A stretch of DNA of 64,000 bases from Pseudomonadota bacterium (GTDB lineage Bacteria; Bdellovibrionota_F; JAHFAK01; JBDREC01). The notes beneath the pieces are model-generated. The model did no database searches. It saw nothing but the letters and a program-made list of their open reading frames with translations, and was not told where the DNA came from. Location of the stretch: NCBI GenBank assembly GCA_043820105.1, contig JBDREC010000095.1, forward strand, positions 28,898-92,897, given 5' to 3'. Position numbers and translations under genes: made by a program. How positions within the stretch are numbered: the first letter of the stretch is position 1; every line of letters starts with the position of its first letter. This document shows positions 1-64,000 of the stretch, one piece after another.

Positions 1-22
1 GCCAGAGGATTTTAATTAAACA

Positions 23-1660
23 ATGAAGTTTTTAAAAAACAACTGGATTCTTGTATTAGGAATAATATTAAGCATAATTATTTGCTTAAAAACAGATCCA
101 ATTAGCAGAAACCAGTCTCATCTAGTTAGAATGTACTTAGCAATATATTCTGCTCTTTGTTTAATTTTTTATTTTATAGTAAGAAATAAATTATTGCCCT
201 TTAAAGAAATGCTTAAAAAGCGTTCTTATTTATCAAATATATTTTTTGCACTAATTATATTTGGTTCAATTGTTGGAATTTTTAATTATTACCAATTTGA
301 TAAGAAAGTTTTCGCAACAGTTGGAGATCATTCTGACGTTACTTATTATTATATAAACTCTAAATATTTTAATGAACTTGGTTACTATAATTTATATCCT
401 GCGATCTTAATTGCAGATTCAGAACTAGCTAACAAACTAAATTACATAAAAAAATATAGAGATTTAAAAACTTATAAAATGGTAAAAACAAGACATGCCT
501 TTAATAATTCATCTAGAATAAAAGCAAAATTTTCAGATACGAGATGGAAAGAATTTAGAAAGGAAATAAATTTCCTCATAAGTAAAAATATAGCTGGTGG
601 CTGGAAATATTTTTTTATAGATCATGGCTACAACCCACCTCCAACCTGGACAATCGTTGGTGGGAGTTTGGCCAAGCTTGTTCCTGTTACAAAACTAAAA
701 TATATCACAACAGTAGATTTGCTTCTTATTATTTTAATGTTCATTTTAATAGCAAAAAGCTTTGGCCTAATTCCAATGTTTTTCTCGATTCTATTTTTTA
801 TTTGCACCTTTAGCGGTAGATGGCCCATTCTTGGTCAGGCTTTGTTGCGTTTTGACTGGCTCGTTTGTTTAGTTTCTTCAGTTTGCTTTTTAAAATTAAA
901 CAAACATCTTAGCTCTGGTTTATTAATGATGTACTCGGCATTAAATCGGATCTTTCCCGCGATATTTTTCTTTCCTTATTTCATAAAAATTATTCATGGG
1001 CTTATAAAAGATAAAAAGCTCTGCATAAAAAGCAAAAAATTTATTATTGGCTCAACAATTAGCTTTGTCTTGCTAGTTGGAAGCTCCTTAATATTCTTAG
1101 GCCCCTCTGCATATATCGAATCCCAAGAAAACATTAAACTTCATGCATCAGCAGAATCCTACAGTTCCCATAGGGTAGGCTTAGGCGACGCCTTACTTTT
1201 TCGCTTTGAAACATCAAGGAAGGAAATGAATAAAAATGGTGGAATTGATCAAAAAAGAAAAGACTTAGAAACAATTATGCCGGCTCTAAAATTACTAGCT
1301 CTTTTTTGTCTAATTTTTTTGGCTATATACATTATTAAATCAAAACTACCTGTTTACAGTTTGATTCCCTTATTAATAATTCCGCTTTTTATTTTAACAA
1401 ATCCTCAGATTAATTATTATAATTTAAGATTGCTGCTTATTTTATGGCACTTTGATAATCCAAAACTAATAAGAAATAAGCTAGGCTTAATAATACTGTT
1501 TGCAATTGAAGCGATCACCCAACTAACACATGTTTTAGGATATACAAGATATACAGTTACTTGTACAACTTCTTTAGGGCTGCTTATTTATTTCATTTTT
1601 ATAATAACAAACCTAAGCATTGACTTAATTAAAAACAGTAAACAAAAAGTTTCTTTTTAA
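23..1660 (+). CDS. polytopic integral membrane protein, tandem paralog 1 (possibly GT-C-type glycosyltransferase; function unassigned)
   Basis: 545-aa ORF with more than 10 hydrophobic segments. Shares the SKYFNELGY motif, a GYN(P/G)xP motif and the overall hydropathy layout with the next ORF. Confidence 0.6.
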   Translation: MKFLKNNWILVLGIILSIIICLKTDPISRNQSHLVRMYLAIYSALCLIFYFIVRNKLLPFKEMLKKRSYLSNIFFALIIFGSIVGIFNYYQFDKKVFATVGDHSDVTYYYINSKYFNELGYYNLYPAILIADSELANKLNYIKKYRDLKTYKMVKTRHAFNNSSRIKAKFSDTRWKEFRKEINFLISKNIAGGWKYFFIDHGYNPPPTWTIVGGSLAKLVPVTKLKYITTVDLLLIILMFILIAKSFGLIPMFFSILFFICTFSGRWPILGQALLRFDWLVCLVSSVCFLKLNKHLSSGLLMMYSALNRIFPAIFFFPYFIKIIHGLIKDKKLCIKSKKFIIGSTISFVLLVGSSLIFLGPSAYIESQENIKLHASAESYSSHRVGLGDALLFRFETSRKEMNKNGGIDQKRKDLETIMPALKLLALFCLIFLAIYIIKSKLPVYSLIPLLIIPLFILTNPQINYYNLRLLLILWHFDNPKLIRNKLGLIILFAIEAITQLTHVLGYTRYTVTCTTSLGLLIYFIFIITNLSIDLIKNSKQKVSF

Positions 1661-1681
1661 AAAAAGGTTATTCTATTTTAT

Positions 1682-3241
1682 ATGCCTTATAACATAATAA
1701 ATCCTGATACAGCATATAAAATTCAAATGATAGCGGTTATTCTTTGCACACTGGTTTTATTTACAAAAATATTTTTTTCTAAAATCAAAACAACAAATTA
1801 TAAATTTGCTCTAATTAAAAAAGTGTTAAATAGTTTAATCGTTATATTTGTTTTGTTTATGTCTATAAACTATTTCTATATTTCAAGAGCCAGCGAACAT
1901 TATATTCATAGATGGGATATGTATCACACTGTTATTGGATCAAAATACTTCAATGAACTTGGTTATACAAAGCTATATGAATGCACTTTATTTTATAATG
2001 AAAAAACCCTTCATTTTTTTACGCCTCCCGCAAGAGCAAGAAATTTATTAACTTTAAATTATGAGACCACCAAAAAACTTTTAAAAAAAAGCAATTGCAA
2101 TTCTATCTTTTCACAAGAGCGTCAAAAGGAATTTATAAATGATTTAAAAACATTCAATGATATTACATATCCAGAGTTTTGGAAAGAAATATTCTTAGAC
2201 AAGGGCTATAATGGCTCGCCATTTTACACCTTTCTAATCTCAAATATTACTAACGTTGTACCAATAAGTTATAATTCCTTATTGGCCTTATCTTGTATAG
2301 ATATTGTCCTTGTTTTAATTGCCTTTACATTTGTGCTTTGGGCCTTTGGATATAAAATGGCTCTTTTATCTTTTATATTTTTCACGCTCAACTTCCCCAA
2401 CAGATATGTTCATATGGGAGCATCAATATTACGTTTTGATTATATTGCTTATACAATAATTGCTTTATGTCTTTATCGAAAAAACAAATTCAAAACATCA
2501 GCCTTTTTATTGGCCCTTGCCTCTGTCATAAGAATGTTTCCTGTTTTATTTGCCTTAGGTTTTATTATCAAAGCCTTAATGGAATTTTCAAAAACAAAAA
2601 AAATCAAAATAAAATATTTAAATTTCATCCTATCATTTATAATCTCACTAGCTTTGCTTCTTGGGGCTTCGCTTACTTTTGGACCAGGAGTTAAAGCCTG
2701 GCAAAAGTTCTTTACAAACATGAAAATTCATAACCAACAAAGTGCGGGCTTTAGAATTGGTTTTAAAAATCTTTTCATGTTTAAGGGTGAAATAACAAAG
2801 AAAGACCGTTTTGTTTCTTATCAAAAAAAGGCCAATGCCTTTGCAAAAGTAAAAGTCTATTTTTATATATGTTTTGCTATCTTTTTGATCCTGGCTTTTA
2901 TGATTATGAATAAATTAGAAGACCTTGATGCTTCAATTTTGTTTGGGGTTTTTACTTTTTATCTCTACTTCTGTTCAACACGATATTATTACTCAATTCT
3001 TGTTCTCTTAATCCTATTTCTCTACAAATATAGAAACGAACTATTCTCACAAGTCTCAACTCTACTTCTATTTCTAATATCTGCGATCGCTTTTGTGGCA
3101 AACTACTACAACAACTTTGATCCTTTCATATATAATTATCTTTTATCTTTCATGCTTTTGGTCTATTTCTTATATCTAATTATATTCTTAATACTTAAGT
3201 TTAAAGTTTGGAGGTTTTTGAATCCTAAAATTAATTATTAA
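1682..3241 (+). CDS. polytopic integral membrane protein, tandem paralog 2
   Basis: 519-aa ORF 21 nt downstream of paralog 1. Carries SKYFNELGYTKLYE and LDKGYNGSPFY motifs and many TM helices. Its stop codon lies inside the AATTATT heptamer array. Confidence 0.6.
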   Translation: MPYNIINPDTAYKIQMIAVILCTLVLFTKIFFSKIKTTNYKFALIKKVLNSLIVIFVLFMSINYFYISRASEHYIHRWDMYHTVIGSKYFNELGYTKLYECTLFYNEKTLHFFTPPARARNLLTLNYETTKKLLKKSNCNSIFSQERQKEFINDLKTFNDITYPEFWKEIFLDKGYNGSPFYTFLISNITNVVPISYNSLLALSCIDIVLVLIAFTFVLWAFGYKMALLSFIFFTLNFPNRYVHMGASILRFDYIAYTIIALCLYRKNKFKTSAFLLALASVIRMFPVLFALGFIIKALMEFSKTKKIKIKYLNFILSFIISLALLLGASLTFGPGVKAWQKFFTNMKIHNQQSAGFRIGFKNLFMFKGEITKKDRFVSYQKKANAFAKVKVYFYICFAIFLILAFMIMNKLEDLDASILFGVFTFYLYFCSTRYYYSILVLLILFLYKYRNELFSQVSTLLLFLISAIAFVANYYNNFDPFIYNYLLSFMLLVYFLYLIIFLILKFKVWRFLNPKINY

Positions 3242-3324
3242 TTGTTAATTGTTAATTATTGATTATTTTAGGACTCAATTCCAATTTCCAACAATCAACA
3301 ATCAATTTTCAATTCTCAATTATT
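3233..3324. repeat. 7-nt-phased AT-only repeat element forming an imperfect hairpin between convergent genes
   Basis: Left arm is AATTATT AATTGTT AATTGTT AATTATT GATTATT (3233-3267). Right arm is CAATTCC AATTTCC AACAATC AACAATC AATTTTC AATTCTC AATTATT (3276-3324). The 26-nt core 3296-3321 is identical to 12618-12643. Confidence 0.85.
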
Positions 3325-3773
3325 GGATCAAAACCATTTTGTCGAATGGATTCATATACCACAATACCAACAGCATTAGCCAAATTCAAAGATCTAACAT
3401 TTGAACTAATCGGAATCTTAAAAAATCTCTCAGGAAATTTACTAAACAAATAATCAGGCAAACCAATTGTTTCGCAACCAAAGATAAGATAGCTTTCTTT
3501 TGGATAAGAAACTTCAGTGTAAACTTTTTTGGCTTTCTTGCTAAAGAAAAATAAATATTTATCAGGCACACGATCAACGATTTCTTCAATTGTTTCAACA
3601 CTGGTCAGCTTTAGATCTTTCCAATAATCAAGCCCTGCTCTTCGAACAGCCTTGTCGTCAATAGAAAAACCTAGTTTGCCAACCAAAAAAAGTCTGCTAT
3701 TTGTTGCAACCGAAAGTCTGGCTATATTGCCTGTATTTTGTGGGATTTCGGGGCTTAGGAGAACTATGTTCAA
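3309..3773 (-). CDS. trmL: tRNA (cytidine/uridine-2'-O)-methyltransferase TrmL (SpoU family)
   Basis: 154 aa. MNIVLLSPEIPQNTGNIARL...RRAGLDYW...SLNLANAVGIVVYE is collinear with E. coli TrmL/YibK as I recall it. Confidence 0.9.
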   Translation of the reverse strand: MNIVLLSPEIPQNTGNIARLSVATNSRLFLVGKLGFSIDDKAVRRAGLDYWKDLKLTSVETIEEIVDRVPDKYLFFFSKKAKKVYTEVSYPKESYLIFGCETIGLPDYLFSKFPERFFKIPISSNVRSLNLANAVGIVVYESIRQNGFDPIIEN

Positions 3774-3819
3774 ATTACTTCCTCTTATTTTAATATTAAT
3801 TGTTAATTAAGGGCAACCA

Positions 3820-4812
3820 CTAAACATGCAATTCAATACAATCTTCATCCTCAAGCACATAATCCTTATTCACCCTCTGCCCATCATATTTTCCTTCACC
3901 CCAAATGCAGGCAAACTTCATTTTATCAACAAATTCTTTGTGAACAGATTTTGCAAAGTCTAGAAGTGTTGATCCTCTTTTGAAAATAAATGGCTGACTT
4001 CTATCTGGTTTTTTCCCACGAGCTTTTGAATAAACTCTTACAATGTTCATAAGTTCAAATATCCTTCTTGGAATTGTACCAATTGTTTTTTCATCCAAAA
4101 AACTTACAGGATAAAGATCAAAATCTTTGCCCAACTCTTTTTCGAAAAGTTCGAAAATTACTTCATCTGGATCAAGATCCATTTTAGTTATAAATATAAT
4201 AGTTTTTTTATATGCAAGGGAAAGCGAGGTTTCTTCAGGTTCATTTTTTCCAAAAAGAATCATCTTCTTTTCTTTTAAAAGCTCTTTGCACTTTTCAAAG
4301 TCACCTAAAGTATCTGTTGCTCCCATATCTAAAAACAAAATTACAATATCAGAATTCCTAATATTATTAAAAACCCAATATTCGCAATATTCATCAGACA
4401 AAGGGGGAAGATCAATAAGTTGAAACTGCACATTTTCAAATTGCAGCATTCCAGCAAGTGGCGCTCTGGTTGTAAAAGCAAATTCAGCGATTTCAGGAGA
4501 AGCGTTTGTAGATAAATCAACAAAGCTAGATTTTCCTGAGTTGGGTAAGCCAACGAGAGCAATTTGGGCTGCCCCTTCTTTTTTAATATGAAACTTAGCA
4601 TCAGAACCTGAACTTTTGCCAGATGATTTTTCACTTTGGTTTTTGAACTTAGAAAGCTTTTTCCTAAGATCTGCTTGCATTTTATCAGTTCCCTTATGCT
4701 TAGGAATCACAGCAAGCATGTGTTCAAGGGCCGCAATCTTTTCTTCATTAGTAGCTGCTTTTTTAAATGCTTCTTCTGCTTGTTTGTAAATTGGGGTTAG
4801 GTTTGCTGGCAT
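3820..4812 (-). CDS. DRG/Rbg-type (COG1163-like) GTPase with C-terminal TGS domain
   Basis: 330 aa. G1 is GLPNSGKSS and G4 is TKMD. The C-terminal TGS-like segment RVYSKARGKKPD...WGEGKYDGQRVNKDYVLEDEDCIELH and the N-terminal helical region resemble eukaryotic/archaeal DRG. G3 reads DLPP instead of DxxG. Confidence 0.75.
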   Translation of the reverse strand: MPANLTPIYKQAEEAFKKAATNEEKIAALEHMLAVIPKHKGTDKMQADLRKKLSKFKNQSEKSSGKSSGSDAKFHIKKEGAAQIALVGLPNSGKSSFVDLSTNASPEIAEFAFTTRAPLAGMLQFENVQFQLIDLPPLSDEYCEYWVFNNIRNSDIVILFLDMGATDTLGDFEKCKELLKEKKMILFGKNEPEETSLSLAYKKTIIFITKMDLDPDEVIFELFEKELGKDFDLYPVSFLDEKTIGTIPRRIFELMNIVRVYSKARGKKPDRSQPFIFKRGSTLLDFAKSVHKEFVDKMKFACIWGEGKYDGQRVNKDYVLEDEDCIELHV

Positions 4813-4821
4813 AATAAAATT

Positions 4822-4860
4822 AATTCAAAATTAAAAATTCAAGATTCAAAATTACAATTG
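4822..4860. repeat. AATTCAA-type 7-nt-phased repeat array
   Basis: AATTCAA AATTAAA AATTCAA GATTCAA AATTACA ATTG. 33 of the first 34 nt equal the reverse complement of 63701-63739. Confidence 0.85.
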
Positions 4861-4884
4861 TCATCCTGAACTTGTTTCAGGATC
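4860..4884. repeat. small palindromic element GTCATCCTGAACTTGTTTCAGGATC
   Basis: 8-bp stem ATCCTGAA/TTCAGGAT (4863-4870 / 4876-4883) with a 5-nt loop. The reverse strand reads ILKQVQDD, a peptide I recall from spurious ORF calls on a widespread short bacterial repeat. Confidence 0.5.
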
Positions 4885-5249
4885 CCATTAGTAAAATTGT
4901 AATTAAAAATTCTATTATTTGATAACATTACTTTTGTGATTAAATCAATGAAAAAAATTAGATTACTCTCTGACTCAAAATTTATTTCTCCTTGCAGGGC
5001 CTCAGATTCGAAGCTTTCTAAGTCTCCACATCCGATATAGAGCGTTTGAACAATTATTAATAAAAATGTAAGGAAAAATTATATTAAAAAAGAATTCGGA
5101 TCAAATTCAGGTTCAAATTTGAAATTATTTATAAATATTCAACTGGCCACAACTTTTGCAGAAATTTACTGGCTTTAATGATCTCAATATTTCCAACTTT
5201 CTTTTCTCTTTTTAGGTTAAGAACAACCTGGCAAGCTGTTAATTTATAT

Positions 5250-5618
5250 TTATCCTGAAAAGATTATTTTTATTTCTTCAAGGTAGAGTTTAAAAATTTC
5301 TAAATATTCACTTTCTTCTAAACCAAAATAATCATGAGTGCCAATGTTCCTAGCTTCAATAAACCTAAACCACAACTTAACTTCTGAAATTTTTCCAATC
5401 TTAGCTGCTTTTCTAATTGCCTCTTTGGGAGAAGGTGCCTCTAACCCTTCATCTTCTACAATTTTTTTTAATTCTTTCCATGCATATTCTATAGAAATTT
5501 CAAAGGTTTTTGCTAAAGCTAAAAAAGCAAAATGACTCTCATTGCCATCTTTTTTGCTTTCGTAGAACTTAAATGCATTTTTAAAATCTACAATAGATTC
5601 ATTAAATTTATTATTCAT
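5250..5618 (-). CDS. HEPN-domain protein (HI0074-family nucleotidyltransferase substrate-binding protein), toxin of a HEPN/MNT pair
   Basis: 122 aa with an R-x4-H motif (RNIGTH) near the C-terminus. Sits 1 nt downstream of the MNT gene. Confidence 0.8.
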   Translation of the reverse strand: MNNKFNESIVDFKNAFKFYESKKDGNESHFAFLALAKTFEISIEYAWKELKKIVEDEGLEAPSPKEAIRKAAKIGKISEVKLWFRFIEARNIGTHDYFGLEESEYLEIFKLYLEEIKIIFSG

Positions 5619-5619
5619 A

Positions 5620-6192
5620 TTATTTTCCTTCTTTTAATTGGGCAATTTTTAGCAAAAACCTCTTAAAAGCCATTTTTTTTCCTTTTAGAAAAGTTATTGA
5701 TTCATCTAGCTCTTTTATAAACCAGTCAGGTGCTGCATCTAAATTAATAAGATCAATTTCAATTTCCAAATTATCTGCTAAATCACCTACTATAGATTTC
5801 ATGTCTAAAAAAGTTATTCCATTTATTTTCTTTTCATTTGATAAAACTCCCAAGTCGCAATCAGAATATCTAGTAGATGTTCCCTTTGCTCTTGATCCTA
5901 ATAGTACGATACTCGTGTCAGGAAATTTTTTCAATAATTCGTCAATTATTAAACTAATCCCAAATTCTTCAAGTGTTATCTTTGCTTCACTTTCATCAAT
6001 AAGCTCAAAGGGACTAACATTTAAGGATTTTGCTATAGCTAAGAACTGATCACTAAATATCTTCTTTTTTCCTGTTAAATAATCATAAATAGTATTTCGA
6101 TGAATTTTTGTGCGTTTAGAGAATTGAGAAATAGAAAGAAAGCCGAGTCTAATTAACTGTATTCGGAATTTTTTTTCGTTGAATGTATACAT
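5620..6192 (-). CDS. XRE-type HTH fused to a minimal nucleotidyltransferase (MNT), antitoxin of the HEPN/MNT pair
   Basis: GSRAKGTSTRYSDCDLGV matches the G-S-x(9-13)-D-x-D NTase motif. The N-terminal ISQFSKRTKIHRNTIYDYLTG segment is HTH-like. The ORF-track start at 6252 adds an implausible hydrophobic 20-aa extension that overlaps the candidate operator, so ATG 6192 is preferred. Confidence 0.75.
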   Translation of the reverse strand: MYTFNEKKFRIQLIRLGFLSISQFSKRTKIHRNTIYDYLTGKKKIFSDQFLAIAKSLNVSPFELIDESEAKITLEEFGISLIIDELLKKFPDTSIVLLGSRAKGTSTRYSDCDLGVLSNEKKINGITFLDMKSIVGDLADNLEIEIDLINLDAAPDWFIKELDESITFLKGKKMAFKRFLLKIAQLKEGK

Positions 6193-6236
6193 AACAATAA
6201 TAATAGCATACCAGATCAAATATTGCAATATATTAT

Positions 6237-6264
6237 TGTACAGCATGTACACAAAACAAGTACA
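6237..6264 (-). promoter_or_regulatory. candidate operator of the HTH-MNT/HEPN operon (TGTACA repeats)
   Basis: TGTACAGCATGTACA (6237-6251) plus a third GTACA at 6260-6264, 45-70 nt upstream of ATG 6192. On the minus strand it lies between TTGTTT and TAATAT hexamers. Confidence 0.35.
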
Positions 6265-6399
6265 TCACAAATTGACATATTAAAATCATTATTCTTTTTA
6301 ATATAATTTTTTTTACATCTTTAGCAAAGAAAGAGTCTTTTTAAAATAATCACTAAAGTTAACAACATGTTTTCATATCTCTTTTTACGGTTCTTTGTT

Positions 6400-6415
6400 T
6401 GGCACAATTCTTGTA
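6400..6415 (+). promoter_or_regulatory. near-consensus sigma-54 promoter upstream of the toxin gene
   Basis: TGGCAC-AATTC-TTGTA. The -24 element and spacing are perfect. The -12 element has GT instead of the conserved GC. Located 40 nt upstream of ATG 6455. Confidence 0.3.
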
Positions 6416-6454
6416 ATTAATATTTGCAGGTTATTACTTATGGGAAGAGACATT

Positions 6455-9400
6455 ATGAAAAAGCAAAATATTATTGTACTATTTTCTTCAATTTTAATCT
6501 TAATCATAATTTTAAATCATAATCTAAGAGCTCAAGATGCTTGCACTGATTTACAAACATATAGATCCTCATTTGTTGTAGATTCATCAGAAAAATATGA
6601 CAAATGGAATATGGGTGCATTAAGTGAAATGATTTCTGAACCTGGTTTAATTGATAAATGGAGGAGCTGGTCATATGAAACATGGTGGGGAACAGATCAC
6701 ACTTCTGGTGGAAACAGATATGATGATGTGATTTCTCCTGCATGTAGAATTATGCTAGCCAAGGTTGCTACTGCTGAAATGGATAAATATATTTCCCTTC
6801 AAGAAGCCTTTTGCCAAGATGGAAGCACTCAGAAACATAGATGTGAAGGCGAAGCTGAGCTTAAAAAAATTAAGACACAGCAAGCAAAACTAAAAGCCCA
6901 AACTAATAAAATGGCCCAAGTAATAAGCTCACAATTCGGAAGCCTCCCTCCAATGGTTCAAAAAAGTAATACTGATTCAAATGGAAATGCTGCTAAATAT
7001 TATGACTTTGATTGCTCAAATTCAAGATGGTGCTCAAAACAACAATCTGGTGTTAACACCGCTGCTGAAACAGTTACAAGCTCAAGACAAGAAATTAATC
7101 ATAATAATAATCAAGTTCTAGAACAAATGCAAAGATCAAGTTCAAGCTCAAGAACTTGTCCCAATGAAGCTGTTATAGAATTAAGCAATGAAATCCTTAA
7201 TGATATTCCTTATACTCCAAGCAAAGAAAAAAAGCATTTTAGAGACCTTTGCAAGCAAGATCCTATTGGTCCACAAATACAAAGTTATGGTTATAAAATG
7301 TCATATGATCCTGATGGCGATTTGGCGGCAACAGGAAGCTCCTTATTGGGGGCTGTTTCAGAACTTGGGGGAATTTATGGTAAAGCTGCAAGAATAGCAG
7401 GTTTTGACACTCATATTGATTCAATAAACACTGGACAAAAAAGGTCCACCTTAACTTCATTTAAAGAAACACTAATGAAAAACCAATGGGCATATATGAA
7501 TACTGAAGAAAGAAATGCTGCTCAATCGACATTAGAAAAAAGTGGTCTTTCAGGGGATGAAAGTTTATCAATGACGGCACCATATGTTGGAGACAATAAA
7601 AGAGGAACAGCGAATCATATGTCATATTTTAAAGATTTATCAAAACTTGACCCTTCAAAACCAGATGATTTTATTCCTTATATGTCATCATCTTTATTTA
7701 AAAAACATATAGCAGATAAGGCTGATAATGGTGAAAAATGGATCCCTGAAGCAGCAAAACTTTGTATTATCTTAGATAAAGAAGAAAACATTGATGAAAT
7801 GGGTAAAATGGCAAGAGAAATGGTCCTTGGAACAGTAATTTCAGGAATCCTAATGTCAGCAACAGCAGCCTCGCGCGGATCAAGCTATGCAACAACAACA
7901 GCAATTGGCATTGGTGTAGATTCCTCTATCTTTGCCAAATCTTATATGACTGCAAGGTCTGACTATAGGGAGGCACTAGAAAAAAGACACCTAGTTGGTG
8001 ATGAACATATTGAGGAAATGAGACAACGATTGGAAAATGCAGAAAGTGAAGCTCTCTGGGGAATGGGATTTTCAATTGCAATAAATGGTATTACTGGAGG
8101 TGGCGGAGCAATGTTTACCCAAAACATGGGAAGAAGCTTAATAAAAAATGTTAGTGGAGAATTCACAGAAAAAGGCGCAAAAGCAGCTGAAGACTATTTA
8201 AGAAATGAATTAAAAAGGAGTCTTTGGGGAAAAGAACTAATAGGAGCAATGAAAAAGTTTTTAAATGAGGCCGGCACTGGCGCAATAGGAAAATTAAAGA
8301 AAAGTCTTGTTAAATATTTGAAGAAAAAAGGAATACCAACAGATCAAGCAGAAGAAGTTTTTAACATCATAGTAAAAGTGCTAAAAGATGAAGCAGAAGA
8401 AGGTCTTGAACTGGCTTCAAAAGCTAGCACAGCGCAAACAAGTTCAAGAGCAAGCGCTACGATGTCAAGACCAGCTATCCAGGGAGCTGCTCATGAGCTT
8501 ACCACTAAAAATATCGATGATTTGGCGAGTGCCCGAATGGCAAGATCTGTTTATCCAGTAAGAGAAGTTTTTGAAAATGCTAGCTTAGGACAAAAAGAAA
8601 GATTAGCAAGAGCAGCAGCTGATTTAGGAATGAATAAATTTTCAAGAAAACAAAGCGCTGCTTTAATCGCAGCTCATAATATTGGTTCAAATGAATCAGA
8701 ATCAGTTTTTCGATATACATCAAAACAACTAAGTGAAAAATTAAATATATTAAAAAATGGAGGCTTTACTTTAAAAGAAGCAAAAATGCTAATGCAAAAA
8801 GGTTATGCAGGAAGTCTTGGAACTCAAAATAAAATTGTAGATCTTGGGGGAGGACTTAAAATAAATACTAAAAAAGTAGATAAGCATTATAGTTACACAC
8901 TTAAAAATCCAAAAATAGTAGGAAAAAGAGAACATAAGCTAATAAAAGCAGCTATTTTAGAAAAAGCAAGACAGGCATTTGATTCAACTGTAATCGCTGA
9001 TTCATCAGAAATGGCTTTAAGAAAAGGCTTTTTAAAGCAAGTAGACAATTCCGTAGATAAAATGTTTAGTGCTGGCAGATTATCATTTAATTCAATTGAT
9101 GAATTTTCTAAAAAAAGAAAAATATTATGGAATATGTATAAAGATCAACACTCCAAAGCTCTTAAAAAAAGAAAAAGTAGAGTTAAAATTATTGATGTTA
9201 AACATTTCCCAGCAAGTTCAAATCAAACAGGTTCTCAGGCTATAAAAAAAATAGCTAGCTCTAAGGATAATTTAGAACTTGTATTAAAAAAACGATACGA
9301 TGATGCAGTTAGGTATGCTGACGAGAATTGGGAAGAGATATTTGATGACCTTGAACTAGACCTCAAAGGCAAACCCCAAACTAAGCAAAAAGCTAATGAA

Positions 9401-9973
9401 CTTGGTTTATCTAAACATGAGCTAACGGCATTAATGTTATACACTGGATCTAATTTTGAAGATATTAATGGAGCATTAAGAAAAGAAATTAGAACGCAAG
9501 CACCATCCATAACAATGCTACTTGGAAAATCTAAAGAAGAATTAAAAGCATTAAGAACATTAGTTAGCTCAGCATTAAGAAAAATGCCAAGCCAAGAAGG
9601 TCAAGTTTTTAGAGGTCAAAATTACAGAAGAGAATTGATAGAAACCCTTAAACCTGGAGATCTCATGAAAGATCCAGGATACTTCTCAGCATCTACTTCA
9701 TATGATGTAGCTCAAGAATGGTCACAACAATATAAATTGTATAAGCACCCTCAACCAGTCGTATTTAAAATTGACCACAAAGGTGGAAAAAATATTACTG
9801 ATTTTTCATTCAATCCTACTGAAGACGAAGTACTGTTTAGAGACTCTACCGCTTTTAAAGTTTTATCTATTGATAAAAGCGGGAATCCGTGGATAATACA
9901 TATTGAGGAAATTATTAACAACAAACAGAGGCAATTGGCTAATTGGTTTAAGTTATTTGAAGAGGCCGCTTAA
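6455..9973 (+). CDS. secreted multidomain toxin with C-terminal R-S-E ADP-ribosyltransferase (C3/VIP2-like) domain
   Basis: Signal peptide MKKQNIIVLFSSILILIIILNHNLRA/QD. Cys-rich N-terminal region and two hydrophobic/Gly-rich stretches. C-terminal motifs are YTGSNFEDINGALR, VFRGQ, FSASTSY and TEDEVLF. The ORF-track start at 6395 is probably too far upstream (RBS GGGAAGAGA precedes 6455). Confidence 0.85.
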   Translation: MKKQNIIVLFSSILILIIILNHNLRAQDACTDLQTYRSSFVVDSSEKYDKWNMGALSEMISEPGLIDKWRSWSYETWWGTDHTSGGNRYDDVISPACRIMLAKVATAEMDKYISLQEAFCQDGSTQKHRCEGEAELKKIKTQQAKLKAQTNKMAQVISSQFGSLPPMVQKSNTDSNGNAAKYYDFDCSNSRWCSKQQSGVNTAAETVTSSRQEINHNNNQVLEQMQRSSSSSRTCPNEAVIELSNEILNDIPYTPSKEKKHFRDLCKQDPIGPQIQSYGYKMSYDPDGDLAATGSSLLGAVSELGGIYGKAARIAGFDTHIDSINTGQKRSTLTSFKETLMKNQWAYMNTEERNAAQSTLEKSGLSGDESLSMTAPYVGDNKRGTANHMSYFKDLSKLDPSKPDDFIPYMSSSLFKKHIADKADNGEKWIPEAAKLCIILDKEENIDEMGKMAREMVLGTVISGILMSATAASRGSSYATTTAIGIGVDSSIFAKSYMTARSDYREALEKRHLVGDEHIEEMRQRLENAESEALWGMGFSIAINGITGGGGAMFTQNMGRSLIKNVSGEFTEKGAKAAEDYLRNELKRSLWGKELIGAMKKFLNEAGTGAIGKLKKSLVKYLKKKGIPTDQAEEVFNIIVKVLKDEAEEGLELASKASTAQTSSRASATMSRPAIQGAAHELTTKNIDDLASARMARSVYPVREVFENASLGQKERLARAAADLGMNKFSRKQSAALIAAHNIGSNESESVFRYTSKQLSEKLNILKNGGFTLKEAKMLMQKGYAGSLGTQNKIVDLGGGLKINTKKVDKHYSYTLKNPKIVGKREHKLIKAAILEKARQAFDSTVIADSSEMALRKGFLKQVDNSVDKMFSAGRLSFNSIDEFSKKRKILWNMYKDQHSKALKKRKSRVKIIDVKHFPASSNQTGSQAIKKIASSKDNLELVLKKRYDDAVRYADENWEEIFDDLELDLKGKPQTKQKANELGLSKHELTALMLYTGSNFEDINGALRKEIRTQAPSITMLLGKSKEELKALRTLVSSALRKMPSQEGQVFRGQNYRRELIETLKPGDLMKDPGYFSASTSYDVAQEWSQQYKLYKHPQPVVFKIDHKGGKNITDFSFNPTEDEVLFRDSTAFKVLSIDKSGNPWIIHIEEIINNKQRQLANWFKLFEEAA

Positions 9974-10285
9974 ATCTTTTCCTATTTGACTTGAAATCAC
10001 TCTAGTCTATTACAACCACATGGATATAAAAAAACCATTAAAAACTCTAATCCTGAAAAAACTATCAAAACAATCTTTTATTTTTTACTTTAAACTATAG
10101 AAAAAGGATGATAAAACACATACATCTGGCCGATTATCATGACAATCGGCAATAGATCAGAATTTTTTTTATTATACTACTCAAATTAAAAACTTACTAA
10201 CGTTCCAAACGTTTGATATATTAACGTTATGGACGTTAAGACAACAAATAAACTAGGATGCATACAATGCTGAACAAATAGGATT

Positions 10286-10495
10286 TTGCAGTCAAAGGAA
10301 CATGAAATTGATTTTGTAACTTCTGATAATGAATTAATTGAAGTAAAATCGGAAAAGGCTTCTCCAATGGATTTCACATGGTTTAATATAGTTTTTCCTA
10401 ATAAAAGATTAACCGTTATTTGCAAAACACCATTTGAAACTGATACTATCAAAGGAATAACTATTGAAGATTTTTTATTAGATGATGAAAAATAA
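10286..10495 (+). pseudogene. C-terminal remnant of a DUF4143-type AAA+ ATPase gene
   Basis: HEIDFVTSDNELIEVKSEKAS parallels REVDFVVLRNKKPLFAIECKSKNR at the C-terminus of the intact ATPase (12643..13785). No N-terminal P-loop part is present upstream. Confidence 0.5.
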
Positions 10496-10532
10496 ATTTT
10501 GACATCGTTTCAATTCAGTTTATAACAATCCC

Positions 10533-11270
10533 ATGGATATAAAAAAAATAATAAAAGAATATAAATCTGGAAAAATTTCTGAAGAGGCTTGTTTAAAAAA
10601 GCTTAAGGACCTTCCCTATTCTGATCTTGGTTTTGCAAAAATTGATCATCATAGAAAGCATAGAAAGGGAAACTCTGAAGTTATTTATGCTGAAGGCAAA
10701 ACAGCTGATCAAATAATTGCCATTACAAAACAAATGCAATCAACTGGTGAAAATATTTTGGCAACTCGAGTGAGCTCTGAAATATTTGAAGCTGTTTCAA
10801 AAGAAATCAAAAATCTTGAATATAATGAAATAGCAAGGACCTTTACTTATATAAAAACTAAGAAAAGAAAAAAAGGCAATGTTTCTGTAATATGTGCTGG
10901 CACTACAGATTTGCCAGTGGCTTATGAAGCCTGCGTTACAGCTGAATTTTTAGGAAGCAAAGTAACACGGCTTTTTGATGTAGGAGTAGCTGGAATTCAC
11001 AGACTCATTATGAATAAAGTTGTAATTGATAAAGCAAAAGCTTTAATCGTTGTAGCTGGAATGGATGGGGCCTTACCTTCTGTTGTTGGAGGACTTGCAA
11101 AAGTTCCTTTAATAGCCGTTCCAACAAGTGTTGGATATGGAGCAAGCTTTAATGGCGTTGCACCTTTATTAACAATGCTAAACTGCTGCTCACCTGGTGT
11201 AGCTGTTGTTAATATTGATAATGGTTTTGGCGCTGGATATATGGCGCATATGATTAATAGTGGTAAGTAG
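10533..11270 (+). CDS. larB: LarB, pyridinium-3,5-biscarboxylic acid mononucleotide synthase (PurE/AIR-carboxylase-like)
   Basis: 245 aa. Has an N-terminal helical segment, then a PurE-like core (VSVICAGTTDLPVA...VVAGMDGALPSVVGG...VPTSVGYGA). Confidence 0.8.
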   Translation: MDIKKIIKEYKSGKISEEACLKKLKDLPYSDLGFAKIDHHRKHRKGNSEVIYAEGKTADQIIAITKQMQSTGENILATRVSSEIFEAVSKEIKNLEYNEIARTFTYIKTKKRKKGNVSVICAGTTDLPVAYEACVTAEFLGSKVTRLFDVGVAGIHRLIMNKVVIDKAKALIVVAGMDGALPSVVGGLAKVPLIAVPTSVGYGASFNGVAPLLTMLNCCSPGVAVVNIDNGFGAGYMAHMINSGK

Positions 11271-11340
11271 TAAGTCGTAAGTCGTAAGAATAACAACTCA
11301 TCTTCTTACTTACGACCTACAACTTACGACTTACGACTTC
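11262..11340. repeat. GTAAGTC-type heptamer inverted repeat (long hairpin) between larB and larC
   Basis: Left arm is GGTAAGT AGTAAGT CGTAAGT CGTAAGA. A 13-nt loop follows. Right arm is TTCTTAC TTACGAC CTACAAC TTACGAC TTACGAC. The larB stop codon TAG (11268-11270) is inside the left arm. Confidence 0.9.
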
Positions 11341-11354
11341 ACTAGGGTTTATTA

Positions 11355-12524
11355 ATGAACACAATTCTATACATCGACTGCTTCGCAGGAATCTCTGGCG
11401 ATATGTTTTTATCATCAATGGTTGATCTGGGGGTTCCCAAGGAATATCTACTTAATGAGCTGAAAAAACTAAATCTTCCAGGGATAAATATTGATTTTGA
11501 AAAAGTCTTAAAAAAGAGAATTAATTGTACTTACCTTATAAATAATATTAAAAAAGAAAAAGCACACCGTTCTTTTCTTGAAATAAAAGAATTAATTCAA
11601 AATTCAGCTCTTTCTGATTTTGTTAAAGAAAAAAGTGTTGAGGTTTTTAAAAAGCTTGGCCTAGCAGAAGCAAGAATCCATGGCACATCCCTGGAGGCAA
11701 TACATTTTCATGAAGTTGGAGCACTTGATTCTATTTTAGATATTATTGGAGCCTGTATTTGCATTGACTACTTAAAAATCGACAAAATTTTTGCTTCTAA
11801 AATTCCATTGTCCCGTGGTCAGATGACCTTTAGCCATGGGTGTTTTCCATTTCCTGCTCCAGCTACCTGCGAAATATTAAAAGATGTACCATGCTATAAC
11901 ATAGATTTGGATTTTGAAAATGTAACACCAACAGGGTCTGCAATTTTATCATGCTTTGTTGAAAAATTTGATCACTTCCCTGAAATGACTTTAAAAAACA
12001 CAAGCTATGGAGCTGGCACCTTTGAAACAAAACCAGGGCAACTGCCAAATGTATTAAGACTCATATTAGGTGAAAGCCATGAAAATCAAAAAATCCATTC
12101 AGAAATCCAAATAATTGAAACAAACATTGATGACATGAATCCTCAGTTTTTTGAAGTGGTGATGGAAAAGCTTTATGAAGCCGGGGCTCTTGATGTTTAC
12201 ATTAATAATATAATAATGAAAAAATCTCGCCCAGCATTTGAACTTAAAATCATAAGCCCAATCGAAAAAGTCGATGCAATATCTGAAGTCTTATTTAACG
12301 AAACAAGTACAATCGGAATTAGAAGCTACAAAGCACAAAGACAATGTCTTCAAAGAGAAATCAAGGAAGTTGAAACCCAGTGGGGAAATGTAAAAATAAA
12401 AAATTCCATCTTTAAAAACAAAATAGTAAATAACTCAATTGAGTATGAAGATCTAAAAAGAATTTCAAGTGAATCTGGTCTTAGTATAAAAGAACTATCA
12501 AAATTCATACAATCAAAAATCTAA
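11355..12524 (+). CDS. larC: LarC, nickel-pincer cofactor nickel insertion protein (DUF111)
   Basis: 389 aa. MNTILYIDCFAGISGDMFLSSMVDLG and HFHEVGALDSILDIIG are typical of LarC/UPF0272. Confidence 0.8.
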   Translation: MNTILYIDCFAGISGDMFLSSMVDLGVPKEYLLNELKKLNLPGINIDFEKVLKKRINCTYLINNIKKEKAHRSFLEIKELIQNSALSDFVKEKSVEVFKKLGLAEARIHGTSLEAIHFHEVGALDSILDIIGACICIDYLKIDKIFASKIPLSRGQMTFSHGCFPFPAPATCEILKDVPCYNIDLDFENVTPTGSAILSCFVEKFDHFPEMTLKNTSYGAGTFETKPGQLPNVLRLILGESHENQKIHSEIQIIETNIDDMNPQFFEVVMEKLYEAGALDVYINNIIMKKSRPAFELKIISPIEKVDAISEVLFNETSTIGIRSYKAQRQCLQREIKEVETQWGNVKIKNSIFKNKIVNNSIEYEDLKRISSESGLSIKELSKFIQSKI

Positions 12525-12546
12525 GTTCTTTCTTTCTTCCCAAATT

Positions 12547-12645
12547 AATTATTATTTATTATTTATTAATTATTGGTTATTTTATAAACCATGTGAACCC
12601 ACAAAATTTTCAATAACCAACAATCAATTTTCAATTCTCAATTTA
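12547..12645. repeat. second copy of the AT-only heptamer hairpin element
   Basis: Left arm is AATTATT ATTTATT ATTTATT AATTATT GGTTATT (12547-12581). The right arm ends in the 26-nt core 12618-12643, identical to 3296-3321. It again lies between convergent gene ends. Confidence 0.85.
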
Positions 12646-13785
12646 AGGCATTCCCAGCTCTTTACAAAACACAGTAAAAGGCAAAACTCTTCCAGTAGTT
12701 TTTTCATTTCCAAAGTCTTTATCTTTTCTATGAACCTGATAGAAATTTGGAATATCAGTTCTTTCTTTAAAATATTTAATATGTGGTGAAATACCTCTAT
12801 TTTTGCTTTTACATTCAATGGCAAATAATGGTTTCTTATTTCTTAAAACTACAAAATCAACTTCTCTTTTGTCAGTATCTCTAATAAACCTTAATTCCAT
12901 TAAATCACCCTCAGTATCTTCAATAAAATGACAATATTTTAAGAGCTGACAGGCAACAAAATTTTCAAATCTATTACCATCATCAGAAACCATGCTCCAG
13001 TCCCAGAAATAAAGTTTCTGTTCTTTTTTGACAGCTCTAATTTTAGGTGCACCAAATGGGGAGATCCTGAAAGTAAGATACATAGAATCTAAGATATCAA
13101 GCCATTTAGCTGCAGTTTGAAAACTTACTTGCAAATCTTCTTTTAAGCTTCCAATAGATAATGGCGAACCAACACGATCAGGTAAACTTTCAACTAAGAG
13201 TTGAATCAAACTAATGTCTTTTACATTTTCAATATCATTGATATCAGTATAAACAACCCTAGTTAACCTTTCTCTTTGCCATCTCTTTTGAGTTTTTTTA
13301 TTTGCAGAAAGAAAAGGTTCAGGAAACCCACCATATTCAAGCAAGGCTTCCATGTCACTATGATTGGGATCTTTATTAAGCTCCATTAATGAAAATGGAT
13401 GTAGTCTATAATAAAAATATCTGCCAAACAAAGAATCACCACCTTTTCTATAATGATCAAGTCTTGCTGAACCGGTTACAATAAATGAAACATCGCTCTT
13501 GTTATAATCATAATGTCCTTTCAATAGATTTCTCCACCGTGAATACTTATGAATTTCATCAAAAATTATTATTTCTTGCTTGGAAGGCAATTCTCCTTTT
13601 ATAATCGAACTTCTTTGGTGCTCAATATCCCAGTTTAAATATGCCTTGTTTTTTTCAGATGGAGGATCTAAAAAACTTAAAGCCAAAGTGGTTTTTCCAA
13701 CTTGCCTTGGGCCACCAATAAAAACCATCTTCTTTTCTATATCTTCATTAATATATGGTTTTAAATACCTAGTCTTTAGAGACAC
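12643..13785 (-). CDS. AAA+ ATPase with C-terminal DUF4143/PD-(D/E)xK-like domain
   Basis: 380 aa. Walker A is GGPRQVGKTT and Walker B-like is IIIFDEIH. The C-terminal segment REVDFVV...AIECK is nuclease-fold-like. Confidence 0.75.
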   Translation of the reverse strand: MSLKTRYLKPYINEDIEKKMVFIGGPRQVGKTTLALSFLDPPSEKNKAYLNWDIEHQRSSIIKGELPSKQEIIIFDEIHKYSRWRNLLKGHYDYNKSDVSFIVTGSARLDHYRKGGDSLFGRYFYYRLHPFSLMELNKDPNHSDMEALLEYGGFPEPFLSANKKTQKRWQRERLTRVVYTDINDIENVKDISLIQLLVESLPDRVGSPLSIGSLKEDLQVSFQTAAKWLDILDSMYLTFRISPFGAPKIRAVKKEQKLYFWDWSMVSDDGNRFENFVACQLLKYCHFIEDTEGDLMELRFIRDTDKREVDFVVLRNKKPLFAIECKSKNRGISPHIKYFKERTDIPNFYQVHRKDKDFGNEKTTGRVLPFTVFCKELGMP

Positions 13786-13988
13786 AAAACCTCCATTAGC
13801 ATTATTAACATAAGTTAATTATACTCATGAGTATTTTTAAGTCAAGTTAATTCTACTAACGCACCCAAGAGCGTGCATAAATGATGTCAATTTTAATATA
13901 ATTTTTACATAAAACTCAATACAAAGCTTTTTTAATATAATTCACTAGCATAACCAGTTGCATTTTAAGTCTTTTCCCCGAAAGACCC

Positions 13989-14566
13989 GTGTGGCATGAA
14001 AATTGGTGCACATCTAAACAAAGTGGCAGAAATAGTAATGAAGAAATAACACAAAGAGCAATTGATGATAATAATAAAAGATATGATGAATTTGAAACAC
14101 AAATAGCCATTCAAGAACATGATAAAATATGCAACCCAAATGCTCTTTCTGACCTTGAGTCCTGGATGATGCTTTTTCAGCAGTAATAGGTTCTTTTAAA
14201 AAATCAAATCCTGACAATAGCTCTCAAATGCTAGCAAGCACCTCATCAAGAAGTGCTGCACATAGTATTGGAATAGGGAACATGGACAATATTGCAACTT
14301 CAAGAATTGCCAGGTCTTCGGTTCCTGTTGAAAAGGTGATGGCAAATGCTGCCCTTGATGAGGCCGACAGGCTAGCTTCCGCTGCAGCTCATATTGGAAA
14401 GAAAAGGCTTTCACAAAAGCAAAGCGCAGCCCTAATAGCTTCTCATCAAGTTGGAGCTGATGAAGGTGGATCAGTTTTTAGATATACCCAAAAGCAGCTT
14501 CAAGAAAAGTATAGGATTTTGACAGATGGCGATTTTACTCATAAAGAAGCAAGGGAAAAAACATAG
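13989..14566 (+). pseudogene. frame-broken, shortened paralog of the toxin gene (N-terminal piece plus conserved helical module)
   Basis: ORF 14228..14566 aligns with toxin residues encoded at about 8415-8815, with roughly 48 of 88 positions identical by eye. ORF 13989..14186 weakly resembles the toxin N-terminal WxExW...C region. The pieces are in different frames, and there is no signal peptide or ART domain. Confidence 0.6.
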
Positions 14567-14568
14567 AA

Positions 14569-14943
14569 ATGCAATTTGAAAATATACCATTTAGATCAGA
14601 CCAAAATGTTCTATTCAAGCGAGACTTTATAGAGGGTCTTAATAATAGTAGAAAGCATTTAACATTTGCAAGTGGCAGTGAAGGTGTAAGCGCTGAAAAT
14701 CACATGATACAGGTTTTAGACATTAGCTATAAAGATTCTGTAGCAAAAGGTCATGTTGAAATTACGGAAGTTGTTTTAGTAGACCAAATGAATAATAATA
14801 AAGTTTATAGGTTTAACAACTTCCAAGAAGCATTAGAATATTTTAACAATACAACTGGAACATTAGTATCTAGTCAATTCATTGACACAACTACAGGGCA
14901 AGCCTTAGGACCTGATGAGGTTTTAAAAAACATAGTAAATTAG
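14569..14943 (+). CDS. hypothetical 124-aa protein, possibly the third fragment of the decayed toxin paralog
   Basis: The ATG lies 2 nt after the stop of the preceding fragment. LFKRDFIEGLNNS..FASG weakly parallels toxin LRKGFLKQVDNS..FSAG. No recognisable domain. Confidence 0.4.
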   Translation: MQFENIPFRSDQNVLFKRDFIEGLNNSRKHLTFASGSEGVSAENHMIQVLDISYKDSVAKGHVEITEVVLVDQMNNNKVYRFNNFQEALEYFNNTTGTLVSSQFIDTTTGQALGPDEVLKNIVN

Positions 14944-15010
14944 GAAGGGACAAGCTCTTCCAATACAATCAAATTATTAATTGCCAATAGTAAATTATCA
15001 ATGAACAATA

Positions 15011-15035
15011 CTTACCACTTACCACTTACCACTTA
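15011..15035. repeat. (CTTACCA)x3.5 heptamer array
   Basis: Perfect tandem CTTACCA CTTACCA CTTACCA CTTA in the spacer upstream of the hemolysin-III gene. Confidence 0.9.
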
Positions 15036-15109
15036 AACAATTCCCTTGCACTACCCACCCCAAATAAGTATAATAATTCGCTTTCAAGGGGCGAGGAGTC
15101 TTTTTTACA

Positions 15110-15784
15110 ATGGCACGAGTATATTTACATAACGCTAATGAACTACCCTTTCGTTCAATTCGCGAAGAGTTATTAAACTCTCTTATCCATGGTATAGGTC
15201 TAGCTTTAAGCATAGTTGGGCTTTGCATTCTTTTAATGATAGCATCAGATAGAGGCACTTCATGGCATCTTGTAAGCTGCGGAATCTTTTCTTCAGCTTT
15301 AGTTATGCTTTATTTATCATCAACCCTTTATCATGGTTTTCAATCAGGTCTAGCTAAAAAGGCTTTTAGAAAACTTGATCATTTTAGTATTTATATTTTG
15401 ATTGCTGGATCCTACACACCGTTTGCTTTAACTATTTTAAAAGATAATTATGGCCTTTATCTATTTTATACTCAATGGGGGCTTGCTTTTATTGGAATTA
15501 TGTTTAAGTTCTTTTTTGGATATAGATATGATTTTCCATGCACGATTGCTTATGCAATAATGGGCTGGGCTGCTCTATTTTTAATAAAACCATTAATGGA
15601 AGGTCTTCCAGGTTTTGGATTTTTGTGGCTTTTAACAGGTGGCCTTTTATATACTTTTGGAATTCCCTTTTACTTTAAAGATAAAAAAGCCCCCTATTTT
15701 CATGCAATTTGGCATATTTTTGTGCTTTTAGGTTCTGCTTGTCACTTCTTTGCTGTGCTGTTTTATGTTATTCCAACAAGCTAG
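15110..15784 (+). CDS. hemolysin III / PAQR family membrane protein
   Basis: 224 aa with seven hydrophobic helices. LYLSSTLYH, FSIYILIAGSYTPF and HAIWHIFVL are typical of the HlyIII/YplQ family. Confidence 0.85.
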   Translation: MARVYLHNANELPFRSIREELLNSLIHGIGLALSIVGLCILLMIASDRGTSWHLVSCGIFSSALVMLYLSSTLYHGFQSGLAKKAFRKLDHFSIYILIAGSYTPFALTILKDNYGLYLFYTQWGLAFIGIMFKFFFGYRYDFPCTIAYAIMGWAALFLIKPLMEGLPGFGFLWLLTGGLLYTFGIPFYFKDKKAPYFHAIWHIFVLLGSACHFFAVLFYVIPTS

Positions 15785-15834
15785 TTAATTGTCCCCTTAA
15801 AGTCCCATATACTATAGACAAACAAGAAAATACT

Positions 15835-15856
15835 TATGCTTTAACATAAAAGCATA
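15835..15856 (+). terminator. weak stem-loop downstream of the hemolysin-III gene
   Basis: TATGCTTT-aacata-AAAGCATA is an 8-bp stem. No clear U-run follows, so it is tentative. Confidence 0.25.
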
Positions 15857-15909
15857 TAAATTGCAGACTTAAGCAAGTGATAATATGAGATAATTGCTAT
15901 AAATATCTA

Positions 15910-15925
15910 TGGCATATCAATTGCA
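15910..15925 (+). promoter_or_regulatory. sigma-54 (-24/-12) promoter upstream of the S41 peptidase gene
   Basis: TGGCAT-ATCAA-TTGCA has correct GG/GC spacing. It lies 42 nt upstream of the GTG start at 15967. Confidence 0.45.
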
Positions 15926-15966
15926 AATAAACCTAAGAACTTTATAATTTTTTTGGTTAAACCTAC

Positions 15967-17286
15967 GTGAAAAAAACTGGATTTAATAAAATCTTTTTAA
16001 TAATCATTTTTTTCTTCCTATATCTTATAAAGTCACTAGTTTTCGCTCAAATGAACATTCCAGAAATTGATCAAGAGGCAGGATGCAAGTACTTATATGA
16101 CATAATTCTACTAACGAAAAGATATCACATAAATCAAAATGAATCCTGTTTCAATGCAGCTGCCTATGATGCATATTTCCAAGCAGTAATAGAGAATATA
16201 AAAGATATTCAATTACAAAATGAGATGCTGAGCACACTCGAAGAACCAGATGAAACTAACTGCTTATTATTGAAAACAGTCTACAATAACCACAAATTAT
16301 TTAATATGAATTCAAATCTAGAATTTGAAAATCTGATTTCAGCCTCCTTGGAAATTTACCTATCAAATCTAGATCCTTATTCAAAATATTATCACAATAT
16401 TGATTTTAATGAATATATTTCAAGAAAAGGTTTTTCTCTAATAAAGAGAAAACATGGATATGAAGTAAATTATATCAAAACAAGCTCACCGTTTAACCAA
16501 AAAATAAATATTGGTGATATAATTGTAAAAATAAATAATTATGATTGGTCTTCCTACACAAAAATCCAAATCAATAAATTAATTGAAGTGAGCATGGAAA
16601 GGGGACGTGTCCTGAATTTCCACATAAACAGAGCTGGAAACTTGATTGAGAACACTATAAAATTTCAAAAAAGAGCCTTACTAGATGGCAATTTTAACAA
16701 AGTAACAAAAGAAGCATATATAAAAATTCCATATTTCTATTCAGGTGTTGCTAATGAAGTCAAAAACCAGATAAGAAAACACAACAAAAGTGCAAAAAAA
16801 ATAACATTAGATCTGCGGGGCAATAGAGGTGGTATAATTGAAGATGCAATAGAAGTCGCTGATTTATTTATTAACCAAAAAGGCCATGAAAGAGATACTG
16901 TTTTATTGCTTTCCCTAATCAAGGGGCCTTTAGATGGAGATCATATAGCTGAATTAACATATGCCAGGGATAATGAAAAACTTACAAGTCTTCCACTAAG
17001 AGTCCTGGTGGATAAAAATACAGCCAGTAGTGCGGAAATACTAGCAGGTATTTTACAGTATTACAAAAGAGCTACAATAGTAGGATATAAATATGGAGAT
17101 GAAAATAAAATGACCACCTATGGTAAAGGCACAGTGCAAGATGTCTTTAATAAAATATCTTCTTTGAATCAAGAGACCTACTTTGGAACAATAACAATTA
17201 CCTCAGGTCAATATTATCTTCCATCTGGCAGATCAATAGATCAAGTTGGAATTACACCAGATATTATAGTGGAAATAGAAGAGTAA
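15967..17286 (+). CDS. S41-family (C-terminal processing/tail-specific-like) serine peptidase with PDZ-like region
   Basis: 439 aa with a GTG start and an N-terminal signal/anchor. LDLRGNRGG and VLVDKNTASSAEILAG motifs. Confidence 0.8.
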   Translation: MKKTGFNKIFLIIIFFFLYLIKSLVFAQMNIPEIDQEAGCKYLYDIILLTKRYHINQNESCFNAAAYDAYFQAVIENIKDIQLQNEMLSTLEEPDETNCLLLKTVYNNHKLFNMNSNLEFENLISASLEIYLSNLDPYSKYYHNIDFNEYISRKGFSLIKRKHGYEVNYIKTSSPFNQKINIGDIIVKINNYDWSSYTKIQINKLIEVSMERGRVLNFHINRAGNLIENTIKFQKRALLDGNFNKVTKEAYIKIPYFYSGVANEVKNQIRKHNKSAKKITLDLRGNRGGIIEDAIEVADLFINQKGHERDTVLLLSLIKGPLDGDHIAELTYARDNEKLTSLPLRVLVDKNTASSAEILAGILQYYKRATIVGYKYGDENKMTTYGKGTVQDVFNKISSLNQETYFGTITITSGQYYLPSGRSIDQVGITPDIIVEIEE

Positions 17287-17315
17287 AAATAAGAAAATAT
17301 AAAACATTGAAATGC

Positions 17316-17972
17316 TTACTCAGCGTCAGCTTGTGTTGCAAGAGGCAAATCACCAAGCAATTCTTCTTTCACAGCCCCAATTGTACTTTTTTTTGCTTCA
17401 CACTCAGTACATGCCACAGCTGCAATAGCAGTAACTTCAGATTCGTCTATTCTAACATCAAAAATATTATAAGGATCAATCAAGGCATCTGCCACCTTAT
17501 CAATTCGTGAAGCCATAGTTTCAATTCTGTCGCACACTGCGCGCCTTGAATCAAACTCTGCATTAAGAGCAGGCTTGTCTTGCAAAGCACTTTCAACCTG
17601 AGCTATACTTGCAGTACAACCTTCACCATTACAAAAACCCAGCTCAGATAAAACTTTTTCATTTATGTACCATTGCTTTCTGTCACAAACAGCCTGTATA
17701 GTCCTATCAGATTTGTCATTCATGATTTTGACTTGCCCTTCAATTTTTTCAACATATCGATCAAAACATTCTCTATTTGTTCTATACATTTCAAGAGTAT
17801 CTCTATCCCTGAAAAATGATTCTAGCATTCCAATTTTATTTTCAGTACCAGGATAATTTTCAAAAAAATCGCCATCTGGCACATTACAAGGCTTTCCTTG
17901 TGAACTTGCAAACAGATTAAAAGATAATACTAGACACCCTAATATTATAGAAATAAAGATAGATTTTATCAT
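17316..17972 (-). CDS. secreted cysteine-rich hypothetical protein
   Basis: 218 aa. Signal peptide MIKSIFISIILGCLVLSFNLFASS, ten Cys, no recognisable domain. Confidence 0.55.
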   Translation of the reverse strand: MIKSIFISIILGCLVLSFNLFASSQGKPCNVPDGDFFENYPGTENKIGMLESFFRDRDTLEMYRTNRECFDRYVEKIEGQVKIMNDKSDRTIQAVCDRKQWYINEKVLSELGFCNGEGCTASIAQVESALQDKPALNAEFDSRRAVCDRIETMASRIDKVADALIDPYNIFDVRIDESEVTAIAAVACTECEAKKSTIGAVKEELLGDLPLATQADAE

Positions 17973-18165
17973 GATTCCTCCAAAATAATAAGTTAATAAA
18001 GTAACTTATCCCACTTTCTTGTTTTTATACCATGAAAGAAATATGCCAAAAGTCACAAACGAAATTCTCTTCTTTTTTTCAGGCACTTACTGAAATCTGA
18101 AATGTTTTTTTATGTTAAAAGCGCTTATTTTTTGACCTTTTCTTACATTTTTTCTAAAAACCCTT

Positions 18166-19044
18166 ATGTTAAAAAATAAAAAGATTGCCATAATTGGAGC
18201 AGGACCTGCTGGAGTTTCATGCGCTATTCAACTTAAACGCCTGGGTTATGATCCTTTAATATTCGAAAAAGATATAATTGGTGGTTTATTAAACAGTGCC
18301 AATTCTGTTGAAAACTACCCTGGCTTTCATAAACCCATAAGTGGGCGGATATTGATAGACCAATTCAAAAAACATCTATCAAGGCTTAAAATAAAAATCA
18401 TCAAGGAAAAGATTATTGTTTGTAATTTTAAAAAAGATATTTTTCTAATTAAATCTGACATTAACACATACAATTGTGATAAACTAGTTATAGCCTCTGG
18501 AACTGAGGCAAAAAAAGCAGCTGCTATAATAAATGAAAACCTCGACAGAGTATATAATGAAGTTCTTCCTTTACTTAACAAAAAAAATAAAAAAATTGTT
18601 ATAATAGGAGCTTCAGATGCTGCCTTTGATTATGCTTTATCTTTACAAAAAAACAATGAAGTAATAATCCTTGGCAGAAGTCAAAAGCATAAATGCCTTG
18701 AATTGCTCCATGATAAAGTCCTTAAAGCAAAGAACGCACAATATTTAAATAATACAATCATAAAACAATTATCAAAAAAGAAAACTTATCTGCTTCTAAA
18801 TTGCCAAAATAAAAGCAAAACATTTAGCATTAAAGCTGATTATTTATTATTTGCCATAGGCAGAAAAGCAAAGCTTGATTTTTTATCTAAAACATTGAAT
18901 GAAACGAAATCAAAATTAATTAAAGAAAAAAAATTGTTTCTTATTGGAGATGTTAACAATGAACTCTACCGCCAATGTGCAATCGCAGTTGGTGATGGAA
19001 TCAAAGCGGCCATGGAGATCGACTTAAATGAAGGTATTTGCTAA
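18166..19044 (+). CDS. FAD-dependent pyridine nucleotide-disulfide oxidoreductase (thioredoxin-reductase-like, no CxxC seen)
   Basis: 292 aa. Dinucleotide fold IAIIGAGPAGVSCA, a second fold IVIIGASDAAFDYA, and C-terminal GDV...AVGDG. Confidence 0.7.
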   Translation: MLKNKKIAIIGAGPAGVSCAIQLKRLGYDPLIFEKDIIGGLLNSANSVENYPGFHKPISGRILIDQFKKHLSRLKIKIIKEKIIVCNFKKDIFLIKSDINTYNCDKLVIASGTEAKKAAAIINENLDRVYNEVLPLLNKKNKKIVIIGASDAAFDYALSLQKNNEVIILGRSQKHKCLELLHDKVLKAKNAQYLNNTIIKQLSKKKTYLLLNCQNKSKTFSIKADYLLFAIGRKAKLDFLSKTLNETKSKLIKEKKLFLIGDVNNELYRQCAIAVGDGIKAAMEIDLNEGIC

Positions 19045-19996
19045 ATCTGAAAATAAAAATCTTGCTACAGTATACTTGGCAGAATTTGAAAATAAAAAAC
19101 GAATTGAATTTGTTGAATCAATACAACCTCCTTTTTCAAGAGAGGAAAAATGGGTTTTAATTCTTTCCACATTATTTGGCTGTCCTGTTAATTGCCCGAT
19201 TTGTGATGCTTCACAAAGATATGAAGGCAAGTTATCAAAAGAACAAATTCTTGATCAAATAGATTACATGGTTAATCTAAGATATCCAAATAAAATTATT
19301 CCTGCAAAAAAATTAAAAATTCAATTCGCCAGAATGGGAGAACCCTCTTTTAACAAGAATGTACTTGAAGCGTTAAAGGCTCTTCCTGAAAGATACAATG
19401 CTCCTGGATTATTTCCATGCATATCAACAGTTGCACCTATTGGCACAGAAGAGTTTTTCGAACAATTAATTAAAATTAAAAATGCTTATTACAAAGGAAC
19501 TTTTCAACTCCAATTTTCAATACATTCTACAAACCAAGATCAAAGAGATAAGTTAATTCCAGTGAAAAAGTGGAGCTTTAATCATATAGTTAAATATTCA
19601 AATGAGTTTTGGACAGCAAAAGATAGAAAAATAACCCTAAATTTCGCGCTTTTAAATAATGTGGAAATTGATAGTAATGTTTTAAAAACCTTTTTTGATC
19701 CTGAAAAGTTTTTAATAAAAATTACCCCAATAAACCCAACATATAAAACTAAAGAAAACAATCTTGCTGATTCAATAAATTTTGGCTTTTCAATAGATCA
19801 AAACAACAAAATACAAACTGATAAAGTTAATTCACAAATTACTAAAATCAAAGAAGCTGGTTTTGATGTTATATTAAGCATTGGTGAACTGGAAGAAAAC
19901 CAGATTGGATCAAACTGTGGGCAATATCTTATCAGTCATTTAAACAACAAGAAAAATCTCGAATATGGATATAAACAAAAAATTAATGACATATAG
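19028..19996 (+). CDS. radical SAM protein, RlmN/Cfr-like core
   Basis: 322 aa. CPVNCPIC is a CX3CX2C cluster in an S.LFGC context, and FARMGEPSFNKNV resembles the RlmN GMGEPL motif. It overlaps the upstream flavoprotein gene by 17 nt. Confidence 0.6.
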   Translation: MKVFAKSENKNLATVYLAEFENKKRIEFVESIQPPFSREEKWVLILSTLFGCPVNCPICDASQRYEGKLSKEQILDQIDYMVNLRYPNKIIPAKKLKIQFARMGEPSFNKNVLEALKALPERYNAPGLFPCISTVAPIGTEEFFEQLIKIKNAYYKGTFQLQFSIHSTNQDQRDKLIPVKKWSFNHIVKYSNEFWTAKDRKITLNFALLNNVEIDSNVLKTFFDPEKFLIKITPINPTYKTKENNLADSINFGFSIDQNNKIQTDKVNSQITKIKEAGFDVILSIGELEENQIGSNCGQYLISHLNNKKNLEYGYKQKINDI

Positions 19997-20011
19997 TCCA
20001 AATTACAACTC

Positions 20012-20081
20012 ACGCCGTACGCTGTACGCCGTACGCTGTACACTAACTTACAGCTTACCACTTACAGCTTACAGCTTAAAC
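20012..20081. repeat. ten consecutive in-phase heptamers switching flavour (ACGCCGT/ACGCTGT to CTTACAG/CTTACCA)
   Basis: ACGCCGT ACGCTGT ACGCCGT ACGCTGT ACACTAA CTTACAG CTTACCA CTTACAG CTTACAG CTTAAAC. Positions 20012-20033 are the exact reverse complement of 32551-32572. Confidence 0.9.
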
Positions 20082-20095
20082 AAGAGGCAAATCCC

Positions 20096-20572
20096 ATGAA
20101 ACAAAATTACGAAAAAGAATGCTGTCCCAAATTTAATCCCGAACCCTGGAATGAAAAAGAAATCAACTGGGACAATAAAAAATTTCTTAAAGACAAAATC
20201 ACCTCAGTTTTTCACATTCCTTTAAATTTTGGTTCTGTAATGAAAAAGAACATGGAAAAAATGATCCAATGTGAAGCATGTAATGAAAACACCCTTTGGC
20301 TGACAGATGAAAGCAAGCTATTTGGAACTGACCTTTTTATTTCAACTGAAAAAGAAATTCCAGACACTGAAATTGAAACTATTTCTGGCGCATTTCTAAC
20401 AAAGGTTTTTGAAGGCCCTTATAAAGACGCAGGAAAATGGTGCGCCCAAATGAATGAATATGTAAAATCGCAAGGCAAAGAAGTGAAAAAGTTATATCAC
20501 TTCTATACAACTTGTCCAAAGTGTGCTAAAAAATATGGGAAAAATTATGCTGTTTTATTTGCTAAGGTTTGA
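20096..20572 (+). CDS. conserved-looking cysteine-containing hypothetical protein
   Basis: 158 aa with CCPKF, CEAC and CPKC motifs. No family name can be assigned confidently. Confidence 0.5.
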   Translation: MKQNYEKECCPKFNPEPWNEKEINWDNKKFLKDKITSVFHIPLNFGSVMKKNMEKMIQCEACNENTLWLTDESKLFGTDLFISTEKEIPDTEIETISGAFLTKVFEGPYKDAGKWCAQMNEYVKSQGKEVKKLYHFYTTCPKCAKKYGKNYAVLFAKV

Positions 20573-22874
20573 TTTTTTTAATCTTTGACCACTTAATTAT
20601 TTTTTCCTTTAAAACTTCAAATAAAATTGGCTTTATAATATAATCATTCATTCCTGATCTAAGGCTTTTTATTTTTACTTCTTCTTGAATGTCCGCTGAA
20701 AGAGCTATTATTGGTAACTCTGAAAACCCTGCTTCACGGATTCTCTTGCAAGCCTCAATTCCATTTCTGGTTGGCAAGTAAATATCCATTAATACCATGT
20801 CATATAAATTTTTTTCCACCATTTCAACGACTTCAATGCCATCTTTTGCAATATCAATTATACAATCAAGTCTTTGAAGCATCTCTTTAAGCAGAAAAGA
20901 GTTTGCCTTGTTATCTTCAGCAACTAGAATTTTTAAATTCTTTTCAGGCATTCCAAGGACATTATTTTCTTTGCGGTCACTACCTCGCTTTTTATTTAAA
21001 TTAAGACCTTTTCGCAACCTTATAGTAAAATAAAATTCACTTCCTTTGCCTATTTCAGAATTTATCTGAATTTCCCCCCCCATTAACTCAATTAAACTTT
21101 TTGTAATAGCAAGTCCCAAACCCGTTCCACCATATTTCCTGGTAATGGACATATCTCCTTGAGTAAAGCTATTAAAAATAATATCTTGTTTTTCTTTCGA
21201 CATTCCTATTCCGGTATCTTTAACAGAGATGGCGATAATGTATGCACCATCAGCACTTTTGGGATATTCTATTAAAGAACCCGTAATTGATATTTCACCT
21301 TTTGCAGTAAACTTTACAGCATTGCTCAGAAGGTTTAAAAATATCTGTTTTATTCTATTGGAATCGCCAAGTAAAACAGAAGGAATATTTGAATCTAAAT
21401 TAATTGTTATTTTAACTGTTCGGTCAATAATGCGAGCACTAATTATTTTAACAACAGATTCAATTACATGAAAAAGGTCAAACTCAATCATTTCAAGATC
21501 AATCTGTCTTGCTTCAATCTTTGAAATATCTAAAATATCATTAATTAAAGATAAAAGAATTTCACCGCTTCTATTAATAATCTCAACATATTCTCGCTGA
21601 TAATCAGACAACTTTGTATCAACTAGCAATTCTGAAAATCCAATAACTGAATTTAAGGGTGTCCTAATTTCATGTGACATTACAGCTAAAAATTCAGATT
21701 TTGCCTGGCTTGAAACTTCTGCGTGTTTTTTAGCTTCCAAAAGGGCTTTTTCCATCGTTTTTCTAAGGGTCAAATCCATTACAGCACCACGAAACCCCAT
21801 AAATGAGTTTTCAAGATCAAAATATGGTATGCCGCTCATAACAATCCAAACAAATGACCCATTTTTATGAACACCTAAAATTTCAAAATTCTGAAAAGAT
21901 TCCTTACGGTTTACTAAAGTAATTAAAAATTTACTTATAATGCTTTGATAGTCAGAATGAATGATTGATTTAAAATGCCTTCCCAAAAGCTCTCCTGGCT
22001 TATATCCCAAAATCTTTTCTACAACTGGACTAGAATAAACAAATTTACCATAGGTATTAATTTCCCAAATCCAAGTCATGAAATTATCTGACACATCCAG
22101 AAATCTTTGTTCACTATACTTCAATCTATCCAAAATTCTTTTTTGAGCTGAAATATCTTCAGCCACTTTTATATAATTTATTATTTTACCTTTTTTATTT
22201 TTCACAGGCGAAATAGAAGCAGATTCCCAATACGCCCCTCCAGTTTTCTTGCTATTATAAAACTCTCCCCTCCAAACATCTCCAGATGAAATTGTTTTCC
22301 ATAGTTTCTCATACTCTTCCCTTGGTTTATCTAAAGATTTAAAAATTCCGGGGTTTTTCCCCTTTACATCATCCAAATTAAAACCTGTAACTTTTGTAAA
22401 CTTTGGATTTATATATTCAATCCGTCCTTTTATATCAGTAATAACAATTAGGCTAGAGCTTTGTTCAACAGCTTGAGTAAGCTTGATCATTTGCTTTTCG
22501 ACATTGGCAAGATCAAGAACTTTATTAATCACAATATTTATTATTTTCAAATAATTTTGTTCGGAATCCTTTACTATATAGTCCGAAGCTCCCTTTTTCA
22601 GTGCCTTTACAGCAATCTCTTCTGATCCGAGGCCTGTGGTAAAAATAAAGGGTGTGTCATCTATGAATTCTACAATATCAAAAGCTGTGCCATCTTCTAA
22701 AATATAATCCAACAAAACAATATCAAACTTTCTATTAATAAGTTGTTTTTTTCCATCTTCAATTGAACTAGATATTGTTAAATTAAATGGTAATTTATTA
22801 TTTTCGATATATTTTTCTATTAAAAGTTGATCAAATTTATTATCTTCCAGAAGGAGAATTTCGATTTTTCCCAT
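20562..22874 (-). CDS. hybrid sensor histidine kinase (REC-PAS-PAS-HisKA-HATPase-REC)
   Basis: 770 aa. N-terminal receiver (LLEDN...DIVLLDY), two PAS-like segments, H-box AVMSHEIRTPLN, G-boxes DTGIGM and GGTGLGL, and a C-terminal receiver (ILVAEDN...DMVLMDI). Confidence 0.9.
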   Translation of the reverse strand: MGKIEILLLEDNKFDQLLIEKYIENNKLPFNLTISSSIEDGKKQLINRKFDIVLLDYILEDGTAFDIVEFIDDTPFIFTTGLGSEEIAVKALKKGASDYIVKDSEQNYLKIINIVINKVLDLANVEKQMIKLTQAVEQSSSLIVITDIKGRIEYINPKFTKVTGFNLDDVKGKNPGIFKSLDKPREEYEKLWKTISSGDVWRGEFYNSKKTGGAYWESASISPVKNKKGKIINYIKVAEDISAQKRILDRLKYSEQRFLDVSDNFMTWIWEINTYGKFVYSSPVVEKILGYKPGELLGRHFKSIIHSDYQSIISKFLITLVNRKESFQNFEILGVHKNGSFVWIVMSGIPYFDLENSFMGFRGAVMDLTLRKTMEKALLEAKKHAEVSSQAKSEFLAVMSHEIRTPLNSVIGFSELLVDTKLSDYQREYVEIINRSGEILLSLINDILDISKIEARQIDLEMIEFDLFHVIESVVKIISARIIDRTVKITINLDSNIPSVLLGDSNRIKQIFLNLLSNAVKFTAKGEISITGSLIEYPKSADGAYIIAISVKDTGIGMSKEKQDIIFNSFTQGDMSITRKYGGTGLGLAITKSLIELMGGEIQINSEIGKGSEFYFTIRLRKGLNLNKKRGSDRKENNVLGMPEKNLKILVAEDNKANSFLLKEMLQRLDCIIDIAKDGIEVVEMVEKNLYDMVLMDIYLPTRNGIEACKRIREAGFSELPIIALSADIQEEVKIKSLRSGMNDYIIKPILFEVLKEKIIKWSKIKKIKP

Positions 22875-22881
22875 GATCCCT

Positions 22882-23820
22882 TTAACCTTGTTTTGGATTG
22901 TATATTTTTTTCTTACTTAAAAAATAGAGGGCATAAAATACAAATACAGTAAGTAAACTACCAATTAAAACATCCCACACATAATGATGTCTTAAGTAGA
23001 TTGCTCCAAAATCAACCATTAATGTAAAGATTAGTGTAGCAACAAATAAATACCTATTTATGAAAAATGCAAAAAAAGTGATTAACAATGGATAAGCAGC
23101 ATGCAATGACGGCATAGCTCCAAACACATTGGCACTACGAGAATAAAACTGTGCAAAATAATTTATGCCTAAGAGCTCATCAAAACGAGCAGCTCCAGCG
23201 GCTGAGGGCAAGGCATCTAGCACAGCTGGCCCAAGACCATAACTCTCAATATACCAGGGAGGGGCGGCTGGATATAGAAAATATATTATCATACCGCAAA
23301 TATTTATGGCAAAGAATGACCAGGCAAGCTTTGAAAAACATACTTTATCTTTAAAATAAATAACAATTGCGAAAATAAAAACTTCCCAAATATAGAAAAG
23401 ATAAGCGAATCCACTCATTAAATCGAAAAAGACATTTGGGTTTTTACGAAAGAGCTCACATAAAATAATTTTTTCACCATTATATGTTATTCCAAAATAG
23501 CTTAGTTCAGCATAATAAATATCATCAACGTGAATTTCACCTCTATATACTTCAATAAATTGAAAGTATTCATAGCAAAAGCCAACAAGCCAGAACGGGA
23601 TCATATAAACGACAAACTTCCGAGTTTTTGGATGAGCATAACTAAGACCTAAGCACAAAAAGTCGGCAAAATAATGTTCCCATCTTAGACCAATCGCGAA
23701 ATGAGTAAGAAGCAGATGACCACCAAATAAAATTATTGGCCAAAACCTGTAAACAAATTCAGAGAATTTAGTTTTCTTTTTATCAAATTTTATATTATGA
23801 ATACTTGGAAAGTTAGTCAT
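22882..23820 (-). CDS. PAP2-superfamily membrane protein, inositol-phosphoceramide-synthase-like (PAP2_3-type)
   Basis: 312 aa and multi-TM. Motifs are PSLHAAY and RHHYVWDV (SxH and HxxxD of the PAP2 C2/C3 boxes). Confidence 0.6.
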   Translation of the reverse strand: MTNFPSIHNIKFDKKKTKFSEFVYRFWPIILFGGHLLLTHFAIGLRWEHYFADFLCLGLSYAHPKTRKFVVYMIPFWLVGFCYEYFQFIEVYRGEIHVDDIYYAELSYFGITYNGEKIILCELFRKNPNVFFDLMSGFAYLFYIWEVFIFAIVIYFKDKVCFSKLAWSFFAINICGMIIYFLYPAAPPWYIESYGLGPAVLDALPSAAGAARFDELLGINYFAQFYSRSANVFGAMPSLHAAYPLLITFFAFFINRYLFVATLIFTLMVDFGAIYLRHHYVWDVLIGSLLTVFVFYALYFLSKKKIYNPKQG

Positions 23821-23835
23821 TAAATATGCTCCATT

Positions 23836-24480
23836 TTAAGAATCTTCAAAATATTTTTTCTTATACCATTCTAAAAATTTCATAGCTTCTTCTTTACATT
23901 TACCACATCCTGTAGCGATTTTTGTTTGCTCTTGCAACTTTTCAAAATCTGTCGCTCCTTCTAAAACTGCTTCTTCTATATCTTTGTTTGTTACACCCAT
24001 ACATTCACACACGACTTTTCCAATTGTCTCTGTGATTCTATTGGCCTGATCAGATTTCTTAAAATAATTATTAATTGCAGCCCTTAAAGCTTTATCACCA
24101 AGCACAGAACAATGTATTTTCCTGTCTGGCAAACCTCCAAGTTCTTTTAAAATATCTTTTGGTTGTATTTTCAAAGCATCCTCAAGCCTCATGCCGCCAT
24201 CTTTGGTAACCATCTCAGATAACATAGAAGTTGATCCAATTGCACTAGCACAACCAAAGGTTCTCCACTTACAATCTATTATTTTATCATTTTCTTTATC
24301 TACTTTAATCCAAACCTTCATCATATCACCGCAGGCAGGATTTCCAACATAACCAATGCCATCAGCTTTATATTCATCCTCTTCATCTTTCATAATGTTT
24401 CGAGGATTAAAAAAATGATCCTTAACTTTATCAGAATAAAGCCATGAAGAAGGTTTTGTCGTTTCTTTGATATTTTCCAT
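23836..24480 (-). CDS. nifU: NifU-type Fe-S cluster scaffold (IscU-like domain plus BFD-like 2Fe-2S domain)
   Basis: 214 aa. GNPACGDMMKVWIKV, WRTFGCASAIGS and CECMGVTNKDIEEAV...GCGKC. Confidence 0.8.
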   Translation of the reverse strand: MENIKETTKPSSWLYSDKVKDHFFNPRNIMKDEEDEYKADGIGYVGNPACGDMMKVWIKVDKENDKIIDCKWRTFGCASAIGSTSMLSEMVTKDGGMRLEDALKIQPKDILKELGGLPDRKIHCSVLGDKALRAAINNYFKKSDQANRITETIGKVVCECMGVTNKDIEEAVLEGATDFEKLQEQTKIATGCGKCKEEAMKFLEWYKKKYFEDS

Positions 24481-24630
24481 TAATAAAGTCCTAATTATTT
24501 GTTGTTATATTATTTTACAATTTACAACTAATAATAAGCCCCATTAAAGTAGTCAAGTAAAGAAAACAAGACCTTAAGTATATTCTTAATCATTGACGGA
24601 AGCGAAATATTATGCTTTATTAGTCAGATT

Positions 24631-25398
24631 ATGAAAAAAATAGCAGCTTTAAAAACATTTATTGTAAGCTTTTCCATCATTCTGGCATTTTCTTTAATTT
24701 TAAGCACCTGCACTAAGAAAAATAACAAACAAACCTCAAATGATGATGCAAAAGTTTCTGAGCTTGATAAAAAGAAAAAAATAATGATTGAAAGACAGCT
24801 CAAGTCACGTGGAATAAAAGATGAAAAAGTACTTAAGGCAATGGAAAAAGTTCCCAGGCATTTTTTTGTAGCAGATGACATGAAAAACCTGGCTTATAGC
24901 GATTCTCCACTTCCCATTGGCTTTGATCAAACGATTAGCCAACCATATGTTGTGGCTTTTATGACAGAAGCAGCTCAAGTTAAAGAAAATGATATTGTCC
25001 TGGAAATCGGCACTGGCTCAGGTTATCAGGCCGCTGTTTTATCAGAGCTTGCTAAAGAAGTTTATACAATTGAAATATTAGAAGGGCTTGGTAAACAAGC
25101 CAAACAAACTTTAAATGAATTAAATTATAAAAATGTTCATGTGCGCGTTGGTGATGGCTATAAGGGCTGGCCAGAAAAAGCTCCATTTGATGTTATTTTA
25201 GTAACAGCTGCCCCAGATCACATTCCACAACCTCTTATTGAGCAACTTAAAATCGGCGGAAAAATTGTAATGCCTGTTGGTGAAAAAAATCAAATCTTAA
25301 AAAGAATCACAAAAACAAAAAATGGTCTTTCAGAAGAGTCTCTATCTCAGATTTACTTTGTTCCAATGACAGGTGAAGCTCAGGAAAAAAACAAATAA
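24631..25398 (+). CDS. pcm: protein-L-isoaspartate O-methyltransferase with N-terminal export/lipoprotein-like signal
   Basis: 255 aa. QTISQPYVVAFMTE and LEIGTGSGYQAAVL match PIMT. The N-terminal MKKIAALKTFIVSFSIILAFSLILSTC is a signal sequence with a lipobox-like LSTC. Confidence 0.85.
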   Translation: MKKIAALKTFIVSFSIILAFSLILSTCTKKNNKQTSNDDAKVSELDKKKKIMIERQLKSRGIKDEKVLKAMEKVPRHFFVADDMKNLAYSDSPLPIGFDQTISQPYVVAFMTEAAQVKENDIVLEIGTGSGYQAAVLSELAKEVYTIEILEGLGKQAKQTLNELNYKNVHVRVGDGYKGWPEKAPFDVILVTAAPDHIPQPLIEQLKIGGKIVMPVGEKNQILKRITKTKNGLSEESLSQIYFVPMTGEAQEKNK

Positions 25399-25400
25399 CA

Positions 25401-26594
25401 ATGAAAAAAAGCAAATTAGTAATTATTTTATCTGCTTTATTGTGTATATTATTTTTTTTTATATACAATTTTTCAATTTTAGATAAAGAAAATCTTTATT
25501 CAGTCTCTGAAATTTTTCAACCTGCCTTCAATGATGACTCCGATATTAAAGGACTTGAGGAAGCTCTTAAAAGACAAGTTGAATATTTCGAAAAAGTCGA
25601 CTTAAAAAACACGCCTCAAATTGACCATCCTGCCTTCAGCCCTGAGAAAATAAAAGAAACAATAAACAAATTTTATAATTTTATTTTATCCAAGCCAACA
25701 AGCGATGATTTTAATAAGTTTATAAAGGATAATTTTAAAGTTTATAAAGCAAAAGGCAGTGGTATTTTTCAAAAGATTTTGTTTACCGGTTATTATACTC
25801 CATTAATAAAAGGAAGTCTTAAAAAGACTAGCAAATATATTCATCCTATTTATAGATTACCTAAAGATATCGTTAGCGCCGAACTTCGCTCTTTCAGTAA
25901 AAATCTTGAGAAAAAGACCATAAGAGGAAAAGTTTTAGATAATAGGTTGGTTCCTTATTTGACAAGACAGGAAATTGATCAAAAGTTAATGTTAGCAGGA
26001 AAGCAGCTTGAAATGCTTTGGACAGACAATTATATAGACCTTTTCTTTCTTCAGATTCAAGGCTCTGGAATTATTGAACTTGAAAACAACAAGCAAGTAA
26101 ACATAGGATATGCAGGAGTTAACGGCAGACCCTATGTCTCAATTGGAAAATTGCTAATTGAAGACAATAAAATTTCCACAGAAAATATGTCCATGCAAGC
26201 CATCAAACAGTATTTCAAAAATAATCCTGATGATCTAGAACACTACTTATATCAAAATGAGTCCTATGTCTTTTTCAAAGAACTAAGCAAAGATGAATTT
26301 CCAAAAGGAAGCTTAAACATTCCATTAGTGGCTAATCGTAGCATTGCTGCGGATCCAAACGTTTTCCCGAAGGGTTGTCTTGCGTATATTGAAACTGAAA
26401 AACCTATCTTTGATGATAATGGAAATATTATAAAATGGGAAAAGTTTGGAAGCTTTGTAATAGACCAGGATTCTGGTGGCGCCATTAAAGGTTCTGCTAG
26501 AATAGACATTTTCTTTGGAAAAGGGGAAACTGCTCAAACAACAGCTGGCTATTTTAAACAAAAGGGAAAAATGTTTTATTTTTCAGTTAACTAA
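25401..26594 (+). CDS. mltA: membrane-bound lytic murein transglycosylase A
   Basis: 397 aa with a signal anchor. MltA-type core (FFLQIQGSG...GYAGVNGRPYVSIG) and 3D domain (DSGGAIKGSARIDIFFG). Confidence 0.8.
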   Translation: MKKSKLVIILSALLCILFFFIYNFSILDKENLYSVSEIFQPAFNDDSDIKGLEEALKRQVEYFEKVDLKNTPQIDHPAFSPEKIKETINKFYNFILSKPTSDDFNKFIKDNFKVYKAKGSGIFQKILFTGYYTPLIKGSLKKTSKYIHPIYRLPKDIVSAELRSFSKNLEKKTIRGKVLDNRLVPYLTRQEIDQKLMLAGKQLEMLWTDNYIDLFFLQIQGSGIIELENNKQVNIGYAGVNGRPYVSIGKLLIEDNKISTENMSMQAIKQYFKNNPDDLEHYLYQNESYVFFKELSKDEFPKGSLNIPLVANRSIAADPNVFPKGCLAYIETEKPIFDDNGNIIKWEKFGSFVIDQDSGGAIKGSARIDIFFGKGETAQTTAGYFKQKGKMFYFSVN

Positions 26595-27059
26595 AGTATC
26601 ATAAATTATTTGTATTGCTGCAGCACAAGTACTTTTCTTGTTTTCTTGCCTATCCCCAATAAAATTAAACTTTTTAGTAAAGTTATTATTCTTAAATGCA
26701 AAACCAATATAAACAAGACCAATTGGTTTTTCTGCAGTAGCCCCGCTGGGCCCTGCTATTCCAGTTGTTGAGATTCCTATGTCAGATTTGCAAATCTTTT
26801 GAACACCCAAAGCCATCTCAATTGCTGTCTCTTGGCTAACAGCCCCATATTTATGAAGAGTCTTTTTTGATACATTCAGAAGATCAACTTTTAGATCGTT
26901 GCAATAGGCGATTATGCCACCCTTATAATAAGCGGATGATCCAGAGTTTTTAGCAAGCATATTCGCTAGCATGCCACTAGTACAAGACTCTGCGCTGGCA
27001 ATAGATAATTTGTTGTTTAAAAGAAAATCATGAAGGCTATCCAAAGTTTCATCTAACAA
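26583..27059 (-). CDS. pncC: CinA C-terminal domain protein / nicotinamide-nucleotide amidohydrolase PncC
   Basis: 158 aa. SIASAESCTSGMLANML and STTGIAGPSG motifs. Confidence 0.8.
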   Translation of the reverse strand: MLDETLDSLHDFLLNNKLSIASAESCTSGMLANMLAKNSGSSAYYKGGIIAYCNDLKVDLLNVSKKTLHKYGAVSQETAIEMALGVQKICKSDIGISTTGIAGPSGATAEKPIGLVYIGFAFKNNNFTKKFNFIGDRQENKKSTCAAAIQIIYDTLVN

Positions 27060-27208
27060 TTATTTTCTCCTTTTTTTGGAATATAGATAATAAAAACCTC
27101 AAGAAAGTTTGTCCATTCTTTTCTATAACAAGTTTCCTAACAATTCTGGACAGTGCGTTAAAAATAAGTGTAAAATCGGACATGTCATCATTTTTTTAAA
27201 AATATAAT

Positions 27209-27239
27209 TTGACAAAAGCACAAAAATATGTTTTATAAT
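27209..27239 (+). promoter_or_regulatory. candidate sigma-70 promoter
   Basis: TTGACA (27209-27214) and TATAAT (27234-27239) with a long 19-nt spacer, about 40 nt upstream of ATG 27277. Confidence 0.3.
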
Positions 27240-27276
27240 TTCAACTAATTACAAAATGTTTTCAAGGAGAGGTGAA

Positions 27277-27444
27277 ATGAACAATGAGCTGAGGAATCTC
27301 ATTGATGGAGAGAAAGGTTTAGCTTCGCTAGACTCTTGGATCTTCTACGATGATATTAGTCCCACCGACGATTTTGAAGAAAACAACCCTTTTAATGATG
27401 ACAAGAAAAAAAGAGGCAGAAAGAAAGATCTTTTTGACTTGTAA
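27277..27444 (+). CDS. small acidic/basic hypothetical protein translationally coupled to the phosphoesterase gene
   Basis: A strong RBS AAGGAGAGGTG lies 5 nt before ATG 27277. 55 aa ending in KKKRGRKKDLFDL. Its stop overlaps the next start as TAATG. Confidence 0.5.
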   Translation: MNNELRNLIDGEKGLASLDSWIFYDDISPTDDFEENNPFNDDKKKRGRKKDLFDL

Positions 27445-28574
27445 TGTACATTGGGCAGAAAGAAAATAAAAAGCTTGAATCACTAATTCTTGTTGTAAGT
27501 GATTTTCACATTGGGCAAGGTCACGAATTTGGCAAACCGAACAAATATGATGAATTCTTTTTTGATGAAGACTTCGCTGAATTTCTGGAATACTATTCGA
27601 CTGGAACCTTTTCAAATATCAATGTAGAACTCGTTATTAATGGTGATTTTTTTGATCTGCTTAAAGTCCGCTATAACAATAAGTTTCCTGATGTTATTAC
27701 TGAAATAGTTGCGATTTCAAAACTTAAAGATTGCATAAAGGGCCATCCAATAGTAATTGAGGCTCTAAAGAAATTCCTGTCATACAAAAAAAATAAAATC
27801 ACTTATATCCCCGGAAATCATGACATGGAGTTTTTCTTTGATTCTGTTCAAGAAGTTTTTAGACAAACCCTTACAGACAATGAATCAAGAGATAGAATTA
27901 ATTTCATCACAGATACTACAATTTACAAGCTAAAAGGAAACGTTCAGATTCATCATGGTTTTCAATTTGAGCTTCCAAATATTATTAATTTAAAAACTCT
28001 TATTCTAACAAAAAACTTACCTCAACCTGTTTTAAACCTTCCCTGGGGTTCTTATTTTGTGTTGAATGTTATTAATCCATTAAAAGCTGAAAGACCTTAT
28101 ATTGATCAAATACGTCCTTTTAGCCGCTTTTTATTAGGCAGTTTGATCCTTGATGTTAGTTTTACCTTAAGACTAATCTTTAAAACAATTTATTATTTTT
28201 GCAGAGTACGTTTTTTTAAACATCCAGCCAGAAATAGCAAATTTTCAAGAACATTTAAATTAATTACAAAAGGTTTAACCTTCTATCCAACACTTGATGA
28301 ACATGCAAAAAAAATTCTGCACAATAATGCAAATATCCAAGTAGTAATTTTTGGACACAGTCATATTTTTAGAATACGGTCATTTGACAATAATAAGCTC
28401 TATATTAATACAGGAACTTGGACAAAAATTATGAATCTTGATCTTTTTGAGTTCGCACAAAATGTGAAAAAAACCTATGCACAAATTGAATATTATAAAA
28501 ATGAAGACAAACCATCGGCCTTTTTACTTGAATGGAAAGGTATGACTAAACAATTCAAAATGTTGAATTTTTAA
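27444..28574 (+). CDS. calcineurin-like metallophosphoesterase
   Basis: 376 aa. Motifs VSDFHIG, NGDFFD, PGNHD and FGHSH appear in canonical order. Confidence 0.75.
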   Translation: MYIGQKENKKLESLILVVSDFHIGQGHEFGKPNKYDEFFFDEDFAEFLEYYSTGTFSNINVELVINGDFFDLLKVRYNNKFPDVITEIVAISKLKDCIKGHPIVIEALKKFLSYKKNKITYIPGNHDMEFFFDSVQEVFRQTLTDNESRDRINFITDTTIYKLKGNVQIHHGFQFELPNIINLKTLILTKNLPQPVLNLPWGSYFVLNVINPLKAERPYIDQIRPFSRFLLGSLILDVSFTLRLIFKTIYYFCRVRFFKHPARNSKFSRTFKLITKGLTFYPTLDEHAKKILHNNANIQVVIFGHSHIFRIRSFDNNKLYINTGTWTKIMNLDLFEFAQNVKKTYAQIEYYKNEDKPSAFLLEWKGMTKQFKMLNF

Positions 28575-28579
28575 ACTAA

Positions 28580-28783
28580 TTAGTTAACGTAAACTAATCT
28601 TTCAGTGTGGTAAGTCTTAAGATGAGTCAGCATTTCATCACTTGAAAAACATCCCAAATCAATGAGATTTTCGCCAATCTTTCCTCCAAACAACTTCTGT
28701 TTTTCAAGAGCAATAATTAAATCATGTCTTTTTATAATGTTTGATTTAACTAAATATTCTCCAAATCGTTTTATATCATTCAT
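28580..28783 (-). CDS. stand-alone MshEN / T2SSE_N-like domain protein (putative c-di-GMP receptor)
   Basis: 67 aa. RFGEYLVKSNIIKRHDLIIALEKQ, then LFGG, then KIGENLIDLGCFSSDEMLTHLKTY. This is two tandem copies approximating the 24-residue RLGxxLLxxGLIxxxxLxxxLxxQ motif. Confidence 0.6.
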   Translation of the reverse strand: MNDIKRFGEYLVKSNIIKRHDLIIALEKQKLFGGKIGENLIDLGCFSSDEMLTHLKTYHTERLVYVN

Positions 28784-28863
28784 GGAATTACCATCCCCTT
28801 TTCTTGAAATAAGTTAGAAAATAAATACTCATACCACGTCATCCTTCATTATTAAATAATCAA

Positions 28864-28879
28864 TGCAAGGAAGGTGCCA
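28864..28879 (-). promoter_or_regulatory. sigma-54 (-24/-12) promoter for the MshEN-like gene
   Basis: The minus strand reads TGGCAC-CTTCC-TTGCA, a perfect consensus, about 80 nt upstream of the start codon at 28783. Confidence 0.6.
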
Positions 28880-28979
28880 AGTTCTTGGGACAATTTGCTC
28901 AATATTTTTAGCATATTAAAAATACTGGGCAGTCAAGGGATGTCAAACTGGCAAAAACATATCCCAAAAGCAGGCACCA

Positions 28980-28998
28980 TGTGACACCACGTGTCGCA
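28980..28998. promoter_or_regulatory. candidate enhancer-binding-protein site (UAS)
   Basis: Imperfect palindrome TGTGACAC-CAC-GTGTCGCA in a locally GC-rich patch, about 100-120 bp upstream of the sigma-54 -24 element. Confidence 0.35.
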
Positions 28999-29123
28999 CC
29001 CTGTCATATTCTTTTCAAGTTGTCAATTAAAAATGCGAATAGACAAAATATCTTTATCGTTATTTTTTATCTAAAAAAAGGCCTAATATTGCCAGATTAT
29101 AAAAATATAATATTAATTTATAA

Positions 29124-29162
29124 TAAAAAAAACCCAATGACATAACTATCACGGGTTTTTTT
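29124..29162 (-). terminator. A/U-flanked stem-loop downstream of tRNA-Pro (potentially bidirectional)
   Basis: AAAAAAAACCC...GGGTTTTTTTT. The GC core is short (CCC/GGG) and extended by A:T pairs, with a 17-nt loop. Confidence 0.3.
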
Positions 29163-29165
29163 ATA

Positions 29166-29240
29166 TCGGGGCGAGTGGATTTGAACCACCGACTTCCTGC
29201 TCCCAAGGCAGGCGCGCTAACCGGGCTGCGCTACGCCCCG
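29166..29240 (-). tRNA. tRNA-Pro (anticodon UGG)
   Basis: The reverse complement is CGGGGCGTAGCGCAGCCCGGTTAGCGCGCCTGCCTTGGGAGCAGGAAGTCGGTGGTTCAAATCCACTCGCCCCGA. It folds by hand into a cloverleaf with anticodon loop CTTGGGA. No CCA is encoded. Confidence 0.9.
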
Positions 29241-29295
29241 TACTTTTATGCTTTTTTTAAAAAAGCTTGAATCTAATAAACTAAAATAAAAAGAC

Positions 29296-29324
29296 TTGCA
29301 AGTATTTTGTTTGTTTTTTATGAT
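29296..29324 (+). promoter_or_regulatory. candidate sigma-70 promoter for the FHA gene
   Basis: TTGCAA, 17 nt, TATGAT. The -35 hexamer sits in the palindrome CTTGCAAG, so it could also serve the divergent tRNA. Confidence 0.35.
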
Positions 29325-29349
29325 ATTTTATTAAATACTTTTTTTTGAT

Positions 29350-29724
29350 GTGAATATGGGAAATCTTATATTAAAAGACCAAGATAGAATTATTACAGTT
29401 TTCAATATTGAAAAGGATGTCACCTTCATAGGCAGGCTTGCATCTATTAACGATATTGTCCTCAAAGATCCATATGTATCCCGGCAACACGCTCTAATTA
29501 AAATCAAAGACAATGCGCATATTATATATGATTTTAATAGTTCTGCTGGCGTATTTGTTAATGGAGAAAAAATTTCAATGCATAACCTTGCTGATGGAGA
29601 TCAAATCACCTTAGGACATACCACGTTGGTTTATCGTGAAAGAGATGATGTTACTGCTATTACTGAAATGACTGAAATTGAAGACGAAACAATGATAATT
29701 AAAGGTAAAAAAGATAGTGCCTAG
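29350..29724 (+). CDS. FHA-domain protein
   Basis: 124 aa. VTFIGRLASINDIVLKDPYVSRQHALI...SSAGVFVNGEKI has the G-R, S-xx-H and N-G signatures of FHA. The start may be ATG 29356 instead of GTG 29350. Confidence 0.8.
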   Translation: MNMGNLILKDQDRIITVFNIEKDVTFIGRLASINDIVLKDPYVSRQHALIKIKDNAHIIYDFNSSAGVFVNGEKISMHNLADGDQITLGHTTLVYRERDDVTAITEMTEIEDETMIIKGKKDSA

Positions 29725-29774
29725 TATTTGATTTGCCTGCAAAGTTGCGGAAAAGACTGAATTCAACATTATTC

Positions 29775-30290
29775 TTATTCCAAATTTTTCAAAATAGACT
29801 TATAAGCGTTTTTAAGTTTTTCAATAGTATCCAGAGGATTAGAATATAAATCAGCTAACTTTTGGTTAGCCATTCTTAACTGACTGCTCATTGATTTCGT
29901 AATATTAAATAAAACTTTATTAGCCACAACATCAGATTTCGCGAGCATAATATCGAAATCCGTCTTTTTTAAAGTGAGCAATGTAACATCTGTTGTTGCT
30001 AAACATTTTGCAGATCTTTCTGAACCATCAACCAATGAAACCATTCCAAAAACGGAAGGTGCTTCAATTTCTGCTAGAGTCTCTTCATATTTTCCTGCTA
30101 CTGTTTTAGATATTTTGATATTTCCTTCAAACAAAAGGAACATATCATCGCCAGAATCTCCTTCATCGCAAATAATAGTATCTTTCTTTAGAACGCGACG
30201 ATTTAATTTACTTATAATGAAGTTAAATTCTTTATCATCCAGATTGTTGAATATATCTAATTTTCTTAACCTACTTAAAGCTTCTGACAT
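29775..30290 (-). CDS. stand-alone cyclic-nucleotide-binding (CAP effector) domain protein
   Basis: 171 aa. FGMVSLVDGSERSAKCLA matches the FGE...RSA phosphate-binding cassette. No DNA-binding domain. Confidence 0.8.
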   Translation of the reverse strand: MSEALSRLRKLDIFNNLDDKEFNFIISKLNRRVLKKDTIICDEGDSGDDMFLLFEGNIKISKTVAGKYEETLAEIEAPSVFGMVSLVDGSERSAKCLATTDVTLLTLKKTDFDIMLAKSDVVANKVLFNITKSMSSQLRMANQKLADLYSNPLDTIEKLKNAYKSILKNLE

Positions 30291-30304
30291 AATTCCACCA
30301 ATTC

Positions 30305-30826
30305 CTAATTTGAATCACCCTGCATTTTTGCATATTGTTTTTTAAATTCTTCAATACTGTTTGTAGGATCATCAAACATTTGAGAGATTTTTTTATTTGT
30401 ATTTCTTAATCGTCCTGCAATAATATAAGACATTTCACGTACTATTTTATTAGCTCCAGTATCATTGTTTTTTCTAAGCTCATCAAAATCTGCTTTTCTA
30501 AGCTTATAAACATTCAAGTTTGAAAGAACTGTAACTTTTGCAGATCGTTCTTGATCATCAATAAGCGCCATTTCACCGAAAATAGCACCTTTTGCTAAAG
30601 TTGCTAGCGCCTTCTCCCCACCGCTTGAAAGCGATTTAGTAACTTTAACCATACCATTTTCAATAAAATAAACAGCATCAGCACCAGCACCTTCTACAAA
30701 AACAACATCTCCTTTTTTATATTGAGTAATTTTACAAACCTTAATAATTCTAAGTTTTTCTTCATCAGTAAGATTATTGAATATTTTTACTTGGCCCAAA
30801 AATTGTAATAAAAAGTTTTCCTGCAT
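30305..30826 (-). CDS. stand-alone cyclic-nucleotide-binding domain protein (tandem paralog)
   Basis: 173 aa. FGEMALIDDQERSAKVTV. Same architecture as the downstream paralog. Confidence 0.8.
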   Translation of the reverse strand: MQENFLLQFLGQVKIFNNLTDEEKLRIIKVCKITQYKKGDVVFVEGAGADAVYFIENGMVKVTKSLSSGGEKALATLAKGAIFGEMALIDDQERSAKVTVLSNLNVYKLRKADFDELRKNNDTGANKIVREMSYIIAGRLRNTNKKISQMFDDPTNSIEEFKKQYAKMQGDSN

Positions 30827-30900
30827 AGTAGTATATTAATTCTTATGATATTAAAGTGAAAGTATTATATAAAAATGATTTTTAAAAAGAAAGGTTTTTT

Positions 30901-31872
30901 TTATATTGAAGTTTCTGAATATGAAGTTGCCATAACAGCTGCATCAAATACTACAACAGCTTTTGTATATTGGCCTGATCTAATATAGGCTTGGCCTGTT
31001 TGAATAAGTTGTTTTATGTCGTTTTTATCATCCTGTGAACATCTCATGTAATGAACATAGTGAACTGCTTCAGCACAATATTTTTCAATTCCACCAATCG
31101 CCATTTGAAAATCAACACTTAAGTAGTTTTGTCTAAATCCACCCCTTGCAAGTGAAGATGCAATCCAAATTCTCATTCTGGCTTCTTCAGCTGCCTGACT
31201 TAGAGTAACATTTGCACCGTATCCAAGCATTGGTTCATAATAATATGCATTAGCAGTATTTACAAAATCGATTCCAAAGTTAAGCCTTACTTGATTTCTG
31301 TAAGGATGATTTTGCCAATGAGGAACTGGTCTGGACATTTCACAAATTGAATTTCCAGCTGAACATTGTCTCCACCTATTCTGAAATGACATATCAAAGT
31401 TAAACCTTGAATAAGGACCAGGAGCTCCAAATCCACCATTTCCATACCACATAGGATTAAATGTACTATGGTAAAAATTACCCATTCCAAGTCCTAAGTT
31501 TAAGTTAAACTTTGGTGTGTTTAAATTAAAGTTAAAATTGAGACCTGGTCTTATGTTGTACATGCTTGAATATAATGACCATGGATATTGTTCAGGAATC
31601 CAATTTGGTCTTGGCATCATTGTAGACCTATTGTTATAAAATGTACTCCATTGATTCCAAGGTCTAGTCCTATAATATTCATAAGGTGCCCTTGGTCTGA
31701 CTACTGGAGGAGGTGTGCATTTATTTCTTGCATACCTTTGTTGTGTATTATAGTTATTACCATATGCACCATATGGAGTATTCTGAGGATAATAACCTCT
31801 TTGATTCTTACATCCGCTAAGAACAAATGTTGCAATTAAAACGGAAACTAATAATAATAAAATATTTTTCAC
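30901..31872 (-). CDS. lipoprotein, N/Y/W/P-rich, unknown function
   Basis: 323 aa. Lipobox in MKNILLLLVSVLIATFVLSGC. The central region is rich in Asn, Tyr, Trp, Pro and Phe (NFNFNLNTPKFNLNLGLGMGNF). A sigma-54 promoter lies upstream. Confidence 0.6.
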   Translation of the reverse strand: MKNILLLLVSVLIATFVLSGCKNQRGYYPQNTPYGAYGNNYNTQQRYARNKCTPPPVVRPRAPYEYYRTRPWNQWSTFYNNRSTMMPRPNWIPEQYPWSLYSSMYNIRPGLNFNFNLNTPKFNLNLGLGMGNFYHSTFNPMWYGNGGFGAPGPYSRFNFDMSFQNRWRQCSAGNSICEMSRPVPHWQNHPYRNQVRLNFGIDFVNTANAYYYEPMLGYGANVTLSQAAEEARMRIWIASSLARGGFRQNYLSVDFQMAIGGIEKYCAEAVHYVHYMRCSQDDKNDIKQLIQTGQAYIRSGQYTKAVVVFDAAVMATSYSETSI

Positions 31873-31922
31873 TGTGAAACTCCTTTACAAAGTATTTTTA
31901 TTTACTTTTCGAAGTAACATTA

Positions 31923-31938
31923 AGCAAAGGTCGTGCCA
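31923..31938 (-). promoter_or_regulatory. sigma-54 (-24/-12) promoter for the lipoprotein gene
   Basis: The minus strand reads TGGCAC-GACCT-TTGCT, a perfect consensus, about 50 nt upstream of ATG 31872. Confidence 0.6.
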
Positions 31939-32078
31939 AAAAGCCCATTTGATTTATTTCTATCATTTCATGGCCTTGTCGTTTTCAATAAAACTGCATC
32001 ATGGGAGTTCCTTGTCCAAAAACAAAAAAACTTGCGACATCCTTGGTGCAGGTATATATATATAGACAAGCCTCAAAA

Positions 32079-32113
32079 CTTATGACTTACGACTTACGAC
32101 TTACCACTTACGA
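32079..32113. repeat. CTTACGA-type heptamer array overlapping the 3' end of the J-domain gene
   Basis: CTTATGA CTTACGA CTTACGA CTTACCA CTTACGA. Positions 32086-32104 are the reverse complement of 11270-11288. It encodes the C-terminal residues VVSGKS plus the stop of the minus-strand gene. A (TA)6 run lies at 32053-32064. Confidence 0.9.
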
Positions 32114-32537
32114 CCTCTTCATAAGCCTTTTGAATCTCAATGGTTTTTTCTTTTGCAAAGTCTTGCAACTCAATTCCAAGATGTGCAACCTTATCCGGAT
32201 GGTATTCTGACATTTTTTGATAATATGCTTTTTTGATTTCTTCTTTGTTACACCCTTTTTTTATTTCAAGAATTTCATAAGGATCTTTTAAAGAAAAATT
32301 ACTTCCAAAGGAATTGCCAGATGAGGACTGCTGGCTATGCCTTTGATATTCTTGATATATTTTACGGTAGATCCATTTTGAAGCAAACTTTTTATAAAAA
32401 GAATACCCCAAAACAGCTACTAATACATCGTCTAGTCGACCTAATAGGGGATGCATAAAATCTGGAAGCAAATCCAAAGGAAGAAAAAAATATAAAAGCA
32501 CTATTGTTATTATTAAATATTTTACAAAAACAGTCAT
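32094..32537 (-). CDS. membrane protein with DUF1232 (YkvA-like) N-terminus and C-terminal J domain
   Basis: 147 aa. LDLLPDFMHPLLGRLDDVLVA is DUF1232-like. DPYEILEIKKGCNKEEIKKAYYQKMSEYHPDK is a J domain with HPD. Confidence 0.75.
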   Translation of the reverse strand: MTVFVKYLIITIVLLYFFLPLDLLPDFMHPLLGRLDDVLVAVLGYSFYKKFASKWIYRKIYQEYQRHSQQSSSGNSFGSNFSLKDPYEILEIKKGCNKEEIKKAYYQKMSEYHPDKVAHLGIELQDFAKEKTIEIQKAYEEVVSGKS

Positions 32538-32540
32538 AAT

Positions 32541-32575
32541 GCGTATAGAGTACGGCGTACAGCGTACGGCGTCAA
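32541..32575. repeat. GCGTACR-type heptamer array
   Basis: GCGTATA GAGTACG GCGTACA GCGTACG GCGTCAA. The 22-nt stretch 32551-32572 is the exact inverted copy of 20012-20033. Confidence 0.9.
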
Positions 32576-32675
32576 GGTAAAAAAGATAGCTATTTTTCTT
32601 GCTATAATAAATTTATCTGCTATTAGAAAAAGCAAATTCACCCTGTATTTTCTTGAATGTAAGAGGTTATTAAAA

Positions 32676-32930
32676 ATGCATGAACTTTCAATTGCAACGA
32701 CCCTACTGGAAACGATTAAGAAAACATGCAAAGAACATAATATTACAAGAATATATAAAGTACATTTAAGTGTAGGAGATCCTCCATCAGTTCAGTATGA
32801 TGCTTTGAGTTTTTGCTTTGAAACTATTTCAAAAGATACAATCGCTGAAGGCGCTGAATTATCAATGGAAAATACTGGCAGAGGAATTTATATACAAAAG
32901 TTAGATTGCGAAACAGAGGATGGTTGCTAG
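32676..32930 (+). CDS. hypA: HypA-like hydrogenase nickel-insertion protein, short form lacking the zinc CxxC...CxxC module
   Basis: 84 aa. It has the N-terminal MHE nickel motif and a HypA-like first about 65 residues. The ORF ends (TAG 32928-32930) inside the GGTTGCT heptamer array, before any CxxC pair. Confidence 0.65.
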   Translation: MHELSIATTLLETIKKTCKEHNITRIYKVHLSVGDPPSVQYDALSFCFETISKDTIAEGAELSMENTGRGIYIQKLDCETEDGC

Positions 32931-32949
32931 TTGCTGGTTGCTAGTAATG
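32922..32949. repeat. GGTTGCT/AGTTGCT heptamer array
   Basis: GGTTGCT AGTTGCT GGTTGCT AGTAATG. The 14-nt stretch GGTTGCTAGTTGCT is also at 62392-62405. Confidence 0.85.
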
Positions 32950-32989
32950 CAAAATAAAATTATCTGCGTTTAAGTGATAAGAATAATTA

Positions 32990-33021
32990 CTTACCACTTA
33001 TCGCTTACCACTTACCACTTA
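32990..33021. repeat. CTTACCA heptamer array upstream of hypB
   Basis: CTTACCA CTTATCG CTTACCA CTTACCA CTTA. Confidence 0.9.
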
Positions 33022-33038
33022 AAACCGGAGGTTTTAAA

Positions 33039-33686
33039 ATGCAAGAAGTTAAAGTTATTAAAAATGTATTGGAAGCAAATGACTTGATAGCTGACAATAA
33101 CAGGAAGCTTTTCAAGGAAAACAATGTTTTTGTTATTAATATAATTTCAGCCCCAGGTGCTGGAAAAACAACTATGCTTGAAAAAACAATTGCTGAATTA
33201 AAATCAAAGCTGAGAATTGCTGTTATTGAAGGCGATATTGCAACAACAAGAGATGCTGATAGGCTTGCCAAGTTTGATATACCTGTTGTTCAAATAAACA
33301 CAGAAGGCGGTTGTCATTTAGATGCAAATATGATTGCAAATTCTATCAGAGGATTAAACTTGGCCCAAATCGACCTGCTGATTATTGAAAATGTTGGCAA
33401 CATGGTTTGTCCTGCTGAATTTGATGTAGGAGAAAATTCTAAAGTAAGTATAATTAGCATAGCAGAAGGTGAAGACAAACCACAAAAATACCCATTAATT
33501 TTCCAAGTTACAGATGTTTGCCTGGTAAATAAAATGGATCTTAAACCATATTTAGACATTAGTGTTGAAAACTTAATTTCCGATATACAATCAATAAATC
33601 CTACTTTAACAACAATTAAAATTTCAGCAAAAACAGGTGATGGACTTAATGAGTGGCATGAATGGCTAATGAGAAAAAAAGGCTAA
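33039..33686 (+). CDS. hypB: hydrogenase nickel incorporation GTPase HypB
   Basis: 215 aa. P-loop SAPGAGKTT, ENVGNMVCPAEFD and NKMDL motifs. Confidence 0.9.
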   Translation: MQEVKVIKNVLEANDLIADNNRKLFKENNVFVINIISAPGAGKTTMLEKTIAELKSKLRIAVIEGDIATTRDADRLAKFDIPVVQINTEGGCHLDANMIANSIRGLNLAQIDLLIIENVGNMVCPAEFDVGENSKVSIISIAEGEDKPQKYPLIFQVTDVCLVNKMDLKPYLDISVENLISDIQSINPTLTTIKISAKTGDGLNEWHEWLMRKKG

Positions 33687-35959
33687 AAATAAATATAAGT
33701 GGCCAAGTTCAAGGCGTGGGTTTTAGGCCCACTGTTTATGGACATGCCATTAAAGCTGGAATTACTGGATATGTTAACAATACTTCCTTAGGAGTTGACA
33801 TTGAAGCTGAAGGTTTAAGTAAAGAAGTTGATAATTTTCTTTTCTTGATAAATGAATTTCCACCTCCAAAGGCAAAAATTGAATCTATAAAAACATTAGA
33901 GCTTGAACCAAAAGGATATTCAAAATTTGATATTATGATAACAGATTCAAGTAAAGGCAAATCTGTTTTAATTAGCCCAGATATGGCGACTTGCAAAGAC
34001 TGTGAAAAAGAACTTTTTGATAAAAACGATAGAAGATATAATTATCCATTTATAAATTGTACAAATTGTGGACCCCGCTTTACTATAATAAAAGATAGAC
34101 CCTATGATAGATCCAAAACAAGTATGCACGATTTTCTTATGTGCTTATCGTGCCAAGATGAATATGATGACCCCCTAAACAGAAGATTTCATGCTCAACC
34201 CAATGCCTGTCCAGAATGTGGACCAAAAGTTTCGCTGCTATCAAAATCAAATCAAGAATTATCAAAAGGCAACGAAGCCTTACTAGAATGCATAAAGCAC
34301 TTAAAAGAAGGCAAAATCATAGCGTTAAAAGGTCTTGGGGGGTTTCATCTTGCTTGCGATGCCACAAACAACGAGGCCTGTGCTACTTTGAGAAAAAGAA
34401 AGCGAAGATCAGAAAAACCGCTTGCTCTCATGGCTGATTCCTTAGATAAAATAAAAAAATATGCATATATAAATAAACTTGAAAAATCTTTGCTAACAAG
34501 TGATGCAAGGCCAATAGTACTTTTAAAAAAACTTTACCCAGATACCCTAAATGAGCAAGTTTCAATAGATAATAATTACCTTGGTTTTATGCTCCCCTAC
34601 ACTCCTCTTCACTTAGTTTTAGCAAAAGAGTTTGAAATATTAGTAATGACTAGCTGCAATTTTTCTGAAGAACCTATTGTAAGCGATCTAACAGAACTTG
34701 CTACTATTCAAAATGAAGTTTGTGATTTTGTGTTAATAAATAATCGCGACATAGTACACAAATGTGATGATTCAATTGTCATGGCACCAAATGAAATAAA
34801 CATAATTACAGTAAGACGTTCAAGAGGCTATGTCCCTTCTCCAATAATTACTTGCTTTAACTTTCCAAAATTTCTTGCATGTGGTGCAGAAAAGAAAAAC
34901 ACTTTTTCATTTAGTGTTGGCAATAAGGTTTTCATCTCTCAACATATTGGAGATTTAAAGGACTTAAGAAGTTATGAGTTTTACAAGTCACAAATTAATG
35001 ATTTTAAAAATCTCTTGGAAATCGAGCCTGAGTTTATTGTCCATGATTCCCATCCTGACTATTTATCCACTCTTTATGCTGATGAAGAAGGTTTAAAAAA
35101 AATATCAGTTCAACATCACCATGCTCACATGGCTGCAACAATGGCAGAAGCTGGAGTACAAAATCATGAAAACGTATTGGGAATTTGTTTTGATGGAACA
35201 GGTTTAGGTGAAGACAATACTGTTTGGGGTGGGGAATTTTTATATGGAAATTATGCTTCTTTTAAACAGGTCGGATCCTTTGAACAGTTTAGTCTGCCAG
35301 GTGGAGACAAAGCAAGCCTCGAACCATATAGAATTGCCTTAGCACTAGGATCGTTTTCAGATTATGATGCAAGCTATTTTGAAACTTTACTTACAAATCA
35401 TTATGGCGAGGATCTTTCTAAAAACATCAAACTTATTTCAAAGATGATTCAAAACAAAAGTCCATTCATTCAAACATCAAGCCTTGGAAGACTCTTTGAT
35501 GGCATATCATCTTTAATAGGACTTGCAGCCAAAGCAAGCTATGAAGCACAGGCAGCGATAAAGCTTGAAAGAGTGGCAAATGTGGATATTGAAGAATATT
35601 ACCCTGTTAACATAGAAAAAAATGATATTAATGTACACAGAATACAATTAAAACCAATAATTAACAGCATTTTAAAAGATTTAGAAGAAAAGAAAGATAT
35701 ATCAAAAATAGCATCAAAGTTTCATAATTCTATTGCAATTTCTTCTTTTGAAATGGCAAAAAGACTCTCAATTGAGTTTGCATTTACAAAGATAGCCCTT
35801 GGTGGTGGTTGTTTTCAAAATAGTTTATTATTAAACAAAACCATTGAAGTGTTTAAAGGTTCAGAGTTTGAACTTTTAATTCCCAAAGAAGTTCCTATTA
35901 ATGATGCAGGAATTAGTTTTGGGCAAACCATGGTTGCATTACACAAAATTAATTCGTGA
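33662..35959 (+). CDS. hypF: carbamoyltransferase HypF
   Basis: 765 aa. Acylphosphatase-like N-terminus (VQGVGFRP), two CxxC zinc-finger pairs, a YrdC-like region (KGLGGFHLACDA) and a Kae1-like C-terminus. Confidence 0.95.
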   Translation: MANEKKRLKINISGQVQGVGFRPTVYGHAIKAGITGYVNNTSLGVDIEAEGLSKEVDNFLFLINEFPPPKAKIESIKTLELEPKGYSKFDIMITDSSKGKSVLISPDMATCKDCEKELFDKNDRRYNYPFINCTNCGPRFTIIKDRPYDRSKTSMHDFLMCLSCQDEYDDPLNRRFHAQPNACPECGPKVSLLSKSNQELSKGNEALLECIKHLKEGKIIALKGLGGFHLACDATNNEACATLRKRKRRSEKPLALMADSLDKIKKYAYINKLEKSLLTSDARPIVLLKKLYPDTLNEQVSIDNNYLGFMLPYTPLHLVLAKEFEILVMTSCNFSEEPIVSDLTELATIQNEVCDFVLINNRDIVHKCDDSIVMAPNEINIITVRRSRGYVPSPIITCFNFPKFLACGAEKKNTFSFSVGNKVFISQHIGDLKDLRSYEFYKSQINDFKNLLEIEPEFIVHDSHPDYLSTLYADEEGLKKISVQHHHAHMAATMAEAGVQNHENVLGICFDGTGLGEDNTVWGGEFLYGNYASFKQVGSFEQFSLPGGDKASLEPYRIALALGSFSDYDASYFETLLTNHYGEDLSKNIKLISKMIQNKSPFIQTSSLGRLFDGISSLIGLAAKASYEAQAAIKLERVANVDIEEYYPVNIEKNDINVHRIQLKPIINSILKDLEEKKDISKIASKFHNSIAISSFEMAKRLSIEFAFTKIALGGGCFQNSLLLNKTIEVFKGSEFELLIPKEVPINDAGISFGQTMVALHKINS

Positions 35960-35966
35960 GGTAAAT

Positions 35967-36197
35967 ATGTGCTTATCCATACCAGTAAAAGTTTTATCCC
36001 TTGAAAATGAAAAACAAAGTGCTCAAATTAATTATAATGGAATAAAAATGGAAGTTTCAACAACTCTTGTTCCTGAAATAAATATTGGAGACTATGCTTT
36101 ATTACATGCTGGTTTCTTAATAAGAAAAATCGACGAAAATGAAGCCTTAGAAACAATTTCACTTTTAAATGAAATTGCTGATTTAGGAAGCAAATAA
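35967..36197 (+). CDS. hypC: hydrogenase maturation chaperone HypC
   Basis: 76 aa starting MCLSIPVKV, the canonical HypC N-terminus with Cys2. The ORF-track start at 35901 lies inside hypF. An RBS GTGAGGT precedes ATG 35967. Confidence 0.9.
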   Translation: MCLSIPVKVLSLENEKQSAQINYNGIKMEVSTTLVPEINIGDYALLHAGFLIRKIDENEALETISLLNEIADLGSK

Positions 36198-36210
36198 AAA
36201 GGATCAGACT

Positions 36211-37296
36211 ATGAAATATGTAGCAGAATTTAGAAATAAAGATCATGTCCTTAATCTTCAAAAACAAATTATGAAATATGATGGCGAAGCCTTAAACATC
36301 ATGGAAGTATGTGGCACCCACACTATGAATATTGCAAAGTTTGGAATTAGAAATATGATTCCAAAACATAAAATTAACCTGGTCTCTGGTCCTGGATGCC
36401 CTGTTTGTGTTACTCCAATAGGTGACATTGAAGCAGCAATATCCCTTGCAAAAGATCATAAAAAAATTATCACAACATTTGGTGACATGATGAAGGTTCC
36501 AGGTGTAGATAAAAATCTTTTTGATTTAAAATCCGAAGGCTCTGATGTAAGAATTGTTTACTCAACTATTGAAGCTCTAAAATTAGCAAAAGAAAATCCA
36601 GAAAGAGAAATTGTGTTTATGGGAGTAGGTTTTGAAACAACAGTTCCAACTATAGCAGCAACAATAAAAAGAGCCAAAGAAGAAAATGTTAACAACTTTT
36701 CAGTAATAGCTATGAACAAAACAGTTCCAATAGCGCTTGGAGCATTGATGTCAAATCCTGCGATAAAACTAAATGCCATGATTTTGCCAGGTCATGTTAG
36801 TGCGATTATTGGCGAAGATGCTTACCGTGATGTCTTTACTCAATACAATTCAATTGGTATTATAACAGGATTTGAACCTGTTGATATTATGAGAGGAATA
36901 CTCACAATTGTTGAAAAAGTTATGCTTAAAGAAAATGGTGTTTTTAATGTCTATAAGAGAGGCGTAAATAGCCTGGGAAATCAAATGGCCCAAAAAATCG
37001 TAAATGAAGTTTATGAGCCTTGTGATTCTTATTGGCGAGGTGTTGGTGTTATTCCACAAACTGGTTTAAAAATTAGAGAAAGCTATAATCAATATGACGC
37101 TACCATTAAATTTAATATTGAAGCAAAAGATTTCACAGAACCGGCTGGCTGTATTTGTGGAAATATTTTACAAGGATTGAATAATCCAAAAGAGTGTAAG
37201 CACTTTGGCAAATCCTGTACACCTGAAAAGCCAATAGGTCCCTGCATGGTTTCTTCAGAAGGAACTTGCGCAGCTTACTATAAATACATGTTATAA
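36211..37296 (+). CDS. hypD: hydrogenase maturation protein HypD
   Basis: 361 aa. MEVCGTHT, GPGCPVCVTP and C-terminal CxC...C motifs. Confidence 0.95.
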   Translation: MKYVAEFRNKDHVLNLQKQIMKYDGEALNIMEVCGTHTMNIAKFGIRNMIPKHKINLVSGPGCPVCVTPIGDIEAAISLAKDHKKIITTFGDMMKVPGVDKNLFDLKSEGSDVRIVYSTIEALKLAKENPEREIVFMGVGFETTVPTIAATIKRAKEENVNNFSVIAMNKTVPIALGALMSNPAIKLNAMILPGHVSAIIGEDAYRDVFTQYNSIGIITGFEPVDIMRGILTIVEKVMLKENGVFNVYKRGVNSLGNQMAQKIVNEVYEPCDSYWRGVGVIPQTGLKIRESYNQYDATIKFNIEAKDFTEPAGCICGNILQGLNNPKECKHFGKSCTPEKPIGPCMVSSEGTCAAYYKYML

Positions 37297-37309
37297 CGAG
37301 AGGTAAAAA

Positions 37310-38323
37310 ATGAACAACATTGCGTTAGGTCATGGAGCTGGTGGCAAAATAATGCACCAATTAATTTCTAATATTGTTACAAAAGGGATATCAAATCCAA
37401 TACTAAATCGCTTTGATGACAGTGCTGTGTTTGAAAATCAAGGCAGTTCAAGACTTGCTTTTACAACTGATTCCTTTGTGGTTAGCCCATTATTTTTTAA
37501 AGGGGGAGATATTGGAAAGCTAGCTGTTTGTGGAACAGTAAATGACCTGGCAATGTCAGGTGCCACATGCAAATACCTAAGCCTTTCTTTTATCATTGAA
37601 GAAGGTTTTTCAATTGATGAGCTTAATAAAATTTGTACTTCAATTAAAGAATGTACTGAAGAAGCTGGAGTTCAAATCATAACTGGCGATACAAAGGTGG
37701 TTGAAAAAGGTAAAGGTGATGGCCTTTTTATTAACACCTCTGGATTAGGTTTTATTGAAAATGATAATTTAAAAATAAGTTCACATGTTGTTAAAGCAGG
37801 TGATGCAATTATTTTAAGCGGTTATTTAGGTGATCATGAAATGTCAATTCTGTCTGCCAGAAGAGAATATGAAATTGAACTAGATATCGCAAGCGATGTA
37901 AGTCCTTTAAATGGTGTTATCAAGAGCTTACATAAATTTGAAGACAAAATCCATTGTTTAAAAGATCCAACTCGCGGTGGCCTAGCTAGCGCTCTTAATG
38001 AAATATCCTATAATTCAAATATTAATATTGAAATTAATGAAGAACAAATTCCAATCCGAAAAGAAACATTAGGAACGTGTGATTTATTGGGTTTTGATCC
38101 TCTATATTTAGCAAATGAAGGAAAATTCATTTGTGTATGCTCACAAGATATAGCAAACGAGGTCCTAAAAGAATTAAAGAAGCATCCTTATGGTGAACAT
38201 GCTGCAATAATTGGAAATGTGATCAAAACAGAAGATAAACCAAGGGTTTTTTTAAATACAACTTTTGGTGGAAAAAGAATAGTTCAAATGCTAAGTGGGG
38301 TTCAACTTCCAAGAATTTGCTAA
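37310..38323 (+). CDS. hypE: hydrogenase maturation protein HypE
   Basis: 337 aa with a PurM-like fold and the typical C-terminal LPRIC. Confidence 0.95.
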   Translation: MNNIALGHGAGGKIMHQLISNIVTKGISNPILNRFDDSAVFENQGSSRLAFTTDSFVVSPLFFKGGDIGKLAVCGTVNDLAMSGATCKYLSLSFIIEEGFSIDELNKICTSIKECTEEAGVQIITGDTKVVEKGKGDGLFINTSGLGFIENDNLKISSHVVKAGDAIILSGYLGDHEMSILSARREYEIELDIASDVSPLNGVIKSLHKFEDKIHCLKDPTRGGLASALNEISYNSNINIEINEEQIPIRKETLGTCDLLGFDPLYLANEGKFICVCSQDIANEVLKELKKHPYGEHAAIIGNVIKTEDKPRVFLNTTFGGKRIVQMLSGVQLPRIC

Positions 38324-38447
38324 AATTAAATGAAACTATTACAAAAATTATTCTGATTGAAAACGGTGAATAGAACATCAAACTGGCGACCAGTGCTCTT
38401 GCGATCTGGTGCACCAGAATTAAGATTATAGTTAGTACTTAAAATTT

Positions 38448-40100
38448 TTAAATCTCTGTAACTGACATAACAATAATCGGCCTTTGACCTGTTTCTTTTT
38501 TAAATATTCTCCGAATCTTTAATCTAATTATTTCTTCAAGATCAGCACCTGCTCCACCCAAGTCTTTCATAGCTCTTTCGACTTCTTTTTTTAGTTCTTC
38601 TTCAGCTTTCTTTATAATATCCTGCTCTTCTTCAGAGATACAACCTCTGGTAAATAATTCTGGTCCAGAAATAATAACTCCATATTTAGCCTCAATGATT
38701 AAAGAACAAAAAACAAGACCTCTTAAGCCAATTCTTTTACGATCTCTTAAAATATCATCTTCTAAAGTCTCATATGTATCTGTATCAATAAATGTTTTAT
38801 GAACACTTATTTTATCAGTAATTTCCATTTTATTTTCTGATAAAGATAATTGATCACCATTTTCAATGATCATAATCCTTTCAGGGTCAACACCTCTTTC
38901 TACAAAGATGGACTTACTTCTTGTTAAATGCCTATACTCCCCGTGAATAGGGATAAAATATTTGGGCTTTATATAATTAAATAAATCTATAATTTCTTTT
39001 TTATGTGCATGTCCTGAACCGTGAATTGATTTTGAAACCTTTTCGTATATAACACTTGCGCCCAACCTACAAAGTTGGTTTATAACATTTCCGATTGCTT
39101 TTTCATTTCCTGGAATAAATTTTGATGATAATAAAACTGTATCACCTGCTTTAATTTTTATTTTCTTATGGGCATCCATAGCTATTCTAACAAGAGAACT
39201 TCTGGGTTCACCCTGGTTTCCGGTCAATAGAAATATTATTTCATCATCTCGTTCCCCATTGATTTCCTTTGGAGTCATAAATATATCATCAGAAGCATTA
39301 ATGTACCCATGCTCTCGAGCTACTTTAACATAGGTTATAATGGACTTTCCATCCATCACAATTTTTCTATTATATTTTTTTGCTGCCACAACAACTTGAT
39401 TAACTCTTTGCACATTTGAGGCAAACAAAGATACTAAAAGTCTTCCCTTGCAAGCCTTGAATATATTATCAATTTCTTGGGCTACCTCTTTTTCATGTTT
39501 ACTTCTTCCATTGTACTCAGCATTTGTTGAATCACATAAAAGTAAAAGAACCCCTTTTTTACCTATTTTCTTGAAGCTTTTTAAGCTAATTGATTCATCC
39601 TTAATTGGAGTTGGGTCATCTTTAAAATCACCACTGTGAAGAATATGGCCAACCGGTGTTTCTATGAATAAAGCATATGAATCAACAATACTATGTCGCA
39701 CAGGAATAAATTCAAAAGAAAAATATTTAAACTCAACTTTCTCAAAAGCCCTTACAGTGTTTAGTTCAGCTGGCACATCAAAATCATTTTTCAATTTCTC
39801 TTTAATCAAAGCCAAAGTAAATTCACTTCCATAAATGGGTACATTAATTGTTTTTAAAAGATATGGAATGCCTCCAATGTGATCCTCGTGTCCATGGGTT
39901 AATACAAGGCCTTTTATTTTATGTTTAATACTTTCAAGATAAGCAAAATCACAAACTGCAATATCAGCTCCAAGCATGTTTTCTTCTGGAAACATTAAAC
40001 CACAATCCACAATGCAGGCTTCTTCTTCATATTCAAAAACCATGCAGTTTTTTCCAATTTCGCCCAAACCACCAAGCGCTAATATTTTGACTTCACTCAT
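38448..40100 (-). CDS. rnj: ribonuclease J
   Basis: 550 aa. Metallo-beta-lactamase HGHEDHIGG, a beta-CASP region and a C-terminal domain. Confidence 0.85.
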   Translation of the reverse strand: MSEVKILALGGLGEIGKNCMVFEYEEEACIVDCGLMFPEENMLGADIAVCDFAYLESIKHKIKGLVLTHGHEDHIGGIPYLLKTINVPIYGSEFTLALIKEKLKNDFDVPAELNTVRAFEKVEFKYFSFEFIPVRHSIVDSYALFIETPVGHILHSGDFKDDPTPIKDESISLKSFKKIGKKGVLLLLCDSTNAEYNGRSKHEKEVAQEIDNIFKACKGRLLVSLFASNVQRVNQVVVAAKKYNRKIVMDGKSIITYVKVAREHGYINASDDIFMTPKEINGERDDEIIFLLTGNQGEPRSSLVRIAMDAHKKIKIKAGDTVLLSSKFIPGNEKAIGNVINQLCRLGASVIYEKVSKSIHGSGHAHKKEIIDLFNYIKPKYFIPIHGEYRHLTRSKSIFVERGVDPERIMIIENGDQLSLSENKMEITDKISVHKTFIDTDTYETLEDDILRDRKRIGLRGLVFCSLIIEAKYGVIISGPELFTRGCISEEEQDIIKKAEEELKKEVERAMKDLGGAGADLEEIIRLKIRRIFKKETGQRPIIVMSVTEI

Positions 40101-40114
40101 AAGGTTTTTATCCT

Positions 40115-41767
40115 TTAAAGATTATGATTATTAATTATATTTAAATAGCTAAGCTTTAATTTTTCCTTAGATATGCCAATGTCAACAACATCCCAGGGGA
40201 AAGTGCTATCATTTTCTAGCCTGCTTAATTTATTTAAATTTAAACATTCTTTAATAAAATTATTTTGATCAAATTCTCCACAACAAACCTTTTCTGCAAA
40301 ACTTCTATCTGAACGTAAAATACAGGCTTGCAAATAACTTTCTTTTAGTGATTGAAATTTCAATTGAAGATTCGCCTTATTTTTCAAAGCTTTTTCTATA
40401 AACTTTCTAGCTTTTTTTGCGTATTTTTGTGAAGCCACTTCAAACCATTGCATTGGTGTATGTGGCATAGGAATAAATAAATTCATGGACAGGCTAATCT
40501 TACCAATAAGTCCCTTTATCTTTGCAGCCTGAATAAAATCTTTTCTTATTAAATCAACCAAATTTATAAGGGCTTGAAGGTCTTCTTCTTTTTCCGAAGG
40601 AAGTCCGTACATAGCATATATTTTTATATTTTTAATATGTGATTTTGAAATTAATTGTGCCTTACTTAATATTTCTTCACCAGTAAGCTTTTTCGCTAAT
40701 ATATTTCTGAGCCTTTGGCTTCCAGCTTCAATCGAAAAGGTCAAGGAGTTTTGACCTGATTGTGAAATTAGTTCAAGCAATTTTTCATTAATATCATCAA
40801 TATGAACCGATGATAAAAACAAGGATTGATTATTTACTTGTGCCTCTTTGTATAAATTCTTTAAACCTTTTATCCCAGTAACCAACGGTCCAACAAGACC
40901 AATTTTGACATCCTGAACTTCTTTAAGTGAAAGGCTAGTTTTTACTCTAAAAGGATAATAAACACTATGAGCTGCGCAAAAATTGCACCGCCTTGCACAT
41001 CCTCGTGTATACTCTAAAACAGTCATGTTTTTAAAAACTTCATTTTGGCCAAGCTTTTTTAATAAAAGCTCATCATCTTTGAAATTTATATTAACTGATT
41101 TTTTTACTTTCCCCTTCCTCTTAATTGAAGGAATATAAAAACCATTAAGCAAATTAATTGCCTTTAAAGCATCACCTTTACTTAAACCCTTATTAATTAT
41201 ATTAATAAATTCGCCAATAGATGGTTCAAGCTCTCCAATAAAAATAGCATCAAAAATATTAGCAACAGGTTCAGGGTTTAAAGTTAATGATACACCGCCC
41301 GCTATAACCAATGGGTCACTTTCACTTCTGTTTTTATTGAATGAATTTAATTTGAAATAATCAAAAAATGTTTTTAAATTTAAATAATCAAGTTCATAGG
41401 ATATGGAAAAAGCTATTAGTTTAACTTTGCGAATATTATTTTTATATAGCCGGGAAGGAGGTTTATACAACTTATTATATTTGGGGGGAAAATTATGGTT
41501 CGTCAGTATATTATCCAGAGTAACAAGTTCAACGCATAAATCTGATCCTGCTTCAATGTTCTTTTTTAAACAACTAACACCTAAATTAGCATTTGCGACA
41601 GCACGCTTGTTTGGGTATACCAATATAACATCACTATCACTTCCCTGCCTTCCCGGCTTCAACCCACCATAGGGAGGTTTCGGTGGCTTAATCGACCTGT
41701 TTTCTGAGAAATGTTGGTATTTCAAAGTCTTCATCACCAAAATATTTTTCAACTGCCTCCTTAACAT
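40115..41767 (-). CDS. B12-binding-domain radical SAM protein
   Basis: 550-aa ORF with [14 protein letters not shown] (CX3CX2C). The N-terminal ILVYPN...LIAFS region resembles a B12-binding domain. The annotated start overlaps ftsZ by 80 nt, so the true start is probably downstream (possibly non-ATG). Confidence 0.7.
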
Positions 41768-42839
41768 TGAAGTTCGGAACCTGCACCTTTTGTCTTAGAT
41801 AAGCAGGAACTTCTCTGTCAGAGTAATCTTCAGTTATAGTTTGAGTTGCAATGTTCTCAATTTGAGGAAAAGTGCTGTGTCTTTCATGATCAAAGCCAGT
41901 TGCTATTACTGTAACCCTGATATCATCGCCCATGGATTCATCAATAACAGTACCAAAAATAATTTCAGCATTTTCATGTGCTACTTCTTCAACCATTGAG
42001 GCTGCTTCATTTGATTCATAGAGGGTTAGATTTGAACTTCCAGTAATGTTTATCAAGATACCTGTCGCACCCTCAATTGAAACATCTTCTAATAAAGGAC
42101 TTTCAATAGCTTCTTTAACAGCTTTAACCGCACGTCCTTCTCCTGATGCAATGCCTGATCCCATCATGGCCATTCCTTGATCTGTCATTATCTTCCTAAC
42201 ATCAGCAAAATCCAAATTTATCAAACCAACTGTGGTAATCAAATCAGCTATACCCTTCACAGCCTGCAACAAGACCTCATCAGCCTTTTTAAACATTTCA
42301 AGCATTGTAGTTTTTTCACCAGCAATGTTTAAAAGCCTTTGATTTGGAATTACAATAATTGTATCAACAGACTTCTTAAGCTCAACAATACCGCTTTCTG
42401 CCTGACTTCTTCTTCTCTTTCCTTCAAAAGTAAAAGGCTTTGTTACTACACCAACTGTTAGAATACCCATTTTTTTTGCCACTCCAGCGATTACAGGGGC
42501 AGCACCTGTTCCTGTACCACCACCCATTCCAGCGGTTACAAAGACCATGTCAGACCCATCAATCAATTCAGCAATCTTTTGTTCATCCTCGAGGGCAGCA
42601 TTCTTGCCAACTTCAGGATTAGCTCCAGCTCCTAAGCCTTTAGTAAGAGTTGAACCAATTTGAAGCTTATGCTTAGCAAGAGAGACTTCCAGAGCCTGTG
42701 CATCAGTATTTGCTGTGATAAAATCAATCTCTGTAAGTCCCGAAGCGATCATTGTATTTATTGCATTTCCACCGCCGCCGCCAACACCAATGACCTTAAT
42801 TTTAGCGCTTTGTTCTCTCGTCATATCAAATTCAAACAT
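41688..42839 (-). CDS. ftsZ: cell division GTPase FtsZ
   Basis: 383 aa. [11 protein letters not shown] and [13 protein letters not shown] tubulin signatures. Confidence 0.97.
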
Positions 42840-42873
42840 TTTTCTCCTCCAAGAGTTGTTTTATTTTTAAATA

Positions 42874-44100
42874 TTAAAAAAATTCTCTAATCCATTCACC
42901 CATTCGTGTTTTAACTTTGTCGTAAATATTATCGTCTCTTATTCTAAAAGTATCAGTAGAGTTCATTCTGGCGCCATATTGCACTAGACCAACTCCTGTT
43001 GAATACTGTGGATTAGAAACTATATCAACAAGACCGCCAATTCCTTTTGGAATGCCTCTTCTAACAGGTAACCCAAAAACTTTTTCAGCAAGCTCTGGCA
43101 TACCTTCCATTATTACCGTGCCACCGGTTATAACGACACCAGATGCCAGCTGATCTTGCAATCCAGAGCGTACAATTTCTCGATATACCAATGACATTAT
43201 CTCTTCAACCCTTGGCTCAATAATTTCGGCAAGGATTTTTCTTGAAAGAATTTTTGGTGCTCTTCCTCCAACCATTGGCACTTCGACTGTTTCTTCTTTT
43301 CCAACCATAGAAGAGAGAGCGCAACCATATTTTTCTTTAATCTTCATTGCGTCATTAGTTGGAGTTCTTAAGCCAACGGCGATATCATTAGTCAAATGAT
43401 TCCCACCTAAAGTTAAAACAGATGTATGCTTAACACTTCCTTCTGAGTAAATAACAATATCAGAAGTTCCTCCACCAATATCAACTAATGCCACTCCTAA
43501 TTCTTTTTCATCATCAGATAAAACAGCTTCAGCTGAACCTAGTTGTTCTAAAACTATATCACTAACATTTAAGCCTGCTTTATTTGCACATTTAACAATA
43601 TTGTGAGCTGATGTTACAGCACCTGTAACAATGTGAACCTTTGCTTCTAGCCGTACACCCGACATTCCCAATGGTTCACGAATACCATCCTGGTCATCAA
43701 TTATATATTCTTGCGGAATAATATGAATAACTTCTCTATCCATAGGAATCGCGACTGCCTTGGCTGCATCAATAACCCTATTAACATCAGTATCCTTTAC
43801 TTCTTTACCATTAATGGCGACAATACCTTGGCTATTAAATCCTCTAATATGTCCGCCAGCTATTCCAGCAATAACACTACTGATTTCACAACCCGCCATT
43901 AGCTCTGCTTCCTCACAGGCCTTCATGATAGAATTAACAGTGCTTTCAATATTAATAACAACACCTTTTCGCAATCCTATAGATGGGTGGATACCAATAC
44001 CAATTATGTCTATGCCCTCTACTGAAGCTTCCCCCACAACAACACAAATTTTTGTTGTACCAATATCAAGGCCAACTATAATTTCATCTTTTTTCTTCAT
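42874..44100 (-). CDS. ftsA: cell division protein FtsA
   Basis: 408 aa with an actin-like ATPase fold (GLDIGTTKICVVVGE, VDIGGGTSD). Confidence 0.95.
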   Translation of the reverse strand: MKKKDEIIVGLDIGTTKICVVVGEASVEGIDIIGIGIHPSIGLRKGVVINIESTVNSIMKACEEAELMAGCEISSVIAGIAGGHIRGFNSQGIVAINGKEVKDTDVNRVIDAAKAVAIPMDREVIHIIPQEYIIDDQDGIREPLGMSGVRLEAKVHIVTGAVTSAHNIVKCANKAGLNVSDIVLEQLGSAEAVLSDDEKELGVALVDIGGGTSDIVIYSEGSVKHTSVLTLGGNHLTNDIAVGLRTPTNDAMKIKEKYGCALSSMVGKEETVEVPMVGGRAPKILSRKILAEIIEPRVEEIMSLVYREIVRSGLQDQLASGVVITGGTVIMEGMPELAEKVFGLPVRRGIPKGIGGLVDIVSNPQYSTGVGLVQYGARMNSTDTFRIRDDNIYDKVKTRMGEWIREFF

Positions 44101-44131
44101 TATTGCCTCCTAGTTGAGTTATGAAAACGTC

Positions 44132-44938
44132 TTAAATGTTTTTCAATCTAACAATTCCTTTTGTTGAATAGTTTAAATCTAAAGATGCACATTTTAATTT
44201 ATTTTTTTTGAGATCATTATAAATTTCAGCAAATCTTTTAAATTTAACATCGTAATCTTCACTTCCAAAAATTATTGGAAAGGTGTCTTTTGATAAATAT
44301 AAAGTCATACCATATTTTTCGTCATAATTTAATTCAGATATTTCAAAACCATTTTTTTCAAATTTACTTATCAAGCCTAAGGCTTTTTTAACCTTTTCTT
44401 CATCACTTCCGTCACACGAAAAGTCAGTCAAAATGGGATAGTCATGTCCTGCATCATCATCAGCATCTCCAACAAGCTTCCCTAAATCATCTATATATTT
44501 AAATTTATCACACTTTATTAAAGCTTTCGCGTGTCTTCTTTTAACATTAATAACAACTTTATTTGGCCAAATCCTATCGAGTTTAATTGCCTCAACCCAT
44601 GCATTATTTAAAATTCTTTTTGAAACTTCTCTCATATCAAGCTTAAACAAGTTTGTTCCCATGTTTATGCCAGCCAAACTCACAACATCATTTCGATTTA
44701 AATTCTGATCTTCTGCTCCATTTGAAACAATAAAGTCGATTTTCTTAATAGCAAATAAGGATCCTGAAAATATTTGGCTGCTAAAAAACGCTGCTATCGA
44801 AACACAAAAAACAATCAAAAGAGCAACAAAAAATACTTTTGTAATTTTTCCAGTACCTTTTGAATTTCTTTTTCTAGTTGATCTAACTACCTTTTTCTTG
44901 TTTTTTCTTTTTATAGTTTGATTTTTCAGTGATCTCAT
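44132..44938 (-). CDS. ftsQ: cell division protein FtsQ
   Basis: 268 aa. Basic N-terminus, a single TM and a POTRA-like region, in the canonical position between murB and ftsA. Confidence 0.8.
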   Translation of the reverse strand: MRSLKNQTIKRKNKKKVVRSTRKRNSKGTGKITKVFFVALLIVFCVSIAAFFSSQIFSGSLFAIKKIDFIVSNGAEDQNLNRNDVVSLAGINMGTNLFKLDMREVSKRILNNAWVEAIKLDRIWPNKVVINVKRRHAKALIKCDKFKYIDDLGKLVGDADDDAGHDYPILTDFSCDGSDEEKVKKALGLISKFEKNGFEISELNYDEKYGMTLYLSKDTFPIIFGSEDYDVKFKRFAEIYNDLKKNKLKCASLDLNYSTKGIVRLKNI

Positions 44939-45864
44939 ATCCCCTCCTTAATAACAAGCTCTTCTTGCAGTGAAATTCCAGTTTCCCTAAAAACTTTCCC
45001 TTTAATAAGTTCAATTAAGCCAACAACATCTGAAAAGGTCGCTTTTGATTTATTGATAATAAAATTTGCATGTTCATTTGAAACCATTGCATCTCCAACA
45101 GACAGGTTTTTCATTCCAAGTGAATCTATTAATTCTCCAGCTGAAATATTCTCTAAGTTTTTAAAAACACAACCAGCTGATTTCGCGAAATAAGGCTGAG
45201 TACTCATTCTTTTTTTCATATTACTACGAATCTTATCTTTTAAAACTTTACTATTTATTTTTGAAAATTTCAGCTCAGCATCTAAAATTATATTCTCTCT
45301 AGACAAACTAGTTCCTCTGTACCTAAAACCTATCTTGTCTTTTTTAATTTTTTCACAGGCTCCCAACTTATTAAGACAAGTTATTTCACTCGTTATTTTA
45401 CTAAAACCTAATTTATCAATGCCTGCATTTGATTTAATTCCACCACCAATTGTGCCAGGAATACTTGATATATTATAAAGCTCACTAAGACCCGTTTGAG
45501 CAAATTCTCCAATAAGTCTTTTTATCATCACAGAAGAAGAGACTTTGATCCTAACTTCATTTTCATCTTCATTTAAAATATCAATCTTTCCCTTCTTGTT
45601 AACTTTCTCTTTAATAATAATCACAGCGCCATGCAAATCTGAATCAGTAATTAACAAGTTTGATCCTGCGCCCATAACAAAGTAGGGGATTTCATTGGCA
45701 ACAACAAAATCTACTGCTTTCTTGATTTCATCAGTATCGCAAACATGTATTAAAAGATCAATTTTACCTCCAATTTTAAAGGTAGTATATTCTGAAAGCA
45801 TAGTATCTTTATAAACTTCAAGCCCTAATTCATTTATTAGATATTCGCTGTGGCTTTGAAACAT
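44935..45864 (-). CDS. murB: UDP-N-acetylenolpyruvoylglucosamine reductase MurB
   Basis: 309 aa. YTTFKIGGKIDLL and MGAGSNLL motifs. Confidence 0.9.
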   Translation of the reverse strand: MFQSHSEYLINELGLEVYKDTMLSEYTTFKIGGKIDLLIHVCDTDEIKKAVDFVVANEIPYFVMGAGSNLLITDSDLHGAVIIIKEKVNKKGKIDILNEDENEVRIKVSSSVMIKRLIGEFAQTGLSELYNISSIPGTIGGGIKSNAGIDKLGFSKITSEITCLNKLGACEKIKKDKIGFRYRGTSLSRENIILDAELKFSKINSKVLKDKIRSNMKKRMSTQPYFAKSAGCVFKNLENISAGELIDSLGMKNLSVGDAMVSNEHANFIINKSKATFSDVVGLIELIKGKVFRETGISLQEELVIKEGI

Positions 45865-45865
45865 A

Positions 45866-46948
45866 TTAATTCCTGCCTTCTCCTAAATTGATACACTCAT
45901 CTGCTATTAATTCTGATGCATTTATCTTAGAAATAGCCTTAGCTCTTTTTGACATAAACTTCAGTTCATCTTTGTTATTCATAAGCCCAATTATAGCGTT
46001 AAAAAGATTCTCAACGATACAATCTGATTCTTCTATCAATATTGCCGCTAAATTTTCTTCAAAATACTTAGCATTGTAATATTGATGATTATCGGCTGCA
46101 TGAGGATAGGGAATCAAAATCGCTGGTTTTCCAAATGCCGCGAGTTCCATAATCCCTGAACCAGATCTTGAAATCACAAGATCTGCTTTATCTATATGAT
46201 TCCATATATCTTCAAAATAATCTTTAACATTTACTTCTACACCAATATTTTCATATTCTAATAAAACGCGTTGATAATCATATGTTCCGGCCTGGTGAAC
46301 AAGTTTCAGCCTTGCAAGATCACTTTGTCCTAACTTTTTTAAAACGCCAATAACAGCATTATTCACTGCCACAGATCCCTGAGATCCACCAACAACTAAG
46401 ATATTAAAAGACCCTTTGCTTTTCCTTTCGTGAACAACTTTTAAGAGTTCTTCTCTCAAAGGATTCCCACTCATGACCACTTTTTTGTTATTAAAATATT
46501 TCTTTGATGATTCAAAAGTTAAGAACACCTTTGTGGCAAGTTTGCCAAGAAATCTATTGGCAATTCCCGGAACAGAGTTTTGCTCAAGCAAAATAATTTT
46601 ATTTCCATTGCTAAAACCCGCAAAAATCATTGGAAAAGAAACATATCCACCAACACCAATAACTAGCGTTGGTTTAAACCTGAAAATAATATAAAGTGAT
46701 TGCAGCACTCCATAAATTAAAATTATAGCAGCTGGAACGAGTTTTAAAATATTTTTACCTTTTATAGTTGCTGAATTAATAAATTTTATATTAAATCCAT
46801 TTTCTGGTACTAATGTAGATTCCTGTCCATTTTTAGTACCAACAAAAAGGAGCTCACAATCAGGATCTTTTTGCTTAATTTTATTTGCCAAAGATAAAGC
46901 TGGATATATATGTCCTCCAGTACCACCGCCGGCTATTATAATTCTCAT
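45866..46948 (-). CDS. murG: undecaprenyl-PP-MurNAc-pentapeptide GlcNAc transferase MurG
   Basis: 360 aa. MRIIIAGGGTGGHIYPALS N-terminus and GGSQGS motif. Confidence 0.95.
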   Translation of the reverse strand: MRIIIAGGGTGGHIYPALSLANKIKQKDPDCELLFVGTKNGQESTLVPENGFNIKFINSATIKGKNILKLVPAAIILIYGVLQSLYIIFRFKPTLVIGVGGYVSFPMIFAGFSNGNKIILLEQNSVPGIANRFLGKLATKVFLTFESSKKYFNNKKVVMSGNPLREELLKVVHERKSKGSFNILVVGGSQGSVAVNNAVIGVLKKLGQSDLARLKLVHQAGTYDYQRVLLEYENIGVEVNVKDYFEDIWNHIDKADLVISRSGSGIMELAAFGKPAILIPYPHAADNHQYYNAKYFEENLAAILIEESDCIVENLFNAIIGLMNNKDELKFMSKRAKAISKINASELIADECINLGEGRN

Positions 46949-46949
46949 C

Positions 46950-48083
46950 CTAGACTCCTAGAATAAACTTTGTATTTCTCACCTCTTTTGAGGCATTTAA
47001 AATTATACCCATGCAAATCAAATTTGCAATTAATGAGCTTCCCCCATAACTAATAAAAGGCAGGGGGAGCCCTTTAGTAGGAAGTAAAGCCGTAACAACT
47101 CCCAAATTAAAAATAACTTGAATGGAAATCATTAGTGCCATTCCAAAAATTAAAAATGATCCAAACTTGTCCTCTAAACGCAGAGAAATTAAAAAGGTTC
47201 TGCTTATTAAAACCAAAAATAAAAAAATAATTAGACATGCGCCTATAAAACCAAGCTCTTCTCCAATAACTGAAAATATAAAATCTGTGTGAACCTCCGG
47301 AAGAAACAATAATGCCTGTTTGCCTTCACCCAAACCCACGCCATTAATTCCACCATTTTGAAAAGCAACAAAAGATTGTATAATCTGAAAACCACTGTTT
47401 TGTGGATCAGCCCATGGATTAAGAAAAGAGAGTATCCTTTTCTTTCTATAATCAAAGTTAAATATAAGGTAATAAACAATCGGAAACAAAACAATAAAAA
47501 GACCAAGAATGTGTCTAAATCTAATTCCACAAACAACAAACATAAAAAAAGAAATTACCAGAATTGTAAAGGCAGTCCCAAAATCAGGCTCCATCAAAAT
47601 AAGCCCAACAATAGCACCACAGACAACAACAAGCGGCAAAATACCTTTCTGCAAATTATTTATATGCCCCTTTGTCTTTTTTGAAAAGATTGAGGCTAAA
47701 TAAAAAATCATTACAATCTTTGCAAACTCAGAAACTTGCAAATTAAAAAAAGGAAACTTTAACCATCTTGTTGCACCACCGACTTTTACTCCCAAGCCAG
47801 GAACATATAAAAGCCCCAGACTAATTATGGTTACAATAATCATAAGAGGAACAAACTTAAAGTATGCCTTATAAGGAATCATCGAAAATCCAATAAGGCA
47901 AGACATTCCAAAAAGAATTGCCAAACCTTGTCTTTTAACAAAAAAATACTGGTCTTTAAACTTAAGATTTGAAAACACAAAACTTGAGTTATAAATAAAA
48001 ATCAGTCCAATACCTAATAACACAATAAGTGTAATCAAGATAACAGGATCAACCTTTATCATATTTTTGAATTTCAAATCCAA
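46950..48083 (-). CDS. ftsW: FtsW (SEDS family peptidoglycan polymerase)
   Basis: 377 aa with about ten TM helices. FQPSE-like QVSEFAKI and LPLPFISYGGSS motifs. Confidence 0.9.
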   Translation of the reverse strand: MDLKFKNMIKVDPVILITLIVLLGIGLIFIYNSSFVFSNLKFKDQYFFVKRQGLAILFGMSCLIGFSMIPYKAYFKFVPLMIIVTIISLGLLYVPGLGVKVGGATRWLKFPFFNLQVSEFAKIVMIFYLASIFSKKTKGHINNLQKGILPLVVVCGAIVGLILMEPDFGTAFTILVISFFMFVVCGIRFRHILGLFIVLFPIVYYLIFNFDYRKKRILSFLNPWADPQNSGFQIIQSFVAFQNGGINGVGLGEGKQALLFLPEVHTDFIFSVIGEELGFIGACLIIFLFLVLISRTFLISLRLEDKFGSFLIFGMALMISIQVIFNLGVVTALLPTKGLPLPFISYGGSSLIANLICMGIILNASKEVRNTKFILGV

Positions 48084-48087
48084 TTTT

Positions 48088-49161
48088 TTACCTTAACTTT
48101 AATGTTCCTAATGCAAATAATGCTAAAATAATGGAAACTATCCAAAACCTAACAATAACTTTGGGCTCAGCTATGCCCTTTAATTCAAAATGGTGATGTA
48201 TAGGAGCCATTTTAAAAACCCTTTTACCTGTCATTTTAAAGGAAATTACCTGAATAACTACAGACAAGGTTTCTAAAACAAAAACACCTCCAATAAGTAT
48301 TAATAAAATTTCACTTTTTGTTAATAGTGCAATTGTGCCTATTGCACCACCTAGTGATAATGAGCCAACATCACCCATAAATACCTGGGCTGGATAAGTA
48401 TTATACCATAGAAAACCAAGCCCTGCTCCTAATAAGGTTCCACTAATAATTGCAAGTTCACCAGCTCCATTTACATAAATCAAACCAAGATAATCTGAAA
48501 TTATATAGTGCCCAGCAACATATGACAATATAATATAGCAAATAGAGCTTGTTAACACAGGACCAATAGCTAGTCCATCAAGGCCATCTGTTAAATTTAC
48601 AGAATTTGATGTTCCAACAACAACTAGGAATGCAAACGGTATATACAATAATCCCAATTCTGGTCTAAATGCTTTAAAGAAAGGGAAATTCAAAGAGGTT
48701 GAAAAACCATTAGCATATAAATAAGCAGCAACAACAATAATAATAGATCCTTGCCAAAGTATTTTAATCCAACCTGAAACACCTTTGGAATTTTTCTTTT
48801 TGATCTTTTTATAATCATCTAAAAAGCCAAGTAATGCGAAACTCGCAGTTACAAAAATTGTTATCCATACAAGATAATTATCAAGTCTTGCCCATAAAAG
48901 AGTTGAAAATAAAATTGAGGATATTATTAGTAAACCTCCCATAGTTGGTGTACCTGCTTTGGCTAAATGAGTACCAGGCCCATCATTTCTAACTTGCTGT
49001 CCTAATTGCTTATGATTAAGTTTCCTAATAAGATAAGGACCTAAAATAAATGAAATAACCATTGCTGTCAGAGTTGCACAAACTGTTCTAAAGGTAATGT
49101 ATCTAAAAACATTAAAGAAAATAAACTCATTTGCTAAGGGATACAAAAGATGATATATCAT
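48088..49161 (-). CDS. mraY: phospho-N-acetylmuramoyl-pentapeptide transferase MraY
   Basis: 357 aa. [20 protein letters not shown] and MAPIHHHFE motifs. Confidence 0.95.
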
Positions 49162-50558
49162 AATCCATATTCTCCTTTAATTCTATCAGCAATGAGATCC
49201 AAACTTATTCCTCTTGAACCCTTAATCAGTATCCAATCGCATTGGTCAGACTGTTTTAGTGCTTCATTTGAAGCTTCTCTGTGATCTTTAAATAACATTA
49301 TATTATTATCATTATTAAAACCCTGTGCTATACTTTCAGCGTATTGACCTATAGCAATAACTTTATCAATACCTTGTTCTTTAATTGATATTCCAAGCTC
49401 TTTATGAAGCTTCTTGCTTTCACTTCCCTGTTCAAGCATATCACCTACCACAAACAATGTTTTTGAATTGCCAGCTAATTTTTTAAACAATTCTAAAGCT
49501 GCTTTGACACTAAGTGGATTTGAATTATATGAATCATCAATTAAATATTTATTGTTTTTTAATTGTATAAGGGAATTTCTTCTATCTGAAAAAATCGGTT
49601 TGTTCAAACCCCTGGCAATATTATCAATGTCCAATCCCCAGGAATAAGTAACAGCAATTGCAGCTAAAGCGTTATTTATATTATGCCGACCCAGCAAAGG
49701 CAAATTCACATCAAAAAGCTCACCATAAGCAGAAACAGTAAGATCATATCCCTCTAAGCCCTTTTCTTGAGTACGACTAATAAAAACGTCTGCCCCAGTA
49801 TTATCAAACATGGAAAAGGTAAGCTTTTCACAATGCTCATTATCTTTTGAATAAGTTACAATATTTGGATCATCAATGTTCACAAAAATCTTGCCCTGAA
49901 CAGAAATAGCTCTAAAAAGCTTAGTTTTTTCTTTTGCAACTGTTTCAATATCTTTTAATCCTTCTAAATGTGAAGCACCCACATTTGTTAGTAGAGCCCA
50001 ATCAGGTTGGGCTATATTTGCAAGCTTATCCATTTCACCAATAGTATTTATGCCCAATTCTAAAATGCAATATTCATCTTCATTCTTAAGTTTTAATAAA
50101 GTTAAAGGAAGTCCAATATAATTGTTGAAGTTCTTTTCATTGGCAATTCCAGAAAAAGTAGTAGAAAGAATATTATTAATAAGTTCTTTTGTACCTGTTT
50201 TTCCAGCACTTCCACTAATACACAAAACACGAGCCTTTGATTTTTTTCTGTTTAAATTAGCTATTCTGCTTAAAGCATCAATGCTGTCATCAACTGCTAA
50301 AAGTCGACTTTTATCTTCAAATAACTGCAATACTTGATTGTCTTTTTCAACAATTGCAAATAAGGCACCTTTATTAAAAGCAGCTTCAACGAATTTATGC
50401 CCATCAAAATTGTTGCCATTAATTGCACAAAAAACATCCCCCTTACTTAAAACCCTAGAATCAATGCAAATAGGTGGAAAGATAGATCCAGATTCTTGAT
50501 TTAATAGCTCAAAATTAAATATTTCTGAAAAATCTTTCATTGTAATAATCAAGCTCAT
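49158..50558 (-). CDS. murF: UDP-MurNAc-tripeptide--D-Ala-D-Ala ligase MurF
   Basis: 466 aa. [34 protein letters not shown] and DDSYNSNP match the MurF pattern rather than MurE. Confidence 0.9.
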
Positions 50559-50573
50559 ACCTTATTAATAATC

Positions 50574-52553
50574 TTAAATCTCTCTTTTTAAATAAATCTT
50601 AACTTCGTTATTCTCACTTAACTCACTACCAGGAAGAGGTTCTTGCTTGTAAACAACACCCTGGCCTACTAACTCATATCTATAATTGAAACTCTTAAGA
50701 TCAGCAACAACCTCCCTTAATCCTTTGCCGAGGAAATTCGCCATTACTTGGTCTTTTGATTCAGTATTTTTTATATTGTCACTTTCATCTTCTAGTTTTT
50801 TTGCTTCTGTGTTTTCTTTTGTTTTATATTCTTCCTGGGTGCTTATTTTCATTTTTTCAGCGATGCTAATTTTATCATCAGGAGATATTCCTAAATAAGC
50901 GACTACTTTTTTGGCAATATTTTTAAAAATAGGAGCAGCAACTTTCCCTCCATATATTTCATTTTTAGGTTCATCTATCATTACTATTAAAGTCATTTGA
51001 GGATCATCTGCGGGAATCATTCCTGAAAAAAGTGCCATGTATGACTCTTTAGAATATTTTCCATCTACAATTTTTTGAGAAGTTCCTGTTTTTCCTGCGA
51101 TAATATAATCTTCCATTTTTGCATTTTTACCACTACCATCAACCGCATTTACAACATCGACAAGTGCATCTTTAACTTGATTGGCAGTATTTTTAGAAAT
51201 TACTGTCGCTATTTTGCTAGGTTTAAATTCTTTAGTAATTCTACCTTTTGAATTTAAAATTTGCTTAACAACATAAGGCTTCATCAGAGACCCACCATTT
51301 GCAATTACATTAAAGGCATTAATTATTTGCAAAGCGGTAATGCTGATACCCTGACCAAAAGCCAAATTAGCGAAATCAATTGGATAAAGTTTGTTAATGC
51401 TTTTTACTAAGCCCTTTTCTTCTGCAGGCAAGTCAATATTTGTTGCTAATCCAAAACCAAATTTACCAATATATTCATATAATTTTTCTTTTCCAAGCAA
51501 GTCTGCGATCTTAAAAGAACCAATATTGCTTGAGTATTTAATAATATCTCTAACTGTAAGTTTTTTTCGTTTAGCAATATCATGAATAACATTATTACCT
51601 ATATTAAGTGTACCATTTTCACAATTAATCTTGGTATTTAATGTTATAAGTTCTTCTTCCAATCCTGCAGACAAAACTACAATTTTAAAAAGTGACCCAG
51701 GTTCGATCAGATCCATGAGTCCTCTGTTTCTAAAATAAGTTGGAGGATAGCGCCAAAAAATATTTGGATTAAAGTTTGGAATACTTGCCATTGCTAAAAG
51801 CTCACCAGTCTTAGGATTCATAGCTATAGCTAAACCACCTTGGGCCTTGTACTCTACAACCGCCTTATTAAGCTCCATTTCAACCATGTACTGAATTCTT
51901 TTATCAATTGTAAGAACTAATGAAGATCCACTGTTTTCTGATAAATCTGCCTCTATCTTATTACTAATAACTCTTCCTCTTGCATCTTTTTCAATTTCTA
52001 CTAAAAGCTTTTGTCCTTGTAAATATTCATTGTACTTAAGTTCAAGTCCAGAAAGCCCAACTTGATCATTGTTAATAAAACCAATTAAATTTGATGCAAG
52101 TTCTCGTTGAGTATAAAATCTCTTCTTTTCCTTAATTGATATTATCCCTTTGTGATCGAGTTTTTCAATTGCATTTGCCTCTGCTGGAGAAACATATCTT
52201 TTTATCCATGCAAAGTATTTGTCCTTATTAGCTCCTTTAATAATATCTTCTTCATCAATTGATAATATCTTAGAAAGCTTTTTTGCAAGGGAATCAATAT
52301 CTGAAATTGCTTTTGGATTTATTGCAATTGAAGATACATCAATACTAACTGCAAATTTCTCCATATTTCTATCAAATATATTTCCTCTTCTTGGGAGTTT
52401 AACAATAGTCTTTTTATGTTGCCTGGACGATAATTTAGAAAGACGTGAATTGTCATCACACTGAAGAAAGTAAAGTCTAATTATGATTAAAGAAAATCCT
52501 AAAAGAACAAAAAAATAAGTAAATATTATTTTAATTCTTAATGACTTATTCAT
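50574..52553 (-). CDS. ftsI: penicillin-binding protein FtsI/PBP3-type transpeptidase with C-terminal PASTA domain
   Basis: 659 aa with SLFK (SxxK), SSN and KTGT boxes. The C-terminal about 65 aa, FLGKGLREVVADL...GVVYKQEPLPGSEL...VKIYL, is PASTA-like. Confidence 0.9.
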   Translation of the reverse strand: MNKSLRIKIIFTYFFVLLGFSLIIIRLYFLQCDDNSRLSKLSSRQHKKTIVKLPRRGNIFDRNMEKFAVSIDVSSIAINPKAISDIDSLAKKLSKILSIDEEDIIKGANKDKYFAWIKRYVSPAEANAIEKLDHKGIISIKEKKRFYTQRELASNLIGFINNDQVGLSGLELKYNEYLQGQKLLVEIEKDARGRVISNKIEADLSENSGSSLVLTIDKRIQYMVEMELNKAVVEYKAQGGLAIAMNPKTGELLAMASIPNFNPNIFWRYPPTYFRNRGLMDLIEPGSLFKIVVLSAGLEEELITLNTKINCENGTLNIGNNVIHDIAKRKKLTVRDIIKYSSNIGSFKIADLLGKEKLYEYIGKFGFGLATNIDLPAEEKGLVKSINKLYPIDFANLAFGQGISITALQIINAFNVIANGGSLMKPYVVKQILNSKGRITKEFKPSKIATVISKNTANQVKDALVDVVNAVDGSGKNAKMEDYIIAGKTGTSQKIVDGKYSKESYMALFSGMIPADDPQMTLIVMIDEPKNEIYGGKVAAPIFKNIAKKVVAYLGISPDDKISIAEKMKISTQEEYKTKENTEAKKLEDESDNIKNTESKDQVMANFLGKGLREVVADLKSFNYRYELVGQGVVYKQEPLPGSELSENNEVKIYLKREI

Positions 52554-52875
52554 CCTCAGTCCTCATATCCACAATCTGCCAAGATTCTGGATATATTAAT
52601 TTCATTTTATTTAAACCTATATTTTCAAGCCTATCTGGAGAAGTTAAATATGACTTCTCAATAGTAAGCTTATTTTTTTCACTTTTAAGCTTTCCTTCCT
52701 CTTCTTTTAACCTGCCTAACTCATAGCCGACATGAGTTACCAATATGCGTGACCAGGAATAGAAAAAAGCTGAGCTTATAAAAAAGAGTAAGGCGAGTAC
52801 TATCCATAAAATGGAAGCAAACTCAAAAGAGACCAGGATTTTTTTGCCCTTACCTTTCTTTTTTGCCTTGCACAC
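52546..52875 (-). CDS. ftsL: cell division protein FtsL
   Basis: Single TM (ILWIVLALLFFISSAFF) followed by a coiled-coil segment (LGRLKEEEGKLKSEKNKL), in the canonical position. The ORF-track start at 52956 overlaps rsmH by 59 nt. The GTG at 52875 is a plausible alternative, so the start is uncertain. Confidence 0.65.
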   Translation of the reverse strand: MCKAKKKGKGKKILVSFEFASILWIVLALLFFISSAFFYSWSRILVTHVGYELGRLKEEEGKLKSEKNKLTIEKSYLTSPDRLENIGLNKMKLIYPESWQIVDMRTEDE

Positions 52876-52897
52876 ACCAATGGCGCCGCTTGAAAGA

Positions 52898-53833
52898 CTA
52901 GCAACATTTGATTGCGCGGCGCAAACGCGCGCTTTTCGCCCTTGGGTTTTTTTCAATTTCCTCTTTCCCAGGTGTTATCCCTTTTTTATCAAGTATATTT
53001 AAAACCTTGACCGGATTACATCCACACTTTGGCATCCCCGGAGGACAAATACATTTACCGCTATAATTCACAAAATTCTTTTTAACAATTCCATCTTCCA
53101 GAGAATGATAAGATATAACTGCTATTTTACCATCTTCATTTAAAACCTTTGGAATCTTTCTTAAAAATAATTCCAAATTACTCAGTTCTTCATTAACCGC
53201 AATACGAATAGCCTGAAAAACTCTTGATAAAGTTTTTACAGGCTTTAATCCTTTTTTCGGTGCTGCACCTAATATAATCTCTTTAAGCTCACCAGTTGTC
53301 TTAACTTCCCCATGCTTTCTAGCATCAACAATTGCCTTAACAATAAGCCCTGAATATTTTTCTTCACCATATCTGTATAAAATCCGTAACAATTTCTCAG
53401 GACTTTCGGAATTAATAAGCTCAAAAGCTGATATTTTTTGAGCCTTATTCATTCTCATATCCAAGGGACCGTCATTATCAAAACTAAAACCATAACTTGC
53501 CTCATCTATCTGATAACTTGAAAGTCCCAAATCCATCAAAATACCATCTACAGCTTCAATTCCCAAGTCTAACAAAATTTTGTCAATATTTGAAAAGTTA
53601 TCATTGATAAAAATGACACGTGAGCCAAATTTATCTAAAATTTTTGTGGAAAAATTTATAGCATAGGTGTCCAGATCAACACCAATTAACAGTGAATCTA
53701 CATGTGAATTTAGTAATATTGAGTGAGCATGGCCTCCCCCTCCTAGATTGCAGTCAAGATAGATAGCCCTCCTCCTTGAACTGGCTAAAAAATTGACTAC
53801 CTCCTCCTTGAAAACCGGCTCGTGAAACTCCAT
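52898..53833 (-). CDS. rsmH: 16S rRNA (cytosine1402-N4)-methyltransferase RsmH
   Basis: 311 aa. HEPVFKEEV, DCNLGGGGH and DLGLSSYQ motifs. Confidence 0.95.
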   Translation of the reverse strand: MEFHEPVFKEEVVNFLASSRRRAIYLDCNLGGGGHAHSILLNSHVDSLLIGVDLDTYAINFSTKILDKFGSRVIFINDNFSNIDKILLDLGIEAVDGILMDLGLSSYQIDEASYGFSFDNDGPLDMRMNKAQKISAFELINSESPEKLLRILYRYGEEKYSGLIVKAIVDARKHGEVKTTGELKEIILGAAPKKGLKPVKTLSRVFQAIRIAVNEELSNLELFLRKIPKVLNEDGKIAVISYHSLEDGIVKKNFVNYSGKCICPPGMPKCGCNPVKVLNILDKKGITPGKEEIEKNPRAKSARLRRAIKCC

Positions 53834-53838
53834 CTTAA

Positions 53839-54276
53839 TTATAAACCAAAGTCAGACAGAGCCTCTGCATTAAAACTAGTTTTTAGTTTTTCAAATTCCT
53901 CGCTCCATTTTTCCTTTGCCCAGATTTCAATGGTCCGTACTTGACCCATCAAAACAACGTCTTTAGAAAGGTCCGCGTATTCCCTTAAGTTTTGCGGAAG
54001 CAAAATCCTGCCACTTTTATCAATAGGACATTCTACAGCACCTGAAATAAAAAATCTTTTCAAGTAGGTAACTCTTTTGTCGAATTGAGGCATTTCGGCC
54101 ACTTTTCTTTCTAAATCCCTCCATGCTTGTAAAGGATATGCTACCAAGCAAGGGTCGAAATGATTCGTTATGACCAAATGTTCAGAAAAGCGCTCATCAA
54201 GCACATCCCTAAATTTAGACGGAATACTAATTCTGCCCTTTGAATCAATAGAATGTTCGTAACGACCTTTAAACAT
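53839..54276 (-). CDS. mraZ: transcriptional regulator MraZ
   Basis: 145 aa. MFKGRYEHSIDSKGRISIPSKFR and a second DKSGRILLP SpoVT/AbrB-like repeat. Confidence 0.95.
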   Translation of the reverse strand: MFKGRYEHSIDSKGRISIPSKFRDVLDERFSEHLVITNHFDPCLVAYPLQAWRDLERKVAEMPQFDKRVTYLKRFFISGAVECPIDKSGRILLPQNLREYADLSKDVVLMGQVRTIEIWAKEKWSEEFEKLKTSFNAEALSDFGL

Positions 54277-54295
54277 AGCAACCTTTTACCATAAT

Positions 54296-54476
54296 TTCCC
54301 ACATTGTGGGAAAACATACTACACCCCCCCACCTTTTGTCAAGAAAGTTTTGAATATTTTTAGGGAAATTGGTTTTCCACAGGTGTGGATAACTTTATTT
54401 TTTTAAAGCTTTCCTTTAAGAAAATCCATATAATTTTGATATTATTTTAAACATCCCGGGTGGGGAAAAGTGGCAG
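54296..54476. promoter_or_regulatory. dcw leader with three GTGG-containing repeats (candidate MraZ operator/promoter region)
   Basis: TTCCCACATTGTGGGAA (54296-54312), TCCACAGGTGTGGA (54376-54389) and GTGGGGAAAAGTGG (10-nt-phased direct repeat within 54458-54476). A C7 run lies at 54324-54330. Confidence 0.3.
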
Positions 54477-54659
54477 GAATTTTTATTTTTTTGATGTTTT
54501 TCACATATTTTTCATTTTTTTTTCATAAATCAAAATCCATTCAAGTTTTCGTAAATGCATGACGGGCTAAAGTCTTTGTATTTAGGGCAATTGAGGGAAT
54601 AACATAGTCATATATAGGCAAAAAATTTAAACATGGGGGCATGGCAGCTTGGAAAGTTT

Positions 54660-57069
<2,410 letters not shown>

Positions 57070-57073
<4 letters not shown>

Positions 57074-57597
57074 GAAACTACCTTTCCAAGTTTCATTAAA
57101 CCGCCAGCGGAATTAATCTGCTTTTGAATATGCGAAAGTACTTTGATACTAAATGTCTTATTTGTAGTCAAATTTCTTAATTTACCTTCTTCTAAATCGA
57201 CCTCCAGCTCTTGCAAACTGTCAAACTCAGAATCTTCAATATCTGGCTTTTCTAAGATTGTAAAGGCATTATTAACAGCATTTCTATAATAAATAGCTCC
57301 ATATGACTTTGCAATAATCAGGTTTATGCCTAAGCTTTTAAAACAATCAACAGCTTGTTGCCTTGAAGAACCACAACCAAAATTTTCTCCAACCATTACA
57401 ATATCACCGGGCTTGACTAGCTCAGGAAAATTTTTATATCCATCCAGGTTTCCAAATGAATATTGGCCCATTTGAGAAAGATCTGTTATGGCTAGATGTG
57501 CATTGTGAAAGATCATATCAGTATCAATATTATCAATCAAACGGTTTTCTTTTGATTTAATTGCCCAAAGTTTACCTTTAATAATCATTTTGTACAA
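57070..57597 (-). CDS. leuD: aconitase-family hydro-lyase small subunit (3-isopropylmalate dehydratase LeuD-like)
   Basis: 175 aa. GENFGCGSSRQQAV is a swivel-domain motif. The substrate (isopropylmalate versus homoaconitate/citramalate) cannot be decided by eye. Confidence 0.7.
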
Positions 57598-58817
57598 ATC
57601 CTCCCTTCTAAGCTAGAAAAAGCGGCTGTTTCAGGGCTAACTAAATAAATTTCTCCCATACCCTGTTTGCCTTTAAAATTTCTATTTGAAGTTGACAGAG
57701 CAACTTCTTTTTCTCCTGTCATGCCAATTTGTCCGGATGCACAGCCACCACAACCTGGATTGCTTACAATGCAACCTGCATCAATTAAATCATTCATGAT
57801 CCCTTCTTTTAAAATTTTAGAAAAGACAGCTGCAGTTGATGGAACTATTTTAACCATTACAGATTCTGCCACATGATGGCCTTTAATGATTTGAGCAAAG
57901 CTTTTTATATCTTCATAACGACCATTAGTACAGGATCCTAGAAAAACCGAATCAATTCTTACAGAATCTCCACTTGCAACATCAACAACATCCGCAGGTG
58001 ATCCTGGTAAAGACATTTGAGGTTTTAGATTAGATATGTCAATATTTAGCTCTTTGACATATTCAGCGTCAGCTGCGGCTTTGATATCATTTAAATTAAA
58101 TTTCTTATTAGAAAATTTATTCATAATTTCTTGATTGGGCACAATAAATCCGATGATTCCTGCCATTTCTGTAACCATAGAACACAGAGTTATTCTTTCA
58201 GAAAGATTAAAGGAATCTAAAACATCTCCGTAAAATTCAATAGCAAGGCCAAGCCCACCGCTTGATCCAAGGTGTTTTAAAACATATAAAGTAATATCCT
58301 TTGCTGAAACATTTTCAGGTCTTTTCCCTGTAATATTTATTCTCATGCTTTTGGGAACTTGAAACCATGTTTTTCCTGATTTAAAAATATAAGCGATATC
58401 TACGTCCCCCATCCCTTGACCAAAGGCTCCAATAGCACCCAAAATATTTAAGTGACTGTCAGTCCCAACAACTGTAGATCCTGGATAGGCTATCTGTTCA
58501 TCTATCATAACATGAGAACCAATCCCTGCATCAACATCATAAAGTTTAATATTATTTTTCTTTGCAAATAACCTTACTTTATGTTGATTATTCGCATATT
58601 GAATACTGTTAGCCGGAACACAGCAGTCAAAGGTAAAAAAGGTCTTTGAAATGTCATCAAGTTTTGTTTCTCCATATTCAGCTTCATAGTTTTTTATAAC
58701 ATTTGGACCACCGAAGTCCCGAGCGCTTCTGACATCAATATCCATCCATACAATATCTGGATTATAGTCTTTTGTATGTTTGGCTATTATTTTTTCAATC
58801 ATTGTTTTTGGTTTCAT
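57585..58817 (-). CDS. leuC: aconitase-family hydro-lyase large subunit (3-isopropylmalate dehydratase LeuC-like, short archaeal-type)
   Basis: 410 aa. GTDSHLN, GSCTNGR and CGGCASGQ are the Fe-S ligand regions. Confidence 0.75.
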   Translation of the reverse strand: MKPKTMIEKIIAKHTKDYNPDIVWMDIDVRSARDFGGPNVIKNYEAEYGETKLDDISKTFFTFDCCVPANSIQYANNQHKVRLFAKKNNIKLYDVDAGIGSHVMIDEQIAYPGSTVVGTDSHLNILGAIGAFGQGMGDVDIAYIFKSGKTWFQVPKSMRINITGKRPENVSAKDITLYVLKHLGSSGGLGLAIEFYGDVLDSFNLSERITLCSMVTEMAGIIGFIVPNQEIMNKFSNKKFNLNDIKAAADAEYVKELNIDISNLKPQMSLPGSPADVVDVASGDSVRIDSVFLGSCTNGRYEDIKSFAQIIKGHHVAESVMVKIVPSTAAVFSKILKEGIMNDLIDAGCIVSNPGCGGCASGQIGMTGEKEVALSTSNRNFKGKQGMGEIYLVSPETAAFSSLEGRICTK

Positions 58818-59509
58818 AAAACTTCCTTAATTTTATTAAACGAAATTCTACCATCTCTAAGTAGCTTTAAAGAATCATTTCTTACATCAATAATGGTTGA
58901 GGGTCTTAGATCATTAAGCTCACCATCATCAATAAAGTATTTAATTTTACCAGAATAGTTTTTAATAATATCATCTCTATTCACTTTATTTGGCAGGGAG
59001 GATGGATTAGCGCTAGTAGAGGTAATGGGACCTCCAAAGGCTTCAATAATTTTTAAAAGACATGGATTTGAAGTAAAACGAATTGCAATGCCATGATCCA
59101 GTGAAATCAGTTTTGATAATCCATGATTAATGCTTTCATGAATATCAAAAATAATTGTTAAAGGTCCTGGCCAAAATTCTTCGACTATTTTTTTTGCCCT
59201 TAGTGGCATGTCATTAATCAACAATGAAAGCATTTCAAGCTTACTTATTAGAATGAGAAGTGGTTTTTTAGTTTGCCTTTCTTTAAGGGCAAATATTTTT
59301 AAATTTGCTTCAAAATTAAACGCATCTGCCCCAAGGCCATAAATAGTCTCTGTAGGATAACAAATAACTTCTCCAATTTGTAAAGCACTTACAACTTTAG
59401 ATAAATTATCATTCTTATCAATATTGTTAGCTTTAATAATTTCCAAAATATTACCTGTGAATTTACCAACAAAAAATTCAAACTCTAACTTTAGCCTTCG
59501 ACATTTCAT
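58814..59509 (-). CDS. tsaC: L-threonylcarbamoyladenylate synthase (TsaC/YrdC/Sua5 family)
   Basis: 231-aa ORF. ICYPTETIYGLGADA and TSTSANPS motifs. The start is uncertain because it overlaps the glgA end by 32 nt. Confidence 0.8.
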   Translation of the reverse strand: MKCRRLKLEFEFFVGKFTGNILEIIKANNIDKNDNLSKVVSALQIGEVICYPTETIYGLGADAFNFEANLKIFALKERQTKKPLLILISKLEMLSLLINDMPLRAKKIVEEFWPGPLTIIFDIHESINHGLSKLISLDHGIAIRFTSNPCLLKIIEAFGGPITSTSANPSSLPNKVNRDDIIKNYSGKIKYFIDDGELNDLRPSTIIDVRNDSLKLLRDGRISFNKIKEVL

Positions 59510-60932
59510 ATAATTCTATATATTTTAAGGCTGATTTTTCCCAGGAGAAGTTTTCATTCATTGCATTTTTTATTATTTGCAGAAGTTTGGTCTTATCATT
59601 ATATAAACTAATAGCCTTTGATAATGAATCATTAAAAGAATCTTTAGTCATGAGTTCAAATTTAAAACCAGTTCCTTGCAAGGTATTAAAATCACATTCT
59701 TTTATCGTATCATCTAAACCACCTGTTGCCCTGACAATAGGCAACGTGCCATATTTTAAGGCATATATTTGACTTAAACCACAAGGCTCATATTCTGACG
59801 GCATTAAGAAAAAATCAGAACCAGCAATTATTTTATGTGCCAGAGAATTTGAAAAATCAACTGCTAAGCCCATCCTATCTTTATGTTTTTCTGATATCTC
59901 ATGCAAAGAATCTTCGTATGTCTTATTCCCAATACCAAGCATTATAAAAATGGTTTTTTTCTTTAGAAGATCTGGTAAAACATCTATGATAAGCTCAACA
60001 CCTTTTTGTTTTGCAAGCCTACCAACAAAACCAAACACGGGATAATCATGATATTTTTTATCTATATTAAAACAATCTAATAGATCTTTTTTGCAAATTT
60101 GCTTTTTTTGAAAATCTTCAATCGAATAGTTAATCTTTATATAATCATCAACTTCAGGATTCCACTCGAGATAATCAGCGCCATTTAAAATTCCATGCAA
60201 ATCATTTTTTCTTTTCTGAACAATTCCATCAAGACCAGCTCCAAATTCTTTTGTTTGAATCTCCTTACAATATTTTTCAGAAACAGTATTAATAAGTGTG
60301 CTGTATACAAGCCCTGCCTTTAAAAAATTAATTTGGTCAAAAAACTCTAAACCTTCAATATTAAAAAAGCTCCAGGGCAGGTTTAAAAAATTATAATTTT
60401 CCTTAACAAATAAGCCCTGGTAAGCCAGGTTATGAATAGTAAACAATGTGGGAAGATTCGATAATTTCTTGTTTTTATTTATCTTTAGCAATAAGGGAAT
60501 TAAGCCTGTTTGCCAATCATGAAGGTGGACAATATCCGGTGAGATAATATTTGCTTCTAAAAGATTTACTGAAACCCGGTTAAAAAAAGCAAATCTTATA
60601 ATATTATCATCATAGCTTTTTTCACCATCTCCATATAGATTTACTCTATTAAATAAATCATCTTGCTCTATAAAAAAAACATTAATATTTTTATAATGAT
60701 ACTTAAGAAGCATGTAGCTGTATTCTTCTTTTCCTATTGTTAATGAATACCTTTTCTCTGATACTTTTTTGGCATCAAGGTGTTTTAATTTTATTTGTTT
60801 ATAATAAGGAAGTATTAAAGAAACTTCGTGACCAAGGCTAGCCAAAACCAGAGGAAGGACACCTGCAACATCAGCTAACCCCCCTGTTTTTGCAAACCCT
60901 GAAGCCTCTGAGGCAATTGATAATATTTTCAT
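59478..60932 (-). CDS. glgA: glycogen synthase GlgA
   Basis: 484 aa. MKILSIASEASGFAKTGGLADV N-terminus and the C-terminal SEYEPCGLSQIYALKYGTLPIVRATGGL segment. Confidence 0.95.
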   Translation of the reverse strand: MKILSIASEASGFAKTGGLADVAGVLPLVLASLGHEVSLILPYYKQIKLKHLDAKKVSEKRYSLTIGKEEYSYMLLKYHYKNINVFFIEQDDLFNRVNLYGDGEKSYDDNIIRFAFFNRVSVNLLEANIISPDIVHLHDWQTGLIPLLLKINKNKKLSNLPTLFTIHNLAYQGLFVKENYNFLNLPWSFFNIEGLEFFDQINFLKAGLVYSTLINTVSEKYCKEIQTKEFGAGLDGIVQKRKNDLHGILNGADYLEWNPEVDDYIKINYSIEDFQKKQICKKDLLDCFNIDKKYHDYPVFGFVGRLAKQKGVELIIDVLPDLLKKKTIFIMLGIGNKTYEDSLHEISEKHKDRMGLAVDFSNSLAHKIIAGSDFFLMPSEYEPCGLSQIYALKYGTLPIVRATGGLDDTIKECDFNTLQGTGFKFELMTKDSFNDSLSKAISLYNDKTKLLQIIKNAMNENFSWEKSALKYIELYEMSKAKVRV

Positions 60933-61546
60933 TTCATCCAGCCCTTGTCCTTTGCGGCTTGTTTAAATTTTTCCATTAAATCATTAGTTGGTTTTTCAGG
61001 TTTCGAATATTGGGGGGGGCTTGGGGTTTTCTTTTGGGATTTATAAGCACTCTTGGGCGATTTACTCTTTTCTTCAGAATTAGCAGAATTTGAGAAAGCC
61101 TTGTTCCCATCAACTTCTTGAGTAAGTTTTGGTTTGTAATTTTTTTTATATATATTTGTTGAATCCTGTCTTACATAACCAATTTCATCGCTGTGTTTAA
61201 AGGAAGATCCTCTGAAAAGATTTTGACTTAAGTTTTTGTTTTTGCCTACTCTATCATGGACTTTTAAAAGTTCAAAAATAGATCTTTTATCAGAACCCTG
61301 TAAGTTCCAAATCACATCACCTGGGTTTTCATTAAAAGTTAGCATGCATCCTCGAGCTCTTCTACGCCTTATATGAGATTGATCATGTTTTTTCTCATAA
61401 TAAAAAACCTGCACCTGAGTAGAATAGTATCTATAACTATCAACAAAATCAAAGCTATAGTCAGGATACATTTGTGATAGTTTTTGTGTTAAAAACCTAA
61501 ACTTTTCAGAATTATTGGATTCTTCTGGTGATTTGTTCTCTGGCAT
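60929..61546 (-). CDS. hypothetical protein with lysine/serine/proline-rich C-terminal tail
   Basis: 205 aa with no recognisable domain. It overlaps the glgA start by 4 nt and contains a C8/G8 homopolymer (61012-61019). Confidence 0.5.
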   Translation of the reverse strand: MPENKSPEESNNSEKFRFLTQKLSQMYPDYSFDFVDSYRYYSTQVQVFYYEKKHDQSHIRRRRARGCMLTFNENPGDVIWNLQGSDKRSIFELLKVHDRVGKNKNLSQNLFRGSSFKHSDEIGYVRQDSTNIYKKNYKPKLTQEVDGNKAFSNSANSEEKSKSPKSAYKSQKKTPSPPQYSKPEKPTNDLMEKFKQAAKDKGWMK

Positions 61547-61549
61547 CTT

Positions 61550-62329
61550 CTAGCCTTTCTTTTTCTTCTTTCTTTTGGCAAGAGAAATAGTTTCATTAAA
61601 ATTCTTTTTTTCATCAGGATGAACTGAACTTGCATTAATTTTCTCAATAGTCATCTCTGTTTGACCAATTTTAATAACATCTCCAGCTTGCAATACTTTG
61701 TGTGTAATTAGTTCTCCATTGACAAAAGTTCCATTAGTACTTTCTAGATCATTGATAACTGGCCTTCCAAAAGTATCAATCATCAAATCAGCGTGCCTTT
61801 TTGAAATGCTATTATCACTAAGAACTAAATCAATAATGGAATTTCTTGAATATCGCCCGATGCTTACTCCACGTTCATTAATAATAATCGAGGTCCCCTC
61901 ATCCACACCCTTTGTAACCTTAATGCGAAAAAAGAACTCCTCCTCTTCGTCTTTTTCACCTCTTATTCTATGAAAAACATCATTCACTTGTTTTTCTTCA
62001 AGTTGCTCTTTTTGAGAATCTTTATCTGTGGAGTCAACTAGAGATACAATTTCCCTATCTCTAATCAGTTTCTCAACTTCTAGTGAAGGGAGCATTTTCA
62101 AATTAATAAAATATCCAGATATAAATTCAAGATCCGAAACATAGGATGTATCTTCATCATCGGCAATTCCTACAAGCAATGTTTCGCCAAAGCTTCCCAT
62201 CTTTAGTTCAAGAGGATAGGCTTTAAGTTTTTTACTTTTTAAATAATCTATTATTGCATTTATTTTTTCATTCATAGTGGACATAGATTTAATAAAATTT
62301 TTTCGTTTGTCCATAAAAATATTAAACAA
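61550..62329 (-). CDS. FHA-domain protein with N-terminal T2SSE_N-like region
   Basis: 259 aa. The C-terminal VSIGRYSRNSIIDLVLSDNSISKRHADL...STNGTFVNGELI segment is an FHA domain. Confidence 0.75.
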   Translation of the reverse strand: MFNIFMDKRKNFIKSMSTMNEKINAIIDYLKSKKLKAYPLELKMGSFGETLLVGIADDEDTSYVSDLEFISGYFINLKMLPSLEVEKLIRDREIVSLVDSTDKDSQKEQLEEKQVNDVFHRIRGEKDEEEEFFFRIKVTKGVDEGTSIIINERGVSIGRYSRNSIIDLVLSDNSISKRHADLMIDTFGRPVINDLESTNGTFVNGELITHKVLQAGDVIKIGQTEMTIEKINASSVHPDEKKNFNETISLAKRKKKKKG

Positions 62330-62384
62330 ATCATCTGTTTGACAATTAATATTTTAATTATTATTAGATTGAAACATCTAATTA

Positions 62385-62412
62385 AGTTGCAGGTTGCTAG
62401 TTGCTTGTGCTT
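62385..62412. repeat. AGTTGCA/GGTTGCT heptamer array
   Basis: AGTTGCA GGTTGCT AGTTGCT TGTGCTT. It shares 14 nt with 32922-32942. Confidence 0.8.
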
Positions 62413-62463
62413 TTTATACTAGTAAATAAAACATACAGCATACCACTTATTTAAAAGGAGAAA

Positions 62464-63666
62464 ATGATGAATTCAAAAGAAACAATTGATATTACAGAAA
62501 AATATAGTGCCCATAACTACCACCCCCTTCCTATTGTTATCGCAAGAGCTGAAGGTATTTGGGTTTGGGATCCAGAGGGTAACAAATATCTGGATATGCT
62601 CTCTGCATATTCTGCAGTTTCACATGGTCACAGACACCCGAGAATCATTAAGGCCTTAAAAGATCAAGCGGATAAAGTTACCCTTGCAAGCAGAGCTTTC
62701 CATACAGAGACTTTTGGACCTTTCGCTAAAATGCTATGTGAACTTTGTGACATGGAAATGGTCCTTCCCATGAACACTGGAGCTGAAGCCGTAGAAACAG
62801 CAATCAAGGCTGCCAGAAAATGGGGATATTTGAAAAAGCATGTGCAATCAGACAAAGCTGAAATCATTGTCTGTGAAGGCAATTTCCATGGAAGAACAAC
62901 TACAGTCGTTTCATTTTCCTCTGATAAACAATACAAAGAAGGCTTCGGACCTTTTACTCCTGGATTTAAAATAATTCCTTATGGTGATAGCCAGGCTCTG
63001 GAAAATGCAATTAATGAAAACACAGTAGCTTTCTTAGTTGAACCCATTCAAGGAGAAGCTGGAATAGTAATACCACCAGATGGTTACCTGACAAAGGCAC
63101 GTGAATTATGCACAAAAAACAATGTCTTATTAATGTGTGATGAAATTCAAACTGGCCTAGGTAGAACAGGTCGCGTATTTGCATCAGATCATGAAAATGT
63201 TAAACCTGATGTTTACATTTTGGGCAAAACCTTAGGTGGTGGGGTTTTCCCTGTTTCAGCTGTTGTTGCAAATAAAAATGTGTTAGATGTTTTTACGCCA
63301 GGAGATCATGGAAGTACATTTGGTGGAAATCCTCTGGGTTGCGCAGTAGCAATGGAAGCACTCTTAGTATTAAAGGAAGAACAACTAACAGCCAGATCAG
63401 AGGAAATGGGTAATTACCTAATGAATAAGCTAAATGAAATTGACTCTCCTTATGTTGATCACATTAGAGGCAAAGGTCTGTTTATTGGAGTAGTACTTAA
63501 AGAATCTGCAGGTGGCGCAAGAAGATTCTGTGAAGCCTTAAAAGAAGCTGGAATTCTTTGCAAAGAAACACATGAGAATGTAATTAGATTTGCTCCTCCT
63601 TTGATAATTGAAAAAGAAGATTTAGATACTGCAATTGAAAAAGTGAAAAAGGTTTTATCTGAATAA
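62464..63666 (+). CDS. rocD: ornithine--oxo-acid aminotransferase
   Basis: 400 aa. [34 protein letters not shown] and [11 protein letters not shown] match the class-III PLP aminotransferase OAT pattern. Confidence 0.85.
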
Positions 63667-63700
63667 TCTTATCCATTACCAAAACCTCATTAATTTTTTA

Positions 63701-63739
63701 AATCTTTAATTTTGAATCTTGAATTTTAAATTTTGAATT
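63701..63739. repeat. inverted copy of the AATTCAA-type heptamer array
   Basis: Its reverse complement, AATTCAAAATTTAAAATTCAAGATTCAAAATTAAAGATT, matches 4822-4860 at 33 of the first 34 nt. Confidence 0.85.
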
Positions 63740-64000
63740 ATTTTTTACATGCTCTTCTTCTTTGCCGGAATCTTTTTAAAAAACCTCTTTTTTCTATTAC
63801 CATATCACGAGAAATTTCGGCACATGCTAATTTAATCCAAACCCTAATATTTGAAGCAACCTCTTCATCAATAGCTATTGACAGACCCTCACATTCAACA
63901 ACAAATGTAGGGTATTTCTGGTGAAGCTTAATGTCAGCACCTGGCCTTATCTGCAAGCCATCAAGCCTATGCATTTGCTTGTCGTCCTTAACCTGAATAT
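63738..64000 (-). CDS. hypothetical protein, partial (reading frame stays open to the window edge)
   Basis: The frame stays open upstream of Met 63974 (..IQVKDDKQMHRLDGLQIRPG..). The C-terminus is basic (KRFRQRRRACKK). No domain recognised. Confidence 0.35.
   Translation of the reverse strand, partial: IQVKDDKQMHRLDGLQIRPGADIKLHQKYPTFVVECEGLSIAIDEEVASNIRVWIKLACAEISRDMVIEKRGFLKRFRQRRRACKK

Follow-up and report, generated by a model that had tools for sequence, protein, structure and literature searches.

Families of tandem heptanucleotide repeats between the genes of an uncultured deltaproteobacterium-like genome

The 64-kb window (the whole stretch of DNA analysed) has a G+C content of ~32% and a non-coding share of 8.7% (~5.6 kb), and tandem arrays of 7-nt units lie along it beside genes that include larB and larC, hypB, and genes for TGS/GTPase, HlyIII-family, DnaJ/DUF1232 and aminotransferase proteins (Table 1). 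The arrays are 25-45 nt long with 3-5.4 units, make up ~11% of the non-coding DNA and occur at least once in 10 of the 24 intergenic regions of at least 40 nt, and three genes end inside one. The nearest named relatives of FtsA are found in Desulfuromonadales and 'Deltaproteobacteria' MAGs (70-73% identity), while HypB reaches at most 62% identity, to Deltaproteobacteria and Thermodesulfovibrionales MAGs; close relatives of the hyp or lar loci were absent from the searched collections. Judged by these proteins, the host is an uncultured deltaproteobacterium-like genome of low G+C, in agreement with the sequence-only reading, which had taken the source to be non-cyanobacterial.

Table 1. Heptamer arrays and composites in the window, with strand and basis of the call.
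Feature	Position	Strand	Basis
AT-rich composite, copy 1	3228..3324	.	TRF, register view, alignment
AATTCAA array (TRF consensus, + strand; TTTTGAA-type on - strand)	4816..4860	-	TRF, register view
Intercistronic heptad hairpin	11259..11340	+	TRF, register view, folding
AT-rich composite, copy 2	12542..12645	.	TRF, register view, alignment, BLAST
Perfect (CTTACCA)x3.7 array	15010..15035	+	TRF 100% matches
Two-flavour composite	20012..20081	+	TRF period 14, 100% matches; folding
(CTTAYGA/CTTACCA)x5, + strand; (GTAAGTN) on - strand	32078..32113	.	TRF, register view
Inverted ACGCCGT/ACGCTGT copy	32541..32575	-	TRF, register view
(GGTTGCT AGTTGCT)-type array	32922..32949	+	TRF; inside hypB upstream module
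(CTTACCA/CTTATCG)x4.7 array	32989..33021	+	TRF, register view
Weak three-unit array (AGTTGCA GGTTGCT AGTTGCT)	62385..62412	+	Module paralogy only
Inverted AATTCAA copy (TRF consensus TTTTGAA, superperiod 14)	63701..63739	.	TRF, register view, alignment

With a lag-p detector (+1/-2 scoring, score >=12, low-complexity sequence removed), 12 period-7 arrays are found in the window against 0.07 expected from second-order Markov shuffles of the whole window and 0.01 from shuffles of the intergenic segments. Periods 4-6, 8-13 and 15-20 yield zero arrays at the same threshold, the only other scoring periods being the multiples 14 and 21, and masking the arrays leaves no residual lag-7 signal in the intergenic DNA. 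TRF, named in the sequence-only reading as one means of scanning for period 7, detects arrays at every site claimed there except 62385-62412, and a 7-nt register view agrees. The confinement to intergenic DNA or last codons claimed in the same reading largely survives, as 11 of the 12 arrays are mostly intergenic (14 of 16 at a looser threshold) and some run over last codons, but one array is not mostly non-coding. Period-7 matches inside genes at 2362-2381 and 3136-3159 are weak and look like chance. The arrays are thus confirmed as real and far beyond chance. Their dismissal as chance, low-complexity AT-rich sequence or assembly artefact could appeal to the G+C content of the window and to two flavours that are almost pure A+T, yet this reading is effectively refuted, and merits next to no credence, given the shuffles and the empty periods, the flavours that contain G+C, arrays shorter than a typical read with unique flanks, and the same kind of array in finished chromosomes, e.g., NZ_CP179930.1 and NZ_CP169244.1.

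Two AT-rich composites share orientation and context, each lying between convergent stop codons, at 3241 (+) and 3309 (-) for copy 1 and at 12524 (+) and 12643 (-) for copy 2. Copy 1 consists of a left arm (AATTATT/AATTGTT)x5, a loop and a right arm (CAACAAT/CAATTYT)x5, and its array supplies the last codons (INY) and stop of the ORF at 1682..3241. As minus-strand RNA, copy 1 folds with -23.0 kcal/mol (z -4.0; plus strand z -1.2) and copy 2 with -24.1 kcal/mol (z -3.5). The two align end to end (3228-3324 with 12542-12644; BLAST segments 88-92% identical), and the identical 26-mer reported earlier, CAACAATCAATTTTCAATTCTCAATT, is present at 3296-3321 and 12618-12643. The strict phase attributed to the arrays holds for the units, which keep a 7-nt register, but is lost across the loop of copy 2. 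The array at 4816..4860, predicted to be unstructured (fold z +1.0), leaves 3 nt to the ATG of the downstream TGS/GTPase gene 3820..4812(-). Its inverted partner, already pointed out from the sequence, is identical at 37/39 positions (4822-4860 against 63701-63739 or, as also delimited, 63707-63745). This partner is set between two convergent stop codons, that of the aminotransferase gene 62464..63666 (+) on its left and, at ~63738-63740 on its right, that of a minus-strand ORF running off the window; an adjacent ATG at 63749 opens only a 28-aa ORF.

The larB-larC spacer is filled by the hairpin at 11259..11340, whose flanking genes match the Pfam families AIRC (LarB-like) and Ni_insertion (LarC). 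Its left arm, (NGTAAGT)x4, encodes the last codons (SGK) and stop of LarB, its right arm is (CTTACGA-type)x5, and it folds with -30.4 kcal/mol on the plus strand (z -5.0) and -38.8 on the minus strand (z -7.4). The inverted left arm (11259-11288) is 93% identical to the array at 32078..32113, which overlaps the last six codons (VVSGKS) and stop of the DnaJ/DUF1232 gene 32094..32537(-); the array at 32541..32575 lies on the other side of this gene, its end 3 nt before the ATG (32537). The inverted ACGCCGT/ACGCTGT pair proposed earlier is upheld, with 28/30 identities and the same C/T alternation between 20012-20041 and 32543-32572. The composite at 20012..20081 is built of (ACGCCGT ACGCTGT)x2, a 7-nt loop and (CTTACAG/CTTACCA)x5, and on its 3' side are the SD AAGAGG and an ATG at 20096. 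Two flavours do meet in it, as first described, but the switch between them is that of two hairpin arms, imperfect reverse complements of each other (-23.3 kcal/mol, z -3.6). The array at 15010..15035, devoid of G and with no predicted structure (MFE 0 kcal/mol), lies in a spacer of 166 nt that precedes the HlyIII-family gene 15110..15784; CTTAAAC bounds both this array and the one at 20047 on the 3' side. A boundary CTTAAA(C/A) is common to three CTTACNN arrays.

Directly 3' of the array at 32989..33021 are the SD GGAGG and the hypB ATG at 33039. The hypB upstream module is paralogous to the aminotransferase leader at 62330-62463, the leaders scoring 76.5 in local alignment against 41.8 +/- 6.8 (maximum 65.5) for shuffles. 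The latter module carries ~1.9 CTTACCA-like units (CATACCACTTATT) before the SD, versus ~4.7 in the hypB leader. The array at 62385..62412, in the spacer between the aminotransferase gene and its divergent neighbour, has three units and falls below both TRF and the lag-p detector; its only claim to credibility is its place inside a module paralogous to 32922-32949. The five flavours first distinguished are an overcount, since rotation, reverse complement and single substitutions (CTTACAG and ACGCTGT are at Hamming distance 1 in reverse complement) join the units into three mutually unrelated families. A 14-nt superperiod is perfect at 20012-20041, and TRF reports others at 12544-12581 and 63696-63739.

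The long imperfect hairpins anticipated from the sequence are borne out at four composite loci, where heptad arms fold with z -3.5 to -5.0 or better and stem mismatches recur every 7 or 14 nt. The arrays at 4816, 32541, 20047 and 32989 are predicted to be unstructured, and 3-17 nt separate their ends from a start codon (P = 0.02-0.03). On these features could rest a post-transcriptional regulatory network kept by selection, with the hairpins stabilising mRNA between cistrons or at 3' ends, or acting as processing/termination sites, and the G-poor SD/ATG arrays binding an RNA-binding protein of ~7-nt footprint (S1, Csp-type or similar) or tuning translation. The filled larB-larC spacer recalls the STRR hairpins of hupS-hupL (PMC2670836), BOGUAY TAACTGA repeats likewise lie beside start codons (PMC4679880), TTTTGAA-type heptamers upstream of Nostoc genes have reporter effects (bioRxiv 10.1101/2022.06.06.494920), and one module is common to the hypB and aminotransferase leaders. 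Array ends within 17 nt of a start codon number 3 against 0.83 expected for arrays free to move (P = 0.03), an excess over random placement that hints at selection and counts against a mainly mutational reading. The hairpins, however, have no U-tract 3' of them and a terminator scan called none; their mismatches are periodic, and array orientation relative to neighbouring genes is mixed. At larB-larC and 20005-20095, hairpins with co-directional flanking genes, the antisense fold energy is lower than the sense, so strand asymmetry follows G+T skew and not transcription. A network of this kind is conceivable but on balance unlikely.

REPINs are extragenic and palindromic, as are these arrays, and like REP/REPIN/BIME sequences the latter are scattered hairpins outside genes, found at the 3' ends of genes or where genes converge, with mutually similar copies. 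REP/REPIN- or MITE-like elements, small, mobile and non-autonomous, with incidental heptad arms and an enzyme encoded elsewhere, would account for near-identical composites that each recur at a second locus in an equivalent context (two ~100-nt elements between convergent genes, two 39-nt and two 30-nt arrays) and for the shared CTTAAA(C/A) boundary. REPs, though, are not built of tandem heptads and are linked to RAYT transposases, and the 20 annotated flanking proteins include neither a transposase/RAYT-like protein nor any other candidate array-generating enzyme, the absence of which had been asserted for the window. The element ends carry no target-site duplication or terminal inverted repeats, and the strict 7-nt substructure and 112 cross-phyla flavours are left unexplained; mobility of this type is improbable.

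The explanation that we favour, with reasonable though far from full confidence, is that the arrays are STRR-type families of heptamer SSRs that grew by slippage, spread by copying from one intergenic site to another and are tolerated only outside reading frames. A process dependent on unit length and not on sequence would amplify 7-nt seeds and 14-nt double units through slipped-strand mispairing or tandem duplication as DNA is replicated or repaired. The specificity of the period and not of the sequence supports this (12 arrays versus none at other periods, three families, 112 flavours). Local tandem duplication is supported by the superperiods, the unequal unit numbers of the paralogous leaders and the periodic stem mismatches, the expected product of arm-specific unit variants amplified in place. 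Whole arrays, some with flanks or as inverted pairs, would then be copied to other intergenic sites, candidate routes being recombination, template switching or other mobilisation; such copying is demonstrated, as judged by alignment, by unit-variant order repeated at distant loci (28/30, 37/39, and ~100 nt at 88-92%). Arrays survive only outside frames or at the extreme gene 3' end, where they can give last codons and stops, because seven is not a multiple of three, and their distribution shows this. Most would probably be neutral or nearly so, while some inverted pairs may have been recruited as RNA hairpins between cistrons or at 3' ends, the role proposed for those of hupS-hupL, and G-poor unstructured arrays at SD/ATG may modulate translation or bind protein. 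Slippage alone leaves unexplained the choice of 7 nt over 5, 8 or 10, the inverted arrangements and the near-identical arrays at distant sites, and several arrays are, by alignment, copies of larger composite modules, for which simple in-place slippage does not account.

In a relative whose FtsA is 76% identical, a perfect (ACGGACG)x4.4 array directly precedes the SD/ATG of mraY, and degenerate heptads occur elsewhere in the dcw cluster; two independent assemblies of a relative, the sole such pair, are 99.98% identical with equal copy number and show no copy-number polymorphism, a point against the favoured explanation. Loci selected for one CTTACNN array contain 133 other-flavour heptamer arrays in 821 kb (~10 per 64 kb) and viral contigs 8.4 per 64 kb, compared with 10 heptamer arrays in 585 kb (~1.1 per 64 kb) at unselected loci (n=80), and heptamer richness is best read as a genome-level and not a locus-specific property. 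The 252 arrays, from 119 loci in more than 10 phyla, comprise 112 canonical flavours, and multi-flavour heptamer clusters likewise occur in more than 10 phyla in our scan.

Among known systems, cyanobacterial STRRs also have tandem 7-nt units, several families per genome and intergenic dispersal (PMC2670836; PMC4692102), and their inverted arrays form hairpins between cistrons, as at hupS-hupL (PMC2670836); roles in transcript stability or translational coupling have been proposed (PMC2670836; PMC4692102). Unlike STRRs, the present arrays are short and their host is not a cyanobacterium, and the classical units CCCCAGT, TTGGTCA and CAACAGT are never in tandem in the window. TAACTGA direct repeats of marine Beggiatoaceae, some Cyanobacteria and Bacteroidetes (MacGregor 2015, PMC4679880) resemble them in being intergenic, in two to six copies, predicted unstructured and often few nt from a start codon (PMC4679880). 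In that system, however, one heptamer dominates and related heptamers seldom repeat, whereas the present window combines three or more families, with inverted hairpin pairs at a third of the loci, and contains no tandem TAACTGA. The heptameric SSRs studied in detail, GGGAATC in Xanthomonas and GGGGAYT in Nostoc (PMC4692102), are G-rich and quadruplex-capable, whereas the units here are AT-rich or G-poor. As cited in PMC4679880 and PMC4692102, Mrazek et al. 2007 found heptameric units over-represented among long SSRs in many bacteria, and polymerase slippage is the cause proposed there; heptameric SSRs of this class (PMC4692102) further resemble the present case in their specifically intergenic excess of period 7 and their inverted pairs, and they differ in length and sequence between related species.

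The kinship with STRR and TAACTGA repeats suggested from the sequence holds as to kind, but such arrays extend beyond the heterocystous cyanobacteria and large sulfur bacteria named there. Given heptamers in more than 10 phyla and the Mrazek survey, the question of independent occurrence or shared mechanism is old and general. The phenomenon is wider than this lineage and fits published surveys of heptameric SSRs and cyanobacterial STRRs, and the genome described here adds a host to those known for this class of repeat, which include cyanobacteria, sulfur bacteria and Xanthomonas among others.

Heptamer arrays are a real and statistically overwhelming feature of the window. The lag-p detector, our own tandem-repeat scorer (+1 for a match, -2 for a mismatch, score of at least 12, runs of 1-3-nt units removed), returns 12 arrays at period 7 and none at periods 4-6, 8-13 and 15-20 under the same threshold, with only the multiples 14 and 21 scoring besides. 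Second-order Markov shuffles of the whole window give 0.07 period-7 arrays by chance, and the check named in the sequence-only reading, enrichment over shuffled intergenic sequence, gives, when applied to the window, 12 arrays against 0.01 when each intergenic segment is shuffled. Tandem Repeats Finder (TRF) lists every period-7 site claimed in that reading except 62385-62412, and the units described there are visible once the sequence is printed in 7-nt register. The claimed confinement to intergenic DNA or gene ends is also largely borne out; 11 of the 12 lie mostly outside genes (14 of 16 when the detector threshold is relaxed) in a window that is 91.3% coding and 8.7% non-coding by our gene map. 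Three genes terminate within an array; LarB and the DnaJ/DUF1232 protein have a C-terminal SGK* read from GTAAGT units, and ORF 1682..3241 has an INY* end read from AATTATT units. At least one array is present in 10 of the 24 intergenic regions of at least 40 nt, and non-coding DNA, 5.6 kb in total, is given over to arrays for ~620 nt (~11%). Intergenic DNA with the arrays masked has no remaining lag-7 signal (0.290 at lag 7 against ~0.30 at other lags), and the arrays thus stand alone instead of being peaks in a diffuse periodicity. An origin in assembly error is unlikely, given lengths of 25-45 nt, unique flanks and similar arrays in finished chromosomes.

The five flavours (unit sequences) that had been distinguished are not independent and collapse to three families, GTAMGYY/CTTACNN, AT-rich AATTNTT and RGTTGCT, when rotation and reverse complementation are allowed. 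Under these operations CTTACGA is the exact complement of GTAAGTC, and the pairs CTTACAG and ACGCTGT, AATTGTT and AACAATC, and AATTCAA and AATTTTC are each one position apart, a distance (1 or less) found for only 3.8% of pairs of random heptamers of the same composition. By unit type, the 64 kb hold six dispersed sites of CTTACNN/GTAAGNN, two of ACGCYGT, four that are AT-rich and two of RGTTGCT. The change of flavour at 20012-20081 keeps its phase as claimed and is explained as a hairpin in which an ACGCYGT arm pairs with a CTTACAG arm. The array proposed at 62385-62412 has three units and is sub-threshold, but it is credible because the spacer that holds it is, over its full length, a paralogue of the region upstream of hypB. 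A placement of 63701-63739 just upstream of an ATG, like that of 4822-4860, was rejected; the ATG at 63749 opens only a 28-aa ORF, the true neighbour is a convergent gene and a minus-strand ORF leaving the window edge has its stop at about 63738-63740, so that this array sits between convergent stops. At the CTTACNN sites in the table, including the right arm of the larB-larC hairpin, the G-poor strand is the plus strand whatever the gene orientation, and GC skew marks the plus strand of the window as C-rich. A replication-strand bias may underlie this pattern, which is seen in too small a sample (two-sided P of ~0.06).

Positions of arrays and other features, in window coordinates except where a comparison locus is named
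Feature	Position (strand)	Remark
AT-rich composites	3228-3324; 12542-12645	between convergent stop codons
larB-larC hairpin	11259-11340	right arm 11311-11340
Fourth hairpin	20012-20081	
CTTACNN arrays	15011-15035; 20047-20081; 32079-32113; 32990-33021	G-poor strand on +
ACGCYGT pair	20012-20041; 32543-32572	28/30 identical
AATTCAA pair	4816-4854; 63707-63745	37/39 identical
hypB upstream module	32860-33045	
Aminotransferase upstream module	62330-62470	
FtsA gene	42874-44100(-)	
15-mer AAAAATTATATTAAA	5074-5088(+); 6297-6311(-); 13892-13906(-); 10382-10396(-); 58545-58559(-); 62288-62302(-)	ATGTAA(R)(R) just before the copies at 5074, 6297 and 13892
Sigma-54 consensus, exact	31923-31938(-); 28864-28879(-)	first is upstream of ORF 30901..31872(-)
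1192-aa ORF	6395-9973(+)	
Apparent paralogous fragment	14228..14566(+)	followed by small ORF 14569-14943(+)
HepT-like and MNT-type genes	5250-6252(-)	
TTTTCATATTTTTCATGTTT repeat	54480-54527	~200 nt upstream of ORF 53839..54276(-)
Heptads of L125 (FtsA relative)	4752-4782; 9892-9920; 11236-11290	
TTGGTCA-type units, unselected metagenome loci	L194:19111-20723; L205:12581-12612	

The pairing of arrays into long imperfect hairpins, also put forward in the sequence-only reading, is supported by fold prediction at four loci, which would form heptad-armed hairpins. The two AT-rich composites are copies of one ~100-nt element in the same orientation and align arm-loop-arm with an identical 26-mer common to both. 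A (GTAAGT)n/(CTTACGA)n hairpin takes up the larB-larC spacer, with a predicted energy of -30.4 kcal/mol (z -5.0), and the fourth hairpin is predicted at -23.3 kcal/mol (z -3.6). The non-hairpin arrays are single-stranded by prediction, with z >= 0 and an MFE of 0 for (CUUACCA)3.7. Function as intrinsic terminators was considered and rejected, as the U-tract is absent at all of the hairpins, a terminator scan calls none and no hairpin fits the pattern of stem plus U-tract. The AT-rich composites fold much better as minus-strand RNA, and the G+T-rich minus strand is lower in folding energy at all four hairpins. Strand asymmetry as a sign of RNA function was likewise set aside, since the minus strand is favoured even where plus-strand genes lie on both sides, as they do at two of the hairpins. 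With the minus strand favoured regardless of gene orientation and the plus strand C-rich across the whole window, the asymmetry reflects G+T skew, not transcription.

Several arrays adjoin start codons. Those at 4816-4860 and 32541-32575 each stop 3 nt from an ATG, and those at 20047-20081 and 32989-33021 are directly followed by an SD and then an ATG. Nine arrays border a start codon, and five of them come to within 17 nt of it (2.4 expected, P = 0.02); three of the seven that are free to move end near a start, compared with 0.83 expected by random placement in the same spacers (P = 0.03). The clustering near start codons is suggestive only. An account in which the arrays form a selected regulatory network, which would draw on this placement and would have to accommodate hairpins that lack the terminator pattern and a strand asymmetry tied to transcription, is judged unlikely. 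Paralogous modules also lie upstream of hypB and of a class-III aminotransferase gene, two genes that are otherwise unrelated. Both contain TTAGATTGNGAAACA, (RGTTGCW)3, CTTACCA-type units (~4.7 in the hypB leader and ~1.9 in the aminotransferase leader) and an SD. Aligned to each other they score 76.5, where shuffles give 41.8 +/- 6.8; the module may be a shared operator or leader.

The internal structure of the arrays bears on how they arose. A perfect 14-nt superperiod, (ACGCCGTACGCTGT)2, is reported by TRF along with 14-nt superperiods in two AT-rich arrays, and stem mismatches in the hairpins recur every 7 or 14 nt, as would follow from an inverted pair whose arms later lengthened separately, each duplicating its own unit variant in tandem. 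Taken together with the differing unit counts of the two paralogous leaders, these features support local tandem duplication. Slippage in place is not the whole story, because distant arrays have the same unit-variant order: the ACGCYGT pair matches in its C/T alternation, and both members of the AATTCAA pair include the GATTCAA variant. Arrays have therefore also been copied between sites, or have been held alike by selection. Copying could in principle reflect REP-like mobility, and the window does share with REP/REPIN elements dispersed extragenic imperfect palindromes, in the form of two ~100-nt convergent-gene composites and two intercistronic hairpins. REP/REPIN elements are associated with a RAYT (IS200/IS605-type) transposase; no transposase of this or another type is among the 20 flanking window proteins annotated with Pfam. 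Target-site duplications are not seen at the arrays. Mobility of this kind is considered very unlikely. Copy number is the same in two assemblies of a relative's array, a comparison of one array between assemblies that are 99.98% identical. An Rfam search of the window returns tRNA-Pro only.

Other features of the window are not heptameric. The 15-mer AAAAATTATATTAAA is dispersed in six copies, three of them exact and three with one mismatch, where 0.42 would be expected, and may be a promoter or operator motif. The sigma-54 -24/-12 consensus TGGCAC-N5-TTGCW has two exact matches, and the five matches with up to one mismatch are not clearly above the 1.8 expected by chance. The 1192-aa ORF has a C-terminal ADP-ribosyltransferase toxin domain (Pfam ART, ADPrib_exo_Tox) and, as judged by eye, an N-terminal hydrophobic segment; with the apparent paralogous fragment of its middle part further on, the arrangement is reminiscent of polymorphic-toxin loci that carry an orphan cassette. 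A HepT-like/NTase_sub_bind protein adjoins an HTH-nucleotidyltransferase (MNT-type), likely as a HEPN/MNT toxin-antitoxin pair. The strongest intergenic tandem repeat that is not of period 7 or a multiple, the T-rich ~10/20-nt TTTTCATATTTTTCATGTTT, lies upstream of the ORF taken for mraZ in the sequence-only reading and could be an operator-like direct repeat.

Protein relatives bear on the host lineage. Exact-match searches with the FtsA, HypE and LarC proteins give no record. FtsA is 70-73% identical to proteins of Desulfuromonadales and 'Deltaproteobacteria' MAGs, with its closest relatives at 86% identity. No database match to HypB exceeds 62% identity, and the nearest named ones are Deltaproteobacteria and Thermodesulfovibrionales MAGs. 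The genome is thus not cyanobacterial, as had been argued from its gene content, and is not a sulfur-oxidising gammaproteobacterium. One FtsA relative (L125; 76% identity, 34% G+C) has in its dcw operon a perfect (ACGGACG)4.4 array that directly precedes the mraY SD and ATG, and its ftsQ-ftsA and ftsA-ftsZ spacers are filled by degenerate heptads (ATGCTMG; GTGCTAN/ATCTGGN). Heptad arrays are absent from the window's own dcw cluster and from 17-21 kb, mostly dcw operon, of the 75% and 71% FtsA relatives, and the 86% relative is a 3.9-kb contig without an informative spacer. LarC relatives among metagenome contigs reach 46% identity at most.

Passages of PMC4679880 and PMC4692102 that cite Mrazek et al. 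2007 describe heptameric units as the over-represented class of long simple sequence repeats in many bacterial genomes, with polymerase slippage over a contact of ~7 nt put forward as an explanation. Cyanobacterial STRRs are 7-bp repeats of several families that form hairpins between hupS and hupL, where they have been proposed to stabilise transcripts or couple translation (PMC2670836). Beggiatoaceae have TAACTGA repeats of 2-6 copies that are intergenic, are predicted to be unstructured and often adjoin start codons (PMC4679880), and the GGGAATC repeats of Xanthomonas include inverted pairs and vary between related species (PMC4692102). TTTTGAA/TTCAAAA heptamers upstream of Nostoc start codons have reporter effects (bioRxiv 10.1101/2022.06.06.494920). 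TTTTGAA is also the TRF consensus of the window array at 63696-63739, although exact tandem TTTTGAA dimers are absent in the window. With the broad heptanucleotide SSR/STRR class, the window shares the 7-nt unit, dispersed families, intergenic sites and hairpin-forming inverted pairs. The STRR in the strict cyanobacterial sense is reportedly that of Mazel et al. 1990. It belongs to (heterocystous) cyanobacteria, and the window falls outside both it and the TAACTGA type by host and by unit sequence: tandem dimers of CCCCAGT, TTGGTCA and CAACAGT are absent in any rotation on either strand, and TAACTGA occurs as seven single copies without a tandem dimer. Tandem TTGGTCA-type units (classical cyanobacterial STRR2) were seen in two of the unselected metagenome loci.

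A scan of 185,579 species-representative genomes for CTTACNNCTTACNNCTTACNNCTTAC (three CTTACNN units and a further CTTAC) finds at least 119 loci. Listed matches include Bacteroidota, Cyanobacteriota, Planctomycetota, Acidobacteriota, Chloroflexota, Patescibacteria, Gamma- and Betaproteobacteria, Nitrospirota, Campylobacterota, Verrucomicrobiota, Omnitrophota and others; the source lineage is absent among the matches listed (tblastn, best 53% identity). The lag-p detector returns 252 period-7 arrays in the 821 kb of listed loci, compared with 27 at period 9, 22 at period 8 and 10 at period 6. The 252 arrays sort into 112 canonical flavours, and 133 arrays of other flavours are left after removing every CTTAC/GTAAG unit, a density of ~10 per 64 kb that is the same as in the window. 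In an unselected control of 80 loci with distant LarC relatives, 585 kb in total, there are 10 period-7 arrays, or ~1.1 per 64 kb. In 711 kb of IMG/VR viral contigs preselected by the same CTTACNN pattern (L209-L288), heptamer arrays of other flavours number 93, with 10 in L224 and 7 in L269; either phages are heptamer-rich like their hosts or these contigs derive from proviruses or host genomes. Units lacking G or C were rejected as a shared trait of the other genomes, with only marginal enrichment (0.45 against 0.36), and a six-frame stop-to-stop ORF mask for coding and non-coding calls in those genomes was discarded as too permissive. Since one heptamer array predicts many others unrelated to it in sequence, and does so in very different phyla, a genome-level cause is indicated. 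Such a cause could be a specific trans-acting factor, with candidates including a polymerase or repair variant stepping 7 nt or a nucleic-acid-binding protein reading 7-nt registers. The factor would be unevenly distributed over phyla, perhaps through horizontal transfer in which phages take part; heptamer richness would be its footprint, not a passive by-product of slippage, and start-adjacent and intercistronic arrays would be a genuine post-transcriptional regulatory layer. This view is compatible with a trait that is patchy across phyla, present in viral contigs, independent of unit sequence and mildly enriched near start codons; it is judged quite unlikely.

The repeats are of a known kind, and the host is new for them. 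The arrays of the window were probably shaped by slipped-strand growth, which would lengthen them, and by copying from site to site, with purifying selection excluding them from reading frames and some possibly co-opted. The 7-base preference of bacterial intergenic repeats, and any STRR-like role, are questions dating from 1990, to which the window adds a low-G+C, uncultured, deltaproteobacterium-like genome with clean examples of several coexisting unit families, of hairpins in which periodic mismatches preserve a trace of in-place growth, and of arrays copied between sites. The co-occurrence of heptamer flavours across phyla and viral contigs supports a cause at the level of the genome and opens the way to phylogenetic profiling of heptamer-rich versus heptamer-poor genomes.

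Follow-up and report, generated by a model that had tools for sequence, protein, structure and literature searches.

The gene described here occupies positions 6455–9973 (+) of a 64,000-nucleotide stretch of DNA, referred to below as the window, from an uncultured, low-GC (32%) bacterium of the Pseudomonadota. The frame, read in an earlier note on this DNA as an ORF of 1,172 aa, is intact and open over all 3,519 nt, so that we annotate it as a complete putative toxin gene of 1,172 codons and a stop. The longest possible ORF would begin at a TTG at 6395, but we place the start at the ATG at 6455, on the basis of a Shine-Dalgarno-like box (GGAAGAG) 5 nt upstream and of its pairing with Met1 of P0002, a protein from a metagenome-assembled genome that is the only long homologue. 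The gene lies in a small zone of plasticity together with a toxin-antitoxin pair and an ATPase (AAA_14/DUF4143); elsewhere the window carries housekeeping genes, and none of the ORFs scanned is a secretion-system gene.

The protein opens with a predicted Sec-type signal peptide (residues 1–26; 6455–6532, +), as had been proposed from the sequence, with KK at positions 2–3 and a best 10-aa Kyte-Doolittle mean of 3.23. The predicted cleavage at LRA/QD falls just before a CTD motif conserved with P0002, whose matching leader ends before the same motif, and we would expect the window protein to be exported and cleaved. Beyond this lies a Cys-rich domain (residues 27–437; 6533–7765, +) with Cys at 30, 97, 120, 130, 187, 193, 235 and 266, the eight counted earlier in the first 270 residues or so, together with C437, and all nine are conserved in P0002. 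This domain is presumably disulfide-bonded and extracytoplasmic, and may have a binding role. Its AF2 model is locally confident only for residues ~100–190 and 330–410, and a Foldseek search with the predicted model returned no match.

Next comes a hydrophobic Gly/Ala-rich element (residues 455–554; 7817–8116, +) that, from hydropathy, P0002 and the family alignment, would comprise helices at residues ~456–473, 479–495 and 533–554, ending in NGITGGGG. The two hydrophobic, Gly-rich stretches placed earlier at 7820–7935 and 8051–8116 (residues 456–494 and 533–554) have the right coordinates, and P0002 keeps both; AF2 predicts the element to be helical, with low confidence. It is followed by a basic, K/E-rich spacer (residues 555–702; 8117–8560, +), helical as judged by composition and AF2, by an 85-aa module of five helices (residues 703–788; 8561–8818, +) after which conservation with P0002 ceases, and by a basic linker specific to the cargo (residues 789–933; 8819–9253, +), for which no homologue was found; net charge over residues 791–975 is about +15.

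The remaining C-terminal part carries a predicted R-S-E mono-ADP-ribosyltransferase (ART) domain (residues 934–1156; 9254–9922, +), the activity proposed for it in the earlier note on the strength of its E-x-E and associated motifs and now supported by profile, alignment and relatives. Searched as a whole, the protein matches the Pfam families PF01129 (ART) at 61.8 bits (gathering cutoff 22.3; E 7.5e-17) and PF03496 (ADPrib_exo_Tox) at 33.2 bits (gathering cutoff 23.4; E 4.3e-8), and the C-terminal 382 aa searched separately score 65.1 and 36.1 bits respectively. The best sequence match to the domain is the Vis toxin of Vibrio splendidus (4xzj, E 9.6e-11); XopAI and ExoT are also related, the T6SS ART Tre1 shows weak similarity (6dre, E 0.03), and ART proteins of Pseudomonas syringae plasmids and phage head-protein ART fusions are found at 27–29% identity. 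The catalytic Arg, R1053 of the VFRGQ motif (9611–9613, +), is paired with 'RG' at position 116 of the Vis chain (Arg117 in the numbering of the literature), and E1123-D-E1125 (9821–9829, +), with the VLF that follows, aligns with EAEVLF of Vis and hence with Glu189 and Glu191 (PMC7824265). The S-T-S motif, S1080-T1081-S1082 (9692–9700, +), consists of residues identical in the Vis alignment. For the Arg codon and the E-x-E motif the positions reported earlier were exact, whereas FSASTSY, correctly recognized as a motif, occupies 9683–9703, and the 9686–9700 assigned to it covers SASTS. The profile search recommended in the earlier note thus gave a Pfam match above cutoff, and the R, S-T-S and E-x-E residues align with those of Vis by sequence. 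A profile score above cutoff, the region 1 Arg of the (F/Y)-R-G type, the region 2 S-T-S and the region 3 (Q/E)-x-E, which in R-S-E enzymes ends the ARTT loop, are all found together, and we regard the predicted ART assignment as far beyond chance. The E-x-E form goes with arginine-type acceptors, and the cargo is predicted to be an arginine-type mono-ADP-ribosyltransferase. Full-length AF2 prediction over residues 976–1172 gave a pLDDT of ~45–69 without alignment depth, and no significant Foldseek match.

The same Arg, S-T-S and E-x-E positions are found in Vis and the PF01129 group to which HopU1/HopO1, XopAI and the vertebrate ecto-ARTs belong, but the settings differ. Vis is a 28-kDa single-domain protein, and XopAI and HopO1 are T3SS effectors, whereas here the ART forms the C-terminal 240 residues of a protein of 1,172 aa with a Sec signal. 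With 40.4 bits against the 300-bit equivalog cutoff of NCBIfam NF041404, the protein is ruled out as a T3SS effector equivalent to XopAI, and the relation is confined to the ART domain. The R-S-E signature and the PF03496 match are shared with the binary and C3-type clostridial ARTs (C2-I, iota Ia, VIP2 and C3). However, VIP2 and Ia have a duplicated ART fold, whereas the window protein has a single Pfam ART stretch, and no gene resembling PA, as would be expected beside a binary toxin such as C2, iota or VIP1/VIP2, was seen among the window ORFs scanned; these two differences rule out a binary actin-ADP-ribosylating toxin. C3 is a single domain of ~25 kDa with Q-x-E, and a C3-like exoenzyme is ruled out by the E-D-E motif and by the length of 1,172 aa, about five times larger.

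An exhaustive HMMER search, run against 1.84 billion representatives, found P0002 as the sole homologue of the region upstream of the cargo as a whole, matching residues 5–792 at 36% identity (E 4e-136). The homology stops right after the module (residue ~790), beyond which the two C-termini are unrelated. Judged by this boundary, residues 1–790 make up a chassis of which the 85-aa module is the final part. The module is modelled with confidence by AF2 (pLDDT 88.9, pTM 0.81), has invariant residues R716, H741, K762 and G783, and has no Pfam or NCBIfam model and no PDB match by sequence or by fold. In the same search the module alone is common to 65 further protein clusters, where it can occur in 2–6 copies and is sometimes close to the N-terminus; at least 35 of the 66 family members have an N-terminus like that of a signal peptide on hydropathy. 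At least six pairs of proteins share the region before the module but differ after it, and at least five pairs show the reverse. A conserved N-terminal region joined to variable C-termini, as in polymorphic toxins, is thus seen in the window protein and P0002 and in further pairs. From these comparisons the module evidently sits at a recombination junction between carrier and cargo, and it may serve as the junction itself, as a trafficking adaptor, or as both. Elsewhere, Fic can be recognized as the cargo of five proteins and, below threshold, a JAB motif as that of P0002; many other cargoes look helical or of low complexity rather than enzyme-like, so that a member of the family is not necessarily a toxin. 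The window protein appears to belong to a previously undescribed mix-and-match family in which carrier and junction domain are both new.

This alters two statements made earlier. The N-terminal ~1,000 aa, said to match nothing, are indeed new to Pfam, NCBIfam and PDB, but they include a chassis with a homologue in P0002 and a module that recurs. Likewise, a search of the whole protein against Pfam and NCBIfam (E <= 1) found no known trafficking or pre-toxin domain (PAAR, Rhs/YD, LXG, WXG, TPS/FilH or VENN) and no MafB-N, MuF or PVC domain, in keeping with the reported lack of a delivery marker as far as PAAR, Rhs, LXG and VENN are concerned, but the protein does have a conserved chassis of 790 aa with a junction module. 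Neither the module nor the decayed paralogue described below had been noticed in the earlier, sequence-only reading.

Downstream of the gene, a gap of 560 bp (9974–10532) contains only ORFs of 69 aa or fewer, none with a family match, and so offers no cognate immunity gene; the claim that the gene is followed by neither an ARH nor a macro-domain protein nor any plausible immunity ORF is therefore upheld. The description of this gap as decayed DNA is right in part, in that a diverged copy of the 5' end of larB, 59 nt long, lies within it (9985–10043 compared with 10498–10556). No conserved neighbour was found in the six related contexts recovered, in four of which the next downstream gene is convergent. 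Some 4 kb downstream, a second segment similar to the chassis (13941–14566, +) consists of 13941–14183, matching chassis positions ~197–231, and 14159–14563, matching chassis positions ~702–809 and 53–54% identical to residues 676–777. It is cut off inside the module and is followed by a 124-aa ORF without assignment. Because of this truncation, and of the collinear N-terminal remnant upstream of it, the segment is more readily taken for a decayed paralogue than for a usable orphan toxin cassette.

With a clearly decayed paralogue so close, duplicated and degraded DNA on the downstream flank, and no cluster mate at the 90% or 50% level beyond one distant homologue, the gene might itself be a relic without function: an orphan ORF, within an island that is decaying, that has kept its ART motifs by chance or because it was inactivated only recently. 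We consider this very improbable, as the 3,519 nt are fully open at a GC content where stop codons arise easily and every catalytic residue is intact. Moreover, a homologue only 36% identical shares every Cys, the two hydrophobic stretches and the invariant residues of the module, which argues for purifying selection.

We propose instead, with a probability of roughly 55%, that the product is a single-chain modular toxin exported by the Sec pathway, of the polymorphic-toxin kind, with a new carrier and a new junction domain. In this scheme a cleavable signal peptide would carry the protein across the inner membrane, and the disulfide-rich domain (residues 27–437) would fold outside the cytoplasm, where it would probably act in anchoring or binding. 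The Gly/Ala-rich element would mark the boundary to a Cys-free region made up of the basic helical spacer, the module and the cargo, and the ART, with NAD+ as its substrate, would modify a protein (or perhaps some other acceptor) in a cell other than the producer. On this reading the toxin would be delivered into another cell and have a non-self target.

The partition of Cys bears directly on this proposal. In 33 of the 37 signal-peptide members a hydrophobic element separates the Cys-rich domain from the first module, beyond which such an element almost never occurs, and it is a family-wide boundary between Cys-rich and Cys-free parts: Cys makes up 2.59% of the residues before it and 0.07% of those that follow (20 of 29,052), compared with a background of 1.30% in the housekeeping proteins of the window. 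The window protein itself lacks Cys throughout its final 735 residues (P about 7e-5), and P0009 has none in the 3,162 residues of its C-terminal part. Such scarcity is typical of polypeptides that have to remain unfolded in an oxidising environment or to thread through a channel. The location of the element and the extreme Cys partition lend indirect support to the earlier suggestion of a single-chain AB toxin with a membrane-insertion hairpin, and the element may act in membrane insertion or translocation.

There is, however, a real rival, if an unlikely one, in a type-I inner-membrane protein with a periplasmic Cys-rich sensor or binding domain, a stop-transfer element, and the module and ART in the producer's own cytoplasm, where the ART would be either a regulated output that serves signalling, self-arrest or abortive defence, or a toxin stored until it is released. 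By the positive-inside rule the more positive flank of a stop-transfer anchor faces the cytoplasm, and in this family the module side of the element, with its basic tail, is the more positive flank in 24 proteins and the less positive in 6 (p = 0.0006). If the element is a stop-transfer anchor, this charge would favour a cytoplasm-facing C-terminus, and the bias is equally compatible with a type-I anchor. The consistent position of the element fits this topology too, as does a hydropathy that reaches ~1.9–2.0 (Kyte-Doolittle) in P0002, P0030, P0040 and P0057. Sec export in a diderm reaches the periplasm only, and neither an outer-membrane export step nor a partner gene was identified among the window ORFs scanned. 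Against it, a resident cytoplasmic location leaves the nearly Cys-free C-terminal parts unexplained, and the segments are Gly/Ala-rich, often with an internal Glu or Asp, and in the window protein only weakly hydrophobic (maximum 1.37). An active ART, Fic or JAB in the cytoplasm would also be hazardous without an antidote gene nearby, and a family that swaps diverse cargoes follows the pattern of offensive effectors.

An exported toxin of the kind we propose has counterparts in the Sec-only class of polymorphic toxins, whose N-terminal domains are specific to lineages (MafB-N, MicroscillaN, and APD1/APD2 of Amoebophilus; Zhang et al. 2012, PMC3482391). That class ('T2SS' in the survey's terms) shares with the window protein a signal peptide, a lineage-restricted N-terminal region, polymorphic cargoes and a lack of signature neighbours. 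Tox-ART-RSE and Tox-JAB cargoes are described there, as are host-directed toxins without immunity genes, among them the APD-type versions, which in this respect are like our locus (PMC3482391). In contrast, none of the MafB-N, MicroscillaN or APD1/APD2 domains was detected in the window protein, MafB systems have the adjacent immunity genes that this locus lacks, and the chassis differs from the class in its hydrophobic element, its new module and the absence of a lipobox. The module resembles pre-toxin domains (PT-VENN of CdiA, PT-HINT, PT-TG and DUF637) in being a short conserved segment directly before a variable toxin, at which paralogue homology ends and cargo has apparently been exchanged. 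However, it shows no similarity to them in sequence, profile or fold; it is a five-helix domain with invariant R, H, K and G. Some proteins carry it in repeated form or near the N-terminus, and it is found here in no T5SS, T6SS or T7SS context and with a truncated pseudogene in place of an intact orphan toxin-immunity cassette.

On the proposed reading the protein also recalls AB toxins (diphtheria toxin with its T-domain, the large clostridial toxins and MARTX), in that binding, translocation and catalysis would reside on one chain, with hydrophobic helices separating a stable domain from a cargo that has to unfold, and the giant relatives with repeated modules recall the multi-effector MARTX toxins. 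Unlike in those toxins, no CPD autoprocessing protease or furin-type nick site was identified in the protein, and no homology to them was found; the putative order here is binding-translocation-catalytic, whereas that of diphtheria toxin is catalytic-translocation-receptor.

The earlier note favoured a non-self, possibly eukaryotic, target because the immunity gene is missing. The same architecture could instead be aimed at competing or prey bacteria, with an immunity gene that lies elsewhere, has been lost, or is needless since kin are not exposed. We think this rather unlikely. Shuffling of carrier and cargo around a junction domain is a hallmark of interbacterial polymorphic toxins, among whose cargoes R-S-E ARTs are listed (PMC3482391), and the decayed second copy, the plasticity zone with its toxin-antitoxin pair and ATPase, and the weak similarity to Tre1, an antibacterial ART, would all fit. 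On the other hand, no co-oriented small ORF with a family match follows the gene, the convergent neighbours in four of the six related contexts are contrary to such an arrangement, and the survey ties missing immunity genes to host-directed toxins (PMC3482391). The best-scoring ART relatives (Vis, XopAI, ExoT and the P. syringae plasmid ARTs) are eukaryote-directed or host-associated, and one of the Fic cargoes scores best against the Legionella effector AnkX.

A bolder extension of the exported-toxin proposal, which we offer as speculation and think improbable as it stands, is that the module, the paired Cys and the Gly/Ala-rich element together form an unrecognized, self-contained delivery platform of sparsely sampled Gram-negative lineages. 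After Sec export, the disulfide-locked N-terminal domain would bind a target cell, the hydrophobic element would open a path through a membrane, and the Cys-free, module-tagged cargo would be threaded into a eukaryotic grazer, host or prey cell, with no need of a dedicated secretion machine or an immunity gene. The cargo would be an ART here, and elsewhere a Fic, a JAB-like or one of many unknown domains, of up to ~3,000 residues. If this were so, the module would be a new trafficking marker, as useful as MIX, LXG and PAAR for mining unknown effector domains.

The open reading frame at 6455–9973 on the forward strand is intact and codes for a protein of 1,172 residues. The longest possible ORF in this frame would begin with a TTG at 6395, but we prefer the ATG at 6455, which has a GGAAGAG box five bases upstream and aligns with Met1 of P0002, the sole long homologue of this protein. 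The features that the earlier note had listed for the protein are all present and were correctly placed. There is a strongly hydrophobic leader at the N-terminus with KK at positions 2–3, followed by cysteines at positions 30, 97, 120, 130, 187, 193, 235 and 266 together with C437, by two hydrophobic Gly-rich stretches (residues 456–494 and 533–554) and by a K/E-rich helical region; the C-terminal part carries VFRGQ (R1053, at 9611–9613), SASTS (9686–9700) and EDE (9821–9829), all on the forward strand. We infer its export, cleavage, topology, delivery route, target and enzymatic activity.

The C-terminus had been read earlier as an ADP-ribosyltransferase (ART) of the R-S-E type, and profile searches bear this out. 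Residues 934–1156 match PF01129 (NAD:arginine ADP-ribosyltransferase) in Pfam with an E value of 7.5e-17 and a score of 61.8 bits (cutoff 22.3), residues 977–1141 match PF03496 (ADPrib_exo_Tox; E 4.3e-8), and both matches recur when the C-terminal 382 aa are scanned separately. The solved structure that matches best is 4xzj, the Vis toxin from Vibrio splendidus (E 9.6e-11); XopAI, ExoT and the T6SS ART Tre1 come next with weaker matches. In the Vis alignment R1053 lies opposite Arg117, E1123 and E1125 lie opposite Glu189 and Glu191, and the S-T-S residues of the two proteins are identical; a review (PMC7824265) identifies Arg117, Glu189 and Glu191 as catalytic in connection with the E-x-E motif of Vis. 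In tblastn searches of annotated plasmids and phages the ART domain alone was matched, at 27–29% identity, the plasmid matches being P. syringae genes annotated as 'ADP-ribosyltransferase domain-containing' and the phage matches head-protein ART fusions. The NCBIfam XopAI equivalog scores 40 bits on the window protein, far under its 300-bit cutoff. Taken together, these profile, Vis, plasmid and phage, and XopAI scores make the domain a new and distant member of the arginine-type (R-S-E, E-x-E) clade, orthologous to no named toxin. The full-length AF2 model is too poor in the ART region (pLDDT about 45–69) for a superposition of the catalytic site, owing to a lack of alignment depth, and Foldseek of this model against the PDB gave no significant match; a word-indexed homology search with the ART domain alone returned nothing except the window protein. 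Though distant, the warhead is an ordinary representative of its well-known enzyme clade, and the novelty sits in the carrier.

An exhaustive HMMER search of 1.84 billion protein representatives with residues 1–940 yielded 67 proteins (P0001–P0067), counting the query itself and P0003, a second ORF from the same window. These are metagenome-derived representatives clustered at 50% identity, some of which are probably truncated gene calls. The single true long homologue of the chassis (residues ~1–790) in this set is P0002, which is 1,215 aa long, comes from a MAG listed at NCBI as 'Pseudomonadota bacterium' and is 36% identical over residues 5–792 (E 4e-136). In a pairwise alignment the leader, all nine cysteines, both hydrophobic stretches and many blocks are conserved, until homology ends abruptly past ...GYAGS at about residue 790, and the C-termini of the two proteins are unrelated. 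That of P0002 carries an HSHP-x7-S-x2-D motif; its assignment as a JAB/MPN domain was not adopted, the Prok-JAB match being sub-threshold (E 0.0097) and the PDB giving no match.

In the remaining 65 proteins similarity to the window protein is confined to residues ~703–788, a module of about 85 aa with the consensus N..L.D..R...A...LG..L...Q..A...AH.VG...G...YT...L.EK..IL..AGF...E...LM..GIAG, in which R, H, K and G are invariant. The proteins that contain it range in length from 112 to 3,703 residues and have either a single copy or two to six copies. AF2 on a 45-sequence alignment of this junction module gives a confident five-helix model (pLDDT 88.9, pTM 0.81). Neither the sequence nor the fold of the module has a match in the PDB (the best Foldseek result had an E value of 1.7, with TM <=0.42); no Pfam or NCBIfam model covers the module, and no description of it was found in the literature. 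Word-indexed homology searches with the whole window protein and with the module alignment returned nothing except the window protein, and two scans of 185,579 species-representative genomes and one metagenome scan gave no relative of the chassis. The earlier remark that the about 1,000 N-terminal residues match nothing recognised holds with respect to Pfam, NCBIfam and the PDB, but residues 1–790 have a homologue in P0002 and close with a module common to 65 more proteins. On these alignments the N-terminal 790 residues are a chassis terminating in a new domain.

To compare the family members we cut each protein before its first and after its last module and compared the pieces all-against-all. 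An N-terminal piece is held in common, with unrelated C-terminal pieces, by P0011/P0037 (53% over 1,194 aa), P0010/P0062, P0023/P0066, P0001/P0002 (the window protein and its long homologue), P0044/P0067 and P0007/P0032. The converse, a common C-terminal piece behind unrelated N-termini, is seen for P0004 with P0015, P0030, P0034 and P0040, and for P0024/P0047, P0037/P0045, P0020/P0051 and P0007/P0047. Judged from these comparisons, the family is one of mix-and-match around the module, and polymorphic toxins are defined by just such a pattern. Only a few cargoes can be recognised, namely Fic in five proteins (one with the Legionella effector AnkX as its top score), the ART of the window protein and the JAB-like motif of P0002. 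Most cargoes have no Pfam match, and several seem to be helical or of low complexity rather than enzymatic, so that not all members need be toxins. P0004, a protein of 1,550 aa with three modules and an AnkX-like Fic domain, is encoded at 8001–12653 of its locus (L001) between nqrA-F and apbE/nqrM, inside a Na+-NQR cluster. A second architecture is seen in P0012, P0014, P0017, P0019, P0036, P0059 and P0065, which are without a signal peptide and almost Cys-free, several of them having the module within the first ~200 residues of proteins of more than 1,000 aa; these leaderless proteins may be substrates of another export route.

The surroundings of the toxin gene provide little that resembles a partner for it. 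As the earlier note had also concluded, the protein has no known trafficking domain in Pfam or NCBIfam scans, and no immunity, ARH or macro-domain gene is present in the 560 bp downstream, where all ORFs are of 69 aa or less and have no family match. This gap is bracketed by a 59-nt direct repeat (9985–10043 and 10498–10556; 75% identical, 513 bp apart) that duplicates the DNA immediately before larB and the first codons of larB including the start (CATGGATATAAAAAAA), a sign that the space separating the toxin gene from larB may have received an insertion or undergone a duplication long ago. The DNA between the copies includes a 69-aa ORF (10286–10495) without a family match, and a guess that it is a remnant of a DUF4143 ATPase is unsupported. 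Directly upstream of the toxin gene, and divergent from it, is a toxin-antitoxin-like pair (5250–6252, reverse strand) made up of an HTH plus nucleotidyltransferase (MNT-type) protein and a HepT/NTase-substrate-binding (HEPN-type) protein; downstream are larB, larC and an AAA_14/DUF4143 ATPase (12643–13785, reverse strand), the latter situated between larC and a decayed paralogue of the chassis.

The paralogue (13941–14566, forward strand) consists of two fragments, the second of which is in the protein database as the 112-aa ORF P0003. The segment at 14159–14563 on the forward strand is 53–54% identical to residues 676–777 (chassis positions ~702–809) and breaks off inside the module, while 13941–14183, just upstream on the same strand, matches chassis positions ~197–231 collinearly, with an E value of 0.005 in a tiny search space. 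Most simply, this would be a paralogue that has lost its leader and ~470 internal residues, not a usable orphan cassette. A 124-aa ORF (14569–14943, forward strand) begins 2 nt past the stop of the truncated-module ORF. Neither Pfam nor NCBIfam matches it, and none of the 67 family proteins is related to it; leftover cargo, a leftover immunity gene and an unrelated gene are the candidate readings.

The ATPase, the toxin-antitoxin pair and the pseudogene together mark the 5–15 kb portion of the window as a small zone of plasticity set among housekeeping genes (the dcw cluster, hydrogenase maturation, RNase J, MltA, a SpoVD/FtsI-type PBP, enolase and others), and no secretion-system gene was found among the window ORFs scanned. 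The window has a GC content of ~32%, that of a low-GC bacterium with Gram-negative-type envelope genes, and its housekeeping proteins are singletons at 90% identity clustering. At the six related loci retrieved the module genes stand alone among housekeeping genes, with the next downstream gene convergent in 4 of 6 and no conserved neighbour across the six. Elsewhere in the window, hexamer repeat runs (AAGTCGTAAGTCGTAAG / ACTTACCACTTACCACTTACC) at 11259–11339, in the larB–larC gap, and at 15010–15033, downstream of the 124-aa ORF, form near-perfect inverted repeats and may be REP-like elements or terminators. Tandem polytopic membrane proteins of 545 and 519 aa (23–1660 and 1682–3241, forward strand), both with SKYFNELGY near the N-terminus and neither with a Pfam or NCBIfam match, look like paralogues of an undescribed membrane family, possibly glycosyltransferase-like. 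A 330-aa GTPase (3820–4812, reverse strand) has MMR_HSR1 followed by a C-terminal TGS in a DRG-like layout and scores far under the equivalog cutoffs for Obg and YchF, an unusual finding in bacteria. The MMR_HSR1 plus TGS combination had first raised the thought of an archaeal window, which was abandoned in view of the dcw cluster, MltA and the SpoVD/FtsI-type PBP.

Further insight into how the carrier might function comes from the distribution of cysteine. A signal-peptide-like leader is present in at least 35 of 66 family members, and the median number of cysteines in the first 300 residues is 8 with a leader versus 0 without. Of the 37 members with a leader, 33 have a hydrophobic segment situated after the Cys-rich part and ahead of the first module, often by just 30–60 residues, and hardly any have one C-terminal to the module. 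When aligned, these segments recur as a Cys pair ~11 residues apart, followed by a Gly/Ala-rich hydrophobic stretch in which a Glu or Asp is often embedded (…LAE.VPAFLTGG…) and lastly by a basic tail; the second hydrophobic stretch of the window protein (…NGITGGGGA…) is similar to the LTGG part. Cysteine makes up 2.59% of residues N-terminal to this element (318/12,277) versus 0.07% C-terminal to it (20/29,052), as compared with 1.30% in the housekeeping proteins of the window. The last 735 residues of the window protein contain none (P about 7e-5), and P0009, another family member, has none in 3,162. Such avoidance is unexpected in a resident cytoplasmic domain, and is expected when a polypeptide crosses an oxidising compartment and must remain unfolded or thread through a channel. 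It lends indirect, family-wide support to the earlier proposal of a binding region, translocation and a warhead.

The same element could instead be a stop-transfer (type-I) anchor that leaves module and cargo in the cytoplasm of the producer. Its module-side flank is the more positive in 24 proteins versus 6 (Wilcoxon p = 0.0006; K+R alone, p = 0.014), so that by the positive-inside rule an anchored module and cargo would face the producer's cytoplasm, and in several relatives it is hydrophobic enough for stop-transfer (Kyte-Doolittle about 1.9–2.0). However, we consider such an anchor unlikely, because the polypeptide is depleted of cysteine on the side that would then be cytoplasmic, no antidote gene is present, and the shuffling of cargo looks offensive.

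Returning to the reading as a translocated toxin, the polymorphic-toxin survey (PMC3482391) describes a class of Sec-dependent toxins that are marked by a signal peptide alone and whose N-terminal domains are lineage-specific (MafB-N, MicroscillaN, Amoebophilus APD1/APD2), lists Tox-ART-RSE and Tox-JAB among the cargoes, and explicitly ties absent immunity genes to host-directed toxins. By analogy, the window protein would work like this class. It shares with polymorphic toxins a conserved carrier and variable cargo, but has neither a trafficking domain of a recognised kind nor an immunity gene beside it. It belongs neither to the binary toxins (C2, iota, VIP2) nor to the C3-type toxins, and at 40 bits against the 300-bit equivalog cutoff it is no XopAI orthologue. 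Both the warhead and the evolutionary logic of the protein are therefore familiar; the carrier and its junction domain are new, and the hydrophobic element at the boundary is distinctive.

What is new is this carrier, a chassis with one homologue among 1.84 billion representatives that closes with a junction domain of confident fold and no Pfam, NCBIfam or PDB counterpart. This domain is common to 65 further protein clusters, almost all unannotated and some of more than 3,000 residues, and if it marks exported cargo it would offer a way to search uncultured bacteria for new domains of toxins or effectors. The abrupt change from a Cys-rich to a Cys-free part at a conserved hydrophobic element leads to a concrete and testable hypothesis of how large cargoes might be delivered by one polypeptide, with no secretion system devoted to the task.
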